From the NCBI GenBank assembly GCA_963773065.1, contig CAVYZN010000006.1, forward strand, positions 1 through 64,000: DNA of 64,000 bases, in the 5' to 3' direction. Below the pieces are notes generated by a model. The model ran no database searches. It was not told the origin of the DNA and saw only the letters and a program-made list of their open reading frames with translations. A program made the position numbers and the translations under genes. Source of the stretch: an uncultured Gammaproteobacteria bacterium (GTDB taxonomy: Bacteria > Pseudomonadota > Gammaproteobacteria > UBA9214). Within the stretch, counting starts at the first letter, position 1, and the number at the start of each line of letters is the position of its first letter. Of the stretch, positions 1-64,000 are shown one piece after another.

Positions 1-448
1 GCCGTCAACGTGGGTTGCTCTGCGATGCAGTGCCGAAATCCGAAATGGTCGTGAATCTCTGCGTTTCTTGGAACGGCGTTTCATGCACTACGCAAGGCTG
101 CACCTAACAATGTGCGTGCAATGGCCTTTTGCCCGCACCCTTGCATGCGAAGGTGCTTCCCGTTCGTGGATCCAACCCGTACCTGTGTAGCACGGCGCGT
201 TACTCGGTTGTTTGAACTTCATGTACTTGATGCCTGGTGACCATGCCTTTGCGCACTATAAGAGTGCGTTTGTAGGTCTAGACTGACTTGCTGTTCTAGG
301 TTACGATCACAAACCTTCTTCTTTGTATTACGCTGTGCTGGTAATTCAATTGTAACGAAACTCCGGTAACATAATCCCACGAGGTCCCGTAACCCATCGA
401 CTCTGCCGGTTAACTTAGAACGCTTGACGTTAGCGAATGGAGAATAGA

Positions 449-1711
449 ATGCACAACTGCATTAAAAGATTCACAACAATGGCCACAATGTTTCTTATGG
501 TATTTATGGCAATTGATTGTTTCAGTGCCCCGGCGGTAATCAACGGTTTTGAATTCCGGGCGACAGATCTATGGCGCCGTACGCTGGAGGAATTTTGATA
601 ATTTTGCCGGTGACAACGAAATGCAAATGGGCCTGATTCCGATGAGCCGCCGAATGATACCTTCAACAAAGGTGATTATGCTGGCCTACCGGCAGTTTGA
701 CGTATGTTAAAGTGATTTATGACGGCAACACGACCCTGACAACCCAGGTTGGATCTGCCCCTACGGTGGTTACATATACTCTCGCATAAAAACCACTCGA
801 TCCGGTGAACTATTTAGAGATTGATCGATGCAACTTAATGTGTCGCCGTAAATTCAACACCATCCAGCTCAATGGGGCGAGTCTGGAGTTTCGGGTTTCC
901 TTCCGGATATGAATCTTGCAGTGTTATATTATCGACAAGTAGCCGGCTTATCCTAGAAGGTTATATCCAGTTTACAAATTACCAGTCGGCATTCGATCAG
1001 TCGCTGATACAAATTAGTTTTGGAAATTATGTGCCATCCGCTGCGGACGCGCCGGTCGTATCCAACGTGGCTGCTATTCCTGTCCCGGTATTATTAAACG
1101 GGACCGCGACGGTGACGGCGACTGTCGACGACTCGGGGCATGGCAACAATCTGATCAGCGGCGCCGAGTACAGCCTGAACGGCGGCCCATGGACCGCGAT
1201 GGCCGCACAAGACGGCACATTTGATTCCATCAGCGAAGATGTCGAGGCGACATTTACGGCATCACAGACCGGAAGCAACGAGGTCTGCGTGCGCGGAACT
1301 GACACACTCAACAATGTAAGTAACCCACAATGTCAGACTTTCGCTGTGACATACCAATTTGATGGATTCTTCGAACCCATCGACAACCTGATGATGAACG
1401 TATCAAAAGCCGGGCAAGCCGTGCCTGTGAAGTGGCGACTGACCGACAACAATGGGGCCCCGATCGCGGATCCGGCCAGTTTTGCTGGACTGTGGTCTTA
1501 CCCGATCAGTTGTATCGATGCAAGTTCACTGGCGAGCGATGCGGTGGAAGAATATGCCGCCGGTAGCAGCGGCCTGCAATACAACGGGGACGGCTACTGG
1601 CAATTCAACTGGAAAACGCCCAAGAGTTATGCGAATCAGTGCTTCGCAATGTATGTGCTGTTTGACAGCGGTATAGCTTCTCCGGTGGCCACCTTCAAAT
1701 TCAGAAAGTGA
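449..1711 (+). CDS. Secreted PxKF-domain / Ig-like protein (5' part frameshifted)
   Basis: ORF 872-1711 has an Ig-like segment (GAEYSLNGGPW) and a C-terminal YQFDGFFEPID...GQAVPVKWRL...YWQFNWKTPK domain typical of PxKF proteins. An upstream ATG at 449 after GGAG encodes a signal-peptide-like MHNCIKRFTTMATMFLMVFMAIDCFSA in another frame. Confidence 0.6.
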
Positions 1712-1785
1712 CGGGGGGGCCGGGGCCGGTATTGGCAGCTTACGCGCGGACGGCGTGGGCGCCTACTCTGGCTACCCAGTCGGGT

Positions 1786-1811
1786 GCAGGGGCGGGTTTC
1801 AAACCCGCCCC
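1786..1811. repeat. REP-like palindrome / possible terminator
   Basis: GCAGGGGCGGGTTTCAAACCCGCCCC hairpin downstream of the PxKF gene; resembles GTAG-family REPs. Confidence 0.55.
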
Positions 1812-2046
1812 CCCAATGGCGAAACGCCGGAGGCGGGACAAGTAATGACAGCAAGGGGCGGACCTCGATCTCGCCGTTAGCATAGACCGACCCAACTGCC
1901 AACCGGAAAGTCAAAGGGCACACGGTTATCATGCCACTTCCTTGAGCGGCTGGCAGACGTGATTAGATCCTGTTCTTCCCTACCACAGAAGTCCAGCCCG
2001 GTCCAGGCGAAGACGACCTCGTAGAGCCTGTGTGGCGAATTCCTGT

Positions 2047-2440
2047 TCATGCAGCAATGGGGGGCTGAAAAAGTCCGTTGCAGTGTGATGCCCATGAATA
2101 GTTGCTGAGTTTTGTGCGTAGAGGTTTGTGATCACCGCTAATGACCGCCGACGTCTCTCCGCCTAGCGATTGATGAACCCGGTCTCGGTTGTAGTATTGC
2201 CTGAAGTCCGCGAGCTTTCTCTCCAAGTCAACAGCATTCCAGAATAAAGTGTGGTCAAGGTATTCACGATGAATCGTTACAATCAGTCGCTCAACGAAGG
2301 GATGCGATAGCGGTGTATACGGCACGGTCTTACTCACCTCGACCCCGAGGATTCGCAAGATCGCTCGCTATTGGCGATTCCGGAATAACGGGTCATCGTC
2401 AGAGCTGAGATAGTGTGGAACACCCTGGGTCCAGATAGCT
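2047..2440 (-). pseudogene. Integrase core domain (rve) transposase remnant
   Basis: TVPYTPLSHPFVERLIVTIHREYLDH...YYNRDRVHQSLGGETS is the C-terminal DDE integrase core; the N-terminus is missing. Confidence 0.75.
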
Positions 2441-2667
2441 ATGTTGAATAGGCGACACAGGGCAACACCATCGACATCGCCAGCATGGACGCCAACGGCG
2501 TCCTGGGTACTGGTGCTGAGCGCTTCGGCAGCAGGAAAAGAACGAATGTTATGACCTCGTTGGCCGTCTGCGGAGGGATGTGCGCTGGGCCGGTCGCGAC
2601 CGGGGGAATCACGCCCGCGTCGTTGGTGTATCGCGGGGTGTTCACCGCTCCGAGGCGATGGACCCGA

Positions 2668-2864
2668 GGCTCGAACTGCAGGGAGACACGACTACAGGGA
2701 TGGAGGAGGTAGGGTAACGCAAGAGCAGTTACCGAGGAGGTAGGGCAAAGCTTCCGCATGACCCACATAGATGTGGGAAATGCAGACAGTGCAGGAGCAA
2801 CTGTCTACACTGCTCCCTGCCTCGCATGCATCCCTGCCGGCGAGGCAGGGAGCAGTTGCCGAGG
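2668..2864. repeat. Nested CAGGGATG-type double-hairpin repeat cluster
   Basis: Contains CGACTACAGGGATGGAGGAGGTAGGGTAACGCAAGAGCAGTTACCGA, nearly identical to 18912-18959, inside a paralogous unit. Confidence 0.8.
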
Positions 2865-2961
2865 ACGTCAGGTGGTAACCGACAATTGATGCCAGAAATT
2901 CCTCATCGTTCCGTGTTATTCCGTTGCCATGATTCCATGCATGCACGATGCACGCCATGTC

Positions 2962-4225
2962 TCACGTCTGCAGATAGTGATCGATCATCCCCAGCACCGT
3001 CGCCAGCGCGCCGCGGTTCTGCTCGACCGCTATCCGGCCCTGGTCGCCCACCCGGTGGCGTTCACCGCTATCCTGCAGCCAGCAGCGGACGGTATCCTGC
3101 AGCTCCGCCGTATTCGCCACCTGGCGGCAGGCACCGGCCTTGAGCAGCAACCGGCAGATCCCGGAAAAATTGGACACGTGCGGGCCGGTCACCACCGGTA
3201 TACCCAAGGCGGCCGGTTCCAGCATGTTATGCCCGCCGGCATCAACCAGGCTGCCGCCCACGAAGGCGACATCCGCGGCGGCATAAAACAGCAGCAATTC
3301 GCCCATTGAATCGCCGATGAAAACGGCGGTATCCGGCGCGCAGGCCAGGCGCTCGCTGCGCAACACACAGCGGTAGCCGCGGTGGCGGCACAGCTCGACG
3401 ACGCCGGCAAATCGCTCCGGATGGCGGGGGACCAGCACCAGCAGACAGTCGCTGATTGTCTTGCGAAGCTCCCTGTATACGTCGAGGATCAGCTCGTCTT
3501 CACCCTCGTGGGTGCTGCCGGCGATCCACACGGGGCGCCCCACGCCCCAATCCAGGCGCACCAGCGCGGCCTTTTCATGCAGACCGGGTGGTATGTGCAG
3601 TTCGAATTTCAGGTTGCCCGACACCTTGATCCTGTCGGGATCGGCGCCCAGCGACCGGAAGTGTTCCGCATCCAGCGGCGTCCGGGCCATGATCTGTGTG
3701 ACGTCCTCAAGCGTCTTGCCGATCAGCTTGCGGAACCGCCGGTAGCCGGCCAGCGACGTTTCCAGAGGCGTGCATTGACCAGCAACAGCGGAATGTTCTT
3801 CCTGCGGCAGGCCCGGAAGAGGTTCGGCCACAGCTCGGTTTCCATGACGATGGCCAGTCGCGGGCGGACGCGATCGATAAAACGCGCCACCACATCGGGC
3901 AGATCATACGGGGCATAGACGTGCGCGACCTCGCCATCAAACAGTTCCGCTACATGCGCCGCGCCGGTTGGAGTAACTGTCGTCATGAGGAGGAATACTC
4001 CGGGTACTGGTCAAGCAGCGCCCGGATCATGGATTCGGCCGCCTGTACCTCGCCCACCGACACGGCGTGTATCCAAATGACTCGCTCGCCCACGGCGGGA
4101 TGGATAGCGCCGAAGCGTTCCGCCCAGCACTGCCGATAATCCGGATAACGCAGGCAGCGCCAGACCAGGCGCAGCAGCACCAGCGGCGCCAGCAGGTATA
4201 ACAGGGCGGTGTAGAGCGTTCTCAA
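2962..4225 (-). CDS. waaA: Kdo transferase (split over 3 frames)
   Basis: IWIHAVSVGE, ETELWPN, WIAGSTHEGE, VPRHPERF, GGHNMLEPA motifs across ORFs 3983-4225, 3723-3986 and 2962-3831. Confidence 0.93.
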
Positions 4226-4288
4226 GATGGGTCGGTGTGAGCGGCAACGATGGCGCGAACCGCATTTCCCGTGCCGCCGCGCCCGCCG

Positions 4289-5239
4289 TTATCCATGTTC
4301 ACTCAGCCACTTCATATACAGCGGGACGCCCTCCTCGACGGAACGGAACGGTGTCTCGTATCCCGCCGCGCGCAGGGCCGTCAGATCGGCCTGCGTATGA
4401 CTCTGGTAATGGCCGCGCAGGTGGTCCGGAAAGGGAATGTATTCGATCTCGCCCCGGCCGTACCAGCCGATCACCGCGTTGGCTACGTCATTAAAGCTGT
4501 GGGAGGATCCGGTGCCGAGATTGAAAATCCCGGATTTATCGGGATGGTCGAGGAACCAGAGATTGACGTCCACAACGTCGTCCACGTACACAAAATCACG
4601 GCGCTGCTCGCCATCGGCGTAGCCGTCACAGCCCTTGAACAGGCGCGCTTGCCCGGCAGTGTCGAGCTGCCTGCTCAAATGCCAGGCCACGCTGGCCATG
4701 CCGCCCTTGTGCTGTTCCCGGGGTCCGTACACATTGAAGTAGCGGAAACCCGCAATCTGGCTCCTCGCCATGGGCAGGATCCGCCGCACATGCTGGTCGA
4801 ACAGGAATTTGGAATACCCGTAGACGTTGAGCGGGGCCTCGTATTCGCGGGATTCGCCGAACACATCGCCGCCTCCATACACCGCCGCCGATGAGGCGTA
4901 GAGAAACGCCGCCTCATGCTCAAGGCAGAACTGCAACAGCCGCCGGGAATACGCGTAGTTGTTTTTCATGAGGTAGCGGCCATCCCGCTCCGTGGTGCTG
5001 GTACAGGCGCCCTGGTGAAAAACCGCCTCGACCGGGACACCCGGCCCCGCGCAATCCTGCGGCGTCGCGATGAAATCATCCTTGTCGATGAAATCGAGAA
5101 TCTCGCAGTCGACAAGATTGCGGGATTTCGCGCCGTCCGTCAGATCATCCACCACCAGAATATCCTCGCGGCCCCGCGCGTTGAGCCCCTTGACGATATT
5201 GCTGCCGATGAACCCGGCCCCACCCGTGACGATGATCAT
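4289..5239 (-). CDS. hldD: ADP-L-glycero-D-manno-heptose 6-epimerase
   Basis: [53 protein letters not shown]. Confidence 0.96.
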
Positions 5240-5274
5240 TTAGTTTTGGCTGATGTATTTGTCAGAAACATATA

Positions 5275-5421
5275 TTCACCGCAAAGACGCAAAGTACACA
5301 AAGGATAAATCTAATGAAACATCTATCAAACAATAAGTGGTCGGAATAATGCCGCTGTATTACCTATGTGTGAATTTGTTATTTATTCGATTCTCTGCGT
5401 TCTTTGCGTCTTTGCGGTGAA
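5275..5421. mobile_element. MITE-like element with 29-bp nonamer-repeat TIRs
   Basis: TTCACCGCAAAGACGCAAAGTACACAAAG ... CTCTGCGTTCTTTGCGTCTTTGCGGTGAA around an AT-rich core, between hldE and hldD. Confidence 0.75.
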
Positions 5422-5433
5422 AACCGTATTTTC

Positions 5434-6873
5434 TTACGACTTTCGCGATTCCCGCTGCCGGATGGTCTCGATCAGCGCGCTGGTCGAGCAGCCGTCCTCA
5501 TAGCCCAGCACCACGACCTCGCCGCCATTCCTGCTCACGCAGTCGAAACCGGCGATCTGCTCCGGGCGGTAATCACCGCCCTTGACCAGCACGTCGGGGC
5601 CGATCTCGCCGATCAGCCGCTCCGGCGTATCCTCCGAAAACGGAACAACCCAGTCAACGCTCTCCAGGCCGGCCAGCACCGCCATGCGCCGTGCCAGCGG
5701 GTTCAACGGGCGGCCGTTCCCCTTGAGCCGGGTGACGGAGGCATCGTCATTCACGGCGACGATCAGCCGGTCACCCAGGCGCCTCGCCTCACGCAGACAG
5801 GCGACGTGGCCCGCATGCAGGAGATCGAAGCAGCCGTTGGTCATGACGATCCGTTCGCCGCGCGCGCGGGCATTCGCGACCGCGGCCAGCAGTTGTTCCC
5901 GGCTCAAATCCCCGTAACCGGCGCGCTGCGCCCGCTGCGCGCCGCGGCGCAATTCGGACACGCTGACGTTGGCCGTGCCGAGCTTGCCCACCACGATGCC
6001 GGCGGCCAGATTAGACAGCGCGGTCGCTACCGGCAGGTCGGCGCCCGCGGCCAGCGCGGCGGCCAGCACCGCGATGACCGTGTCACCCGCGCCCGTCACA
6101 TCGAAGACCTCGCGCGCCTCGGCCGGCAGGTACAGCGGCGCTTCATCCCGGCGCAACAGGGTCATGCCCTGCTCGCCGCGCGTCACCAGCAGGGCGTCGA
6201 TCGCGTAGCGGGCAAGCAGGGCGCAGCCGCGCTCGCACAGCGTCCGTTCATCGGCGCACGGCCCTGCCGCGAGCTCGAATTCCGCCAGGTTGGGGGTAAT
6301 GACGCTCGCGCCCCGGTAACGCGAGAAATCGGGCGCCTTGGGATCGATGAGGACCGGCTTGCCCGCCTGCCGCGCCGCCGCGATCAGCCCGCCGACCTGC
6401 GCCAGTGTTCCCTTGCCGTAATCCGAGAGCACCACGACATCACAGCCGGCGAGCCCCTGGCGAAACTCGCGCAGCAGGCGCTCGGTGTCGATGTCCTGGA
6501 AACGGTCTTCGAAATCCAGGCGGATCAGTTGCTGATGACGGCTGATCACCCGCAACTTGGTCACCGTGGGGGCATGCGGGAGTTTCTGGAAACGGCATTC
6601 AATACCGGCTGCGGCGAGTTGCGCCTCGAGCGAGGCGGCGGCCTCGTCCTCGCCGGTCACCCCGAGCAGTCGGGTGCGGGCGCCGAGCGCCGCGGTATTG
6701 AGCGCCACGTTGGCGGCTCCACCGGGTCGTTCCTCGGTCTTTCCGACATGCACCACCGGCACCGGCGCTTCCGGTGAGATTCTGGAGGTGGTGCCATGCC
6801 AGTAACGGTCCAGCATGACATCCCCGACGATCAAAACCCGCCCCTGGTCAAAGGAAGGGATAGGCAGCTTCAT
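5434..6873 (-). CDS. hldE: Bifunctional heptose-7-phosphate kinase / heptose-1-phosphate adenylyltransferase
   Basis: [49 protein letters not shown]; start placed at MKLPIPSF. Confidence 0.96.
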
Positions 6874-6983
6874 GACAGCATCAACCCGGCGCCTCAGTGA
6901 TTGCGGCAATAATAGCACAGGCCTTTCATGCCATAATTACGGCCATCCCATCCGCAAGGACCCGACATCAGCCGGTAAACACC

Positions 6984-7919
6984 ATGCCCGCACTGAGCGA
7001 AGCCTGCCGGTCCGAACGCCGCGCCCGCTACCGCCCGCGCCACGGGATCACCTGGCTGGCGGCTGGACTGCTGTGGTGCGTAACCCGGCTGCCCTATGCC
7101 TGGCAACTGGCCATCGGGCGGGGTCTGGGACATCTCATCCGGCTGCTGGCGAGGGAGCGCCGGCACATTGCCCTGACCAATCTCAGCCTGTGCTTCCCGG
7201 CGCTCTCCGAGAGCGAGCGCCAGCGACTGCTGGATGCCCACTTCGCCTCGCTCGGCATCGCGCTGGTCGAAACGGCGCTCGGCTGGTGGGGGTCCGAACG
7301 CCGGCTCAGAGGCCTGGTGACGGTCAACGGGCTCGAGCATCTTGAGGCCGCCCTGTGCCGGGGCCGGGGCGCCATCCTGCTCAGCGCCCATTTCACCACC
7401 CTGGAGATCGGCGGCCGGCTGTTGTCGCTGCATGCGCCCTTTCACGTGCTCTACCGCTCCCACAAGAATCCGGTCGTCGAGACCCTGCAGCGGGCGGCGC
7501 GCCGCCGGTTGTTCGAAAAGGCCATTCCGCGCGATGATCTGCGCGCGATGCTGGAAAGTCTGAAACAGAACCGGCCGGTGTGGTATGCCCCCGACCAGGA
7601 TTTCGGCAGCGCCAACAGCGTGTTCGTGCCCTTCTTCGGCATACCCGCCGCCACCCTGACCGCGACCTCGCGCCTCGCCCGGGTCAGCGGCGCGCCGGTG
7701 GTGCCCTTCTTTCCGCGGCGCCTGCCCGGCGCGCGCGGCTATGAACTCACCCTGCTCCCGGCGCTGGAGGGCTTCCCGGGCGAAGACATCGAACGAGACA
7801 CGCGCCGCCTCATGGCCCTCGTCGAGGAACGCATCCGGCAACAGCCGGAACAGTACCTGTGGGTGCACCGGCGTTTCAAAACCCGCCCGCCGGGCGAACC
7901 ACCCGTGTATGGCGGCTAG
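6984..7919 (+). CDS. lpxL: Lipid A lauroyl/palmitoleoyl acyltransferase (LpxL/LpxP family)
   Basis: HFTTLE, WYAPDQDFG, FVPFFG, PEQYLWVHRRFKTRP. Confidence 0.9.
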   Translation: MPALSEACRSERRARYRPRHGITWLAAGLLWCVTRLPYAWQLAIGRGLGHLIRLLARERRHIALTNLSLCFPALSESERQRLLDAHFASLGIALVETALGWWGSERRLRGLVTVNGLEHLEAALCRGRGAILLSAHFTTLEIGGRLLSLHAPFHVLYRSHKNPVVETLQRAARRRLFEKAIPRDDLRAMLESLKQNRPVWYAPDQDFGSANSVFVPFFGIPAATLTATSRLARVSGAPVVPFFPRRLPGARGYELTLLPALEGFPGEDIERDTRRLMALVEERIRQQPEQYLWVHRRFKTRPPGEPPVYGG

Positions 7920-7925
7920 TCCATG

Positions 7926-8074
7926 TTCACCGCAAAGACGCAAAGAACGCAAAGTGAGACATACATAAAAACGGCTACAGCAATCGGCGGTTTTGCGCCG
8001 AGCCTTCAGGCCAACCATCATGGCATTCATGAATGAAAATATTTCCTTTGCGTACTTGGCGTCTTTGCGGTGAG
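7926..8074. mobile_element. MITE-like element with 29-bp nonamer-repeat TIRs (second copy)
   Basis: TTCACCGCAAAGACGCAAAGAACGCAAAG ... CTTTGCGTACTTGGCGTCTTTGCGGTGAG; same ends as 5275-5421, different core. Confidence 0.75.
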
Positions 8075-9043
8075 TAATTCCGTTAGTCAAACCAGCGTCC
8101 CCATTTCCAACCACCCTGATCCGGTGCGCCATATCCTGCTGGTGACGCTCAGCAACATCGGCGATGCGCTGATGACCACGCCGGTCATGGAGGCGCTGCA
8201 CGGGAAGCATCCCCAGGCGATGATGGACATCGTCGCCGATCCACGCTCCAGCGAATTGTTCGCGCACTGCCCCTACCTGCACCGCGTGATACATCGCGAC
8301 AAGTCGCAGGGCTGGCGGGGCAGCCTCGCCCTGGTGCGGGAACTCCGGCGTTCGCCGACTATGACCTGATCGTCGATCTGCGCACGGACGGACTGGCCTG
8401 GCTGCTGCGCGCCCGCCGGCGTCTGACCCGCCGGGGCGCCCGCCGGTCACAGGGACATGCGGTGGAACGCCACATGAGCGTCATCCGGCGGCACACGGAA
8501 AATGCCGGGATCCCGCCCACCCGCATCTGGCTTACCGAGCTAGAACAGGAATTCGCAAATCAGGCGCTCGCCGGTCTGCCCGGCCGGCGCTGGCTGGGCC
8601 TGGGCACAGGCGCGCGCTGGGAACCCAAGCGCTGGCCGCCCGGCCATTTCCGGGAACTGGTGGCAAGCCGTCGGGAGGCATTCGATGCCGTCGTGCTGCT
8701 CGGCGGTCGCGCCGATGAGGGCATATGCCGGGCGATCGCCGACGGCCTCTCCCTGCCCTGCCTCGACCTCGCCGGCAGAACCGGCCTGCTCGAAGCGGCG
8801 GCGGTGCTCGCGCGCATGCAGCTCTTCATCGGCAACGATTCCGGGCTCGGACATCTCGCCGCCGCGGCCGGCATCCCCACACTGACGCTGTTCGGCCCCG
8901 GCGAGCCGGCGCGCTATCGCCCGTGGAATCCCCGGGGACGCTGGCTGCAGAGCCCGACACGGCGCATCACCGACCTGCATGTCTCACGGGTCGCGGAAGA
9001 ACTCACTGCCCTGCTGCGGGAATCAGAGACCTCTGCGGGCTAA
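8070..9043 (+). CDS. GT9 heptosyltransferase-family glycosyltransferase (frameshift ~8350)
   Basis: ILLVTLSNIGDALMTTP, KRWP, IGNDSGLGHLAAAAGIPTLTLFGP. Confidence 0.88.
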
Positions 9044-10047
9044 AGCCGTCCATCCGCCGCGAGGCGCGCGAGCACCTGCCCGGGCGTCAGTTCACTCAGG
9101 CAGCGGTGACCAAACCCGGGGGGACAGACCGGCCGGTGGCAGGGGCTGCAGGGTACCGGGTTGAGCAGCACCCGCTCCGCCTGTCCCAGGCCGTGACTGC
9201 GCCGCCAGTCGGTTGGCCCGAACAGGGCATACACCGGCAGCGGGGACGCCGACAGGACATGCATGGGGGCGGAGTCATTGACGACGGCAAACTCGGCCCG
9301 GCGCCCCAGCGCCGCCAGTTCCACGAGGCTGAATTCGCCCGTGGCGTCCGTCCCGGCCTGCCGGGCGAGCCGCCGGTTCAGGGTGCTGTCCTCATCGGCG
9401 CCGATCCAGATCACGGCAAAGCCCCGGTCCTCAAGCGCGGCGGCCAGGGCCGCGTAGTGCGCCTCCTCCCAGCGCTTGGAAGGCCAGCGCTCGCTGGACC
9501 CGGCGTGCAGCAACACCCGCCGGCGCTGCGCCAGGCCATGGCGTTCCAGCCAGGCAACCACCTTCGCCTCGGCCGCGGCCGTTGCCGGCAGCCACGCCCG
9601 CGGCGGGGCGGGATCGATTCCGGCCGCCTCCAGCAGGCGGTTCAACTCCTCGAAGGCGTGGCCTGCCTCGCCGCCGGGCATGGGTGCATGCGTATAGGCA
9701 AACCCCGGCCGGCGGCCGATGCGCTGGCGGGCGCCCGAACACCGGGTCATGAGGCGGCTGCGCAGCGACCCCTGCAGGTCGAACACCACGGCGAACCGGC
9801 TCCGGCGCAGCCAGGCCAGCACGCGCCACATCTCGGCAAAGCCGCGCCGCCGGAAGGCAACCACGTCCAGTCCGGGAAGTCCCCGGACCAGTCCGGCAGA
9901 GTCCGGGGCCGTCAGCAGGGTCACGCGCGCCTCCGGATAGGCCGCGACGATGGCCCGGATATGGGGCGTGGCCAGCACCACATCGCCGAGGGCGCCCAGC
10001 TTGATGATGAGAATGCGGTTACCGCCAGCCACGGCCGTTACGCTTAG
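9040..10047 (-). CDS. GT9 heptosyltransferase-family glycosyltransferase
   Basis: RILIIKLGALGDVVLATP, DLQGSLRS, SKRW, VNDSAPMHV, LFGPTD; start approximate. Confidence 0.88.
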   Translation of the reverse strand, partial: LSVTAVAGGNRILIIKLGALGDVVLATPHIRAIVAAYPEARVTLLTAPDSAGLVRGLPGLDVVAFRRRGFAEMWRVLAWLRRSRFAVVFDLQGSLRSRLMTRCSGARQRIGRRPGFAYTHAPMPGGEAGHAFEELNRLLEAAGIDPAPPRAWLPATAAAEAKVVAWLERHGLAQRRRVLLHAGSSERWPSKRWEEAHYAALAAALEDRGFAVIWIGADEDSTLNRRLARQAGTDATGEFSLVELAALGRRAEFAVVNDSAPMHVLSASPLPVYALFGPTDWRRSHGLGQAERVLLNPVPCSPCHRPVCPPGFGHRCLSELTPGQVLARLAADGRL

Positions 10048-10288
10048 CGATACTACGTTGACCAAAATGCCGATCGAATGGCCGAGGAATCGAAGAACGC
10101 AGAGAGTACAAGCTGTGAAAACGTGCCTGAACGCTCGACGAAAGCACACGTTCGTCCAGTGGTAATTCACGTACTGTCGCCACGAGAGTGATTTACTCGA
10201 CATTTTCAGCGTTTCAGCTTCACATGTTCATCCGTGTGCTTCCGGTAGGCTCATGATTTCGATGCCAGACGGGTTCCATAGGTCAGGG

Positions 10289-11425
10289 TCAACGCCGGTA
10301 CTCGGCCATTTCCTGGTACACATCGAGCGTGGCTGACAGCATCTTCTCCAGCGTGTAGAGACGGTTGACCGCCGGACGCGGGGCAGTGGCATACCATTCG
10401 GCCAGTCGCCCGCGGATCGCCGCGACGTCACCGACCGCCACGGCGCCCTCGGGAAACAGCGCCGCGAGCTGCTCGCCGACCCCGCCGTGCGCATAAGCGG
10501 CCACCGGGCGGCCGAGGCTCAGGGCTTCGGTGACGGTCCGCCCAAAGGCCTCGGGATGCCGCGCCAGGGAAACCACCGCGCCGGAGATGGCCAGGATCTC
10601 GCGCAGGTCATCGCGGTAACCGGTCAGGGTGATTGCATCCTCCAGGCCGGCCGCCGCGATCCGGCGCCGGCATTCAGCCATAAAGCCGGCTTCCCGGCCC
10701 GCCGGAATGGCGCCGACGATCAGGCCGTGCACCGGGATGCCTGTCTGTTTCAGACCCCGAACGACGGCAATGAAATCCGGCACCCCCTTGCGGTGCGTCA
10801 GGCGCCCGGGCAGCGTGACGACATAGCGATCCCGCGTTCGGGGGTATTGACGGTACCAGCCCGCCAGCCATCCCGGGGCCGGGGTATAACCGGCGGGGTA
10901 CTCGGCGGTATCCACGCCGCGGTGAATGACGGCTACCCGCTCCGGCGCCACCCCGGGGTAATTGGCGAGTATGTAGTCACGCGCGGCTTCGGATACCGCG
11001 ATGATTTGTTCGCCTCTCGTCATGACGGCACTGTAGGGACTGACCGAATACAGACCGTGCACCGTGGTGAGGAAACGCGGCCGGCGTTCGGGGGGCAGGC
11101 CGCGCCAGGCGAGCCACGCCACCCAGGCCGGCAGGCGGGAGCGGGCATGCAGGATGGCGACGTTTTCCTCGATCAGCAGCCGCCGGAGACGCCCGACCCA
11201 GCGCAGCGTCAGCGGCGACTTGCGGCCGATCGGCCAGGCGATATGCCGGGAGCCGGCCGCCTCCAGCCGGGCGACGTGGCGACCGGCGGCGGAAATCACC
11301 AGCGACCGGTGCCCCCGTTGCGCCAGGGCCGCGGCGACTTCCAGGGTGCCGCGCTCAACGCCGCCGCCATCGAGCGCCGGCAACACCTGGACGACCGTCA
11401 GGGTTGGCTTGATGATGCCCCCCAC
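10289..11425 (-). CDS. GT4 glycosyltransferase
   Basis: VVQVLPALDGGGVERGT, HARSRLPAW, PEAFGRTVTEALSLG in the C-terminal half of ORF 10289-12493. Confidence 0.88.
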   Translation of the reverse strand: MGGIIKPTLTVVQVLPALDGGGVERGTLEVAAALAQRGHRSLVISAAGRHVARLEAAGSRHIAWPIGRKSPLTLRWVGRLRRLLIEENVAILHARSRLPAWVAWLAWRGLPPERRPRFLTTVHGLYSVSPYSAVMTRGEQIIAVSEAARDYILANYPGVAPERVAVIHRGVDTAEYPAGYTPAPGWLAGWYRQYPRTRDRYVVTLPGRLTHRKGVPDFIAVVRGLKQTGIPVHGLIVGAIPAGREAGFMAECRRRIAAAGLEDAITLTGYRDDLREILAISGAVVSLARHPEAFGRTVTEALSLGRPVAAYAHGGVGEQLAALFPEGAVAVGDVAAIRGRLAEWYATAPRPAVNRLYTLEKMLSATLDVYQEMAEYRR

Positions 11426-12379
11426 TGCTCGCAGATCCACCGGGCGCAACGGTTGGCCTCGTCGAAGACCTGCTCCGGCCGGCGCAAGGGTGTACCGGCC
11501 TGCCAGTCGCTGAAGCGGGTCACCTGCCCCGCGACCGCCAGCCGCCGGATGCCCTCGACCACCCGGCTGGCGCCGCGCGCGGGCACTTCCAGAACACCCG
11601 TGGCAACCCCGGCGGTCAATGCCTCGTAGATCATGGACACGCTGTCTTCGCTCACCCAGGCGCACAGAGAGCGTCCCAGCTGCTCCGCGAGCCGGTGCCC
11701 TGAAGCATCCTCCCGCCACGGCATCAGCGTAACCTGCGTGTCGGCGGGCAACACCTGCTGCCTGACCCGACTGGCAAAACCGGCCGGTGTCCGCCGCGAC
11801 GTGGCCAGTATCCAGTCGCGCAGGGGTGAGCCGTGAAGTATACGGGCGATCTGCGCGGCCACCGCCTCGTGCCGCCAGGCATGATGTCTCGAGGGGCCGC
11901 CGACCAGGATCATCCCCTGTGCGTCGTTCCTGTCCCGTCTCCCGCTGCACCCGGTTCAGGCTGCCGCGGGTGACCAGGATATTCGGCGCCGGCTTCGGCC
12001 GGTCATGGTCGGGGATGAGGCAAAGATCGAACAGGGCCCGGGGCAGACCGGGCGACATGATGACGACGGCCTTGCCCCGGCGGGCGCGCCGCGCCGAGAG
12101 CAGCGGCAGGTGCGTGCGGCGACCCGCCCCCACCAGGAGCCAGGGATCGGGCAGCCGGGAACCCGCGGCGTAACGGCCGCCGATCAGGTCGCGCCAGTTC
12201 GCGGAATGTTCCGCTACCGGGACGGCATGGACATCCACCGCCAGGCGCCGGCCGAGCGCCTCGACCAGTCCGAGGCTCTGGTTGTCATGCCCCGGCTTGC
12301 CGTCGCTGAAACGCCACACCACCCGTGGCTGCCCGGGACGGCGGTACAGACTGACGTCCCCGGCGGGGGCCGTGATCAG
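11398..12379 (-). CDS. ELM1/GtrOC1 (DUF1022) family protein (frameshift ~11920)
   Basis: DGKPGHDNQSLGL, IPDHD, then LVGGPS, TSRRTP, WVSEDSVSMIYEALTAG, DEANRCA in ORF 11398-11913. Confidence 0.85.
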
Positions 12380-12594
12380 TCCTTCAGCGTGTAGTCGGCG
12401 CCGCAATAGGGACACTTGGCCTGTCCGGTCTGCTCGATGGCGAGATAAACCCGCGGATGCGAGTCCCACAGGCTCATGCCTTCCATCGGACAATGCAGCG
12501 GCAGATCGGCCCGGCTCACCGTGTAATGATTTTCGGCACTCGGCTCAATCAGCCGGTTCTCCCGCGCCGTGGCGGCGGTATTCGGATTCGGCAC
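12376..12594 (-). CDS. zf-CHCC zinc-finger protein
   Basis: LPLHCP..WDSHPRVYL..AKCPYCG. Confidence 0.88.
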   Translation of the reverse strand: MPNPNTAATARENRLIEPSAENHYTVSRADLPLHCPMEGMSLWDSHPRVYLAIEQTGQAKCPYCGADYTLKD

Positions 12595-12832
12595 GCAGGA
12601 CCCCCATAAATATAGTGACTGAACTGGAAAAGTTACGATGCTCGGTACACGGTGATGGGCGATTATAGCCCACCTCCCCGTATCCAAGGCAGTTCAACAG
12701 GCGCCACCGGGCGCCGGGACCAGAGGCTGTTTTTCAAGCCGGCTGTAGTACCATCAACCCCGTGACCAGCGACTCGATACCCGCCGCCCGCCGCGCCATC
12801 CCCGCCGTCGCGCGCACCGGAGCGCTGCCGCG

Positions 12833-14573
12833 ATGAACGGCAAGGATCTTTATCTGCGCCTGCTCGGGTATGTCCTTCCCTACCGGGGAATGTTCGCCCT
12901 GTCCCTGCTCGCCACCGTGGTCTTTGCCGCGACGGAGCCGGCCATGCCGGCCTTGATGAAACCGCTGCTGGATGAGACCTTCGTCGCCCGGGATACCTCG
13001 GCGATGATCCGGCTGCCGCTGTTGCTGCTCCTGCTGTTCCTGGTGCGGGGTGCGGCCGGCTTCACCGGCAACACGGGCATGCAGTGGGTGGCCACGCGGG
13101 TGGTGATGGATCTGCGCACGGCGATGTTCGACCGGCTGCTGACGCTGCCGGTTTACTACTTCGACAATCACTCCTCCGGCAACCTCATCGCCAGGCATAC
13201 CTTCCATGTGCAGCGTGTGATGGAGGCGGCGACCAGCGTGGTGGTGACGCTGATCAAGGACAGCCTGATCGTCATCGGGCTGCTGGCCTGGGCGATCTAC
13301 ATCAACTGGCAACTCTCGCTGATCCTACTCGCCATCATGCCGCCCACGGCCTGGGTGATCCGCCTCGTCAGCCGGCGCCTGAGAAAACTGAGCCGCTCCC
13401 TGCAGGACACGGTGGGCGAACTCACGCGCGTACTGCAGGAAACCTTCGGCAGCAGCCGCGAAATCAAGATTTTCGGCGGCGCCGACTACGAAAAGCACCG
13501 CTTTCGGGAATTCAACGACCGCATCCGCCGCTACCACGTGAAGGCTAGCCGCCGTCTCGGAGGCCAATGTCCCGCTCGTGCAACTGCTCACCGTCGCCGC
13601 GATGGCGCTGGTCATTTACCTTGCCGCCCTGCAATCGCAGGCCGGGGAGATCACCGTGGGCGAGTTCGTCTCGCTGATCGGCGCGCTCGCCCTGCTGTCC
13701 TCACCGATCAAGCGCCTGACCAAAATCAACGTCCAGTTGCAATCGGGGCTGGCCGCCGCGGAGAGCGTGTTTGCCCTCATCGACGAAGCCGCGGAACAGG
13801 ACGGCGGGAAAACACCGGTTGCGCGGGCGCGCGGCGACATCGAGTTTCACGACGTCGGCTTTACCCACAAGAACAGCCATGCGGCGGTGCTGCATGACAT
13901 CAATCTGCGACATCGCGCGCCGGAGAGACGGTCGCGCTGGTCGGCCCGTCCGGCGGCGGGAAGACCACGCTCGCCAGCCTGCTGCCGCGGTTCTATCTCC
14001 CGACCAGCGGCAGCATCCGGCTCGACGGCATCGATATCCAGGAGCTGCGGCTGGCTGACCTGCGGCGACAGATCGCCTATGTCGGACAGCACATCATGCT
14101 GTTCAACGACACCGTGGCGGCGAATATCGCCTACGGCGCCCAGGGCGGCGCGACCCGGGAAACCATCGCGGCGGCGGCCGATAAGGCCCATGTGCTTGAA
14201 TTCACCGGCAGGTTGCCGCAGGGCCTGGACACCCTGATCGGCGAGAACGGCATTCGCCTCTCGGCCGGGCAGCGCCAGCGCATCGCCATCGCGCGCGCGC
14301 TGATCAAGGACACGCCCATCCTGATTCTCGACGAGGCCACGTCCGCCCTGGACAGCGAATCCGAGAAGATCGTGCAGCTTGCGCTCGACGCCCTGCGCCG
14401 GGGCAGGACATCGCTGGTCATCGCGCACCGGCTCTCGACCATCGAGAACGCGGACCGTATCGTGGTGTTGCAGGGGGGACGCATCGCGGAGACCGGCACG
14501 CATGCGCAACTGCTGCGGTGCCAACGGCGTATATGCCCGCCTCTACCGCCTGCAAACCTCCCGGCGGCCGTGA
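12833..14573 (+). CDS. msbA: Lipid A flippase ABC transporter (several frameshifts)
   Basis: [10 protein letters not shown]-terminus, six-TM region, Walker [42 protein letters not shown]. Confidence 0.9.
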
Positions 14574-14594
14574 ATCATCCTGCGACGTTTACCA

Positions 14595-14770
14595 ATGGCC
14601 ACGGGAAAGTAAGAAGTGAGAAGTGAAGAGTGAGAAAACACGCTCAGCGGCGATTCAGTACATGAATCACCGCTGCAAGCGTGTTATTCTCACTTCTCAC
14701 TTTCACTTCTTACTTCTCACTCTCACTTCTCACTTCTCATTCTCACTTTTCCGTGTTCTTCCGTGGCCAT
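14595..14770. repeat. ATGGCCACGG-capped inverted heptamer element
   Basis: ATGGCCACGG + (GTRAGAA)n, internal hairpin, (TTCTCAC)n + CCGTGGCCAT between convergent msbA and ilvE. Confidence 0.85.
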
Positions 14771-14773
14771 GCC

Positions 14774-15694
14774 TCAGACCAGCGTCAGCCAGTCCTGGTG
14801 CCGGTCGAGACGGCCATGCACGAGATCAAAGTACAGCGATTGCAGGCGCTGCGTCAGCGGGCCGCGGCTGCCGTGGCCGATGGTGCGGTTATCGACCTCG
14901 CGGATCGGCGTCACCTCGGCGGCCGTACCGGTAAAGAACGCCTCATCGGCCAGATACACCTCATCGCGCGTGATGCGCTTCTCGCGCACCGCGAGCCCCT
15001 CTTCGCCGGCCAGCCGGATGATGGTGTCGCGCGTGATGCCCTCCAGGGCGGAGGTCATATCCGGCGTATAGAGCACGCCGTCGCGCACGATGAAGATGTT
15101 CTCGCCGCTGCCTTCCGCGACGAAGCCGTCCACGTCGAGCAGCATGGCCTCGTCATAGCCGCAGCTCAGGGCCTCGTTCAGGGCCAGCATGGAGTTCATG
15201 TAATTGCCGTTGGCCTTGGCCTTGCACATGGTGATGTTGACGTGATGGCGCGTAAATGAGGAGGTCTTGATGCGTATCCCCTTCTCCATGTTCTCCGCCC
15301 CCAGGTAGGCGCCCCATTCCCAGGCCGCCACGATGGCATGCACCTTGAGATTGTCGGCCCGCAGTCCCATGCCTTCCGCGCCATAAAAGAACAGGGGACG
15401 GATATAGGCCGATTGCAGGCCATTCTCCCTCACCACCGTCCGGTGCGCCGCGTTGATGGTCTCGGGATCGTAGGGCACCGCCATGCGGGTGATATGGGCC
15501 GAGCCGAACAGGCGGCGGGTATGCTGCTGCAGGCGGAAGATCGCCGTACCCTGGTCGGCCTTGTAGGCGCGCACCCCCTCGAACACCCCCATGCCGTAAT
15601 GCAGGGTATGCGTGAGCACATGCGTCTGCGCCTCGCGCCAGGGCACGAGTTTGCCGTCCATCCAGATGACACCGTCACGGTCAGCCATCGACAT
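14774..15694 (-). CDS. ilvE: Branched-chain amino acid aminotransferase
   Basis: LTHTLHYGMGVFEGVRAY, KAKANGNY, EGSGENIF, FFTGTAAEVTP. Confidence 0.96.
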   Translation of the reverse strand: MSMADRDGVIWMDGKLVPWREAQTHVLTHTLHYGMGVFEGVRAYKADQGTAIFRLQQHTRRLFGSAHITRMAVPYDPETINAAHRTVVRENGLQSAYIRPLFFYGAEGMGLRADNLKVHAIVAAWEWGAYLGAENMEKGIRIKTSSFTRHHVNITMCKAKANGNYMNSMLALNEALSCGYDEAMLLDVDGFVAEGSGENIFIVRDGVLYTPDMTSALEGITRDTIIRLAGEEGLAVREKRITRDEVYLADEAFFTGTAAEVTPIREVDNRTIGHGSRGPLTQRLQSLYFDLVHGRLDRHQDWLTLV

Positions 15695-15717
15695 GCTGCT
15701 GTCTCCTGAAAATCATA

Positions 15718-15866
15718 AAGTGAGAAGTGAGAAAGTAAGAAGTGAAATAGCGTGAGTAAAGGTAATTGATGACCCCTCTCGCCTTTCATCGATCACATCT
15801 CACTTCTTACTTCTTCACTTCTTACTTCTTACTTCTTACTTTTTACTTTTCACTTTTCACTTTCAC
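15718..15866. repeat. Inverted heptamer-array element
   Basis: GTGAGAA/GTAAGAA arm 15718-15765 and TTCTTAC/TTTTCAC arm 15793-15866; the latter contains the glnE stop. Confidence 0.85.
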
Positions 15867-18758
15867 AAGGTCCCAGATAGCGGTCCCAGATGCGCGCCAC
15901 GGCCTCCCGGTGCGAGACCAGCTCGTCATTTCCGACCACCGGGGGTTGTTCCTGCAACGCAAGGTGATTGATGCGGCGCCGGATTGCGAAGTAGGCGGCC
16001 GTCAACTGCGTGGCTTCCTCCCCGGAGATCAATCCGGCGCGGGAACATGTTTCCAGCAGCCTGAGGTTGTCGGTATACCTGAGCAGTTCCGGGTGTTCAC
16101 TGGACCAGAGCAAGACGCCCCATTGAACCATAAATTCAACATCAACGATACCGCCGCGGCCCTGCTTGAGATCAAACCGATGCGCATCGGACTTGTCGAG
16201 CTCATGGCGCATGCGCCGGCGCATCTCGCAGACTTCATGGCTCAGTTTCGCTGCTTCCCGCGGGCGGGCGAGCACCCCGGCGCGGATGCGTTCAAACTGG
16301 CGCGCGATATCCGCGTCACCGGCCACCACCCGGGCGCGCACCAGGGCCTGGTTTTCCCAGGTCCAGGCACTTCTGCGCTGGTAATCCGCGAATGCCTCCA
16401 GGCTGCTGACCAGCAGTCCGGAGGCCCCGTTCGGGCGCAGGCGCATGTCCACCTCGTAGAGGATGCCGGCCGAGGTGAAGGTATTCATGATGTGGATGAT
16501 GCGCTGGCTCAAGCGGGTGAAGAACTCGTTGTCGTGCAGCACCCGTGGCCCGGCGGTGTGCTGCTCGTCACCCCTGCTGTCATGCAGGAACACCAGGTCG
16601 AGATCCGAGCCGTAGCCAAGCTCGTAACCGCCCAGCTTGCCATAGCCAAGGATCGCGAAATGGGACTTTAGCCATTTGCCCTGCCACCGGTACCCGGGCG
16701 GGCCGTAACGGCGCACGAGATGGTCCCAAGCCAGCCGCAGTACCCGTTCCAGCACCACCTCCGCGATATCCGTGAGGTGATTGGCGATATCCGCCACCGG
16801 CCGCTGGGAAACGATGTCCGCGGCGGCCACGTGCAGCACGGCGGCCTGCTGGAACTGGCGCAGGCGGTCCATCTGCTGTTCCAGGTCATCGGCCGCGATG
16901 CCGGCGAGGCGTATGTCCAGCACCCCTTCGAGGCCCGCCTTGTCGAGCGGATCATAGAGGCTGCGAGTATCCAGCAGTTCATCCAGCAATATCGGATGCT
17001 GCGCGAGCTGGGAAGCCACCCAGGTGCTGCTGGAACACAAGCGCACCAGTTGGGAGAGTGCCTGGGGGTTCTCGACCAGGAGGGAAAGATAAGTCGTACG
17101 CCCGGCGATGGCTTCCAGGAGATCACCGATGCTTTTCAGGGCCTGCCCGGGATGCGACTGCGTGGCGGCCTCCTTCAGCAGCATGGGCATGAGCTGGTCG
17201 AGGCGCTGGCTCCCCTGCTCCCCGAGAAAACGCAATGCCGGTCCCTCGCGGAAACCATCCAGCCAGCGCAGGATCTCCGCGGCATCCTCGTAACCCGCCC
17301 GGGTCAGTACACCTGGCCGCCTCCTCCTCATCCAGATCGCGGGTCCAGACACCCGCCTGGTCCGGGGTCTTCATCCTGGTTCGCCGCCGTAACCCTCGCG
17401 GCGGGTGCGGCAAACACCTGCTCGAAGTGTCCCTGTACCGCGCGCCGGTGCCCGTCCAGCACACGCGCGAACGGCTCCCAGTCCGCGTAACCCATGGCGT
17501 AAGCCAGCCGCAACCTGCCGAGCTCGTCTTCGGGCAACTCATGCACCTGCTGATCGGCAAAGGCCTGCAGGCGGTTCTCCACGCGCCGCAGGAAGACCAT
17601 ACGCCTCGGCAAGCTGCGCGGTCACCGGCGCGGGCAGATAACCCAGCACCGCCAGGGCATCCAGCACGGCCAGGACACCGCGTTGTTGCAACAGCACCTG
17701 GCGCCCGCCGCGCACCAGCTGAAAGGCCTGCGCAATAAACTCGATCTCGCGGATGCCGCCGGGACCGAGCTTGATATCGTCGCTGCATCGCTTGCGCTCC
17801 ACCTCGCGCGCGATTTGCTCCTTCAGGTTGCGCAGCGACGCAAAGGCGCCGAAGTCGAGGTAACGCCGGTAACACAAAGGGCTTGAGCAGCGTCATGAGG
17901 TCGTTTGCGGCGCGTTGCGGACCGGCGACGGGCCGCGCCTTGATCATGGCATAGCGTTCCCACTCGCGCCCCTGCAATTGGTAATAATCGGCCATGGCGT
18001 CAAAACTGGCGACCAGCGGACCGCTGTCGCCGTAGGGGCGCAGCCGCATGTCGACACGAAACACGAAACCCCGCCCATCGGCATGATCAAGCACGTGGAT
18101 CAGTTGCCGCCCGACCCGCGTGTAGAATTCCTCCGCGCTGAGCACGCGATGCCGCCAGTGCGACTCCTCGTCCGGGTGGGCAAAAATCAGGTCGATGTCG
18201 GAGGAGAAATTGAGCTCTCCTGCCCCCAGCTTCCCCATCCCCAGCACGATCAGCGCGGGTGAGAATTTTTTATCCGGCCCGGCATACTGCCGCACGGCCC
18301 ACTGATTCAACCGCTCAAGTGCGCCGGCGATACAGGCATCGGCCAGCGCCGAGAGGTCGGCGAGTACCGCATCGAGACCGTCCCATCCGGCGAGGTCGCG
18401 CCAGGCAATGCGCACCATCTCGCGCCGGCGAAATTCACGCAAGGCGACACCCAGCGCCGTTTCCTCATCAACACCACGCATGGCCCGACCCAGCTTGCGC
18501 GCATAGTCACCGGCGGAGTAATCCGCCAGCAGGTCACCCGCTGGACAGCAGATCATGCAGCAGCGAGGGATCGCGGATACAGGCGCTGGAGACGAATTCG
18601 CTGCAGGCCCAGACCCGCCGCAGGCTGGCTGCAAAATCGGGATGCCGCGGCGGCGCCAGCCCTGCTTCCGTGGCAGCGGCGGCGTAGGATTCCCAGGCAT
18701 CGTTCAGCGGTTCCCGTAGCGCCGCCGGCAATTCGGTGTGGCGCCGATTGATGGCCAT
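15850..18758 (-). CDS. glnE: Glutamine synthetase adenylyltransferase/deadenylase (multiple frameshifts)
   Basis: Two NTase domains: GMGKLGAGELNFSSDIDLIF and GYGKLGGYELGYGSDLDLVF; VDMRLRP; DIKLGPGGIREIEF. Confidence 0.94.
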
Positions 18759-18870
18759 CGGCGTGTGTGCATGGCTGGGCATAGTGGCCGTTAAGGTAAA
18801 TCTCCTGCGTTGCCGACAGTTCGACGTCACCCGTGATTATATACAAGCCCAGGGGGACTTTATGGAACTA

Positions 18871-19015
18871 AATAGCCACAGGTCGCGTGAGGGCACGACT
18901 GCAGGGATGCACGACTACAGGGATGTAGGAGGTAGGGTAACGCAGGGAGCAGTTACCGAGGAGGTAGGGCAATGCAGGAGCAATTGCCGAGGAAGCCGGA
19001 AGCGACCTGGCTATT
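18871..19015. repeat. Three-layer nested hairpin repeat
   Basis: AATAGCCACAGGTCGC...GCGACCTGGCTATT enclosing a ~47-nt unit that itself encloses a 48-nt paralog. Confidence 0.82.
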
Positions 19016-19035
19016 CATTTTTTTTGTCTCACAGC

Positions 19036-19071
19036 AAAAAAGGCCCCGCCTTGGCAGGCGGGGCCTTTTTT
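19036..19071 (-). terminator. Rho-independent terminator of groESL (bidirectional form)
   Basis: AAAAAA GGCCCCGCC ttggca GGCGGGGCC TTTTTT just after the groEL stop. Confidence 0.88.
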
Positions 19072-19098
19072 ATTACTGCCTTAAGTCGTAAGACCGGC

Positions 19099-20752
<1,654 letters not shown>

Positions 20753-20781
20753 TCAGATTCTGTGATTACCAATCGCTGCGA

Positions 20782-21072
20782 TCAGCCGACGATGACGCCC
20801 ATGATGTCGTCTTCACGCATCACAAGCAGTTCCTGGCCATTGACCTTGACTTCGGTACCGGAGTACTTGCCGAACAGGACCTTGTCACCCACCTTCACAT
20901 CCAGCGGGATGAGATCACCATTATCGAGCCGCTTACCGTTACCAACCGCAATAACTTCTCCACGGATAGGCTTTTCTGCAGCGGAATCAGGAATCACGAT
21001 CCCACCCGGCGAGGTGGATTCTTCTTCCATGCGCTTCAGGACCACGCGATCATGCAAGGGACGTATGTTCAT
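20782..21072 (-). CDS. groES: Co-chaperonin GroES
   Basis: [37 protein letters not shown]. Confidence 0.97.
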
Positions 21073-21134
21073 CTGGACTTCTCCTCAAGTCGTGCCTTTA
21101 CTCAATTTGGACCAAACATGACGAGCACGTATTG

Positions 21135-21161
21135 TTAGCACTCGTCTTTGGTGAGTGCCAA
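21135..21161. promoter_or_regulatory. CIRCE element (HrcA operator)
   Basis: TTAGCACTC-N9-GAGTGCCAA, one mismatch to the CIRCE consensus, 63 bp upstream of groES. Confidence 0.9.
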
Positions 21162-21187
21162 TATAGCAGCTAATGCCACACTGTCAA
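21160..21187 (-). promoter_or_regulatory. Sigma70-type groESL promoter
   Basis: TTGACA-16 bp-TATATT on the minus strand, abutting CIRCE. Confidence 0.7.
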
Positions 21188-21246
21188 GACAATCGTGGCG
21201 TAATTTCGCGGCCAGCGTCCAGTCAAGGCGCCCGCGAATGTTCCCC

Positions 21247-21699
21247 TCACTCGTCCTCGCGGTGGAATTCCCCCTCCAGCGTTCGTGGCCCCCGGCCGGA
21301 GGAAGGTCCGGTGGAGCCGGAGCTGGGAGATGGCGCTGACGGTAATATGCTGCATGGCCCATGATGCCAGCGCACGCCGCGAGGCGGGTATCAGGCAGAT
21401 GAAACCCGCCAGATCGGTGAGGAATCCGGGCGATGAGCAACAACAGGGCGCCGACCAGCAGGATCACCCCTTCCAGCAATTCAACGGCCGGGATCTCGCC
21501 GCGCGCGAGGGTCACTCTGCAGGCTCTGCAGGGTCGCATAACCCTGATGACGCGCCAGCGCGGCGCCTACGGCCGAGGTCAGGATAACCAGCAGAACCGT
21601 CGGCAAGGCGCCGATCCAGCCCCCGACGACGATCAGGAAATAGATTTCCGCCAGGGGGACACCCAGAAACAACAGGAACAACACCGGGAAAGGCGCCAT
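21247..21699 (-). CDS. fxsA: FxsA family membrane protein (frameshifted)
   Basis: LFLLFLGVPLAEIYFLIVVGGWIG..LVILTSAVG..RHQG; GEIPAVELLEG; canonical position between cutA and groES. Confidence 0.85.
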
Positions 21700-21748
21700 C
21701 GAGCGCACCATAACCGAATAGCGGCGAAAGGGGAAATTGCCACTACGG

Positions 21749-21875
21749 GTGAGAAGTGAGAAGTAAAGAAGTAAGAAGTAATGAAGTGATAAGTGAAATA
21801 CAGACTCGGAACATCGTAAACGTGTGCAGACTGTGGTCATTTTCTTCTCACTTCTTACTTCTTACTTTTCACTTT
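21749..21875. repeat. Inverted heptamer-array element
   Basis: GTGAGAA-type arm, ~45-nt spacer, TTCTCAC-type arm in the divergent fxsA/cutA intergenic region. Confidence 0.85.
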
Positions 21876-21904
21876 ATCCCCATCCGTCAGGTATATTCAC
21901 TGAC

Positions 21905-22225
21905 ATGACGAATGATCCGCAGATCGTCCTGTGCACCGTGCCGGATGAAGCCACGGCGCGGCTGATCGCCTCGGCACTGGTAGCGGAACAACTGGCCGCC
22001 TGCGTCAATATCGTCCCGGGCATCACGTCGGTTTATCGCTGGAAAGGCGCCATCGAAACCACGCGGAGTTGCTGTTGATCATCAAGACAACCGCGGCGGT
22101 TTATACCAGCGTCTGCAGAACAGGATCCGCGCCCTGCATCCCTACGAACTTCCCGAGGTCATTGCAGTCACAATTGATCACGGTTTGCCAGACTATCTCG
22201 CATGGATAAAAACTCACTCGAGTGA
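21905..22225 (+). CDS. cutA: Divalent-cation tolerance protein CutA (frameshifted)
   Basis: IVLCTVPDE..LAACVNIVPGITSVYRWKG and HPYELPEVIA in another frame. Confidence 0.9.
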
Positions 22226-24540
22226 AGCCCTGGAACACTCTGAAGCTGCTTGTCGCCCTGCTCGGACTGGTTACGCTCGCCGCCTTTGCGCTTGACTCGT
22301 TGAGCAGGATCTGTTGAAACCGGACCAGGCGTTTCGCTTCTCGGCCGGCATCGAGACCCTCCACGGTGCGGGTCACCTGGGATATCGCCGACGGTTACTA
22401 CCTGTACCGTGACCGCATACGTTTCAGCACCGATACTCCCGGGATTGAACTCGGCGAGGCCGCACTTCCCGCCGGCGAGATCAAGGATGACGAGTTCTTT
22501 GGCAGGCTCACGATATATCGCAAGCAGGCGGTGGTCACCATCCCCTTTACCCGATCGCCCGATGCGCCCGCGCATCCTGAGTCTATCCGCGGTTTCGCAG
22601 GGCTGCGCCGATATCGGCGTATGTTTCCCACCCCATACCCAGGTCGCGGAACTGGATCTGCCGCGCCGTCCTCCGCCGGTCGAACGGCGCCATCGACCGC
22701 ACTGGAAACGCTGGGCGACAAGCTTGGACTGGGCCGGCGGCGAGAAAATTTCTCGAACCGGATGAGGCCTTCCGGGTCAGCGTCACCGCCGAACAACCCG
22801 ACCTCCTGCTGGTCCGCTGGGACATCGCCGACGGCTATTACCTGTACCGTGACAAGCTCAAGGTCGCAGTTGGCCGAAGGCGGGAACGTCAGTCCTCGGT
22901 TCTCCGGTCCTGCCGCCCGGGGAGACGAAGCATGATGAGTTCTTCGGGGACGTGCAGATCTTCCATCAAGAAGCCGAAATGCGCGTGCCGCTGCAACGCA
23001 CCTCGCCAGTGATGCCGCGGACATCACCCTGCAGGTGACCTACCAGGGCTGCGCGGAAGCCGGCATCTGTTATCCCCCGATCAAGAAGACGCTGCCGGTT
23101 ACGCTGGCGGCCGTTGACGCGGACGGCGGCGCGCGGCGAGCGCAGCGCCTGCCGGGGGCGGGCAGAAGGCCGTCCGTGGCCCCGCCCTCAGCCTCCGGCG
23201 TCACTTCAAGGCAGGACGACATCGCGCGCGTCCTTCGGGAAGGCAGCGCGGGCTGGATCGTGCTGTTTTTCTTCGCCGCCGGCATGCTGCTCGCGTTCAC
23301 CGCCTGCATGTACCCGATGATACCGATACTCTCCAGCATCATCGTCGGCCAGGGGGCAGCATCACCACGGCCGGGGCCTTCTCGCTTTCCCTGGTTTATG
23401 TTGAAGCCATGGCGGCGACCTATGCCCTCATCGGCGTGATCTCCGCCCAGGTCGGCGCCGGGGTGCAGGCTTTTTTCCAGAACCCCTGGATACTCACCCT
23501 GTTCGCGCTGATCTTCGTGACGCTGGCGCTCTCCATGTTCGGATTCTTCAACCTGCATCTGCCCGCCTCCTGGCAGGCGAAACTCAGCAAGGCCAGCCAT
23601 CGCCAGAAGGGGCGGGACGCTGTTCGGGGTGGCGGTGATGGGCGTATTGTCGGCCCTGATCGTCGGCCCCTGCGCCGGACCGGTGCTGATCGGCGCCCTG
23701 CTCTATAGCAGCCAGACGGGCGATTACCTCACCGGGGCGCTCGCCATGTTCGCGCTGGGCAATGGCATGGGCGCCCCGCTGCTGGTCATCTGTACCTCGG
23801 GCGGCAAGCTGCTGCCGAAGGCCGGCGCCTGGATGGTAACCGTCAAGGCCGTCTTCGGGGTCGTGCTGCTGGGTGTCGCCATCCTGATGCTGGAGCGCAT
23901 CCTGCCCGGCCCCGTCACGCTCGTACTCTGGGCCCTGCTGCTGATCATCCCGGCCGTCTACATGGGCGCACTGGAGCAGCTCCCGGCCGGCGTATCCGGC
24001 TGGCGCCGCTTCTGGAAGGGTCTGGGTATCGCCATGCTCGTCTACGGCGTGGTCCTGATGCTGGGCGCCGCCACCGGCGCACGCGACCCGTTCAATCCGC
24101 TGCGCAACATCACCTCTGGCATCACCGCCGTGGACGGCGGGAAGCACGCATCGCAACACCTGCCCTTTCAGCGCATCAAGAGCATCGAGGATTTCAATAC
24201 CGCGTTGCAGGAAAGCGCCCGGCTGGGAAAACCGGTGATGCTGGATTTCTACGCCGACTGGTGCACGTACTGCATCAAGATGGAGGACTACACCTTCTCC
24301 GACGACCGGGTCCAAAAGGCGCTGGCCGGTTTGACGCTGCTGCAGGCGGATGTCACCGCCAATGACGCCACGGACCTTGCCCTGCTGAATTACTTCAAAC
24401 TGTTCGCGCCACCCGCCATCCTGTTCTTCGGGGCGGATGGCGGGGAACGGCCCGACTACCGCCTGGTCGGCTATCTCGGCGTGGATGAGTTCCTGGTGCA
24501 CCTGAAGGGCGCGCTGGGGGAAGTGAGAAGTGAGAAGTGA
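22222..24540 (+). CDS. dsbD: Protein-disulfide reductase DsbD with two N-terminal Ig-like domains (frameshifted)
   Basis: [12 protein letters not shown] and QGCA..CxPP each occur twice; [15 protein letters not shown]; LIVGPCAGP; C-terminal [10 protein letters not shown] thioredoxin domain. Confidence 0.9.
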
Positions 24541-24662
24541 GAAGTGAGAAGTGAGAAGTGAGAAGTGAGAAGTGAGAAGTGAGAAGTGAGAAGTGAGAAG
24601 TGAGAAGTGAGAAGTGAGAAGTGAGAAGTGAGAAGTGAGAAGTGAGAAGTGAGAAGTGAGAA
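24523..24662 (+). repeat. Perfect tandem repeat (GTGAGAA)x20
   Basis: 140 bp, 20 exact heptamer copies; forms the left arm of an inverted element whose right arm is 24710-24751. Confidence 0.97.
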
Positions 24663-24748
24663 GCAGGATGATCGCCTGCTCCGGTCAGAAGTCAACTCTT
24701 ATCTTGTAACTTCTCACGTTTTACTTCTTACTTTTTTACTTCTCACTT

Positions 24749-26112
24749 TCATTTAGGCTTGATGTCGAACTTGCGCAGCAGGTCATACATGGTGGGGCGG
24801 CTGATGCCCAGCAGGTCCGCCGCCAGCGACACCTTGCCGCGCACATGGTTCAGGGCGCGCATGATCGCCATGGCGATCGGTGCGGTCACGAATCTCGCGC
24901 AGATTGAACGTCGCCAGTTCCTCCGGGCTGCTGCCGCCAAGTTCCAGGTCACGCGCGCCGATCTGCTGGTGTTCGGCCATGATCACGGCGCGTTTCACGC
25001 GGTTTTCGAGTTCCCGCACATTACCCGGCCAGGCATAGTTCTCGATGGCCGCCATGGCGTCCTTGCTGAACCGGTAGCCCTTCTTCCCCTGCTGCTTGCT
25101 GATCCGTTCCAGGAATACCCTGGCGAGCAGCAGCGCGTCCCCTTCCCGATCGCGCAGCGAGGGAATCGTGATCGATAACTCACTGATCCGGTAATAAAGG
25201 TCATCCCGGAATCCGCCGGAGCGGATCAGTTCATGCAGATCCTTGTGAGTGGCGCAGATCACGCGCACATCGACCGGAATCTCCTTGCGCCCGCCCACCC
25301 GCTCGACGACGCGCTCCTGCAGGAAACGCAGCAGCTTGGCCTGCAACGGCAAGGGCATATCGCCGACCTCATCCAGGAACAGGGCGCCGCCCGCAGGCCG
25401 TTTCGATCTTGCCCGGGGTCTGTTTGGCGGCGCCGGTGAACGCGCCCTTCTCATAGCCGAACAGCTCGCTCTCGAGCAGGGTCTCGGGGATGGCGGCGCA
25501 ATTGATGGCGACGAAACGCTTGTCCCGGCGGCTGCTCAGGCCATGCAGGGATCTCGCCAGCAGTTCCTTGCCGGTACCCGACTCGCCCAGCACCAGCACC
25601 GTGGCATCCGTCGGCGCGACCTTCTCCACCGTCCGGCACACCTGCAACATGGCATCACTGCCCGTAATGACGCCCTCGATGGGCGATTCCATCTGCTTGA
25701 TGCTCAGGCGGCGGTTTTCCTCTTCCAGCTGGTAGAGCTGATAGGCCCGGTTGACGATCAGCTCCAGCATATCGGCGTCAATCGGCTTGTAGAAGAAATC
25801 ATAGGCGCCCATGGCCACCGAGCGGGTTGCATGCTCCCGGTCATTGTTGCCGGTTACCACGATGACCTTGGTGTGGGGCGCCTTGAGGAGAATTTCCTCC
25901 AGCAGCCTAAACCCTTCACTGGTGCCGTCCGCATCCGGCGGCAAACCGAGGTCCAGGGTAACCACGGCGGGCAGGTGCCGCTCAATTTCGGCCAGCGCGG
26001 TTTCCCGGTCGCCGGCAATCAGGACTTCGTAGTTCTCGAAACACCAGCGCAACTGGGTCTGCAGCCCGGGGTCATCTTCAATGACCAGCAATTTCCTTGA
26101 AGTTGTTTCCAT
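24749..26112 (-). CDS. prsR: PEP-CTERM-box sigma54 response regulator (frameshifted)
   Basis: [55 protein letters not shown]-terminal Fis HTH. Confidence 0.9.
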
Positions 26113-28221
26113 CGAGAATATATATCGTGATTTTGCGAACTCAACTTTACGGCATTTTCATCGACATCGCTAATCGGCAAACGAACCCGGAAGGTGGTGC
26201 CTTGCCCGACCCGGCTGATGACCTCGATATCGCCGCCGAGCTTGTGGATGTAATCGCGGGACTCATACACACCGATCCCCATGCCGGACTTGCCCTTGGT
26301 ACTGTCAAACGGGCGGAACAGGCGCTCCTTGATGAATTCCTTGTCCATACCCGTTCCCGTGTCCTGGACCTCGACGATCGCGGAATCGGAACGGCGGAAC
26401 AGGCGAACGATGATCCGGCCATCATCGGGGGTCGCATCCTGGGCGTTGCGGATCAGATGGCCAATGATGGCTGCAAACCGGTCGCGGTCGGCTTGCAGCA
26501 TGATGTCTTCCGCCTGACAGTCCAGCGAGGGCACGGGTTTGCCGTTGGACATCGTCCTGACCACATCGCCAAGTACGGCGGAGAGATCGATATATTCCGC
26601 CTCCTGGGCCTGTATGGTATCGCTGCGCAGATGGGCCAGCAGCCGGTTCATTTTCTGGACGGAGTTGTCTACCGTGTTGATCGCATCCTCCATGAACGGG
26701 GATTGTTCCTGTGCTTGGCGGCATTGGTCACCACGAGTGACAGCTGCGCGATCAGATTCTTGAGGTCGTGCATGACGTAGGCGGTGAGGCGGTTGCAGGC
26801 CTCGAACTGCTGCGCCTCGGCCAGCGCACGCGAAGCCTCCAACTGCGCCAGGTGGACGGCCGCCTGCCGCCCGGCGGTTTTTATCAGGTCGGAGTCTTCC
26901 CAGTTGAAATGGAGCTGGGCGGGCGAACGCGCCAGGACAATGAACCCGATGAGGCGATCATGGACAATCAGCGGCACCACCAGCCAGGCGCGCGGCATCC
27001 GCTCCAGCCATTCGGGAATCGGCGATGTTGTTATAGAGTTCCGGATCACGCTCATACTCATCGAGATCAATCAGCCACTCGCGCGCCGCCATGAATTGCA
27101 TCAGTGGATGGTCTTTACGTATGGCGGCCTCGTCCGATAACCTCCATCTGCCAACTGGCAACCGGTACATACTGGTCCGTCATCTGGCGCATCCACAACG
27201 CACCGCCCGGGCTGTCGATGATCTCCGCCAGCGAATAGATGGCTCGTTCACGCAGCCGCTCATTCGGCTGTCCGGAAGAGAGTGTGTGGATAAAGCGCAG
27301 CCATTCGTCACGATAATCGTATTTATAGTGGAAGAAATGCTTGTTGATAAGCACCCTGAGATTGGCCCGCACCCGCCCCGAGAACAGCAACACCAGGAGC
27401 ACGAGCACGGCGCCGAACAGGAAGATGACCTGGACTACGGTACTCCACTCGCCGCCATAGCTGCGGATGTAGTACCCGCCCAGGCCCATGGCCAGCAGAT
27501 ACAGGCCGGTACCGAGCAAGGCCGTGGTGTGAAACACCATGCGGCGGGAAACGAAAATATCCAGCAAAAGCCGGGGGTCGCGCGCGACCGCAACCGCGAG
27601 CACCGGAACGGCCATTGCATTGACGAAGCCCCGCGCCTCCCAGAGGCTGGCATCCAGGTTCTGCAACAGCAACGCATTGGCGTAGAGATAGAAATCGTAG
27701 GCGAAAATGACGCCGAGACCGATGCACAGGTATTTGACGGCGCGGCGGGACTCGACGTGGGCATTGCGCATGATCTGCTCCACCATGACCAGTCCGGCAA
27801 TGGCCATGAGGAGAAATCCCGCATACAACAGGTCGATACCCAGAATATTGGTGGCATAGGGCCCCGCAAAGATCCGGTAGACCACCATCATGATCAGCAG
27901 CGCGGTATAACTTGCCACCATCGACGTCGATTTGTGAAAACGCCGGCTGGCCAGCTTGGTGTCGGTGACGGCTGACAACATCACGTAACCGAGAAACAGC
28001 AGCCAGGCAAAGCTGCGCAGCGGCTCGATGAGGTAGGAAAAGAAGGCCACGTCGTAATAAACCGAAAATGCCGACATGCCGAGCCAGACCGTGCTGGCAA
28101 TCGAGGCAAACTTGAGGGCATTTTTCCGCGACCGGCCCTGCTGACCCGTCAGCAGCACAAGCGATAGGACCAGAAACAGGAAGGCCCCGGTGGAGAAACT
28201 GATTACGCCGGTGTTAATCAC
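26019..28221 (-). CDS. prsK: PEP-CTERM system histidine kinase (frameshifted)
   Basis: Multi-TM N-terminus, [48 protein letters not shown]. Confidence 0.92.
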
Positions 28222-28239
28222 AAGATCCTACCACACCGC

Positions 28240-28531
28240 TGAGAGAGGTGAGGTGAGAAGTGAGAAGTAAGAGGTAAAGTGAGAAGTGAGAAGTGAGAAG
28301 TGAAATGCTAATGCGTGCAGCTGAAACTGGCTCCCAGTCCAATAAATTCTCGTGGATGCGGCAACACCAACCATTGACCTGCACTAAGCTCCAGCCATCA
28401 CTTCTCAAATATCACACATTCCGTAACCATCCCTGATTTCGTTATCCGGTGACCTGCCTGTCCACTCTTCACTTTCACTCCTCACTTCTCACTTCTCACT
28501 TCTTACTTCTCACTTCTCACGTATTCACTTC
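28240..28531. repeat. Inverted heptamer-array element with ~155-bp spacer
   Basis: GTGAGAA arm 28240-28305 and TTCTCAC arm 28462-28531, which abuts the TPR gene stop. Confidence 0.85.
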
Positions 28532-31021
28532 AACTCCGCCAGCGCCTTGCGGGCTTCGTCAACGCCGGTATAGTTGTACTTTTCACCCACCGCCTTTGAC
28601 AGGTAGTCCCGCGCGGCCTGTTTGTTCCCCTGCTTCAGGTAGGCCATACCCAGGTGATAGTTGAACACCGGCACGTCAGGCGCCTTCTCGACCACGCCGG
28701 TCAATACCTTTACCGCTTCGGTATACTCACCCAGCCGGTAGTGAACCCAGCCCAGCGTGTCCAGCAGGGCGGGCTGATCCGTGGCCGCCAGCTTGTCGGC
28801 CAGTTCCTTTGCCTTCTTCAGGCTCTGCTCGTCGTCGCGGTGGTCCGCCAGCAAGGCGGCCAGGTTGTTGATCGCGAGTACATTGCCCGGGCTCTTCTCC
28901 AGGAACTGCTCATAGGTCGAGATGGCCTCATCATAGCGTCCTTGCTGCTCGCGTATTTGCGCATAACCCAGCACATAACGGGGATTATCCGGCGAACTGA
29001 CCACGCCCTTCTGGAGGATCTCCGCCGCCTTGGCGAGATCACCCTGGCCGGCGGACAGACCAGCCAGGCCCAGCGTCAGGCGCTCATCATTCGGCAACAC
29101 GGCAAGGCCGTCCTTGTAAGCCTGCTCGGCGCCCGGCCGTGTTACCCGCCTGAGCCCTTGCCTGCGCAAGCTGGACGTAAACGACGCTGCTGTTCGGATT
29201 GACTCCCAGTTGTTTGCTGAATTCGGCCTCGGCCAGGGAATATTCCTTCTTGGCCATGTAGGCCACGCCCAGCAGATCATGTGCGGCCTTGTGCGCGGGA
29301 TCTTTTTCGAGAATCGCCTTGAGTCGTGCAACCGCCGCATCGGCATTACCCATGGCGATTTGCGTATTGACCAGTTCGGTCAGCGTCAGGATGGAATCAG
29401 GTTCACGCGCAAGGGCCTCTTCAAACGCGGCCAACGCCTCGGCATATTTCTTCTGCTCTTTATACAATCGTCCCTTGCCAAAGGCCCCGATGCCGGTCTC
29501 GGGGGATGCCTGTTCGAGCTTCGTCAGCACCTCCTCGACTTCGGCCGCATGCCCCTGCCGGGCCAGGATCTCCGCCTTGGCCCGGAGTGCAGGCACGGAG
29601 GCGGGATTCGCCGTCAGTATCGTTTCGATCTGCTCCAGCGCCGCTTCCATTGCCCCGGTATTGGCGAGGTACTGCGCCAGACGCAGGCGGGTATCCACAT
29701 CCCCCGGCTTGACCTCGACGGCCTTGGAAAGGGTCTCCAGCGCCAGTTCCTTCTGGCCACTGGCATCGTGGGCCGCCGCCAGCAGGGTCAGCACCTCGAC
29801 CGAATCCGGCTGATCCTTCAGCACCGCGCGGAAGGCCGCCACGGCGCCCGCATAGTCCTTCTCCTGCATGGCGACACGGCCCTGCAGGGACAGAGCCTGA
29901 GTGTCCTTCGGATTTTCCTTCAACACCTCCGCGATCAGCGTCTTGGCCTCGTCCGGCTTGCCCTGCTGCAGTTTCAGGGCCGCCTGGGCATCCCTGGCCT
30001 TAAGTCCATCAGGCTCCATGCCCTGCTTCTCGATGATGCGCCGGTAAACGTCTTCCGCCTTGTCCTGCTGTTCCGACTGGAGGAACAGACGGGCCAGGGC
30101 AAATTGCAGTTCGGTCAGTTTGGGTTTGGCCGCAATCGCCGTCTCGAGTTCGGCGATCGCTTTTTCCTTGCCGACTTTGTTGGTAAAGAAATCAGCCAAC
30201 AGCAGGTAGCGTTGTGCGTCCTCGGGATCCGCCGCGATGGCGGCGCGCAAGACCGCCTCGGCCTTTTCCGCCTGGTCAGTCTGCGCGTAGTAGGAAGCCA
30301 GGGTTACGCGGTATCTCAATTCGTCCGGATGGCTGCTGACGAGACCCGTCATGATCGCTTCGGCCTTGGCGTTATCCTTGCGCTGCAGGTAGGTCTGGGC
30401 GAGCCGCAGCTTCAACGCGACATCGTCGGGATTCGCCGTGACAGCCGCCTCGAGCAAACGGACGGCGTCATCCGCTTTGTCCTGTTTTTCATATATGGCC
30501 GCGAGCAGCATCGACGCGCCGGCATGGCCGGTGTTTGCCTTCAGCACCTGCTGCAGCAGGGTAGCGGCTTCATCCAGCTTTTCCTGCCGCGCCAGGAGCG
30601 AGGCGCGTAACACCTGAGCATCCGCATTGGCGGGCTCACGCTTGAGAACCTCGTCCACCTGCTCGGCGGATTTATCCAGATCGCCGGCCAGCAGGTAGAA
30701 GCGGCCCAGGTGGATACGGGCGTCGATCAGCTCGGGATCCAGTTCCACCGCCTTGCTGTAAAAGCCGAAGGCCTGGCGCAAATCCTGGCCCTGCTCGGCA
30801 ATCCGTCCCAGGTAGTAATACGGCGCCGCCGTCTTGGGGTCGATCTGGAGGACATTCTTGAATTCCACGGCGGCTTTTTCGTAATTTTCCTCCGCGAAAA
30901 AAGTCTTGCCGCGTTCGAGGTATTTTGCCTTGCGTTCCTCGGCGCCACCGCAACCGGCCACTATGGCGGCTATCAGTAGAACAACCGCCGGTAAGCTGAG
31001 ATTCTTGTTGAGAACGGACAT
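28525..31021 (-). CDS. TPR-repeat lipoprotein, PrsT-like (frameshift ~29130)
   Basis: Lipobox IVAGC, many TPR repeats (EFKNVLQIDP), C-terminal NNLA..LDTLGWVHY..YHLG; directly upstream of prsK. Confidence 0.85.
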
Positions 31022-31134
31022 TACCTACTCCCAGTTAATGCGCCTCGTTCGAGGCCCAGACACCCATTAGATTATTAACTTTAACCCATTGATTCTGAAA
31101 ACGGTAGGAGGCGAAGGACTGCGGTAAACATTAA

Positions 31135-31301
31135 ATAGCCACGGAATCACACGGAACTACACGGAAGTGCGAAATCAAACTCAGACGCTCAGTTTAAAAC
31201 CGCCACTTCCTCGTTTAGCGCACTCGTGCCCGAGCGGTTTTTCACCCCTCACTTCTTACTTCTCACTTTTTCCGTGTATTTCCGTGTGCTTCCGTGGCCA
31301 T
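31135..31301. repeat. ATRGCCACGG-capped inverted element
   Basis: ATAGCCACGGAATCACACGGAACTACACGGAA ... CTCACTTCTTACTTCTCAC TTTTTCCGTGTATTTCCGTGTGCTTCCGTGGCCAT. Confidence 0.82.
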
Positions 31302-31318
31302 CCGTCTTTTTGGAACCC

Positions 31319-32248
31319 TCACGCCACATGTTCCAGGAACCACTCATACGTCGTCCTTACTCCCGCTTCCAGGGGAATCGCGGCGCGCCAGCCCAGACCA
31401 TTGATTCGGGACACATCCACCAGCTTGCGCGGCGTACCGTCCGGCTTGCCGGGGTCGTAGACAATTTTCCCGGTAAAACCCACAACTCTGCTTATTAATT
31501 CAGCGAGTTCGGCGATCGACAGATCCTCGCCCACCCCGATATTCACTATCTCCTCGCCGTCATAGTTTTGCATGAGAAACAGACAGGCCGCCGCGCAATC
31601 ATCCACGTGCAGGAACTCGCGCAAGGGCGTGCCGGTCCCCCAGACCGTTACCGTCGGCGCCCGGCTTATCCTGGCCTCATGGAACTTGCGGATCAGGGCC
31701 GGCATGACATGCGAGGATTCCAGATCAAAGTTGTCTTCCGGTCCGTAGAGATTGGTCGGCATGGCCGAGATGAACCTGGCGCCGTATTGCCGCCGGCAGG
31801 CCTGGCACAGCTTGATGCCGGCGATTTTCGCCACCGCGTACCACTCGTTGGTCGTCTCCAGCGGCCCGGTCAGGAGATACTCCTCCTTCAACGGCTGCGG
31901 CGCCATCTTGGGGTAGATGCAGGTGCTGCCCAGAAACAGCAGTTTCTTCACCCCGGACTGCCTGGCCGATTCAATGACGTTCGCCTCGATCATCAGGTTC
32001 TGGTAAAGGAAGTCCGCCGGGTAGGTATTGTTCGCCAGGATCCCACCCACCCGGGCCGCCGCCAGGAACACATACTCCGGCCGCTCCCGGTCGAAAAATT
32101 CCCTGACCGCCGCCTGCTCGCGCAGATCGACCTCCCTGCTGGTCGCGGTCACCAGATTGTCATACCCCTCCTGCCGCAGCCGCCGGACGATGGCCGACCC
32201 CACCAGACCACGGTGACCCGCAATGTATATCTTTGAATTTTTATCCAT
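31319..32248 (-). CDS. fcl: GDP-L-fucose synthase
   Basis: IYIAGHRGLVGSA, LAAARVGGI, LGSTCIYPK, MPTNLYGP, PDGTPRK. Confidence 0.96.
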   Translation of the reverse strand: MDKNSKIYIAGHRGLVGSAIVRRLRQEGYDNLVTATSREVDLREQAAVREFFDRERPEYVFLAAARVGGILANNTYPADFLYQNLMIEANVIESARQSGVKKLLFLGSTCIYPKMAPQPLKEEYLLTGPLETTNEWYAVAKIAGIKLCQACRRQYGARFISAMPTNLYGPEDNFDLESSHVMPALIRKFHEARISRAPTVTVWGTGTPLREFLHVDDCAAACLFLMQNYDGEEIVNIGVGEDLSIAELAELISRVVGFTGKIVYDPGKPDGTPRKLVDVSRINGLGWRAAIPLEAGVRTTYEWFLEHVA

Positions 32249-32250
32249 GT

Positions 32251-32291
32251 TGAATAAGTGAGAAGTAAGAAGTAAAAAGTGAAAAACGTGA
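32251..32291. repeat. Heptamer arm (left) bracketing the four-helix-bundle gene
   Basis: GTGAGAA GTAAGAA GTAAAAA GTGAAAA immediately adjacent to the fcl start codon. Confidence 0.8.
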
Positions 32292-32342
32292 TGGTCTGAT
32301 GATTGACAATTTTTCGGTAATTAATGAAGTGTGAACACAGGC

Positions 32343-32693
32343 TTATTCAATTCCCCTGGATACTTGTTGCCTTAATCCAATGATCAATGCTCTCACATGA
32401 TTGATGAAGGACAATAAATCCGTTACTTCTGCATACCTGAGTCTTGAAGCTATAATCAGTTGTGTTTCCAACTCCGCCAATGACCCCAGAGATATGCCTA
32501 GAAAATTACAGAACTCCTTCTTTCCATTTCTGGCAGCACCTTCACTCAAATTGCTTGGCACCGATACAGCAGCCCGGCGAACTTGAGATGTCAATCCGTA
32601 TAATTCATTCCCCGGAAACCCTGCACTCACTTTATAGACTTCTTCAACCAACAGTATTGCCTGTTTCCAGGCTTGCAGATCCTTGTGATTCAT
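32343..32693 (-). CDS. Four-helix-bundle protein (23S rRNA IVP / Avd-like, TIGR02436-type)
   Basis: HKDLQAWK..YKVSAGFP..ELYGLTSQVRRAAVSVPSNLSEGAAR..EF..FL.IS.GSLAELETQL; RBS GGAGGGG; AT-richer than its neighbours. Confidence 0.93.
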   Translation of the reverse strand: MNHKDLQAWKQAILLVEEVYKVSAGFPGNELYGLTSQVRRAAVSVPSNLSEGAARNGKKEFCNFLGISLGSLAELETQLIIASRLRYAEVTDLLSFINHVRALIIGLRQQVSRGIE

Positions 32694-32730
32694 AACCCCT
32701 CCCTGGGTTCACGTTTCACCTGCCACATCA

Positions 32731-32797
32731 TTACTCCTCACTCCTCACTTCTCACTTCTACTTCTCACTTCTTACTTCTTACTTTTTATTCTTACTC
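32731..32797. repeat. Heptamer arm (right) bracketing the four-helix-bundle gene
   Basis: About nine TCCTCAC/TTCTCAC/TTCTTAC units, containing the gmd stop codon. Confidence 0.85.
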
Positions 32798-33898
32798 ATG
32801 ATAATCAAACGTCCTGTAGCCTTCGCGCTTGCACAACTCATCCCGCTCGGCGATCTTGAGATCCTCGCGCACCATCTCCGAGACCATGTCATGCAGCGAA
32901 ATCTCGGCCTGCCAGCCCAGCTTATGCTTTGCTTTCGAAGGATCACCCAGCAGGGTTTCCACCTCCGTCGGACGGAAATAGCGTGAATCCACCTCCACCA
33001 GGACGCGGCCGGTCTCGACGTCGATACCTTTTTCAGCCACCCCGGCGCCTTCCCAGATGATGGATATGCCGACCTCCGACAACGCCGCCTCGACAAACTG
33101 GCGCACCGAATACTGCCTGCCGGTAGCGATCACGAAATCATCCGGTTCAGCCTGTTGCAACATCAGCCACTGCGCCTTCACATAGTCCTTCGCATGGCCC
33201 CAGTCACGCCTTGAATCCAGATTGCCGAGGAAGAGCTTGTCCTGCAGGCCGAGCTTGATGCGCGCCACCGCCCGGGTGATCTTGCGCGTCACGAAGGTCT
33301 CGCCGCGGATCGGGGACTCGTGGTTGAACAGAATGCCGTTGCAGGCATAGATGCCGTAAGCCTCGCGGTAATTGACACAGATCCAGTAGGAATAAACCTT
33401 GGCCGCCGCATAGGGGCTTCTGGGATAGAACGGCGTGGTTTCCTTCTGGGGAACCTCCTGCACCTTGCCGAACATCTCGCTGGTGGAGGCCTGGTAGAAG
33501 CGCGTCTTTTTCTCCAGCCCGAGGATGCGGATCGCCTCCAGCAGCCGCAGCGTGCCCAGGGCGTCGGCATTCGCGGTGTATTCAGCGGTTTCGAAGGAGA
33601 CCGCCACATGGCTTTGGGCCGCGAGGTTATAGATCTCGTCCGGCTGCACCTGCTGAATGATGCGTATCAGGTTGGTGGCATCGGTCAGGTCGCCGTAGTG
33701 CAGTACAAAGCGCTGGTCGGGGTCGTGCGGGTCGCGGTAAAGATGGTCGATGCGGTCCGTGTTGAACGAGGAAGCCCGGCGCTTGATGCCGTGGACGCTA
33801 TAGCCCTTGTTAAGCAGCAGTTCCGCCAGATAGGCGCCATCCTGACCGGTGATACCGGTTATCAGGGCCACTTTCGCGGGGTTGGATCGTTTGCTCAT
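32792..33898 (-). CDS. gmd: GDP-mannose 4,6-dehydratase
   Basis: [51 protein letters not shown]. Confidence 0.97.
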
Positions 33899-33964
33899 AA
33901 GCTCATTCCATCAGTATTGGAAACAAGAGGGTGTCCGAAATCATGCAAACCCGGCCATGCACCA

Positions 33965-34038
33965 GATGTAGGGTGCGCCGTGCGCACCATTTGTCTCGTA
34001 ACAACCCCTGCTACGGTACGCACGGCGCACCCTACATC
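33965..34038. repeat. GTAG-family REP doublet (REPIN-like)
   Basis: GTAGGGTGCGCCGTGCGCACC ... GGTACGCACGGCGCACCCTAC inverted pair. Confidence 0.85.
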
Positions 34039-34059
34039 GATACAAACTCTTTCAGGAGT

Positions 34060-35790
34060 TCACACAAAATTTTCGGTCATCCCGCGCATACCAATCACCA
34101 GCAGTGAGAACAATACCGAAACGGTGAAGAAATTCCAGCGATGATTCATCCTGCTCAGAATCAACTCAGCCCCATAAAACAGGATGATGGTCTTCAGGGC
34201 AACCGCAGTCATGCTTGCATCCACCATACCATTATTGGCCAATACGGCAAGCGCCAGCACCGCCAGTACAATCAGGAAATCCATCGGCGTGACATTGAAA
34301 CTCCCTCCATCGGCATAGCGGATGGACAGGGCGATGCCCGTCAGGAACACTCCAAAAAAGGCGTAGGTGACCGGATCACTCCCGGTCAAATAGACCGGCT
34401 GGTAGGTATTCGTCAGGTACACGATAAAAACGATTGCGACATAGACGAGCAGGCGCAGCGGCAGAAACGGTAGTTGAAATCCGGCCAGCAGACGCACGAG
34501 CAACAGGACAAACAGGGCCGTGGCAGTCAGGGTGAAATCACGCGGAATACTGGTGGCGATGAAAGCCCCCGCCACCATGAACATCGAGATGCTAGCGAAC
34601 ACCAGGCCATAGGCCACGGACAGCAAGCGGGGGCTGTGTCTGGCTGAATGTAAAAAACCCTCCAGGGAAGCCTTTTCATCCTCCTTGCGAATACGCCAGC
34701 CGCTACGCTCGGCCGCAAAAAGAAAACTGAATACGGCTGCCACCACAACAGCATAGATTCCCAGTATCAGAGCATCCGATTCATACGGCATGAGCACCGC
34801 ACAGAATACCAGCAGCGCCTGCACCGAATAGACCACCACCACGGATTCGTAGTGCTGGAACCCGAGATCCAGCAGACGATGATGAATGTGGTTCTTGGTC
34901 GCCCGGAACCAGTTCATTCTGTGGTATATCCGCTGCGCGAAGACGGCGATGATATCCGCGATCGGCAGACCCAGCAGGAGCGCGGGCAATGCCGGGCTCA
35001 GCGCGGGGTTGACCTGCTGCGTCAGCAACACGGCCAGGAACCCGAGCGTATAGCCCAGAAACTGGCTGCCCCCATCCCCCATGAAAATCCGCGCGGGATG
35101 GGTGTTGAATCGCATGAATCCGAACAGACCGCCGATCGTGGTAAGCGCCATCATGGTGACCGTCGTCCCGCCGGCGAGATAGGAAAGATAGACGATACCC
35201 CCGAGACTCAGCATCGACTCGCCACCCGCCAGGCCATCCAGCCCGTCGGAGTGATTGATGGCATTGATCATGCCAACCATCGCGAAAACCGTAAAGGGCC
35301 GACCGATTGATCCGGATACCGGCTCACCCCCCATGAACGGCAGATGGGTAATGAATACGTCACCGTAGTAAACGACCGCGAGCACGGCGATAAACTGGCC
35401 GATGAACTTCACGTAATGGCCCTGTTCCCTGCAGTCATCCATGACACCGAACCCGAACAACACCAACGCGCCGAATATATAGGCTTGCAGTGACTGGTCA
35501 AGCGGCAACAGCAGAACAACGGGCAGTAGCGTACCGAGCACGATGCCCACGCCACCGACGCGGGGGATCGGAATCGCATGCACCTTGCGCAAGTCCGGCT
35601 TGTCCATCATCCCGAGCCTGGGAGCAAGGCGTACCATGATGGGTATCACCACCATGCTGATCGCCAGCGCGACCATCAGCGGCAGGATCAGGGTCAGCGG
35701 ACTTCCGCTGACAACCGACGTTGCACCGGCCAGATCGTCCAGATGAAGGTCGATGACGGGTTCGTTTAATTGATCAATCACGGAGAACAT
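34060..35790 (-). CDS. MraY/WecA-family polyprenyl-phosphate sugar-1-phosphate transferase with C-terminal membrane extension
   Basis: DKPDLRKVH..IPRVGG, GVMDD, INAINHSDGLDGLA, IFMGDGGSQ, HIHHRL. Confidence 0.88.
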   Translation of the reverse strand: MFSVIDQLNEPVIDLHLDDLAGATSVVSGSPLTLILPLMVALAISMVVIPIMVRLAPRLGMMDKPDLRKVHAIPIPRVGGVGIVLGTLLPVVLLLPLDQSLQAYIFGALVLFGFGVMDDCREQGHYVKFIGQFIAVLAVVYYGDVFITHLPFMGGEPVSGSIGRPFTVFAMVGMINAINHSDGLDGLAGGESMLSLGGIVYLSYLAGGTTVTMMALTTIGGLFGFMRFNTHPARIFMGDGGSQFLGYTLGFLAVLLTQQVNPALSPALPALLLGLPIADIIAVFAQRIYHRMNWFRATKNHIHHRLLDLGFQHYESVVVVYSVQALLVFCAVLMPYESDALILGIYAVVVAAVFSFLFAAERSGWRIRKEDEKASLEGFLHSARHSPRLLSVAYGLVFASISMFMVAGAFIATSIPRDFTLTATALFVLLLVRLLAGFQLPFLPLRLLVYVAIVFIVYLTNTYQPVYLTGSDPVTYAFFGVFLTGIALSIRYADGGSFNVTPMDFLIVLAVLALAVLANNGMVDASMTAVALKTIILFYGAELILSRMNHRWNFFTVSVLFSLLVIGMRGMTENFV

Positions 35791-35804
35791 CAATTGAGCC
35801 TGTT

Positions 35805-35825
35805 GTAGGGTGCGCCATGCGCACC
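35805..35825. repeat. GTAG-family REP, single copy
   Basis: GTAGGGTGCGCCATGCGCACC, one mismatch to the 33968 copy. Confidence 0.75.
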
Positions 35826-35982
35826 GTCTGGTGCCCGCAACCGTTTCCATGCTGCTGCGATGATGCATCAATATTTATAAGGCAAGCGCCTATTACATCA
35901 CCCTTTGCGCAGAGAAGATTCGGATTAAGGAACAAAAAAGGCAATCCAGCCATTCGATACCCTGTAGCCTCCCGTCACCTGG

Positions 35983-37582
35983 CTACTCGGGTATATATTC
36001 GGAAAGATAAGGATTGACCACTTTTACGAATTCGACCAGTCTGCCATCGGCAGCCGCCAGATCGTCGCCGGGATCGATGAAGGCGGTCAGACGCACCAGC
36101 GCTCCATCCGTACGATTCCTGGTCATGGCATCCCAGAGCAGATACCACTTGACCAGCCATTCATTGGTAATATTACGACCCCGTTGCTGGAACCAGTAAT
36201 AAACAAGCTGGGTAGAGTCACCTTTTTTTATCAACAAACGGTTCACTTCCAACGGCTTGCCGTTGATCTCGACACCATCGATGGCGCGGACGGTATGGTC
36301 CTTGATCAGCCACCCGCCACCGGGGATACAGGAACGCGGTGAATGCGCCGAGGCGCCCGAGCGCTGCGACGCATAGTACGCAATGTAGAAATTTACCATC
36401 CCACCTTCGCGATTGTGGTAATCAGAAAGCAGGTAGTCGTCTAACTTCAAGGCGTCAAGATAGATGCTTTCCAACTGTCCTGGTCGCCCTTCCCAGCCCG
36501 CAATCACTCGCGGGAAGCCATCGAAACCGGCTCGTTCAGGAATCTGCTCGGAGCGTCCCGTCACGGCGACGGTTGCAGCCGTTCCAGCGCCGAGCAGCAA
36601 CAACGCGATCGATAGCCGGAGCAGTTACCCGTCGATGGCGGTGCTGGGCGCCAGATTGCCTTTCCGGGAAATCAAAGCCGAAAATCTCCCCAAACGACTT
36701 CCTATCAGATCCCAGTCGCGACAGCACCCAAATCTCGACGAGCAACAGGCCGACGCATCCCATGAACACGACCCAGCCCTCGAAATAGTGCAGGAATCCC
36801 TCCGCCTGTTTGGGACCGCCGTATTCGACCAGCACGCCGATCACACCGATTCGGAAGCTGTTCATGAACACCGTAATCGGAATGCTCGACAAGACAACCA
36901 CGAAACGCTTCCAGACCGCATCCCGGTAGAAATACGCCGCGATGATGGAGAGGGAAACCAGCGGGAACAGGTAGCGCAAGCCGCTGCAGGCCTCGACAAC
37001 CTGCAATTTGTAGGTACCGAGATCGATGACATTGCCTTCCAGAAACACGCTGATCCCGAACAACCGGATCACCTCCACACCGATCTGCGAGGATATAAGC
37101 TGCAACTGCGAGGATAAATTGTTGTACAGGAAGGGCGGCAGGGGAACCATCAGAAACAACAGCAACAGGGGGACCAGAATCACCCGGAACGCTTTCCAGC
37201 CCATGAGACTGTAAGCGCCCCCCATGAGTGAAAGCAGAAACCCATATTGGGTAACCGAATGCAGGGTACTGAGCTGTCCGGCAAATAAAACGAGCAGCCC
37301 ACCCAGCAGCAACGCCACACCGACCCAGGAACCGCTGAAATCGAGCTGTGAAAGCTTATCCTTGCGCTGCCAGACGAGAAATGCGGCGATGAACGGGATC
37401 ATGAACCCATAACCGTATTCTTCGCTGCCCTCCCACCGCTGAATCATGCTCACCAGCGAGGGATAGGCGGCCGCGACGAGCAGCCCCCCTCCTGCGAGGA
37501 GGAGACCCCAGATCAGCGGGCCGGATTTCAAATAGGTGGTATTACCTTGATCAGCGGCATAGACATATATATAAGGAAACAA
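35983..37582 (-). CDS. xrtD: Exosortase fused to an EpsI domain, XrtD-like (frameshift ~36620)
   Basis: EGNVIDLGTYKLQVVEACSGLRYLFPL, NSFRIG, FLHYFEGW; C-terminal HSPRSCIPGGGW, YYWFQQRGR, RTDGALVRL. Confidence 0.82.
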
Positions 37583-37648
37583 TTTCCCGAGATCGGGAAT
37601 ATCCCGAATACCAGTGGTTTGAAATTAGTTGACTTTACGTGGATGACG

Positions 37649-38059
37649 TCACAATCGAAACTTGATCGGCTGGCCGGGGCATTCACTATACCAGCCGGTC
37701 ACATCGGCAGCCAAGCAAAAACAAGCTGCACAACCCAACGTTATCAGTGCGTTACCTTGACGTTCGTCGAGCATCCGGTGCAACACCGTCTGCTTCGACC
37801 AATGCTCCACCGCGAAGGCGCGGCCGGCCAATCCCAACCGCCGGCGCTCCTCGGGCGAGCGTCCAAGGCGTTCAACCGCAGCCAGAAAGGCCTGTTGATC
37901 ACCGGGCATCACGACCTGCCCGCAACCACTCACCACCTCCGCAACCTGCGACCCCGCTCGCGCCGTGGCGATCACCGGCCGGCCACTCGCCAGCATCGCG
38001 GTGAGTTTTGACGGCATCACCAGATCTTCGGCATCGGCGCGCTGTGGCAGCAATATCAT
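37649..38059 (-). pseudogene. WcaI-like GT4 C-terminal fragment
   Basis: LLPQRADAEDLVMPSKLTAMLASGRPVIATA; the N-terminal ~270 aa is absent. Confidence 0.75.
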
Positions 38060-38064
38060 TGCAG

Positions 38065-38880
38065 CTACTTATCAATGCAGGCTTTCTTCAAAAAAAGCAC
38101 ACTAAAATTTTGAGTAGGAGGTTTGGCCATCGAACGACCATCGAATGCCACAAAATCCTTAGACTGAAGAAACTCGGGAATCCGGGCATCTTTATACCCG
38201 TCGAGATATACAGCTTTGATTCTGCCCGCTTGAAAAAAGCCCCTCGCTCCCTGCAGCACTTGCCATTCGTGTCCCTCAACATCAATCTTCATTACAATTG
38301 AGTTCCCTGCTATATCAAAGCTATCGAGTCGCTTTACGGGGACGTCTACAGTCCAATCTGGGTCTTGAAAATCTGATGCATCCTGCAAGCTACCAAAGAC
38401 GCCTGATACAGCTCCCTTGGCGAATCGCATACTACCGTCATAGTCCGACAGGCCGATGCATTCAATAATTGTCGCGTTACCTTTCAGCGTTTTTCGCAAT
38501 CTCTTTGCGGTTTCCGGATTCGCCTCAAATGCATAGAATCTGATAGAAGGAAAAACGTGCTGTATTCTTCCGATAATGCCGGAATAGAGACCAACATTCG
38601 CTCCTATATCGATGAATGTGTCACCGCGCTCAAGAATCAGCGCCAGATTAATTATTGAAGCAATCTCATCACGGAATACTATGTTTGATCTCGAATTCTT
38701 GGCGGCTCTTACATAGCCAATCTCCGATATCGTATTGACACATAGCTTACTGCCCGCGATTTCAATTTCTACTTCCTCTTCCTGCAAGAATAATCTGGTA
38801 AGCCAGAGACGCAATCGCGGGTTGCGCAAGAACAATCGCCATATGAGCCAAGTTATGAATTTATTCTTGTAAATGTTCAT
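38065..38880 (-). CDS. FkbM-family methyltransferase
   Basis: FIDIGANVGLYS, FEANP, MKIDVEGHEWQVLQG. Confidence 0.88.
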   Translation of the reverse strand: MNIYKNKFITWLIWRLFLRNPRLRLWLTRLFLQEEEVEIEIAGSKLCVNTISEIGYVRAAKNSRSNIVFRDEIASIINLALILERGDTFIDIGANVGLYSGIIGRIQHVFPSIRFYAFEANPETAKRLRKTLKGNATIIECIGLSDYDGSMRFAKGAVSGVFGSLQDASDFQDPDWTVDVPVKRLDSFDIAGNSIVMKIDVEGHEWQVLQGARGFFQAGRIKAVYLDGYKDARIPEFLQSKDFVAFDGRSMAKPPTQNFSVLFLKKACIDK

Positions 38881-39019
38881 TCGAGGTCTCCTTTGCATTT
38901 CGACGTCGCAAGGCCGTATGGCTTCGGTGAAGCCAAGCGAGTCGTCAGTTACGCTTTATCGGCAGTAAACGCGAACGGGTATTGCCTGGTGACAAAATTC
39001 GGCATCTTGCTTCAGACCA

Positions 39020-39330
39020 TCAATCACTTACTGCGAATAACCAATCCGATTGTGCGCACCTTCCTGGACGCCGTCCCCTCGCGGTAAAGCATTCCGTTTC
39101 TTCGATCGATCCCTCATAGCGCACCGCATTGGCAACATCGATGAGCACATCCCGCAGCAACTCGTTGCGGCACCACTGTTGAAAACGGCGATGCACTGTT
39201 TTGTGGGTGCTTGCTACCAGGTCGACTGGGTGGACGACGTTCCTCCGGAAAATGTTCCCGAATACATTCCCAGTGTTCATCGCTCTGGCGTAGCACAGAG
39301 CCGGGGTCATACGAGATTTTATTCATTTCG
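39020..39330 (-). pseudogene. IS5-family transposase N-terminal remnant
   Basis: SDEHWECIREHFPEE..SRPG and KTVHRRFQQWC..LRDVL..ETECF in different frames. Confidence 0.7.
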
Positions 39331-39374
39331 TAATTTTGAGATGATAAGTTTTTAGTAACTGACAAGTTTTAAGA

Positions 39375-40136
39375 TTAAGAATTTTCAAAGGGATTTTTAT
39401 ATAAACCGAATCTCTGCTTTAGGATGTAGTAAAAAAACGGGGTATCATCCACCAGATATCTTTTCCAAAGTCTTTTAGGTTCTTTCATTAACCGATAAAA
39501 CCATTCGAGGCCTAGCTTTTGATATCGCTTCAGGGGCACGCTTGATATTCCCGGCTTCAAAGTCAATGGTTGCGCCTAACGCCATAAAAAGTTTGATATT
39601 TGTAAATCTGTCTTTGTATTTGAAAATCCATTTTTCTTGTTTCGGTGCACCAACACCCACAACTAATACAGTCGCATCTGTTTGGTTAATTTTCTCAATG
39701 ATTTCCGCACATTCCGATTCGCTATTTTCAAAACCAAACGATGGAGAATGTGCACCAACAATAATTGGTCTTCCTGTTCTCTTCATTTATTTTTATCATT
39801 GCTTCGTCGAGCAACACCAGGTGCAGCTCCTAGCAAGAATATCTTTATCAGTGGATTCGATTTGTGATGACTGCAATATAGAGGGAAAAAAGAAGAGCCA
39901 GGAATTACTTCCTTTAGCGGGTTCCCTAAAAATTTAGCACTTAAAAATAGAAGCTTACTGTCGCAAACCACCCAATCGGCATTTAGGTAAATATGGTAGA
40001 ATTCTTTATCTTTTTGTAGCTTGATAAGATGATCGACATTGGGAGTTATCAATACTCCATCAATAAGCTGATCAAGTAATTCCTTAACGCTAATCGAATG
40101 TATCTTAATATTTAAGATTGAGACTGATTTATGCAT
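39375..40136 (-). CDS. WecB/TagA/CpsF glycosyltransferase (frameshifted)
   Basis: ITPNVDHL, IFLLGAAPGVA, VGVGAPKQEKW, GATIDFEAG, GLEWFYRLMKEPKRLWKRY; AT-rich. Confidence 0.88.
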
Positions 40137-40194
40137 TCTAAGAGGAAGAACTTGTATGGCTTTTCTACATAATCTAAAGCAGATTGGCATTTCA

Positions 40195-41230
40195 TTAAAA
40201 CTTTAACCAGTCAAATGTGGTCGAATTGTCATTTTTGATTATTTTCGATATCAGACTAAATGACGAGTTACCTTGCCAGTAAAGGTATTTAGTCATCGAT
40301 AATAACCACATATCAGCTACGCTATCGTAGAATAATTGTTCCTTTTGATCTTCCTCAAAATACCAATAAGCCCATTTGTGTATTCCTCCATGATCAATTT
40401 TTGGAATACGCTTCTCAAAGAACAGCATTCTGTCTTGGAAGGTGTTTTTTAGTTTATCAATTAAATCGATATTGTCTGAGCACAAAAATAGTTTTTACCT
40501 GTGAGATCTTCTCCAACTCAGATTTCAATTTTTTAATCAATCTATCTAATTGAGATTTCGGTTTCTTATCCGTATATCTGATATGAACGCCAATAACATT
40601 AGAAAAGTCATTCTCGGTAGCATACTGCTTAAACTGCTGATAGTAGATGTCTTTCAGTTGAACATAATTCAGTAGATTAGAAATTCGGCATAAAGGTCTA
40701 AAATCAGCAAATACGACAATATCCTGATCAAGCCATTTTGGAAGTGCAGCACCTAATGGAAAATTGTCTCCTTTAAGGATATCCCGAACCGCTCCCCAAT
40801 ATCCCTTTTTGTCATTAACTCTTTGGAAAGACTGCAATCCAACCACGTAGCCAAGTTTATAGCGGAATATCAAACCCATCCCAACTTTATACGGAGGGTA
40901 GTTGGCAATCGAAGGCGTACATGCATAATAATTTTTTAATAGTGCATTTGTAATATCTTCTTTATGAAGTATTCGCGGAAATGTAGAAGCCCCATTATCT
41001 ATCGCTTTTAAAATTTCATCGGGCGCATCAACATATGCTACATTTTTTAATTCAAAATATTTAAAGAAAATATTAACTCCAGTTGGGCCAAACATCCCAT
41101 CGCACCAATCCAGATATATGGTTCGTTGCGTTTTTTTTGCATAGGAAATCGCTTTCATCAAGGAAATGAAGCGATTTCCTATACCGCCAACTCCTTTTAC
41201 TATTAGATATTTTTCAGCTTCATCTTTCAT
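40195..41230 (-). CDS. NodZ-like / fucosyltransferase-fold protein (frameshift ~40480)
   Basis: YLIVKGVGGIGNR, YLDWCDG, IGVHIRYTD, CSDN, ADMWLLS..GNSSFS. Confidence 0.7.
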
Positions 41231-41261
41231 TTTTACTCTTCTTACTCGCACATTACATGTG

Positions 41262-41763
41262 CAGTCTTCTGCTCGATGCGCCGGGTCTCGTCCAGGGCCC
41301 TGGAGGCGTGGGCGATCACATGGAACTTGTCGAAGGTGATCCGGGCATTGGGAAGACTCTCGGCGCAGCCCTTGATGAAGGCCGGCGACATGTCGATGCT
41401 GACCGAGTCGATGGCATCAATGTCGGCACCATGGGCCCGGAGATCCTCGGCGAGCCGCCGGATCGCCTCGGCCTCACGGCCTTCGGTGACGAACAGCACC
41501 GCGCGGCGCTCGGCGTCGGCGGCCAGGGTGACATAGTCGTGGCCGCGGGCTCGCGAGGTCTCGTCGATGGCCAGGCGGGTGACCTCGGAGAAGTCGGCCT
41601 CGGCCAGCGCGAGATCGACATAGCGCCCGCAAATCGCCGCCACCCGATGCCAGCTCTCGCCGGTGAGACGTGCCACCGCCGCAAACGGCATCTCGCGCGC
41701 CAACATCAGCACAAGTGCCTCAAAGAGCAGCGTGAAGCCCGAGAGCTTCCCGGTCCAGCCCGG
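41262..41763 (-). mobile_element. ISL3-family transposase internal fragment
   Basis: AREMPFAAVAR, LAIDETSRARGHDYVT, SIDMSPAFIKG, FDKFHVI; GC-rich island without termini. Confidence 0.88.
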
Positions 41764-42327
41764 CTATTTTTCTATTTGAGAAAGTTCCCGTTTTTTAATC
41801 AACATAGCAGGGTTGCCCCTTACAACAGTCCATGGTTCAACATTTTTAAAAACAGCAGACCTGGCACCTACAACCGCTCCCTGGCCTATATTAACTCCAG
41901 GTCCAATAAAGGCATCAGCTGCAACCCAAACTTGATCAGCAATAAATATAGGCTGTAAAACCAACCTGTGTTTAGGATCAGAAATATCGTGACTTGAAGC
42001 ACAGAGATAGGTTTTTTGAGATATTGTTGTGTGAGCGCCAATCGTTATTTTCCCTTGATTGTAACAATCAACTTCAGGACCTAAAGTAGAATAAGTTCCC
42101 ATTTCCAAATTCCAGGGAGCCCATATTTTGGCCGTTGCATAAATATATACATGCGGTGCTAATTTGGCGCCAAAAAGTCGAAGTATTGAATTTCTCCAGC
42201 TCGTAAAAAGCCCGAGATTGAATGGACGGAACAGAATCCAATAACAAAGATTCCAAATAACTCGGCCGATCTTATTTTTCGTACTAAATCGAAAATCGTA
42301 TTTGGATAAGTCAACAGATGTTTCCAT
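41764..42327 (-). CDS. WcaF-like hexapeptide-repeat O-acetyltransferase
   Basis: LRLFGAK, IWAPWNLEMG, ISQKTYLCASSHD, WVAADAFIGPGV, GNPA. Confidence 0.88.
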   Translation of the reverse strand: METSVDLSKYDFRFSTKNKIGRVIWNLCYWILFRPFNLGLFTSWRNSILRLFGAKLAPHVYIYATAKIWAPWNLEMGTYSTLGPEVDCYNQGKITIGAHTTISQKTYLCASSHDISDPKHRLVLQPIFIADQVWVAADAFIGPGVNIGQGAVVGARSAVFKNVEPWTVVRGNPAMLIKKRELSQIEK

Positions 42328-42713
42328 GTAATTATTCCAAGAATGAAATCTTGTTTTAGTTTTGCTTCGCGATAAGATCTTGATAGAGTCGTTGCATATT
42401 TTTAGTGACCGACTGGATATCGTCCCTTTTCTTCACTAATCGATGGCCATTTTGCCGCATAATTGCGTATAGGCAATATAAACCTTGCTGCAATCGTTCT
42501 ATGAGTTGAGGATCGTCCTCAAGGTAAGGGAAATGGAAAGCAAGCACTGAAGTCGACAGGTGTCAGACTACAACATTACTATTGGAGGAAATCTGTGCCG
42601 CATGTCTCCGTCCTCCTAGCATGTACTTCGACTATAAATCTTAACCAGACCTCCTCCCTGCGAATCATTCGAAGGCCTTAAATTCATGCCACCAATAAGA
42701 AGGGAACGGCATC

Positions 42714-43923
42714 TCAGAGGATCCCGCGGTTCTGCATAGACCTGATTTTGATATACATGGTCTGGAAAATGTTCGACAGCAATGAAACTGCCGCCCGCTT
42801 CGAGGTATAGCGCGAGGCAAAACATTCCCGCGTCTTGCCGCGCATGCGCTCGCGCTGCACTGGATCCAAGCTAAGCCAGCGATTGAACATTGCTACGCAG
42901 CCCTCGACCGTGTCCTCATCCGCAATACCCGCTCCGTCAGCGACGATGTCCGCCCAGATGTTGACCGATCTGGAGATCAGCACGGGGACACCGACGGATA
43001 GCGATTCTACCACGGCGATGCCAAAATTCTCCTGGTGTGAGGGCAACACAAACGCCTCGGCGCATTGCAGCGCCCCCCACTTGTCGTCCCCCATGCAGCA
43101 TGCCGGTCCAATAGATGCATTCATCGACGCCCAAACGCCGGCTCAATGCCTTGAGCTCACCGGCATAGCCGCCATCGGCCGGCCCGGCCATGATCAGGCG
43201 CATGCGCCGCGTATCCCAGTCACCCGAATCGCGCAGCCTCGCCACCGACTTGATGAGGATGTCCGGCCCCTTTTTCGGATGCACCCGGCCGAGAAATACA
43301 AACCGTCGAAAGTCCTGCAATGCGGGGTGCCTTTCCAGAAAGGCGGTCCCGTAGTCACGCCCGGGATCCTGGGCGCCCGGTGTGCCGTAGTTGACCACGA
43401 TTTCGTTACAGTCGTAGAGCCAGAATGAATCCCGCGCGAGCATCCGTTCCTCCTCGCAGGTGAACATCACTCCGCGAGCATCGCGCAGGACGGGATAGAC
43501 CGCCCAGGGCCAGAAGAGCCACTTCTTCACGTGCTTTAAAGGGTAGCGGTATTTGAACCACGGATCGAGCATACCATGGGTGTAGACGAAATAAGGCACG
43601 CCCGTTTCGCGCAGCGCGCGCCATGTGCCGAAGCAGTTGTAGCCCCAGATGCCATTCACCACCACACAGTCATAGTTGCGGGCGTTGGCGCGTAGCCACG
43701 GCACAAACCTGGGTGAGTAACCATAGCGCGTAAAAGCCGGCCCCATGGCATGCACGGTGTACGGAAACTCCCGCACCCATCTGCTGGCCGGATCGTCCAA
43801 CGTAAGGAGTTCGATCCGGTGGCCATAGTTCTTATTGATCCGGGATAGCTGCCTGACGCCCTCGATAGGGCCACCCGAAGCCGGGTCCACTGACGCGATC
43901 GAATGGAGTATCCGCAACTGCAT
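42714..43923 (-). CDS. GT4 glycosyltransferase (frameshift ~43095)
   Basis: SVDPASGGPIEG, THGMLDPW, FLGRVHPKKG, FVLPSHQENFGIAVVES. Confidence 0.88.
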
Positions 43924-43926
43924 GCA

Positions 43927-44430
43927 TCAACGCCCGTCGATGCGCGAACACGTCGGGCATTCGTTCTGGGGTGTGGCACGATAGGTTAGAAGCTGATCCA
44001 TGGATATCCAGCGTCCGTCACTCCCCTGCAGCGCCCCGCAGCCATGGCAGACATTGAGCAATGACCGCATGGCATCCATCCGCCGACGATGCGCCTCCAG
44101 TGTGCGCTTGAACAACAAGACGAAAATACCGGAAACCAGATAAACTACACCGCGGACAACGCCGTCGTAATAGCGTATCCACTCCTCGCTGTATTCCTGT
44201 CCCGACAAAGCGTTGGACCATATCCACAAACACACGGCCAAAGTGACGCCAACTGCGGTCCCTTTCCAGCCGAAATCCCAGGACAGCGACGCCACTGGAA
44301 TCATGTAGAGGGGAAACAGTCCAAATTCATAGCCCAGCGTGATCTGGCCCAAGAAGACCCACAGGAACCACGTCAAGGGTATCAGGACGCGCATGACGAA
44401 TTTGGACACGGATAAGGGCCGTATATTCAC
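43927..44430 (-). CDS. Membrane protein with C-terminal CxxC...CxxC motif
   Basis: About four TM helices (LYMIPV) followed by LLNVCHGCG..GRW..ECPTC. Confidence 0.65.
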   Translation of the reverse strand: MNIRPLSVSKFVMRVLIPLTWFLWVFLGQITLGYEFGLFPLYMIPVASLSWDFGWKGTAVGVTLAVCLWIWSNALSGQEYSEEWIRYYDGVVRGVVYLVSGIFVLLFKRTLEAHRRRMDAMRSLLNVCHGCGALQGSDGRWISMDQLLTYRATPQNECPTCSRIDGR

Positions 44431-44615
44431 ACTTCTTCTTCAGAGAGGTCGTTTTGTGGAAGGTGGGTTCAATTCGTTAGGGAAACCACATCACTGCTGT
44501 CCCGTTAACCAAATCAAAAAAGGCTTAAATCACAGTCAACATTCACCGAACGTATGATACGAAGCAAACGCATGAAAAAACAGACTTCTAGCTGTCAGCC
44601 GCTAGGTTCTAGAAA

Positions 44616-46418
44616 CTAGCAATTACGGCCTTCTGTCCCATTTGTCCGATAAAGGTAATGTCCCAACACCACCAGGCTCCACAGACGGGTCCAGTGGAGC
44701 TTTCGGTCCGCAAATCCCCTGCATAGCCGATCAATCACCCGTTCGCTAACCAAACGACAGCTTTTTAGATGGACGATGCCGTGGTTCACGAAGTCGGCCA
44801 GAGGCCCGCGCATCCAGGCATCCATCGGTAGCGCAAATCCCATTTTTCGGCGCTGGTAAACCTCCGGCGGCAACAGATCGCGACAAGCCTCGACCAGCAG
44901 ACCCTTCACGCCTCCAAACCGTCGCTTCTCGGCAGCGGGCAAACCCAGCACGTATTCGGCGAGTTCATGATCCAGCAGCGGCACGCGGAGTTCCAGACTC
45001 ACCGCCATGCTGACTTGGTCCGAATCGCGGAGCAGCATGTCCGCCATGTAGTGGCTCAACTCGGCCCAACTTACCCGCGCAAATTCGTCCGCTAGGTCCC
45101 ACGACGGATCCGCCGGATAAGGCGGTACAGGCAGTCCGGCTTCCCGCAAGAGACGGTTGGTCCAAAACGACCGCCGCCACGCCACAATGGGCGCGATTCC
45201 CCCCGCCGGCAATTCCGCCAGCCGCCGGCCATTGGCCCCCGCCAGGCGCAGCGGCTCCCGCAGGACCGCAGGCACCCGTGCCAGCCAGCGCAACCGGCCG
45301 ATTTCCCCAAAAATCGGATAGCCCCCAAACAGCTCATCTCCGCCGAGACCGGACAGCGCGACCTTGATCCCTGCCTCGGCCACCTTACGGCTGATGATGT
45401 AGGTGTTTATCGCGTCAACCGAGGGCAGGTCCAACACCTGCACGCAATCCAGTACCAGTTGCTGTACTTCGGCGTGATCCAACTGCACGCGCTGGTGACG
45501 GGTGCCGTAGCGACGAGCGATTTGCTCGGCGATGGCGGTCTCGTCGAACCCCGCCTCGGCAAAACCCAGTGAAAACGTGCGCAAGGCACCGGCCGCCGCC
45601 TGCGCGGCCAGCGCCGTGACAATTGACGAATCGATACCGCCGCTCAAGAAGCTGGCCACGGGCACATCCGCCAGCAGGTGCTCTCTCACCGCCTGCTCAA
45701 GCAGGGCTCGCACCCGTTGGGTCGTGCTGTCTCCAGTTTTTACGGGCACATTACGCTCCTTGGACAAAGCTGGCGTCCAGTAGCGCCACTGCCGAATCCG
45801 ACCTTCGGCCGACACCTCCATGGTGTGGGCGGGCGGTAAGCTCGACACCCCGGCGTGCAGCAATGAGGTCCCCGCACACGCGCCGGAACGCACATAAGCA
45901 GCCAGCCCCAAGGAGGAAACCGTGCCGCGCAAATCGGCCGGGAAAGCCCTCACCTCGGAGGCGACCAGCAACTGCGAATCGGTCTGCACGTAATAGAACG
46001 GTTTGATGCCAAACCGGTCCCGCGCCATCATCAACCCGCCGGTGCGGGCATCATACAGCACAAAGGCGAACATCCCTTTCAATCGGCTCAGCATCCCAGC
46101 TCCCCATTGCCGGTAGGAGGCCAGTAACGTCTCCGTATCGCTGTGTCCCCGCCAGGCCCCGCCCAGCTCTCGGCGCAATGCCAGATGATTGTAGATTTCC
46201 CCGTTGAAGACGATGACATTGCCCGTCTCCGGATCGCACATGGGCTGAGCCCCGTTGCCACTGAGGTCTAGAATGGCCAGCCGTACAAACCCGAACCACA
46301 TTCGGTCGTCGGCCGAACGCCACTCGCCACGGTCGTCCGGCCCACGATGTGCCATGCACGCCGGCTCCATCCGCCCGGCTTCTCCCTTGAAATTAAACCA
46401 TGCCAGTATGCCGCACAT
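44616..46418 (-). CDS. asnB: Asparagine synthase-like glutamine amidotransferase
   Basis: MCGI, HRGPD, RLAILDL, FNGEIYN, LSGGIDSS, LSGLGGDELFGGY. Confidence 0.92.
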   Translation of the reverse strand: MCGILAWFNFKGEAGRMEPACMAHRGPDDRGEWRSADDRMWFGFVRLAILDLSGNGAQPMCDPETGNVIVFNGEIYNHLALRRELGGAWRGHSDTETLLASYRQWGAGMLSRLKGMFAFVLYDARTGGLMMARDRFGIKPFYYVQTDSQLLVASEVRAFPADLRGTVSSLGLAAYVRSGACAGTSLLHAGVSSLPPAHTMEVSAEGRIRQWRYWTPALSKERNVPVKTGDSTTQRVRALLEQAVREHLLADVPVASFLSGGIDSSIVTALAAQAAAGALRTFSLGFAEAGFDETAIAEQIARRYGTRHQRVQLDHAEVQQLVLDCVQVLDLPSVDAINTYIISRKVAEAGIKVALSGLGGDELFGGYPIFGEIGRLRWLARVPAVLREPLRLAGANGRRLAELPAGGIAPIVAWRRSFWTNRLLREAGLPVPPYPADPSWDLADEFARVSWAELSHYMADMLLRDSDQVSMAVSLELRVPLLDHELAEYVLGLPAAEKRRFGGVKGLLVEACRDLLPPEVYQRRKMGFALPMDAWMRGPLADFVNHGIVHLKSCRLVSERVIDRLCRGFADRKLHWTRLWSLVVLGHYLYRTNGTEGRNC

Positions 46419-46465
46419 TTTATTGGTTACATAAGCCTCTGCTACTACCTGCTAGCCTCTGGAAA

Positions 46466-46681
46466 CTAGCGACTAGCGCCTTGCAACTGGGGTATTTGGC
46501 CGCCCATCTCCCTTTCCTTGAGTACGATGAAGTATTCGTAGATGGCTTGCAGCATCGCCATCGCATAGGTGCAGCCGGTGCGGCCATCCAAGATCGCACC
46601 ACGCACAAGCAGCATGTAGAAAAACTTGAGCAAGGGGTGGCCAGGCTGGAGAGTATTGGAGGTCTGCATTCTTGTGTCCAA
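46466..46681 (-). pseudogene. GT2 glycosyltransferase C-terminal fragment
   Basis: PLLKFFYMLLVRGAILDGRTG..YA..QAIYEYFIVLKERE resembles the tail of EPS GT2 enzymes. Confidence 0.55.
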
Positions 46682-46967
46682 ACCTGCTGAACCACGAGTG
46701 CCTCGGAAGATAGTCCTTCAGTTATTTTTACCCGTTAACGGTAATTGACATAATATTCAGGTGATTATGGATTGTCTATCTGACTTGGTCCCTCAGTAGG
46801 GTCCGAGAGGTTCGCAGGTGACAGTCATCAACAGACTGAGCAGACAGGATTTTTATCATATTTTGTAGTGTACTATTATCCATAGTCCGAATCCTTCATT
46901 TTAGTTGTTGGCCGCCTAACGAATAGCGTTTATCCACCACGCAGATTACAGTAAGTCGAATCGCATC

Positions 46968-47942
46968 GTGCGAATAGTAAAAAAACATCTCATCTGGAGC
47001 GCTTTGTTGCTCGTGCTTGCGACCATCAACGGTGAAATAGTCGCTCGATATTACCTTGGATTAGGCACACCCCCACTTTACATTCCGCACCCAAGAATTG
47101 AGTACATGTTAAAACCAAACCAGGACCTATATAGGTTTGGCAATCACTTCATCGTCAATCAATATGGAATGAGGACAGAACCTTTTGCTAGTCAAAAAGG
47201 AAATGGCGAATTTAGGATCATGGTTTTTGGAGATTCTGTGCTAAATGGCGGGAGTCAAACAGATCAAGTTGCGTTGGCAACAACCATATTGAAAGACAGG
47301 CTCAGTGAAGCAAATGATAAAAATGTGGTTGTTGGAAACATATCGGCAAGTAGCTGGGGGCCTGGCAATTGGCTCGCATATGCTAAAGAGTATGGGTTCT
47401 TTGGAGCCGACATCATTGCTTTAGTTATTTCAAGCCATGATTATGCCGACAACCCTACTTTCCAAGCCTTAGACAAGAACACTTACCCAACCGAAAAGCC
47501 CATTTCGGCCCTTCTTGAAGGAACCACAAGATACTTGCCTCGTTATCTGACACAGCTAGGCGCTGACAACAAGAACACAACTGAACTTGACCGATTTGCA
47601 GCAGAAGCTAATGAACAAGATGCGCAAAAAGGGCTTAGTGATTTGAGACGCTTTCTGGAACTAGCTAAGAGCAATACAGCCAAACTTTTGGTACTTCAAC
47701 ACTGGGAGAAATCAGAAATTGAAAGTGGTTCTGCTAATCCCGGGAACCAACGTATCAGGATAGTTTGCGAACAAATGGGGATTTCTCCCATATCGTTAGA
47801 GCCCTATTTCCATCGGTCAATCGAAAGTGGAATCAATCCCTATCGCGACAACATTCACCCTAACCAGGTGGGACAGCGACTGATTGCCGAAGCAATCCTC
47901 GCTAATATGCCTAAGGAGCCTATGATATATGAACTTAAGTGA
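46968..47942 (+). CDS. SGNH/GDSL hydrolase-family protein
   Basis: N-terminal TM, NQYGMR, RIMVFGDSV, RDNIHPNQVG. Confidence 0.82.
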   Translation: MRIVKKHLIWSALLLVLATINGEIVARYYLGLGTPPLYIPHPRIEYMLKPNQDLYRFGNHFIVNQYGMRTEPFASQKGNGEFRIMVFGDSVLNGGSQTDQVALATTILKDRLSEANDKNVVVGNISASSWGPGNWLAYAKEYGFFGADIIALVISSHDYADNPTFQALDKNTYPTEKPISALLEGTTRYLPRYLTQLGADNKNTTELDRFAAEANEQDAQKGLSDLRRFLELAKSNTAKLLVLQHWEKSEIESGSANPGNQRIRIVCEQMGISPISLEPYFHRSIESGINPYRDNIHPNQVGQRLIAEAILANMPKEPMIYELK

Positions 47943-48579
47943 AGCGACGCTGTAGAATACGCTGCGCTCCCTGAAAATAGCGCGCAACATGCTCGAGGTA
48001 GAACCATTGCAGCGGCGAAGCGCGCCAATAGCGGCGATTGACAAAGAGCACGTCGCTGTTATGTACACGCGAAAACACGACGCACGCGAAGCCAAGTGCG
48101 ATCAGTCGACATTTTGTCTCAGCGACACGCGCGCTACACCGAAGTTCGTCGATAAAATCATGGAACTCGACAGTGATCTGCGGGATCGCTTGCAGCGCGG
48201 AATCGCTGAGCGAGGCGAGCACTTCGAACTCGGCGCCTTCGATGTCCAGCTTCAGCAAGTCTATGCTGGTGATGCCGGCTCGCTGCTTGATGGTTTCCAG
48301 CGTGCAGCCGCTCACAATCACGGCGTTGCTGCCAGGACGGCTATCTTGCGCAAGGTGACTAGCTTCGGGATTGGGGTCTATGGTAAACGACACTTGGCCG
48401 TCTGCGCCCGCGATAGCGCAGTTCAGTTTCTCGATGCCCTCACCGCTTGCCATGCGCTTGAACAACTCCGGATTGGCTTCGACAGCGAGACAACGACAGC
48501 CATAGGAGCGGTGCACTCCTTGAGAGAACTCGCCCAAGTGGGCGCCGAGGTCGATCACGACTGAGTTTGGTCCGAGCAT
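47935..48579 (-). CDS. FkbM-family methyltransferase
   Basis: VIDLGAHLGEF, VEANP, LLKLDIEGAE, QITVEFH. Confidence 0.85.
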   Translation of the reverse strand: MLGPNSVVIDLGAHLGEFSQGVHRSYGCRCLAVEANPELFKRMASGEGIEKLNCAIAGADGQVSFTIDPNPEASHLAQDSRPGSNAVIVSGCTLETIKQRAGITSIDLLKLDIEGAEFEVLASLSDSALQAIPQITVEFHDFIDELRCSARVAETKCRLIALGFACVVFSRVHNSDVLFVNRRYWRASPLQWFYLEHVARYFQGAQRILQRRFT

Positions 48580-49213
48580 GTCGGCCAGGAAATTGGTGCC
48601 CGCGTATTCTGACTAGGCCGCTTTTGGGCCTCGGCTGTCCGTCCATTCGTACTCACTCTTTCAAAGCGCCCTTGGCGCACCGCGTTGCCAGGGCCCAGTC
48701 TATCCGTCTCGTGCATCGCCACAAACCGAGCGGCACGAGGTTGGAATGAGGCGGCGTCACCCCCTTGAATAGACAATGATAGGACAAGAAATCGTCATGT
48801 GCAGCTTCTCGGGCAGAATCTACGCCGCGCAGCGTCCAGATGGTCGTATCGCCGATCGACTGAGTGCTCGCCTTTCTGAGCCGAGTATAAGAATAATAAA
48901 CGCCATCTTTCCCCAAGTCCACGGCAAGTTCACAGGCAGCGAACAGCCATTTGCCCCTCATGATGACCACGTAATCGTACAGAGTTCGCCGCGAGCGCCG
49001 GAAATCCATCATCCCCACCTCGACTTTCCGGCCAATCCTGCCATCAGACCAACTGATCGTAAGCGCAAAATAAACCGCACTCTGTTTGCTTTTTGACAAC
49101 AGCAGCATGCCCTCACCGAGCAGCTTGACGCACACCGCCTTTTGAGGCTTACAATCCTCTAGCAATGGTCACTGCCCGGTTCAGTCCACACGCACCCCGA
49201 TGCGATTCGATCA

Positions 49214-50023
49214 GTGCAACGGATAAACGCTATTCGTAAGCTTCCATTGATAACAATGTTAAATATCATGAAATTACTCGTCCGTAAGTTGATGCCCCAT
49301 TTTCTCCTTAAGCACTATAATCGCTTTAAGCGGCTTAAGGAACAAAGACAGAACCGCAATAAAACCACCGAAGAAGTATTTACAGAGATTTACGAAAAGA
49401 ATAAATGGGGCGGCTCGCAAGGAGAATTCTGTTCTGGCTCCGGAACATCCAATGAACAGATTGTTTCTGCTTACATCTCTCTGGTTACCGAAAAAGCATC
49501 CAGTGAAAACTTTTTTGGTTTGACTTTTGTTGACCTTGGTTGCGGAGATTTCCGCGTAGGCAAACGATTGCTCCCACTATGCTCAAGCTATATTGGTGTC
49601 GATATAGTCAAGCCGCTTATACAAAGAAATCAGGAGATATATGGTAATGCGTTCACACAGTTCATTCACTTAGACATCGTGGAGGATGAATTACCAAATG
49701 GTGATGTATGTTTTGTCCGACAAGTATTGCAACACTTGTCCAACCAACAGATAACTGCCGTTCTCCATAAGCTTAAAAAGTATAAGTGGGTGTTTATCAC
49801 AGAACACTACCCGACTGACAATGATGCGATAAAGCCAAACATAGATAAAATCCACGGGGGCGATGTTAGAGTGTACGCCAACTCTGGCGTCTATCTTACA
49901 ATACCTCCTTTTGAATTGCCTATTTATGAACTGAAAGAGGTATTAGAAGTTCCCGGGGTTGGATTGGGAAAAGGAAATGATCCTGGAGTAATACGTACAT
50001 TCCTTTACAAACCCAGAGGCTAA
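49214..50023 (+). CDS. Class I SAM-dependent methyltransferase
   Basis: VFTEIYEKNKWG..SGSGT, VDLGCGDF, YIGVDIV, RQVLQHL. Confidence 0.85.
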   Translation: MQRINAIRKLPLITMLNIMKLLVRKLMPHFLLKHYNRFKRLKEQRQNRNKTTEEVFTEIYEKNKWGGSQGEFCSGSGTSNEQIVSAYISLVTEKASSENFFGLTFVDLGCGDFRVGKRLLPLCSSYIGVDIVKPLIQRNQEIYGNAFTQFIHLDIVEDELPNGDVCFVRQVLQHLSNQQITAVLHKLKKYKWVFITEHYPTDNDAIKPNIDKIHGGDVRVYANSGVYLTIPPFELPIYELKEVLEVPGVGLGKGNDPGVIRTFLYKPRG

Positions 50024-50069
50024 CCCACTGACTCATTCATGCAGCGCAAACAAGTTCAGTGGGCGCCGG

Positions 50070-52364
50070 TTATTTCCCCAACTGAGTCTCATATCCACGT
50101 CGACTAAGTAATTGACTAACAGGTTTCGGCAAACCATAGGCCATGACGTGAATGTTGCCATTGTCGACAAATAAAGCCTGCTCGTTGAGTTGCCGGTCTT
50201 CTTGCAAAAACGTATTCATTAGCACACCCGCTGTAATTTTCCCGAGTGGGACATCGATCGATTTGCTGTTGTACAGAAATACTCGCGTTTTATCGGCCAT
50301 TATGGACGCAGCCGAGGCCCCCCCTTTCTCGAATACACATCCTTCGCAAGTAGACTCATCTGGAAGCATGGCAACATTATTCTTACCCGCGCGAAAATAA
50401 CTATTGACGAAATAAGTTGGCTTGTCACTGCTGATAACGGGAGATCCCCCGTTATTGATAAAATCGGTATTCGCGAAAACCGCGGAAAAATTATTTTTCA
50501 TCGACACCGCAGATTCAGTATTGTCCCTGAATGCACAGTCGATAAATGCATTCAGATTATCTTCTCGCCTTGCCTGCAAATCAATACCTCGGCCAGACTC
50601 CACAAATTGGCAACGATAGAAGACATTCTTGTCCATATAGGACATGCCTGGGGCATCACCGCTGATATATAAGGGATTGACACGCTGCTTTACCCCAGCC
50701 TCCGCGCATCGGATGAAATTCACATTATCAATAAAATTGTTATCCCAGCCATAGATACCATCAATAAATATCCCTGAATCCGACATATCTCGGAACGTAA
50801 CATGAGACAGATATACAAGATTGAACTGAGCACCTGCACCCGCACCGGCAACATCATGGTGTATACCATTTCGCCCGCCTTGTAATGTAAGGTCTGCCAG
50901 AGTAAATGCGGTAGAAGCAGTCTTTTTAATGTGTTCATCGCTGACAATCATGTCGATATTCGGGTTCTTCGCTATGATGGCGGTTCGTGTGGCTCCCTCT
51001 CCGATGATGCCCTGACCAGAACGGAGTCTGATCGGTTTCGTTATGTAATAGATTCCTGCAGGCACCCGCGCGATTCCCTGGGTATCAACCAAGCCCTGTA
51101 GATAACCGGAACTATCGGGTCTACTATCTATACCTACTTTCCAGTCCGGCCCTGCAGGATCGGGAATCGGAGCAAGAACAGGCCTGCTCCAGGAGCTGAC
51201 TGGGAGTTCGTGGTTGACAAACATTCTCTGTAGCTCGGCTATGTCATCCGCAGCGAGGTTCTGCTGACCTAGATTGACTCCGCGTACCAGCACCTCAGGT
51301 TCCGAATCCGTAAAGGCCTTGACGCTGAAGGAATCATGCGCGAGAACACTAATGCTCAGGTTCTGAATATTGGATAAAAAATATCGTCTTACTTGAGATT
51401 GAAGGGTTACCGTAGGATCACCAACCCGACTGATTTTAGTTCCAAAGATCTGCGCTTCATCCGCACCTGCATCCAGGTAATGACCAATACCACTCTTTGC
51501 ATCGCCCCCGCTCGCCGCCATCAGACGCAATGTGCCCGTATTAGTGACGGTCATCATCGCAGGATTCTTTGCTTGCTTGGACCAATTCCACGACTCGGCA
51601 TCGAGACCGGCAAATGTCACATCGTCCTGGCCGTCGACGATAACCCCATCCCCAAGTGGCGTCAGGATATTGAGCCACAGAAAGACATTGGCACCAGAAA
51701 GTCGTTTAGCATCGCCACGCATCTGAATTGCAGGGTATGATGAGTGGGTCATTACGCGAATAAATCGGTTGTTTCTTAGATATCCTCTTTGTCTTGTGTC
51801 GATGTTGAGCTGCGTATTCGAAATGTCGACAAAGAGATTGTCTTCGAGCTTCGCATCCTTGATAGTTACCGGCCCGGTGATGCGGCGAAAGCAGTTACCT
51901 CGAGTAACCTTCTCGGATGCTAAAAAGCTAATCCCATCCGTGTCGACTCCCTGTAAAACAACACCCGTTGCACCATCCGCAACGACTACCCGGCCGATTT
52001 TAGACCCGGAAATTCCATACAGCTCCTGACCACTCGACAATGTAATCGGACCACCGCCCGCTGCGTAGTTACCATGCGGCTCCAGCCTTACTTTCCGATG
52101 CTGATTTAGCATAGACTGGATTTCACCAGCCCGCGTGACCGGTAGCGGATACGCGTCGCGAGGAAGCGCATCGCCACTCCCGTCAAGGCACGGTTCATTA
52201 ATAGGATTATTTAGATCAAGCGCATAAGCCGGAAGAAGGAAAGCGGCGCAGATCGTAAAGATCACCACGATCACGAGTGATCTCAGCAGCCTGTTACGTT
52301 CCTTCAATTCATAACAGCACATAAGTTTTATTCCTATCGCACATTCACCCACGTCGGCAGGCAA
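50070..52364 (-). CDS. Secreted right-handed beta-helix protein (pectate-lyase-3-like)
   Basis: Signal-like hydrophobic stretch; ARVPAGIYYITKPIRL..GIIGEG motif; repetitive F..C.F turns; start uncertain. Confidence 0.72.
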   Translation of the reverse strand: MPADVGECAIGIKLMCCYELKERNRLLRSLVIVVIFTICAAFLLPAYALDLNNPINEPCLDGSGDALPRDAYPLPVTRAGEIQSMLNQHRKVRLEPHGNYAAGGGPITLSSGQELYGISGSKIGRVVVADGATGVVLQGVDTDGISFLASEKVTRGNCFRRITGPVTIKDAKLEDNLFVDISNTQLNIDTRQRGYLRNNRFIRVMTHSSYPAIQMRGDAKRLSGANVFLWLNILTPLGDGVIVDGQDDVTFAGLDAESWNWSKQAKNPAMMTVTNTGTLRLMAASGGDAKSGIGHYLDAGADEAQIFGTKISRVGDPTVTLQSQVRRYFLSNIQNLSISVLAHDSFSVKAFTDSEPEVLVRGVNLGQQNLAADDIAELQRMFVNHELPVSSWSRPVLAPIPDPAGPDWKVGIDSRPDSSGYLQGLVDTQGIARVPAGIYYITKPIRLRSGQGIIGEGATRTAIIAKNPNIDMIVSDEHIKKTASTAFTLADLTLQGGRNGIHHDVAGAGAGAQFNLVYLSHVTFRDMSDSGIFIDGIYGWDNNFIDNVNFIRCAEAGVKQRVNPLYISGDAPGMSYMDKNVFYRCQFVESGRGIDLQARREDNLNAFIDCAFRDNTESAVSMKNNFSAVFANTDFINNGGSPVISSDKPTYFVNSYFRAGKNNVAMLPDESTCEGCVFEKGGASAASIMADKTRVFLYNSKSIDVPLGKITAGVLMNTFLQEDRQLNEQALFVDNGNIHVMAYGLPKPVSQLLSRRGYETQLGK

Positions 52365-52413
52365 ATGATTACTCTAAAATTCAGTGGTGTCATAGGATAA
52401 ATACCTAATCACT

Positions 52414-53703
52414 CTAAGTAATCTTGAAATTTTGGTTGAATGAAACAAAAGCGGCGGCGGCCAGTATGCATTCAGATATCAAGATAGCGTAACCGGCACC
52501 CTTCAATCCGAAACCCATTAATAAAATCCAACCCAATAGTAGCGAAAATGCCGAAATAGCAAGGAAGGACAATGCAAATCGGATATGCTTGTTAATGGCC
52601 ATCTGAGCATCCCAGAAGGGCTTCCCTAGAATATGTATTGAAGCCGACACTGTGAGCCCCATGAATAACTGCGTGTTATGTTCAAGTGCCTTGTTAACCC
52701 ACAAATCAATGGCAGTTTCACCCAGAAAATATTCTGATATTGCCGACAATACGCTCACGACAGCAGCGAATTGCAACATTTTGATAACAAGCGCTTTGGC
52801 CTTTCCTATGTCATTAGCACCAAAGGCATACGATAATTCTGGCCAGACCGCACTATTGACTGCGGTTGCAAGTTGAATTGGCACTCGCGTGAAGGTTCTA
52901 TAGACGCTGAACACCGCCACCGCAGCGGAACCTATCATGCTTCCGATAAGCAAAATAAATCCCTGTATTGTAAAAGACAAGCCTAGCGTGAAAGACATGG
53001 ACGCCAATGAGGGGCGTAGCAACATTCTTATTGTCTCCATGCTGGCATAGCGAATACCAAAGCGCAGAGATGAGCCGCTTCTACTGAGGGTCAGCCACAA
53101 ACTGAGGTTGCCCAGCAGCCTTACCAAAAGAAAGGTCAACGCGACTTCAACAACCTTACCACCATTTAGCGCGACAAGTGCTGCCGCGGCCCACTCCAGT
53201 AATCGGATCAAATTGGCTGCTGCAACAGAGAACGGATATCTCTTTAGGGCTCTGAAGGGCATAGCCAAAATGCCAGTCTGCATACTTGAGGCAACGTGTG
53301 TAAATAAAAGCAAGAGGGTGACATTTAATTTCGCACCGGTGATTTTTGTTAAGCCAAGAAGTTTGCCTGGCTCTGTAAACCAGACAATAAGCACCACGGT
53401 AACTAATATGATACTGGACAAAGATGTGACCATGACCCAGGTACTCTGATAAATTGTTTGCATTTGCTGGATTTCGCCCTTTTCTGCAATCAGAGCCAGG
53501 GTGTTTGCAGCAACAAGGGTCAGCCCGATATCGCTTAACACTAGGTAGGCCGGAACGGCCGACAGAGTAATCCATTCACCATATAGCTCTATACCCCAGG
53601 CATGGATCAGTATGGGAACACTGGCAAGCTGAATTAGCAATGTAACTACCTGGCCGAATCCATTAGCACCGATGCCGTGGATGATTCTGCGTTTTGTGCT
53701 CAT
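52414..53703 (-). CDS. wzx: Polysaccharide flippase (Wzx family)
   Basis: GIGANGFGQ..VPILIHAWGIELYGEW..SDIG; about 12 TM segments. Confidence 0.8.
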   Translation of the reverse strand: MSTKRRIIHGIGANGFGQVVTLLIQLASVPILIHAWGIELYGEWITLSAVPAYLVLSDIGLTLVAANTLALIAEKGEIQQMQTIYQSTWVMVTSLSSIILVTVVLIVWFTEPGKLLGLTKITGAKLNVTLLLLFTHVASSMQTGILAMPFRALKRYPFSVAAANLIRLLEWAAAALVALNGGKVVEVALTFLLVRLLGNLSLWLTLSRSGSSLRFGIRYASMETIRMLLRPSLASMSFTLGLSFTIQGFILLIGSMIGSAAVAVFSVYRTFTRVPIQLATAVNSAVWPELSYAFGANDIGKAKALVIKMLQFAAVVSVLSAISEYFLGETAIDLWVNKALEHNTQLFMGLTVSASIHILGKPFWDAQMAINKHIRFALSFLAISAFSLLLGWILLMGFGLKGAGYAILISECILAAAAFVSFNQNFKIT

Positions 53704-53737
53704 AACACCAGATTCACCATGGGACGGATTCTGTAGT

Positions 53738-54469
53738 TCAATTTTTAATGGCGACTGAAATAAAGTTCTGACTGAATATTTCGTTCGTTACGCCACTTTC
53801 AACCATCATATATGTTCGTAATCCATTCCTTAGCAGACGCCACAGCACACCCCGCAAGAAACCCTTTAGCCCATGAGTGACGGGAACATCTTCGTAACAT
53901 TCAACTTCTGAGAAACCGACCGCCAGCGAGAGCTGCCGTATCGAGTCCTGTGTAAAGGCCGATTGGTGTGTCAGGTCGCCATAACGTACTCGACCAAATA
54001 ATGGGGATGAAGCATTTGGCTGATGCGAGATCCAACGCCCACCCGCGGACAAGGCCCTGCAGACTTCATCTGCAAATGCCAAGAGCTCATCCATTGTCAG
54101 ATGTTCAATAACATCGACTGTAATAATCGCGTCCAGATTACCATCAGGTTCAGACCTTAATGCCCCAAACAAGTCGCTTTGAGCAACGTCCTGTATCCCG
54201 AGCTGCCATGCTCCAGATACTTGCTCAGGTGATATATCCACGCCTCGCATATTTACGTATCCCGCCTCCCGCGCGTAATACACCAAGGCGCCATACCCGC
54301 AACCTAATTCGAGAATACGGGCATAACGATCGGCCGGGAAATGGTTATTCACAAGGGCGCGCAAAAATGGCGCTCTTATTCGTAGTCGGTTGCCAAGATC
54401 GACACCGCTAAGATGCGACTGCACATAACTGTCATAGAGTCGCTTTCTATAGTCTGAACCCATACCCAT
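53738..54469 (-). CDS. Class I SAM-dependent methyltransferase
   Basis: ILELGCGYG, GVDISPEQV, DVIEHL, RYGDLTH. Confidence 0.87.
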   Translation of the reverse strand: MGMGSDYRKRLYDSYVQSHLSGVDLGNRLRIRAPFLRALVNNHFPADRYARILELGCGYGALVYYAREAGYVNMRGVDISPEQVSGAWQLGIQDVAQSDLFGALRSEPDGNLDAIITVDVIEHLTMDELLAFADEVCRALSAGGRWISHQPNASSPLFGRVRYGDLTHQSAFTQDSIRQLSLAVGFSEVECYEDVPVTHGLKGFLRGVLWRLLRNGLRTYMMVESGVTNEIFSQNFISVAIKN

Positions 54470-54502
54470 ATACCTATGCCAAGGTAATCAGATTGTAATC
54501 TG

Positions 54503-55633
54503 CTACACAGCTACTGATACACCTGTTAGCTTCGCGTATACACCGGCATAGCCGTCAATCATATTCTGTTTTGTGAACCTGGCCGCATTAGCGATAGCAT
54601 CTTCACCGCCGCCACCCCCTTCAACAATAGACTGCGCAATTCGCCTAGCGGCTTCAGTAGGGTTTTTCGGATCAATGTACACAGCACAGCTTCCCCCGGT
54701 CTCCGTCATTGGGGGGCGTACCGAGGTGTACACAGGGCATCCGCAGGCATGCGCCTCTATAACAGGCCATCCAAAGCCTTCGTAGAGTGACGGGAAAAGC
54801 AAACCTCTTGCCATGGAATATAGCGCTCGCAACTCCTCATTGCCGATGTCGGTAAGTTCGATTACGCGTTCTGTCATATTATGCATACTGATATAACCGA
54901 GCATTTCTTCCGTCCATGGCTTGCCAACAAGAACGAGACTTAGATGCGATGTCTCGGGGTACTGCAGTAATTCCAGGAAGATTCGCAATACCCCCATGCG
55001 ATTCTTGTACCAGTGGTTACCCCCGACATGCAGCAAGAATTCGCTATCAGGCATCACTCCGCACTCCGACAAGATATGAATCGCCTGCCTGTAATTCATG
55101 GGTGAATAAGGATAATTCAGACCATTGTATATAACGAAGACTTGCGCAGGATTTATTCCAACCAGTCTCAGCACATCATTCCTGGTCGCCTCCGACACAC
55201 ACGCTATATATGGAGATTTTCTCAGTCCACGTAATATCATCCGCTGATAAATCCGCCCACTCCACCCCGTCATATTCTCTGGATAATCACCCAGTGCGCT
55301 GCGAATAGCGAGTAAATCATGGCATGTAACCAAGGTCGGCTTTGCACTCACCGTAGTGGCATAGACTGCGTTTGAATGATCACAGATATGCACGACATCG
55401 GCCCACTTGACCAGTCTCCGCAAGTTATGAGGGAACAACAGAAGCTTGTCTATATATCCTAGCCATTTTCTCAGCGGCGAGTGATCAGACACAAAACGTG
55501 AAAACACTACCTCAGGCTGAACTACCCGCACATCAATGCCGCGCTCCGCCAGACCCTTTTCAAGAACTTGGCAAAAGCGCGACATACTTTCTTGTTTATC
55601 AGCCGCATAATTCCCTACAAGGAGAACCTTCAT
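54503..55633 (-). CDS. GT4 glycosyltransferase
   Basis: HICDHSNAVY, VTCHDLLA, FPSLYEGFGWPVIEAHACG. Confidence 0.9.
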   Translation of the reverse strand: MKVLLVGNYAADKQESMSRFCQVLEKGLAERGIDVRVVQPEVVFSRFVSDHSPLRKWLGYIDKLLLFPHNLRRLVKWADVVHICDHSNAVYATTVSAKPTLVTCHDLLAIRSALGDYPENMTGWSGRIYQRMILRGLRKSPYIACVSEATRNDVLRLVGINPAQVFVIYNGLNYPYSPMNYRQAIHILSECGVMPDSEFLLHVGGNHWYKNRMGVLRIFLELLQYPETSHLSLVLVGKPWTEEMLGYISMHNMTERVIELTDIGNEELRALYSMARGLLFPSLYEGFGWPVIEAHACGCPVYTSVRPPMTETGGSCAVYIDPKNPTEAARRIAQSIVEGGGGGEDAIANAARFTKQNMIDGYAGVYAKLTGVSVAV

Positions 55634-55719
55634 AAATTAGACTCACTACTGTAACGCGAGGAGCCCGCCGATATTGCCCAGTGTGTATTCGCCGCCTCTA
55701 TGCGTTCGCAAAAGCCCTT

Positions 55720-56877
55720 TCACGCGAGGGAATTGCGGTATATTTCTACTAACTGTTGCACGTATCCGTCCCATCCGTATAACGATTGCATCTTCATTGC
55801 ACCATCCTTTCCCATACGGGCTGCTTTTTCACGATCTTTGTAAAGCACCTCCAGTTTCTCCGCTATGGTTTCCGGTGACCTTATAGGAACCACATAGCCT
55901 GTTACGTCATCCTCGATAAGTTCCGCCGCACCGTTGTTGGTTGTTGTAATAACAGGCAGTCCGCTTGCCATGGCTTCGCCGCAAACTAGGCTAAACCCGT
56001 CCTCCAGTGTCGGTAGAACGAACACAGTCGACTCATTTAAATAATGGTTAAGCCTTTCATTCGGCACGAACGGTATATGCGTGAACAGTCCATCGTAAGA
56101 CTTCATCATCCCATTCATTTCGGGATCCAACCGTCCAATCAGGAGAAGTTCTCCGTCCCCAATAGCCAGACGTTTCCATGCCTCAAGCAAATCCACTTGC
56201 CCTTTTCGGATACTGTTTGCTGCAACACAGATCACACGGAATTTCTTTCCTTCACCACGCGTGGTATTTTCTTTCATCGAAAAGCGAGACAAATTAACCC
56301 CAAAGGGGAGCACATCGATCTTACCCTCGTCAAATCCTTTCTCGACAAATGTACGCTTCACAAAATCCGAAGCCACAAGAAACCGATCACACATCTCGAA
56401 TTCTTCAAGCATTCGTCTCTGCGCCGGGGATCTCTCCAGTCTCTTCCGTATCCTTAGTCGCTCGTATTCCGAATTAAGAACTTCATTCTGGAAATCAGGG
56501 TGAGCATTTACCGGTTCGCCGATAACGAGAGAGCCGTCGGAATGGGCGCGGCGTATCATGCGTCTTCCACCTCCATGGAGCATGAGATGCAGAAGGTCAC
56601 ACGGTGACCAAAAGGCAAGCGACGCGGACTCCCATAATTGCCTATATAGCGGACTTAACGCTTCCAGACCAGGCACCCATGACATACGCAAATGTGCATG
56701 GAGTAGATATTCTTTTATCCATACATTTACCAACTTCTCCGCCGGGATGCCCAACGCTTTTTCACCCGTGGAAATCCTATGCGCATAATAAAAGCGATTC
56801 AGAACACCTAGCCGATACAGATAGGGCACGACGTTGTGATAATGAAACCGACCACTCACCGCCAGATTAACTCTCAT
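55720..56877 (-). CDS. GT4 glycosyltransferase
   Basis: PFGVNLSRF, RKG, FVLPTLEDGFSLVCGEAMASGLPVI. Confidence 0.9.
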   Translation of the reverse strand: MRVNLAVSGRFHYHNVVPYLYRLGVLNRFYYAHRISTGEKALGIPAEKLVNVWIKEYLLHAHLRMSWVPGLEALSPLYRQLWESASLAFWSPCDLLHLMLHGGGRRMIRRAHSDGSLVIGEPVNAHPDFQNEVLNSEYERLRIRKRLERSPAQRRMLEEFEMCDRFLVASDFVKRTFVEKGFDEGKIDVLPFGVNLSRFSMKENTTRGEGKKFRVICVAANSIRKGQVDLLEAWKRLAIGDGELLLIGRLDPEMNGMMKSYDGLFTHIPFVPNERLNHYLNESTVFVLPTLEDGFSLVCGEAMASGLPVITTTNNGAAELIEDDVTGYVVPIRSPETIAEKLEVLYKDREKAARMGKDGAMKMQSLYGWDGYVQQLVEIYRNSLA

Positions 56878-58337
56878 TGTTGATTTTCTCGCACGCCAAA
56901 ACGACAAAGATTGATTGAGGCCATAAGCAAACCCGCAAACAGCCAAGCGTAGCCGCAGATTGTGCCATGACCCGAAATCTGCCCGTAAAAGATCACTACA
57001 CCCACATAGCCAAATAACAATACAGGCATGGGGTTACCAGAACGCCGGGCCGCCCACAGTGACTTCGTTCCCAGCACAATCGTCAGCATCACCCGAAACA
57101 ATATAAATAACACGGCAAGCATGGGGCCCATGTCGACAAAATGCCTCGACCAGTCTGTTTCGGCAAGACGAAGCGGTATCGTGCCTGCGACAGTAACGCC
57201 CAATATGGTACCCGCATTGCCTGCTAAACCCATGCCATAACCGAAGAGTGGTACCTGTCCGACAAGACGGAGAAAATCATATACCTCATAGAGCGCACGA
57301 CCGAAGACACCGAAGTGCCCAAACATGCGACTTTCGGATGCAACGCCTTCAAACCACCGTGCTATAAATGCAGCGAATGCCTCTGGATATACCACGGGAT
57401 ATAAGGTCACCACACATATAACAAGCAATATAGGCAGCACTATCGCCCGGCGGGAAACCCTCCCTCTCAATACTACCCCAGCAACCAAACAGCTTAGAAC
57501 AACAATACCCGAATGGATAAACATCCCGCGGTTAATACTAAAGGCCAGGCAAGTTAGGGTCGCAACCGCACCAAAAGCAAGCATGATATTTGAAATAGGT
57601 CTCTGTTTAGCCGGAACAAGCCAGAGAACCAGAGCCATGCATAAACTGCTAGCAACTAGATGCCATGGGCCCACTGCTGCAGTGAATGTCCCATTTGGCC
57701 GAATATGCCCGAGTGAACCACGTAGTCCCCTAAATTGCAAAGACTCATCACTTGCTATACCGGCATTAATAATCGAGTCTGGCGACGAAGCGAATTGTAC
57801 TGCAATAAGAAATGCCATTGGAATGATAACAATGAGCGTCTGCCTGAATAGGCGATAGATATCTTCCCATCTAAATTGTTCCCCGATCAGGAATGCGAGT
57901 GGTATGTATAGAAAATAGTTTCTCCATCCATAGACCGCTAATAACATCATTATTCTGCCACTACTCCCCAGCAACAACTGAATAACTATCCATACAATTG
58001 CCAGCAAGGAAATCAGATATGCAAAAAGCAGCAACGGCCTCGATCTAGGCCACATTCCATTGGCTAGTGCCACAAAATATATATAGAGGACAAAGGGGTC
58101 TCTGATGAAGTACAGGTACTGGGCATATTGCGGCCACACCCATTTACGCAGTACGCCTTCGAAGATCAATAGCCAATAGACTAGAAACACGAGCCTGACG
58201 AGGCGGCGGCGAACGCGCTCTTTAGGCGAGATACCTTCTCTTGGCTTTGACGTTACAGCGAGTGTATTCGGCTTAACAGCCGATACATAACTACTTCTCT
58301 TTTGCCTTTCCAATACTGCGATGTGCTTGTTTGTCAT
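56874..58337 (-). CDS. Putative polysaccharide polymerase (Wzy-like membrane protein)
   Basis: LLIFEGVLRKW, RPNGTF, FGYGMG; 10-12 TM segments; located in the EPS cluster. Confidence 0.65.
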   Translation of the reverse strand: MTNKHIAVLERQKRSSYVSAVKPNTLAVTSKPREGISPKERVRRRLVRLVFLVYWLLIFEGVLRKWVWPQYAQYLYFIRDPFVLYIYFVALANGMWPRSRPLLLFAYLISLLAIVWIVIQLLLGSSGRIMMLLAVYGWRNYFLYIPLAFLIGEQFRWEDIYRLFRQTLIVIIPMAFLIAVQFASSPDSIINAGIASDESLQFRGLRGSLGHIRPNGTFTAAVGPWHLVASSLCMALVLWLVPAKQRPISNIMLAFGAVATLTCLAFSINRGMFIHSGIVVLSCLVAGVVLRGRVSRRAIVLPILLVICVVTLYPVVYPEAFAAFIARWFEGVASESRMFGHFGVFGRALYEVYDFLRLVGQVPLFGYGMGLAGNAGTILGVTVAGTIPLRLAETDWSRHFVDMGPMLAVLFILFRVMLTIVLGTKSLWAARRSGNPMPVLLFGYVGVVIFYGQISGHGTICGYAWLFAGLLMASINLCRFGVRENQQ

Positions 58338-58702
58338 GACTACATGCCATTCTTATTTGAATACCCGCCCATGGCACGGGTACTCAACCTGACTACTTCT
58401 AAGGTTTAAATCGAGGTGTGAAACCAATTGCATTACGCTGCACATCCGTGACAGCAGGGTACAGAGTAATCTGCCGATGAAGTAGCGACTAGTACAATGA
58501 CTAATACAATCACGACTTGATCCTGTCGATTCCTATACGTTCAGTGCCCTGATATAACTACTGAGCACACCCGAAACCGGACGCATGTCCATTGCGGAGA
58601 ACGCTTTTCGTATTGGCAAAGGGTTGCCGGGTTTTCGGCAATTTCACTTTTTCACGCTTCGTGTGCTATGCAAGTAACAAACATAACCACGTCGATGAAT
58701 CG

Positions 58703-59641
58703 CTAAGTCCAACGGGCTCCCAGTGAATCAAGCAGAGACTCCAGTCCTTTATCGATGCCAACCACTGATTCCCAACTCAATATCTCCCTGGCCAGGTCAA
58801 CTGATGATGATGAATTCCTGATGTCACCAGGGCGTTCGCTCTCATACCTTGGCTTGAATTCTGTATTGGTGATTCGGCACATGGAGGCGAGCAATCCGTT
58901 GAGTGATATTTCCCGACCCGTTGCGATATTGATAATCCTGCCAGCGGCCCTGTCTACGGTAGCGGCCTTTATATTCGCCGCCACCACATCCGATACAAAC
59001 ACGAAATCCCGGGTCTGCCCGCCATCCCCGTAGATGACCGGCTGCTCGCCCTTCTTCAGCCGGTCCGCGAAGATCGAAATGACACCGGAATACGGTGAAC
59101 CCGGATCCTGCCGCGGGCCATAGACATTGAAATAGCGCAGGCACACGGTTTCGAGTCCGTGCAGGTGAGTATACATCCGGCAGGCGTATTCCGAGGCGAG
59201 TTTGTCGACGGCGTACGGTGACAGGGGTTTGAGGGGCATATCTTCGCGTTTCGGCAGTTCCGGGAGATCGCCGTAGACCGCCGCGGAGGATGCGATTACC
59301 ACTCGCCTGGCGCCCTGCCGGCGCGCGGCCTCAAGCACATTCAATGTGCCCTGGTAGTTGGTGCGCTGGCTGCCCAGCGGGTCCTGGATGGTTTTGGGAA
59401 CCGAGGCGATGGCCGCTTCGTGGAATACGAGTTCAACGTCTTTCATTGCCTTGTTGACGACGTCGAAGCTGCCGACATCTCCGGTAATGATTTCGAGGTC
59501 GGCGGATTCAGGAAGGTTCTCCCGTTTTCCGGTGGAGTAGTCATCGAGTACGCGTACCCGGTACCCATCGGCCAGCAGGCGGTCGACGATGTGGGATCCG
59601 ATGAATCCGGCGCCGCCGGTGACCAGGGCTAATGTTTTCAT
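58703..59641 (-). CDS. NAD-dependent UDP-hexose/HexNAc 4-epimerase family protein
   Basis: [49 protein letters not shown]. Confidence 0.9.
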   Translation of the reverse strand: MKTLALVTGGAGFIGSHIVDRLLADGYRVRVLDDYSTGKRENLPESADLEIITGDVGSFDVVNKAMKDVELVFHEAAIASVPKTIQDPLGSQRTNYQGTLNVLEAARRQGARRVVIASSAAVYGDLPELPKREDMPLKPLSPYAVDKLASEYACRMYTHLHGLETVCLRYFNVYGPRQDPGSPYSGVISIFADRLKKGEQPVIYGDGGQTRDFVFVSDVVAANIKAATVDRAAGRIINIATGREISLNGLLASMCRITNTEFKPRYESERPGDIRNSSSSVDLAREILSWESVVGIDKGLESLLDSLGARWT

Positions 59642-59736
59642 ATGAGTCCGTGAGTTAGATGTTACAGACAATCAGTTTGCAATTGAGTTGGGGAGTTAAA
59701 TACTACCTTTTGGTCTTCAAAGTCACTGATTGTTAT

Positions 59737-59794
59737 CCCCTCACCCTAACCCTTTTATGCCCGTTGTCGTTTGGGTGCTCCCGGTGGGAGAGGG
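59737..59794. repeat. CCCTCACCCTAACCCT...CTCCC...GGGAGAGGG palindromic repeat with 24-nt insert
   Basis: Familiar intergenic hairpin motif interrupted by TTTATGCCCGTTGTCGTTTGGGTG. Confidence 0.6.
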
Positions 59795-59846
59795 TATATT
59801 TGGATACCGCTTTGCAGGGAGTGGTGACTATCCGGGCCGTCCGGAC

Positions 59847-61148
59847 CTACCGCCCCACGCAGGTGTAATCGAACCCAAGGCTCGTCAGGTGCGCCTTCTC
59901 GTAGACGTTGCGCAGATCGATGAAGGCGTTGCCCTGCATGAGATTCTTCAGCCGGTCAAAATCCAGACCCCGGTACTCATTCCATTCCGTCATCAGGATA
60001 ACGGCATCGGCGCCGGTTATCGCTTCATAGACGTCATTATAATAGCTGACGTCTCCGGGCAGCAGCTTCTTCGCCTCCTCCATGCCCTGCGGGTCATGGG
60101 CATGGATCACGGCTCCCTTGTCGATCAGGTTGGGAAGAATCGCGAGCACGGGTGCATCGCGCATGTCATCGGTTTCGGGCTTGAAGGTCAGGCCGAGTAC
60201 GGCAATCGTCTTGCCTGAGACGCTGCCGCCCAGCGCCTTGCGTATTTTCTTTATCATCAGCGCCTTTTGCGCCGCATTGACTTCCACCGCGGCCTCGACG
60301 ATACGGCAGGGCGTGCCATGTTCCTGGGCGATGCGAATCAGGGCGGTGGTGTCCTTGGGAAAACAGGAGCCGCCATAGCCGGGACCGGCGTGCAGGAATT
60401 TGTTGCCGATGCGTTTGTCCATCCCCATGCCCTTGGCGACCGCATGCACGTCCGCCCCGACGTTTTCGCACAGGTTGGCGATCTCGTTGATGAAGCTGAT
60501 CTTGGTGGCCAGAAAGGCATTCGATGCATACTTGATCAGTTCCGCGCTTTCCAGGTCGGTGACCATGATCGGCGCCTCGATCAGGTTGAGGGGGCGGTAG
60601 AGCTCGCGCAACAGGTTTTCGGCCCGCTCGCTTTCCACGCCCAATACCACCCGGTCGGGGCGCATGAAGTCGCCGATCGCCGCGCCCTCGCGCAGGAATT
60701 CCGGGTTGGAGGCGACATCGAAGTCGGCCGCCGGATTTTCCTTGCGAACGATGCGGGCGACATGGCGCGCGGTTCCCACCGGCACGGTGGATTTATCCAC
60801 GATGACGGTATAACCGGACAGGTGCCTCGCTATCTGCTTGGCCGCCTCATACACATACGCCAGATCCGCATAGCCGTCGCCGCGGCGCGTGGGTGTGCCG
60901 ACCGCGATAAACACCAGGTCGGCTGCTCCGACCGAATCACACGCGGTAGTGAACTTCAAGCGACCCGCCGCCACATTACGCGCCACGAGGCTTTCGAGAC
61001 CCGGCTCGTAGATGGGCATCTCGCCCGCATTCAGGCGATCGATCTTGGTTTGATCGAGATCGATGCAGTTCACATTGGCGCCGAACTCGGAAAAACAGGC
61101 GCCTGATACCAGGCCAACATAGCCGGAACCGATCATGACGACGTTCAT
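59847..61148 (-). CDS. ugd: UDP-glucose 6-dehydrogenase
   Basis: IGSGYVGL, FIAVGTP, KSTVPVGT, SNPEFLREG, GYGGSCFPKD. Confidence 0.94.
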   Translation of the reverse strand: MNVVMIGSGYVGLVSGACFSEFGANVNCIDLDQTKIDRLNAGEMPIYEPGLESLVARNVAAGRLKFTTACDSVGAADLVFIAVGTPTRRGDGYADLAYVYEAAKQIARHLSGYTVIVDKSTVPVGTARHVARIVRKENPAADFDVASNPEFLREGAAIGDFMRPDRVVLGVESERAENLLRELYRPLNLIEAPIMVTDLESAELIKYASNAFLATKISFINEIANLCENVGADVHAVAKGMGMDKRIGNKFLHAGPGYGGSCFPKDTTALIRIAQEHGTPCRIVEAAVEVNAAQKALMIKKIRKALGGSVSGKTIAVLGLTFKPETDDMRDAPVLAILPNLIDKGAVIHAHDPQGMEEAKKLLPGDVSYYNDVYEAITGADAVILMTEWNEYRGLDFDRLKNLMQGNAFIDLRNVYEKAHLTSLGFDYTCVGR

Positions 61149-61184
61149 TATTTGTTCACCTTTTCCTGCATGTTACATTTATTA

Positions 61185-61370
61185 ATGGCCACGGAAACAT
61201 CCGGAAAGTAAAAAGTGAGAAGTGAAAGTAAAGTGAAAGGTAATAGGAAAGAAGCGTGTGTGATACGGAGCATGCGCCGTATTCAACCTGCGTATCAAGC
61301 ACCCGTTCTGCTTATCACTTTTTACTTCTCACTTTTTACTTTCCGTGGGTTCCGTGGATTCCGTGGCCAT
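61185..61370. repeat. ATGGCCACGG-capped inverted heptamer element
   Basis: ATGGCCACGGAA..GTAAAAAGTGAGAAGTGAAA ... TCACTTTTTACTTCTCACTTTTTAC TTTCCGTGGGTTCCGTGGATTCCGTGGCCAT. Confidence 0.85.
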
Positions 61371-61424
61371 ACAGAGTGAGGCGATATTATTCACCGTTGC
61401 CGCCGAAATTCACAGCCCGCCATC

Positions 61425-62472
61425 TCAACCGTATTGCCGTTCGTAGTAATGGCGGTAATCGCCGCTGCGCACCCGGTCGCACCAGTCACGGTGCTTGAGA
61501 TACCAGCGGAGGGTTTGGTCGATGCCGCCGCGGAAATCATGCCGCGGCTCCCAGCCCAGTTCCCGTCTGATCTTCGCGGCGTCGATGGCATAACGCCGGT
61601 CATGGCCGGGACGGTCCTTCACGAAGGTGATCAGGTCGCGGTAGTCAGTCTGACCCGGCTGGAATTCATTCAAGCGGTCGCAGACCAGGTTGACGATATC
61701 GAGGTTGCGCCACTCGTTGCCGCCGCCGATGTTGTAGACCTCGCCCGGAACGCCCCGCTCGATCACCGCCTCGATGCCGCGGCAGTGGTCTTCGACATAC
61801 AGCCAGTCGCGCACGTTGAGGCCATCGCCGTAGACCGGGATCGGCCGGCCTTCGAGCGCATTGAGGATCACCAGCGGGATCAGCTTCTCGGGAAACTGGT
61901 ACGGCCCGTAGTTGTTGGAGCAGTTGGTGGTCAGCACCGGCAGGCCCCAGGTGTGGTGATAGGCGCGCACCAGGTGGTCGGCGGCCGCCTTGGAGGCCGA
62001 GTAGGGGCTGTTGGGCGCATAGGCGCGCGATTCCGTAAACGCCGGTTCATTTGCCGCCAGGCTGCCGTAGACCTCGTCGGTGGAAACATGCAGGAAACGC
62101 TGGCCTTGCAAGCCATCCGGCCAGGCTTCCCGGGCCGCCTCCAGCAGGGTGAACGTGCCCTGCACGTTGGTTCTTATGAAGGCCTCGGGTCCCAGGATCG
62201 AGCGGTCGACATGGGATTCGGCGGCGAAATTGACCACCGTGTCGATGGCTTCCTCGGCAAACAGCCCGGCGACGCATGCCCGGTCGGTGATGTCCCCGTG
62301 CACGAACCGGTAGCCCGGTGCCGCCTCGACGTCCGCCAGGTTCTCCGGGTTGCCGGCATAGGTCAGCGCATCCAGGTTGACGACCCGGTCATCCGGGATG
62401 CCGGGCAATCCAGTAGCGGATGAAATTGGACCCGATAAAACCGGAACCGCCGGTTACCAGCAGTCTGCGCAT
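61425..62472 (-). CDS. rfbB: dTDP-glucose 4,6-dehydratase (frameshift near 5' end)
   Basis: LDALTYAGN, FAAESHVDRSI, HVSTDEVYG, PNSPYSASKA, DRPGHDRRY. Confidence 0.95.
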
Positions 62473-63335
62473 GCCTGCAACTCCTTCAGCATCCTGTCGA
62501 GACTATCACGCCAGTGCGGGATGGGTGCCGTCAGACAGGGATCTGGATTTTACGGGTATCCAGGACGGAATAGCCGGCCGCCGGGCCGGAGTCGGGATAC
62601 CCGGATGTCGGAATGGCCTCGACGGTATTTGTTTCCAGTGTAAATCCGGCCTCGGTTGCACCGGCAATGATGGCGGTTGCAAACCCGTGCCAGGAGGTAC
62701 TGCCGGCATTGGTGTAATGATACGTGCCGCGAGCCCGGTTCTGAACCAGGGTCCTGATGGCCCCGGCGATATCACGCGCCCAGGTAGGTGAGCCGAGCTG
62801 GTCATTCACCACCCTCAGCGGCTTGCCCTCTCTGGCGACCCTGAGGATGGTTTTCACGAAATTATGGCCATGGACGCCGTACACCCAGGCGGTGCGCAGA
62901 ATGGTTGCTTCGGGCAAAGCGGTCCGAACGGCCTGTTCGCCTTCCCATTTGCTGCGCCCGTAAACGCCGAGCGGATCGGGCTTCGTCTTCTTCACGATAG
63001 GGCCGCGACTGCTTGCCATCGAACACGAAATCGGTCGAAACCTGCAGCACGTTTCCGCCATAGTCGGCGACCGCCTCGGCCAGTCGAGCGGCGCTGTCAC
63101 GGTTGATGACAAACGCCTGCTCCACCTCAGACTCCGCCCGATCCACTTGCGTGTAGGCGGCACAGTTGATGACCCAGTCCGCCTGAAAACGCCGCACCCT
63201 GTCGGCAACCTGTCCCGGGTTCAGAAAGTCCAGTTCCTGACGCACCGGCGCAATGACCTCGTGCCCTGATTGAGAGAACACCCTGAGCACCTCGAAACCG
63301 AACTGGCCGGTTGATCCGGTGACCAGTATCCGCAT
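62455..63335 (-). CDS. rfbD: dTDP-4-dehydrorhamnose reductase (frameshifted)
   Basis: ILVTGSTGQ, INCAAYTQVDRAE, STDFVFDG, YGRSKWEGE, VNDQLGSPT; 3' end approximate. Confidence 0.92.
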
Positions 63336-63906
63336 CAGTCCGCCGGGTAACGGGGAAGATGGTCATCGCTGTCCTTCAGGCGCGGATAGCGGCGATCCTT
63401 GTCAGACAGCACTATAGTCCGGCATTCGAAGCGATGCCGGCCATTCGATACCGATATCCGAGATCGTCCCAGGCAATACCGTACTCATCGCCCGGTGCAT
63501 AGAAATCGGTACATTTATACAACACATCCGCCTGCTCGCTTAACACGCAGAAGCCATGCGCGAAGCCCGGCGGGATATAGATTTGTTTCCGGTTCTCTTC
63601 CGAGAACACGACGCCGGCCCAGGCGCCGAAAAATGGCGAACCCTTGCGGATATCGACCGCCACGTCGAGCACCTCGCCGGTCACCACGCGCACCAGTTTT
63701 CCCTGCGGATGCTTGAGCTGGTAATGCAGGCCGCGCAGCACACCGCGCGCCGAACGGGAATGGTTGTCCTGGACAAAGGTTTCCGGCAGCCCCTGCGACC
63801 GGAATTTCCCGGCATGGAATGTTTCCATGAAGAAACCACGCGGATCCCGGAAGATGTCCGGCTCGATCAGCAATACTTCCGGGTGATCGGTCGCCGTCAC
63901 TTTCAT
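63335..63906 (-). CDS. rfbC: dTDP-4-dehydrorhamnose 3,5-epimerase (3' frameshift)
   Basis: [41 protein letters not shown]. Confidence 0.95.
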
Positions 63907-64000
63907 CAGGAATAATTTGTCCTGATTCAGGATATCCAGCAGATATTTGCCATAACCGCTGTTTTGCAGCGAGGCCGCGAGTTGTTCCAGCCGGGCGGCA
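63903..64000 (-). CDS. rfbA: Glucose-1-phosphate thymidylyltransferase, 3' end (partial)
   Basis: [22 protein letters not shown]-terminus directly upstream of rfbC. Confidence 0.75.

Follow-up and report, generated by a model that had tools for sequence, protein, structure and literature searches.

The window, by which we mean the whole 64,000-nucleotide stretch of contig CAVYZN010000006.1 that was analysed, carries at the junction between gmd and fcl a gene for a four-helix-bundle protein enclosed by inverted arrays of a heptamer, and at other gene junctions similar pairs of arrays that enclose no gene. Its repeat-bearing sites, for which a strand is given only when assigned, are the following.

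32256..32797, minus strand: loaded cassette at the gmd/fcl junction, consisting of an arm, a ribosome-binding site, the four-helix-bundle gene and the reverse-complement arm; the first unit overlaps the gmd stop codon; RNA fold z −5.4
32343..32693, minus strand: four-helix-bundle gene (PF05635/TIGR02436), 116 aa, by profile match and structure model
14595..14770: empty heptamer pair inside CACGGAA-type arms, between convergent msbA-like (+) and ilvE (−)
15718..15866: empty heptamer pair, glnE/ilvE; the glnE stop codon comes from the arm in this assembly; RNA fold z −5.1
21747..21875: empty heptamer pair, 5' of dsbD and of a gene that we take to be cutA-like, the neighbours probably being divergent
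24521..24751: empty heptamer pair between convergent dsbD (+) and prsR (−); spacer common to the copy at C16:7295
28246..28531: empty heptamer pair, prsT/prsK; the prsT stop codon comes from the arm
31135..31301: CACGGAA-type bracket (GxxExxY-linked) with a lone pyrimidine heptamer arm; no heptamer pair
61185..61370: empty heptamer pair inside CACGGAA-type arms, rmlB/ugd
5277..5419: empty CGCAAAG-type bracket, hldE/hldD; absent from the initial annotation
7928..8072: empty CGCAAAG-type bracket, 3' of a lipid A acyltransferase gene; absent from the initial annotation

The initial annotation had attributed a single design, a purine arm followed by a spacer and a pyrimidine arm, to at least eight junctions. 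Seven of the eight listed have it, with purine arms of 4, 5, 5, 20, 9, 4 and 5 RRGTRAR units (counts that may be off in this frameshift-rich assembly, in which glnE, groEL, prsR, prsK and prsT are split) and inter-array gaps of 51, 53, 48, 34, 166 and 60 bp at the empty sites and 446 bp at the loaded one. The eighth, 31135-31301, contains no purine heptamer unit and four pyrimidine units within a CACGGAA/TTCCGTG bracket; two repeat families are thus combined there, and CACGGAA-type outer arms are also present at the 14595 and 61185 sites. The CGCAAAG-type arms constitute a third family, which flanks GxxExxY genes elsewhere in the same genome. An assembly artefact was ruled out since the arms recur in independent genomes, for example in G003, which has the same empty prsR-dsbD element.

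We counted 26 purine and 23 pyrimidine arms of at least three units (3 to 24) in the whole genome, compared with one of each in each of two block shuffles, so that their abundance is not a matter of chance. Genome-wide, neighbouring arms at most 200 bp apart were in the order purine-then-pyrimidine in 15 cases and in the reverse order in none; for pairs at most 700 bp apart the numbers were 18 and 2. Of the 49 arms, 13 are outside any strict pair, some of them having degenerate partners. As to location, every site falls at a gene boundary, but several arms overlap the neighbouring gene and provide its stop codon (msbA-like, glnE, dsbD, prsT and gmd).

The gene of the loaded copy has a GC content of 43%, compared with 59-60% in gmd and fcl, and is on the same strand as both neighbours. 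Its product scores 105.9 bits against TIGR02436 (cut-off 24) and 114.7 bits against PF05635 (cut-off 33.8), a family for which we obtained at least 3,520 relatives, and it is the sole TIGR02436 match in its own genome. These scores above the curated cut-offs, together with a four-helix fold like that of 2GSC, establish that the spacer of this copy is a complete gene of the family, as had been stated. The predicted structure (pLDDT 96.3) gave a TM of 0.89 to 2GSC, a five-chain structure, and of 0.78 (rmsd 1.8) to 4DWL, the Avd protein of diversity-generating retroelements, which bears out the structural kinship to Avd. The identities are 45% and 12%, respectively, and a profile search with the bAvd Pfam family did not retrieve the window protein. 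The locus also differs from a diversity-generating retroelement in that the window has no reverse transcriptase match; the gene's neighbours are gmd and fcl, and RVT_1 is absent from the whole contig.

Comparison of orthologous junctions in relatives (prsR-dsbD, gmd-fcl and glnE-ilvE) revealed the loaded, empty and absent alleles that had been predicted. The prsR-dsbD junction, complete in 21 of 31 loci, is loaded in G028 and G030, whose proteins are 75% and 72% identical to the window protein encoded at gmd-fcl; G000 and G003 have an empty heptamer pair there, and other genomes only a gap of 52-144 bp that lacks heptamer arms. The 11 complete gmd-fcl junctions (15 loci) comprise one four-helix-bundle gene, four GxxExxY genes in CACGGAA arms, two empty CACGGAA brackets and four bare junctions (36-128 bp); proteins at gmd-fcl that are 71-79% identical have differing words and a common core. 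At glnE-ilvE, empty heptamer pairs were found in 10 of 28 junctions and three are bare at 35-72 bp, and the msbA-like/ilvE junction (14595..14770 in the window) measures 48-51 bp, with no arms, in two same-genus genomes. One spacer was found at two loci, that at 24663 in the window matching C16:7295 over 46 bp (93%), and the glnE-ilvE spacer of G071 is inverted with respect to that of G022 (45 of 50 positions identical). The alleles replace junction sequence and do not form clean insertions; inspection of the compared alleles by eye showed no defined ends or target-site duplication. The same junctions also carry unrelated hairpins and may be hotspots for any hairpin. In run X1, one contig goes from 204 bases of gmd (one difference) through 16 other letters to the start of fcl. 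It would represent a bare allele of a near-identical strain, but falls short of the standard for a bridge, the fcl side being only about 19 bases long at a depth of 3.4; the arm-to-arm joints in X1 and X3 probably stem from other loci.

The allele states and the spacer found at two loci support the proposal that the empty forms belong to the same cassette as the loaded one. Against it, tblastn and blastn searches of the masked multi-arm sites of the own genome detected no remnant of the gene or its leader, and five of eight arm-rich genomes (G001-G004 and G022; completeness 88-100%) have no TIGR02436 match. The absence of remnants also led us to reject an origin of empty copies by internal deletion of loaded ones.

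Among the best 80 of at least 602 loci across phyla, a sample skewed to the subfamily of the window protein, inverted flanks are present at 58 of 78 four-helix-bundle genes but rare among displaced windows (5 of 390), other ORFs (3 of 60) and mismatched pairs (11 of 386); the other 20 of the 78 are below threshold. These data uphold the link between PF05635 genes and inverted period-7/8 arms. The arms, mainly of period 7, have a common GT(R)(A) core (G in 47/48, T in 41/48, purine in 36/48 and A in 32/48 words; score −307 versus −345 ± 4 for the null). In the same sample the upstream neighbour is co-stranded with the gene in 61 of 67 loci, and arrays begin near the upstream stop codon in 36 of 45, which is partly a consequence of short gaps. 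We rejected stop codons as a selected feature of the words (35 of 48 have one, 49% being expected), since the GT(R)(A) core accounts for them and 13 words have none. Nor was the correlation between protein identity and word similarity (r 0.30, permutation p 0.0002, 37 loci) counted as co-evolution, because kinship and GC content are shared. Within the bacterial family of the window, GxxExxY genes, found at the same junctions, have other arms: CGCAAAG or CACGGAA arms flank 25 of 29 loci and heptamer arms none of the 29.

Taken together, these data make it on balance probable that the sites represent one kind of cassette, likely mobile, in its loaded and empty forms. In the loaded form a four-helix-bundle gene lies between inverted heptamer arms, and some enzyme would copy the cassette as DNA into gene junctions. 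The Avd-like protein is predicted to bind the arms that flank its own gene; the Avd pentamer itself is described as holding a stem-loop by way of U/G bases that are flipped out between its protomers (bioRxiv 2023.10.23.563531). Slippage and conversion between arms would lengthen and shorten the arrays and alter the three free letters of the word, whereas the GT(R)(A) core would stay the same, likely as the part that the protein reads. The host would tolerate the cassette since it lands at a stop codon or immediately past one, is read in the direction of the operon and usually has stop codons in its outer arm. Since its protein has no recognised catalytic fold, strand transfer would most likely be due to host recombination between arms or to a trans-acting nuclease. 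Our search for a mobilising enzyme or catalytic partner found none; the genome has 10 Y1 transposase matches, and a one-sided heptamer arm lies close to one of the 7 loci inspected. Empty copies would be non-autonomous derivatives, able to persist after the gene is gone.

That the empty pairs are simple repeats born by slippage and kept as hairpins useful to the host (bidirectional terminators or elements that stabilise mRNA), the gene hitch-hiking with no recognition involved, seems unlikely to us. It would agree with the gene-free arm-rich genomes, the spacers without gene remnant, the junctions that accept many hairpin types, the lone arms, which come after stop codons, and the position of 5 of the 16 confidently placed pairs of the genome between convergent genes (two sites in the window, where one other is probably between divergent genes); heptamer pairs of Xanthomonas are also reported with no link to mobile elements in the part of PMC4692102 consulted. 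It leaves unexplained, however, why four-helix-bundle genes have period-7/8 arms across phyla, why GxxExxY genes have different arms at the same junctions, and how one spacer came to two loci and the arms to a shared core.

A function at the RNA level is still less probable. Here the arms would pair in the transcript and RNase III would cut the stem, splitting or trimming the operon mRNA as for 23S intervening sequences (IVS). Long-stem inverted repeats do enclose the window ORF, as in S23p-type IVS, and the stability of the stems (the z values listed above) suits this reading, as does G009, where the four-helix-bundle gene is inside 23S rRNA with heptamer-like arms and thereby substantiates the earlier link of the family to 23S IVS; the window copy is outside any rRNA gene and an Rfam search of the window gave no match. 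RNase III is reported to cut one 23S IVS at its first heptamer (PMC4990558). At the 11 co-directional sites of the own genome, G occupies the variable position in 84 of 99 cases in the 5' arm and, read on the other strand, in 34 of 52 of the 3' arm, but this bias comes mostly from two long perfect arrays, and the sense fold is more stable at only 6 of the 11. Over 58 loci, wobble pairs on the sense strand (94) are no more frequent than A-C mismatches (112; 18 versus 20 loci, p 0.87), so that G-U wobble as a sign of RNA-level selection is negative there and weak and confounded at the 11 own sites. Two short RNA contigs span the gene at depth 2, with no ends visible. Cleavage alone would not explain copying to new loci, though it may occur as a side effect. 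We give least credence to movement through RNA, in which an Avd-like pentamer would bind arm-bounded RNA and recruit a reverse transcriptase in trans, the cDNA recombining into junctions. The match of the fold to Avd, which the reverse transcriptase of diversity-generating retroelements requires (bioRxiv 2023.10.23.563531), and the five RVT_1 matches of the genome, four of them strong, are consistent with it. On the other side, reverse transcriptases are common, being present in 3 of 14 control genomes, the five matches all lie outside the window and its contig, pairing has no RNA-strand bias, the inverted spacer suits DNA recombination and identity to Avd is low.

Returning to the mobile cassette, its organisation is best read as resembling REPIN/RAYT, with rRNA IVS as a special case. 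As in REPIN/RAYT (PMC3116915), the own genome has gene-less extragenic inverted doublets and one gene flanked by the same repeat, and there are several flavours, each with its own gene, and nested elements. In contrast to the short single palindromes of REPIN, cassette units are non-palindromic 7-mers in tandem arms of variable length, and an all-helical Avd-like PF05635 protein replaces the HUH (Y1) transposase RAYT, with no excision seen. A MITE or classical IS does not fit either, given the variable arms, no duplication by eye and a cassette without transposase. S23p-type ORF-bearing 23S IVS (PMC4990558) share with the cassette the protein family, the terminal inverted repeats and tandem heptamers 5' of the ORF whose copy number varies between strains, exactly as in G009. 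The window copies differ in lying between protein-coding genes with many empty sisters. In the rRNA copy RNase III would cut out this stem, as demonstrated in another species; the portion of that report at hand records heptamers beside a four-helix-bundle gene and treats them as a feature of one IVS.

Intergenic heptamer arrays, often in inverted pairs, near sense-strand stop codons and mainly between aligned genes, are described for the GGGAATC repeats of Xanthomonas (PMC4692102), and related arrays for Geobacter (PMC2700814) and Beggiatoaceae (PMC4679880). Their words differ and are read there as G-quadruplex or regulator sites, and a text search of the available parts of these three papers found no mention of a four-helix-bundle gene; a similar search of PMC8700078 and bioRxiv 2026.10.21.760802 found none of the heptamer, the helix bundle or GxxExxY. 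The cassette class is likely little-described, our literature search having yielded only parts of it. PF05635 is a very large family without known function and intergenic heptamer repeats have no agreed cause; the cassette opens both to a direct test, in that each protein should prefer the word flanking its own gene, and recasts ORF-bearing rRNA IVS as the same cassette landed in rRNA. More tentatively, and with considerable doubt, there could be two widespread families of selfish cassettes, both undescribed, one led by four-helix-bundle genes and the other by GxxExxY genes, in which each protein would recognise a tandem word of its own. An Avd-like pentamer ring would bind one GU(R)A unit per subunit and drive copying of loaded and empty units, which would account for the excess of heptamer repeats in prokaryotes, for the origin of ORF-bearing rRNA IVS and possibly for that of the Avd of diversity-generating retroelements. 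With distinct arm words at shared junctions, the two gene families bring built-in specificity controls.

The cassettes and arm pairs described here form a family that is real, widespread and polymorphic. The initial annotation had assigned a single heptamer design to eight junctions. Arrays were present at all eight, and at seven of them a purine arm of tandem RRGTRAR units was followed by its reverse complement, but 31135-31301 contained no purine heptamer unit and was bracketed by CACGGAA/TTCCGTG arms. Counting arms of at least three units across the 3.84-Mb genome gave 26 of the purine and 23 of the pyrimidine type, compared with a single arm of either type in each of two block shuffles; heptamer unit counts are approximate because the assembly has many frameshifts. 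The purine arm, said always to come first, did so in 18 neighbouring arm pairs genome-wide (arms at most 700 bp apart), whereas 2 were in the reverse order. Confident flank orientations were obtained for 16 of the 18 paired sites: at 11 the neighbouring genes run in the same direction and at 5 they converge. The arm often overlapped and supplied the stop codon of the neighbouring gene. Heptamer sites are concentrated in the window: 9 of 30 lie within the first 65 kb of the contig, vs 0.5 expected. A ninth site, a TTCCGTG arm with a lone pyrimidine heptamer arm, lies just past the window end (C6:64955-65000 of the window's own genome, G000). Frameshifts interrupt glnE, groEL, dsbD, prsR, prsK and prsT (15850-31021), consistent with assembly indel errors and not pseudogenes. 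An ISL3-family transposase fragment lies within the exopolysaccharide cluster (40457-41712), and a further multicopy intergenic motif is found near groEL and within bracket-element spacers.

Copies of the CAGGGATG/CATCCCTG motif with GGAGCAATTGCC
Window 18893-18993
G000 C9:178330-178500
G000 C9:132600-132720

The loaded cassette at gmd-fcl encloses ORF 32343-32693, the sole PF05635/TIGR02436 match in its genome, with a GC content of 43% (gmd and fcl, 59-60%), and folds into a long stem (z -5.4). The predicted structure of its product (pLDDT 96.3) matched 2GSC (TM 0.89, 45% identity), 2RLD and Avd 4DWL (TM 0.78, E 0.17). We then considered four-helix-bundle loci across phyla, taking the best 80 of at least 602, of which 2 with short flanks were dropped. 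At a score of at least 24, inverted flanks were found at 58 of these 78 loci, compared with 5/390 displaced windows, 3/60 other ORFs and 11/386 mismatched pairs. Seven was the best period in 41 of 50 periodic upstream flanks and 46 of 56 downstream ones. The 48 seven-mer words differ yet can be aligned, with G in 47, T in 41, a purine in 36 and A in 32, an agreement that shuffled pools fall far short of; at gmd-fcl, close homologues carry different words with a common G-T-purine-A core. The upstream neighbour lay on the same strand as the gene at 61/67 loci and the downstream neighbour at 58/67. Distant taxa also have a four-helix-bundle cassette at gmd-fcl (loci L067, L117, L114: Bacteroidetes bin, Melioribacteraceae; Mariprofundus, with fcl downstream).

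Loaded, empty and absent alleles, which the initial annotation proposed to look for at orthologous junctions, were recovered at prsR-dsbD and gmd-fcl; glnE-ilvE gave empty and bare alleles but no loaded one among 28 junctions. At prsR-dsbD (31 loci, 21 complete), the window and one relative (G003) share the same empty element, two others (G028, G030) carry within heptamer arms a gene 75% and 72% identical to the window's, and in the remaining genomes the junction holds CACGGAA arms, a hairpin of another sort or a short gap. Among 11 complete gmd-fcl junctions (15 loci), the window holds the four-helix-bundle cassette, 4 genomes a GxxExxY gene within CACGGAA arms, 2 an empty CACGGAA pair and 4 no arms (36-128 bp). 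Empty heptamer pairs occupied 10 of the 28 glnE-ilvE junctions and 3 were bare (35-72 bp); the ilvE-msbA gap was 48-51 bp in two same-genus genomes. Sequencing reads pointed to a bare allele in one nearly identical strain through a single short contig, which was left out of the evidence. Empty units are both copied and inverted: the spacer of the window prsR-dsbD element recurs at another gene junction (C16:7295; 46 bp, 93%), and at glnE-ilvE the spacer of relative G071 matches that of G022 in the opposite orientation (45/50).

Arm words are specific to gene type. Within the window genome's bacterial family, 25 of 29 GxxExxY loci (30 fetched, one partial hit excluded) had arms of the CGCAAAG (15) or CACGGAA (10) type, and 0/29 had heptamer arms. 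Outside rRNA, all 3 intact four-helix-bundle genes lay within heptamer arms; no arms were visible beside a broken gene of this type, which sits where a contig ends. Of the 35 CGCAAAG pairs in the window's own genome, at least 12 are almost identical empty units, each about 76 bp long and often sharing the outer flanks as well; these are a non-autonomous family that spread recently. Nested composites of two repeat families occur at many sites.

Near-identical empty CGCAAAG-type units (examples)
G000 C11:71763
G000 C16:142584
G000 C26:5986
G000 C26:28250
G000 C27:102177

In the same assembly, two junctions that we take to be ribF-ileS carry different GxxExxY genes, both inside CGCAAAG-type arms and one of them broken; the duplication possibly reflects strain mixing (6.3% contamination).

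GxxExxY genes at the presumed ribF-ileS junctions
G000 C10:14600-15140
G000 C9:44770-45245

The excess of heptamer repeats in prokaryotes reportedly has an original survey, alongside papers on cyanobacterial STRR. In the available portions of the sources cited here, that excess is noted together with 70-75 inverted GGGAATC pairs in Xanthomonas, where those portions mention no four-helix-bundle gene (PMC4692102), and arrays similar to the heptamer arms are listed (PMC2700814, PMC4679880). REPIN flavours are each linked to RAYT genes, with nested insertions (PMC3116915), and the window family likewise combines a gene with doublets. Homology of PF05635 and Avd has been noted (PMC10053308), the ORF is scattered among 16S and 23S insertions (bioRxiv 2024.02.27.582315), and one 23S intervening sequence has variable-number heptamers before its S23p ORF and is cleaved by RNase III at the first of them (PMC4990558). 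On membership tests the window copies belonged to neither REPIN/RAYT nor the rRNA intervening sequences. Relative G009 has, in the window genome's own bacterial family, such an intervening sequence, a four-helix-bundle gene within 23S rRNA with short TATCAG/CTGATA heptamer-like arms (L005, C62:600-1030), and the ORF-bearing rRNA intervening sequence is a special case of the cassette family. Our literature search found no description of cassettes that combine a gene with such arms and have empty counterparts at junctions of protein-coding genes, although supplements and subscription journals may hold such remarks.

That the cassettes are mobile is very probable. Several results speak against the account: neither target duplications nor fixed ends were seen at the compared alleles, no gene remnant was found in the empty spacers of the window's genome, a TIGR02436 match was absent from 5 of 8 genomes with at least 20 heptamer pattern matches, and unrelated hairpins also occupy the same junctions. 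Sense-strand wobble pairs were also not favoured (94 vs 112). The analogy for recognition is Avd, in whose pentamer U and G bases flipped out of a stem-loop lodge between protomers (bioRxiv 2023.10.23.563531): the four-helix-bundle protein would likewise recognise its own arm word. We rate such cognate binding slightly above an even chance. Arms may evolve through slippage and conversion, and insertion would be tolerated at stop codons and, through RNase III, in rRNA. The account as a whole is modestly favoured. The genome has 5 reverse-transcriptase matches, none on the window's contig, and 10 Y1 transposase matches; one Y1 (RAYT-like) gene, itself bounded by terminal inverted repeats, immediately follows one-sided heptamer and CACGGAA arms (G000 C17:85678-86560).
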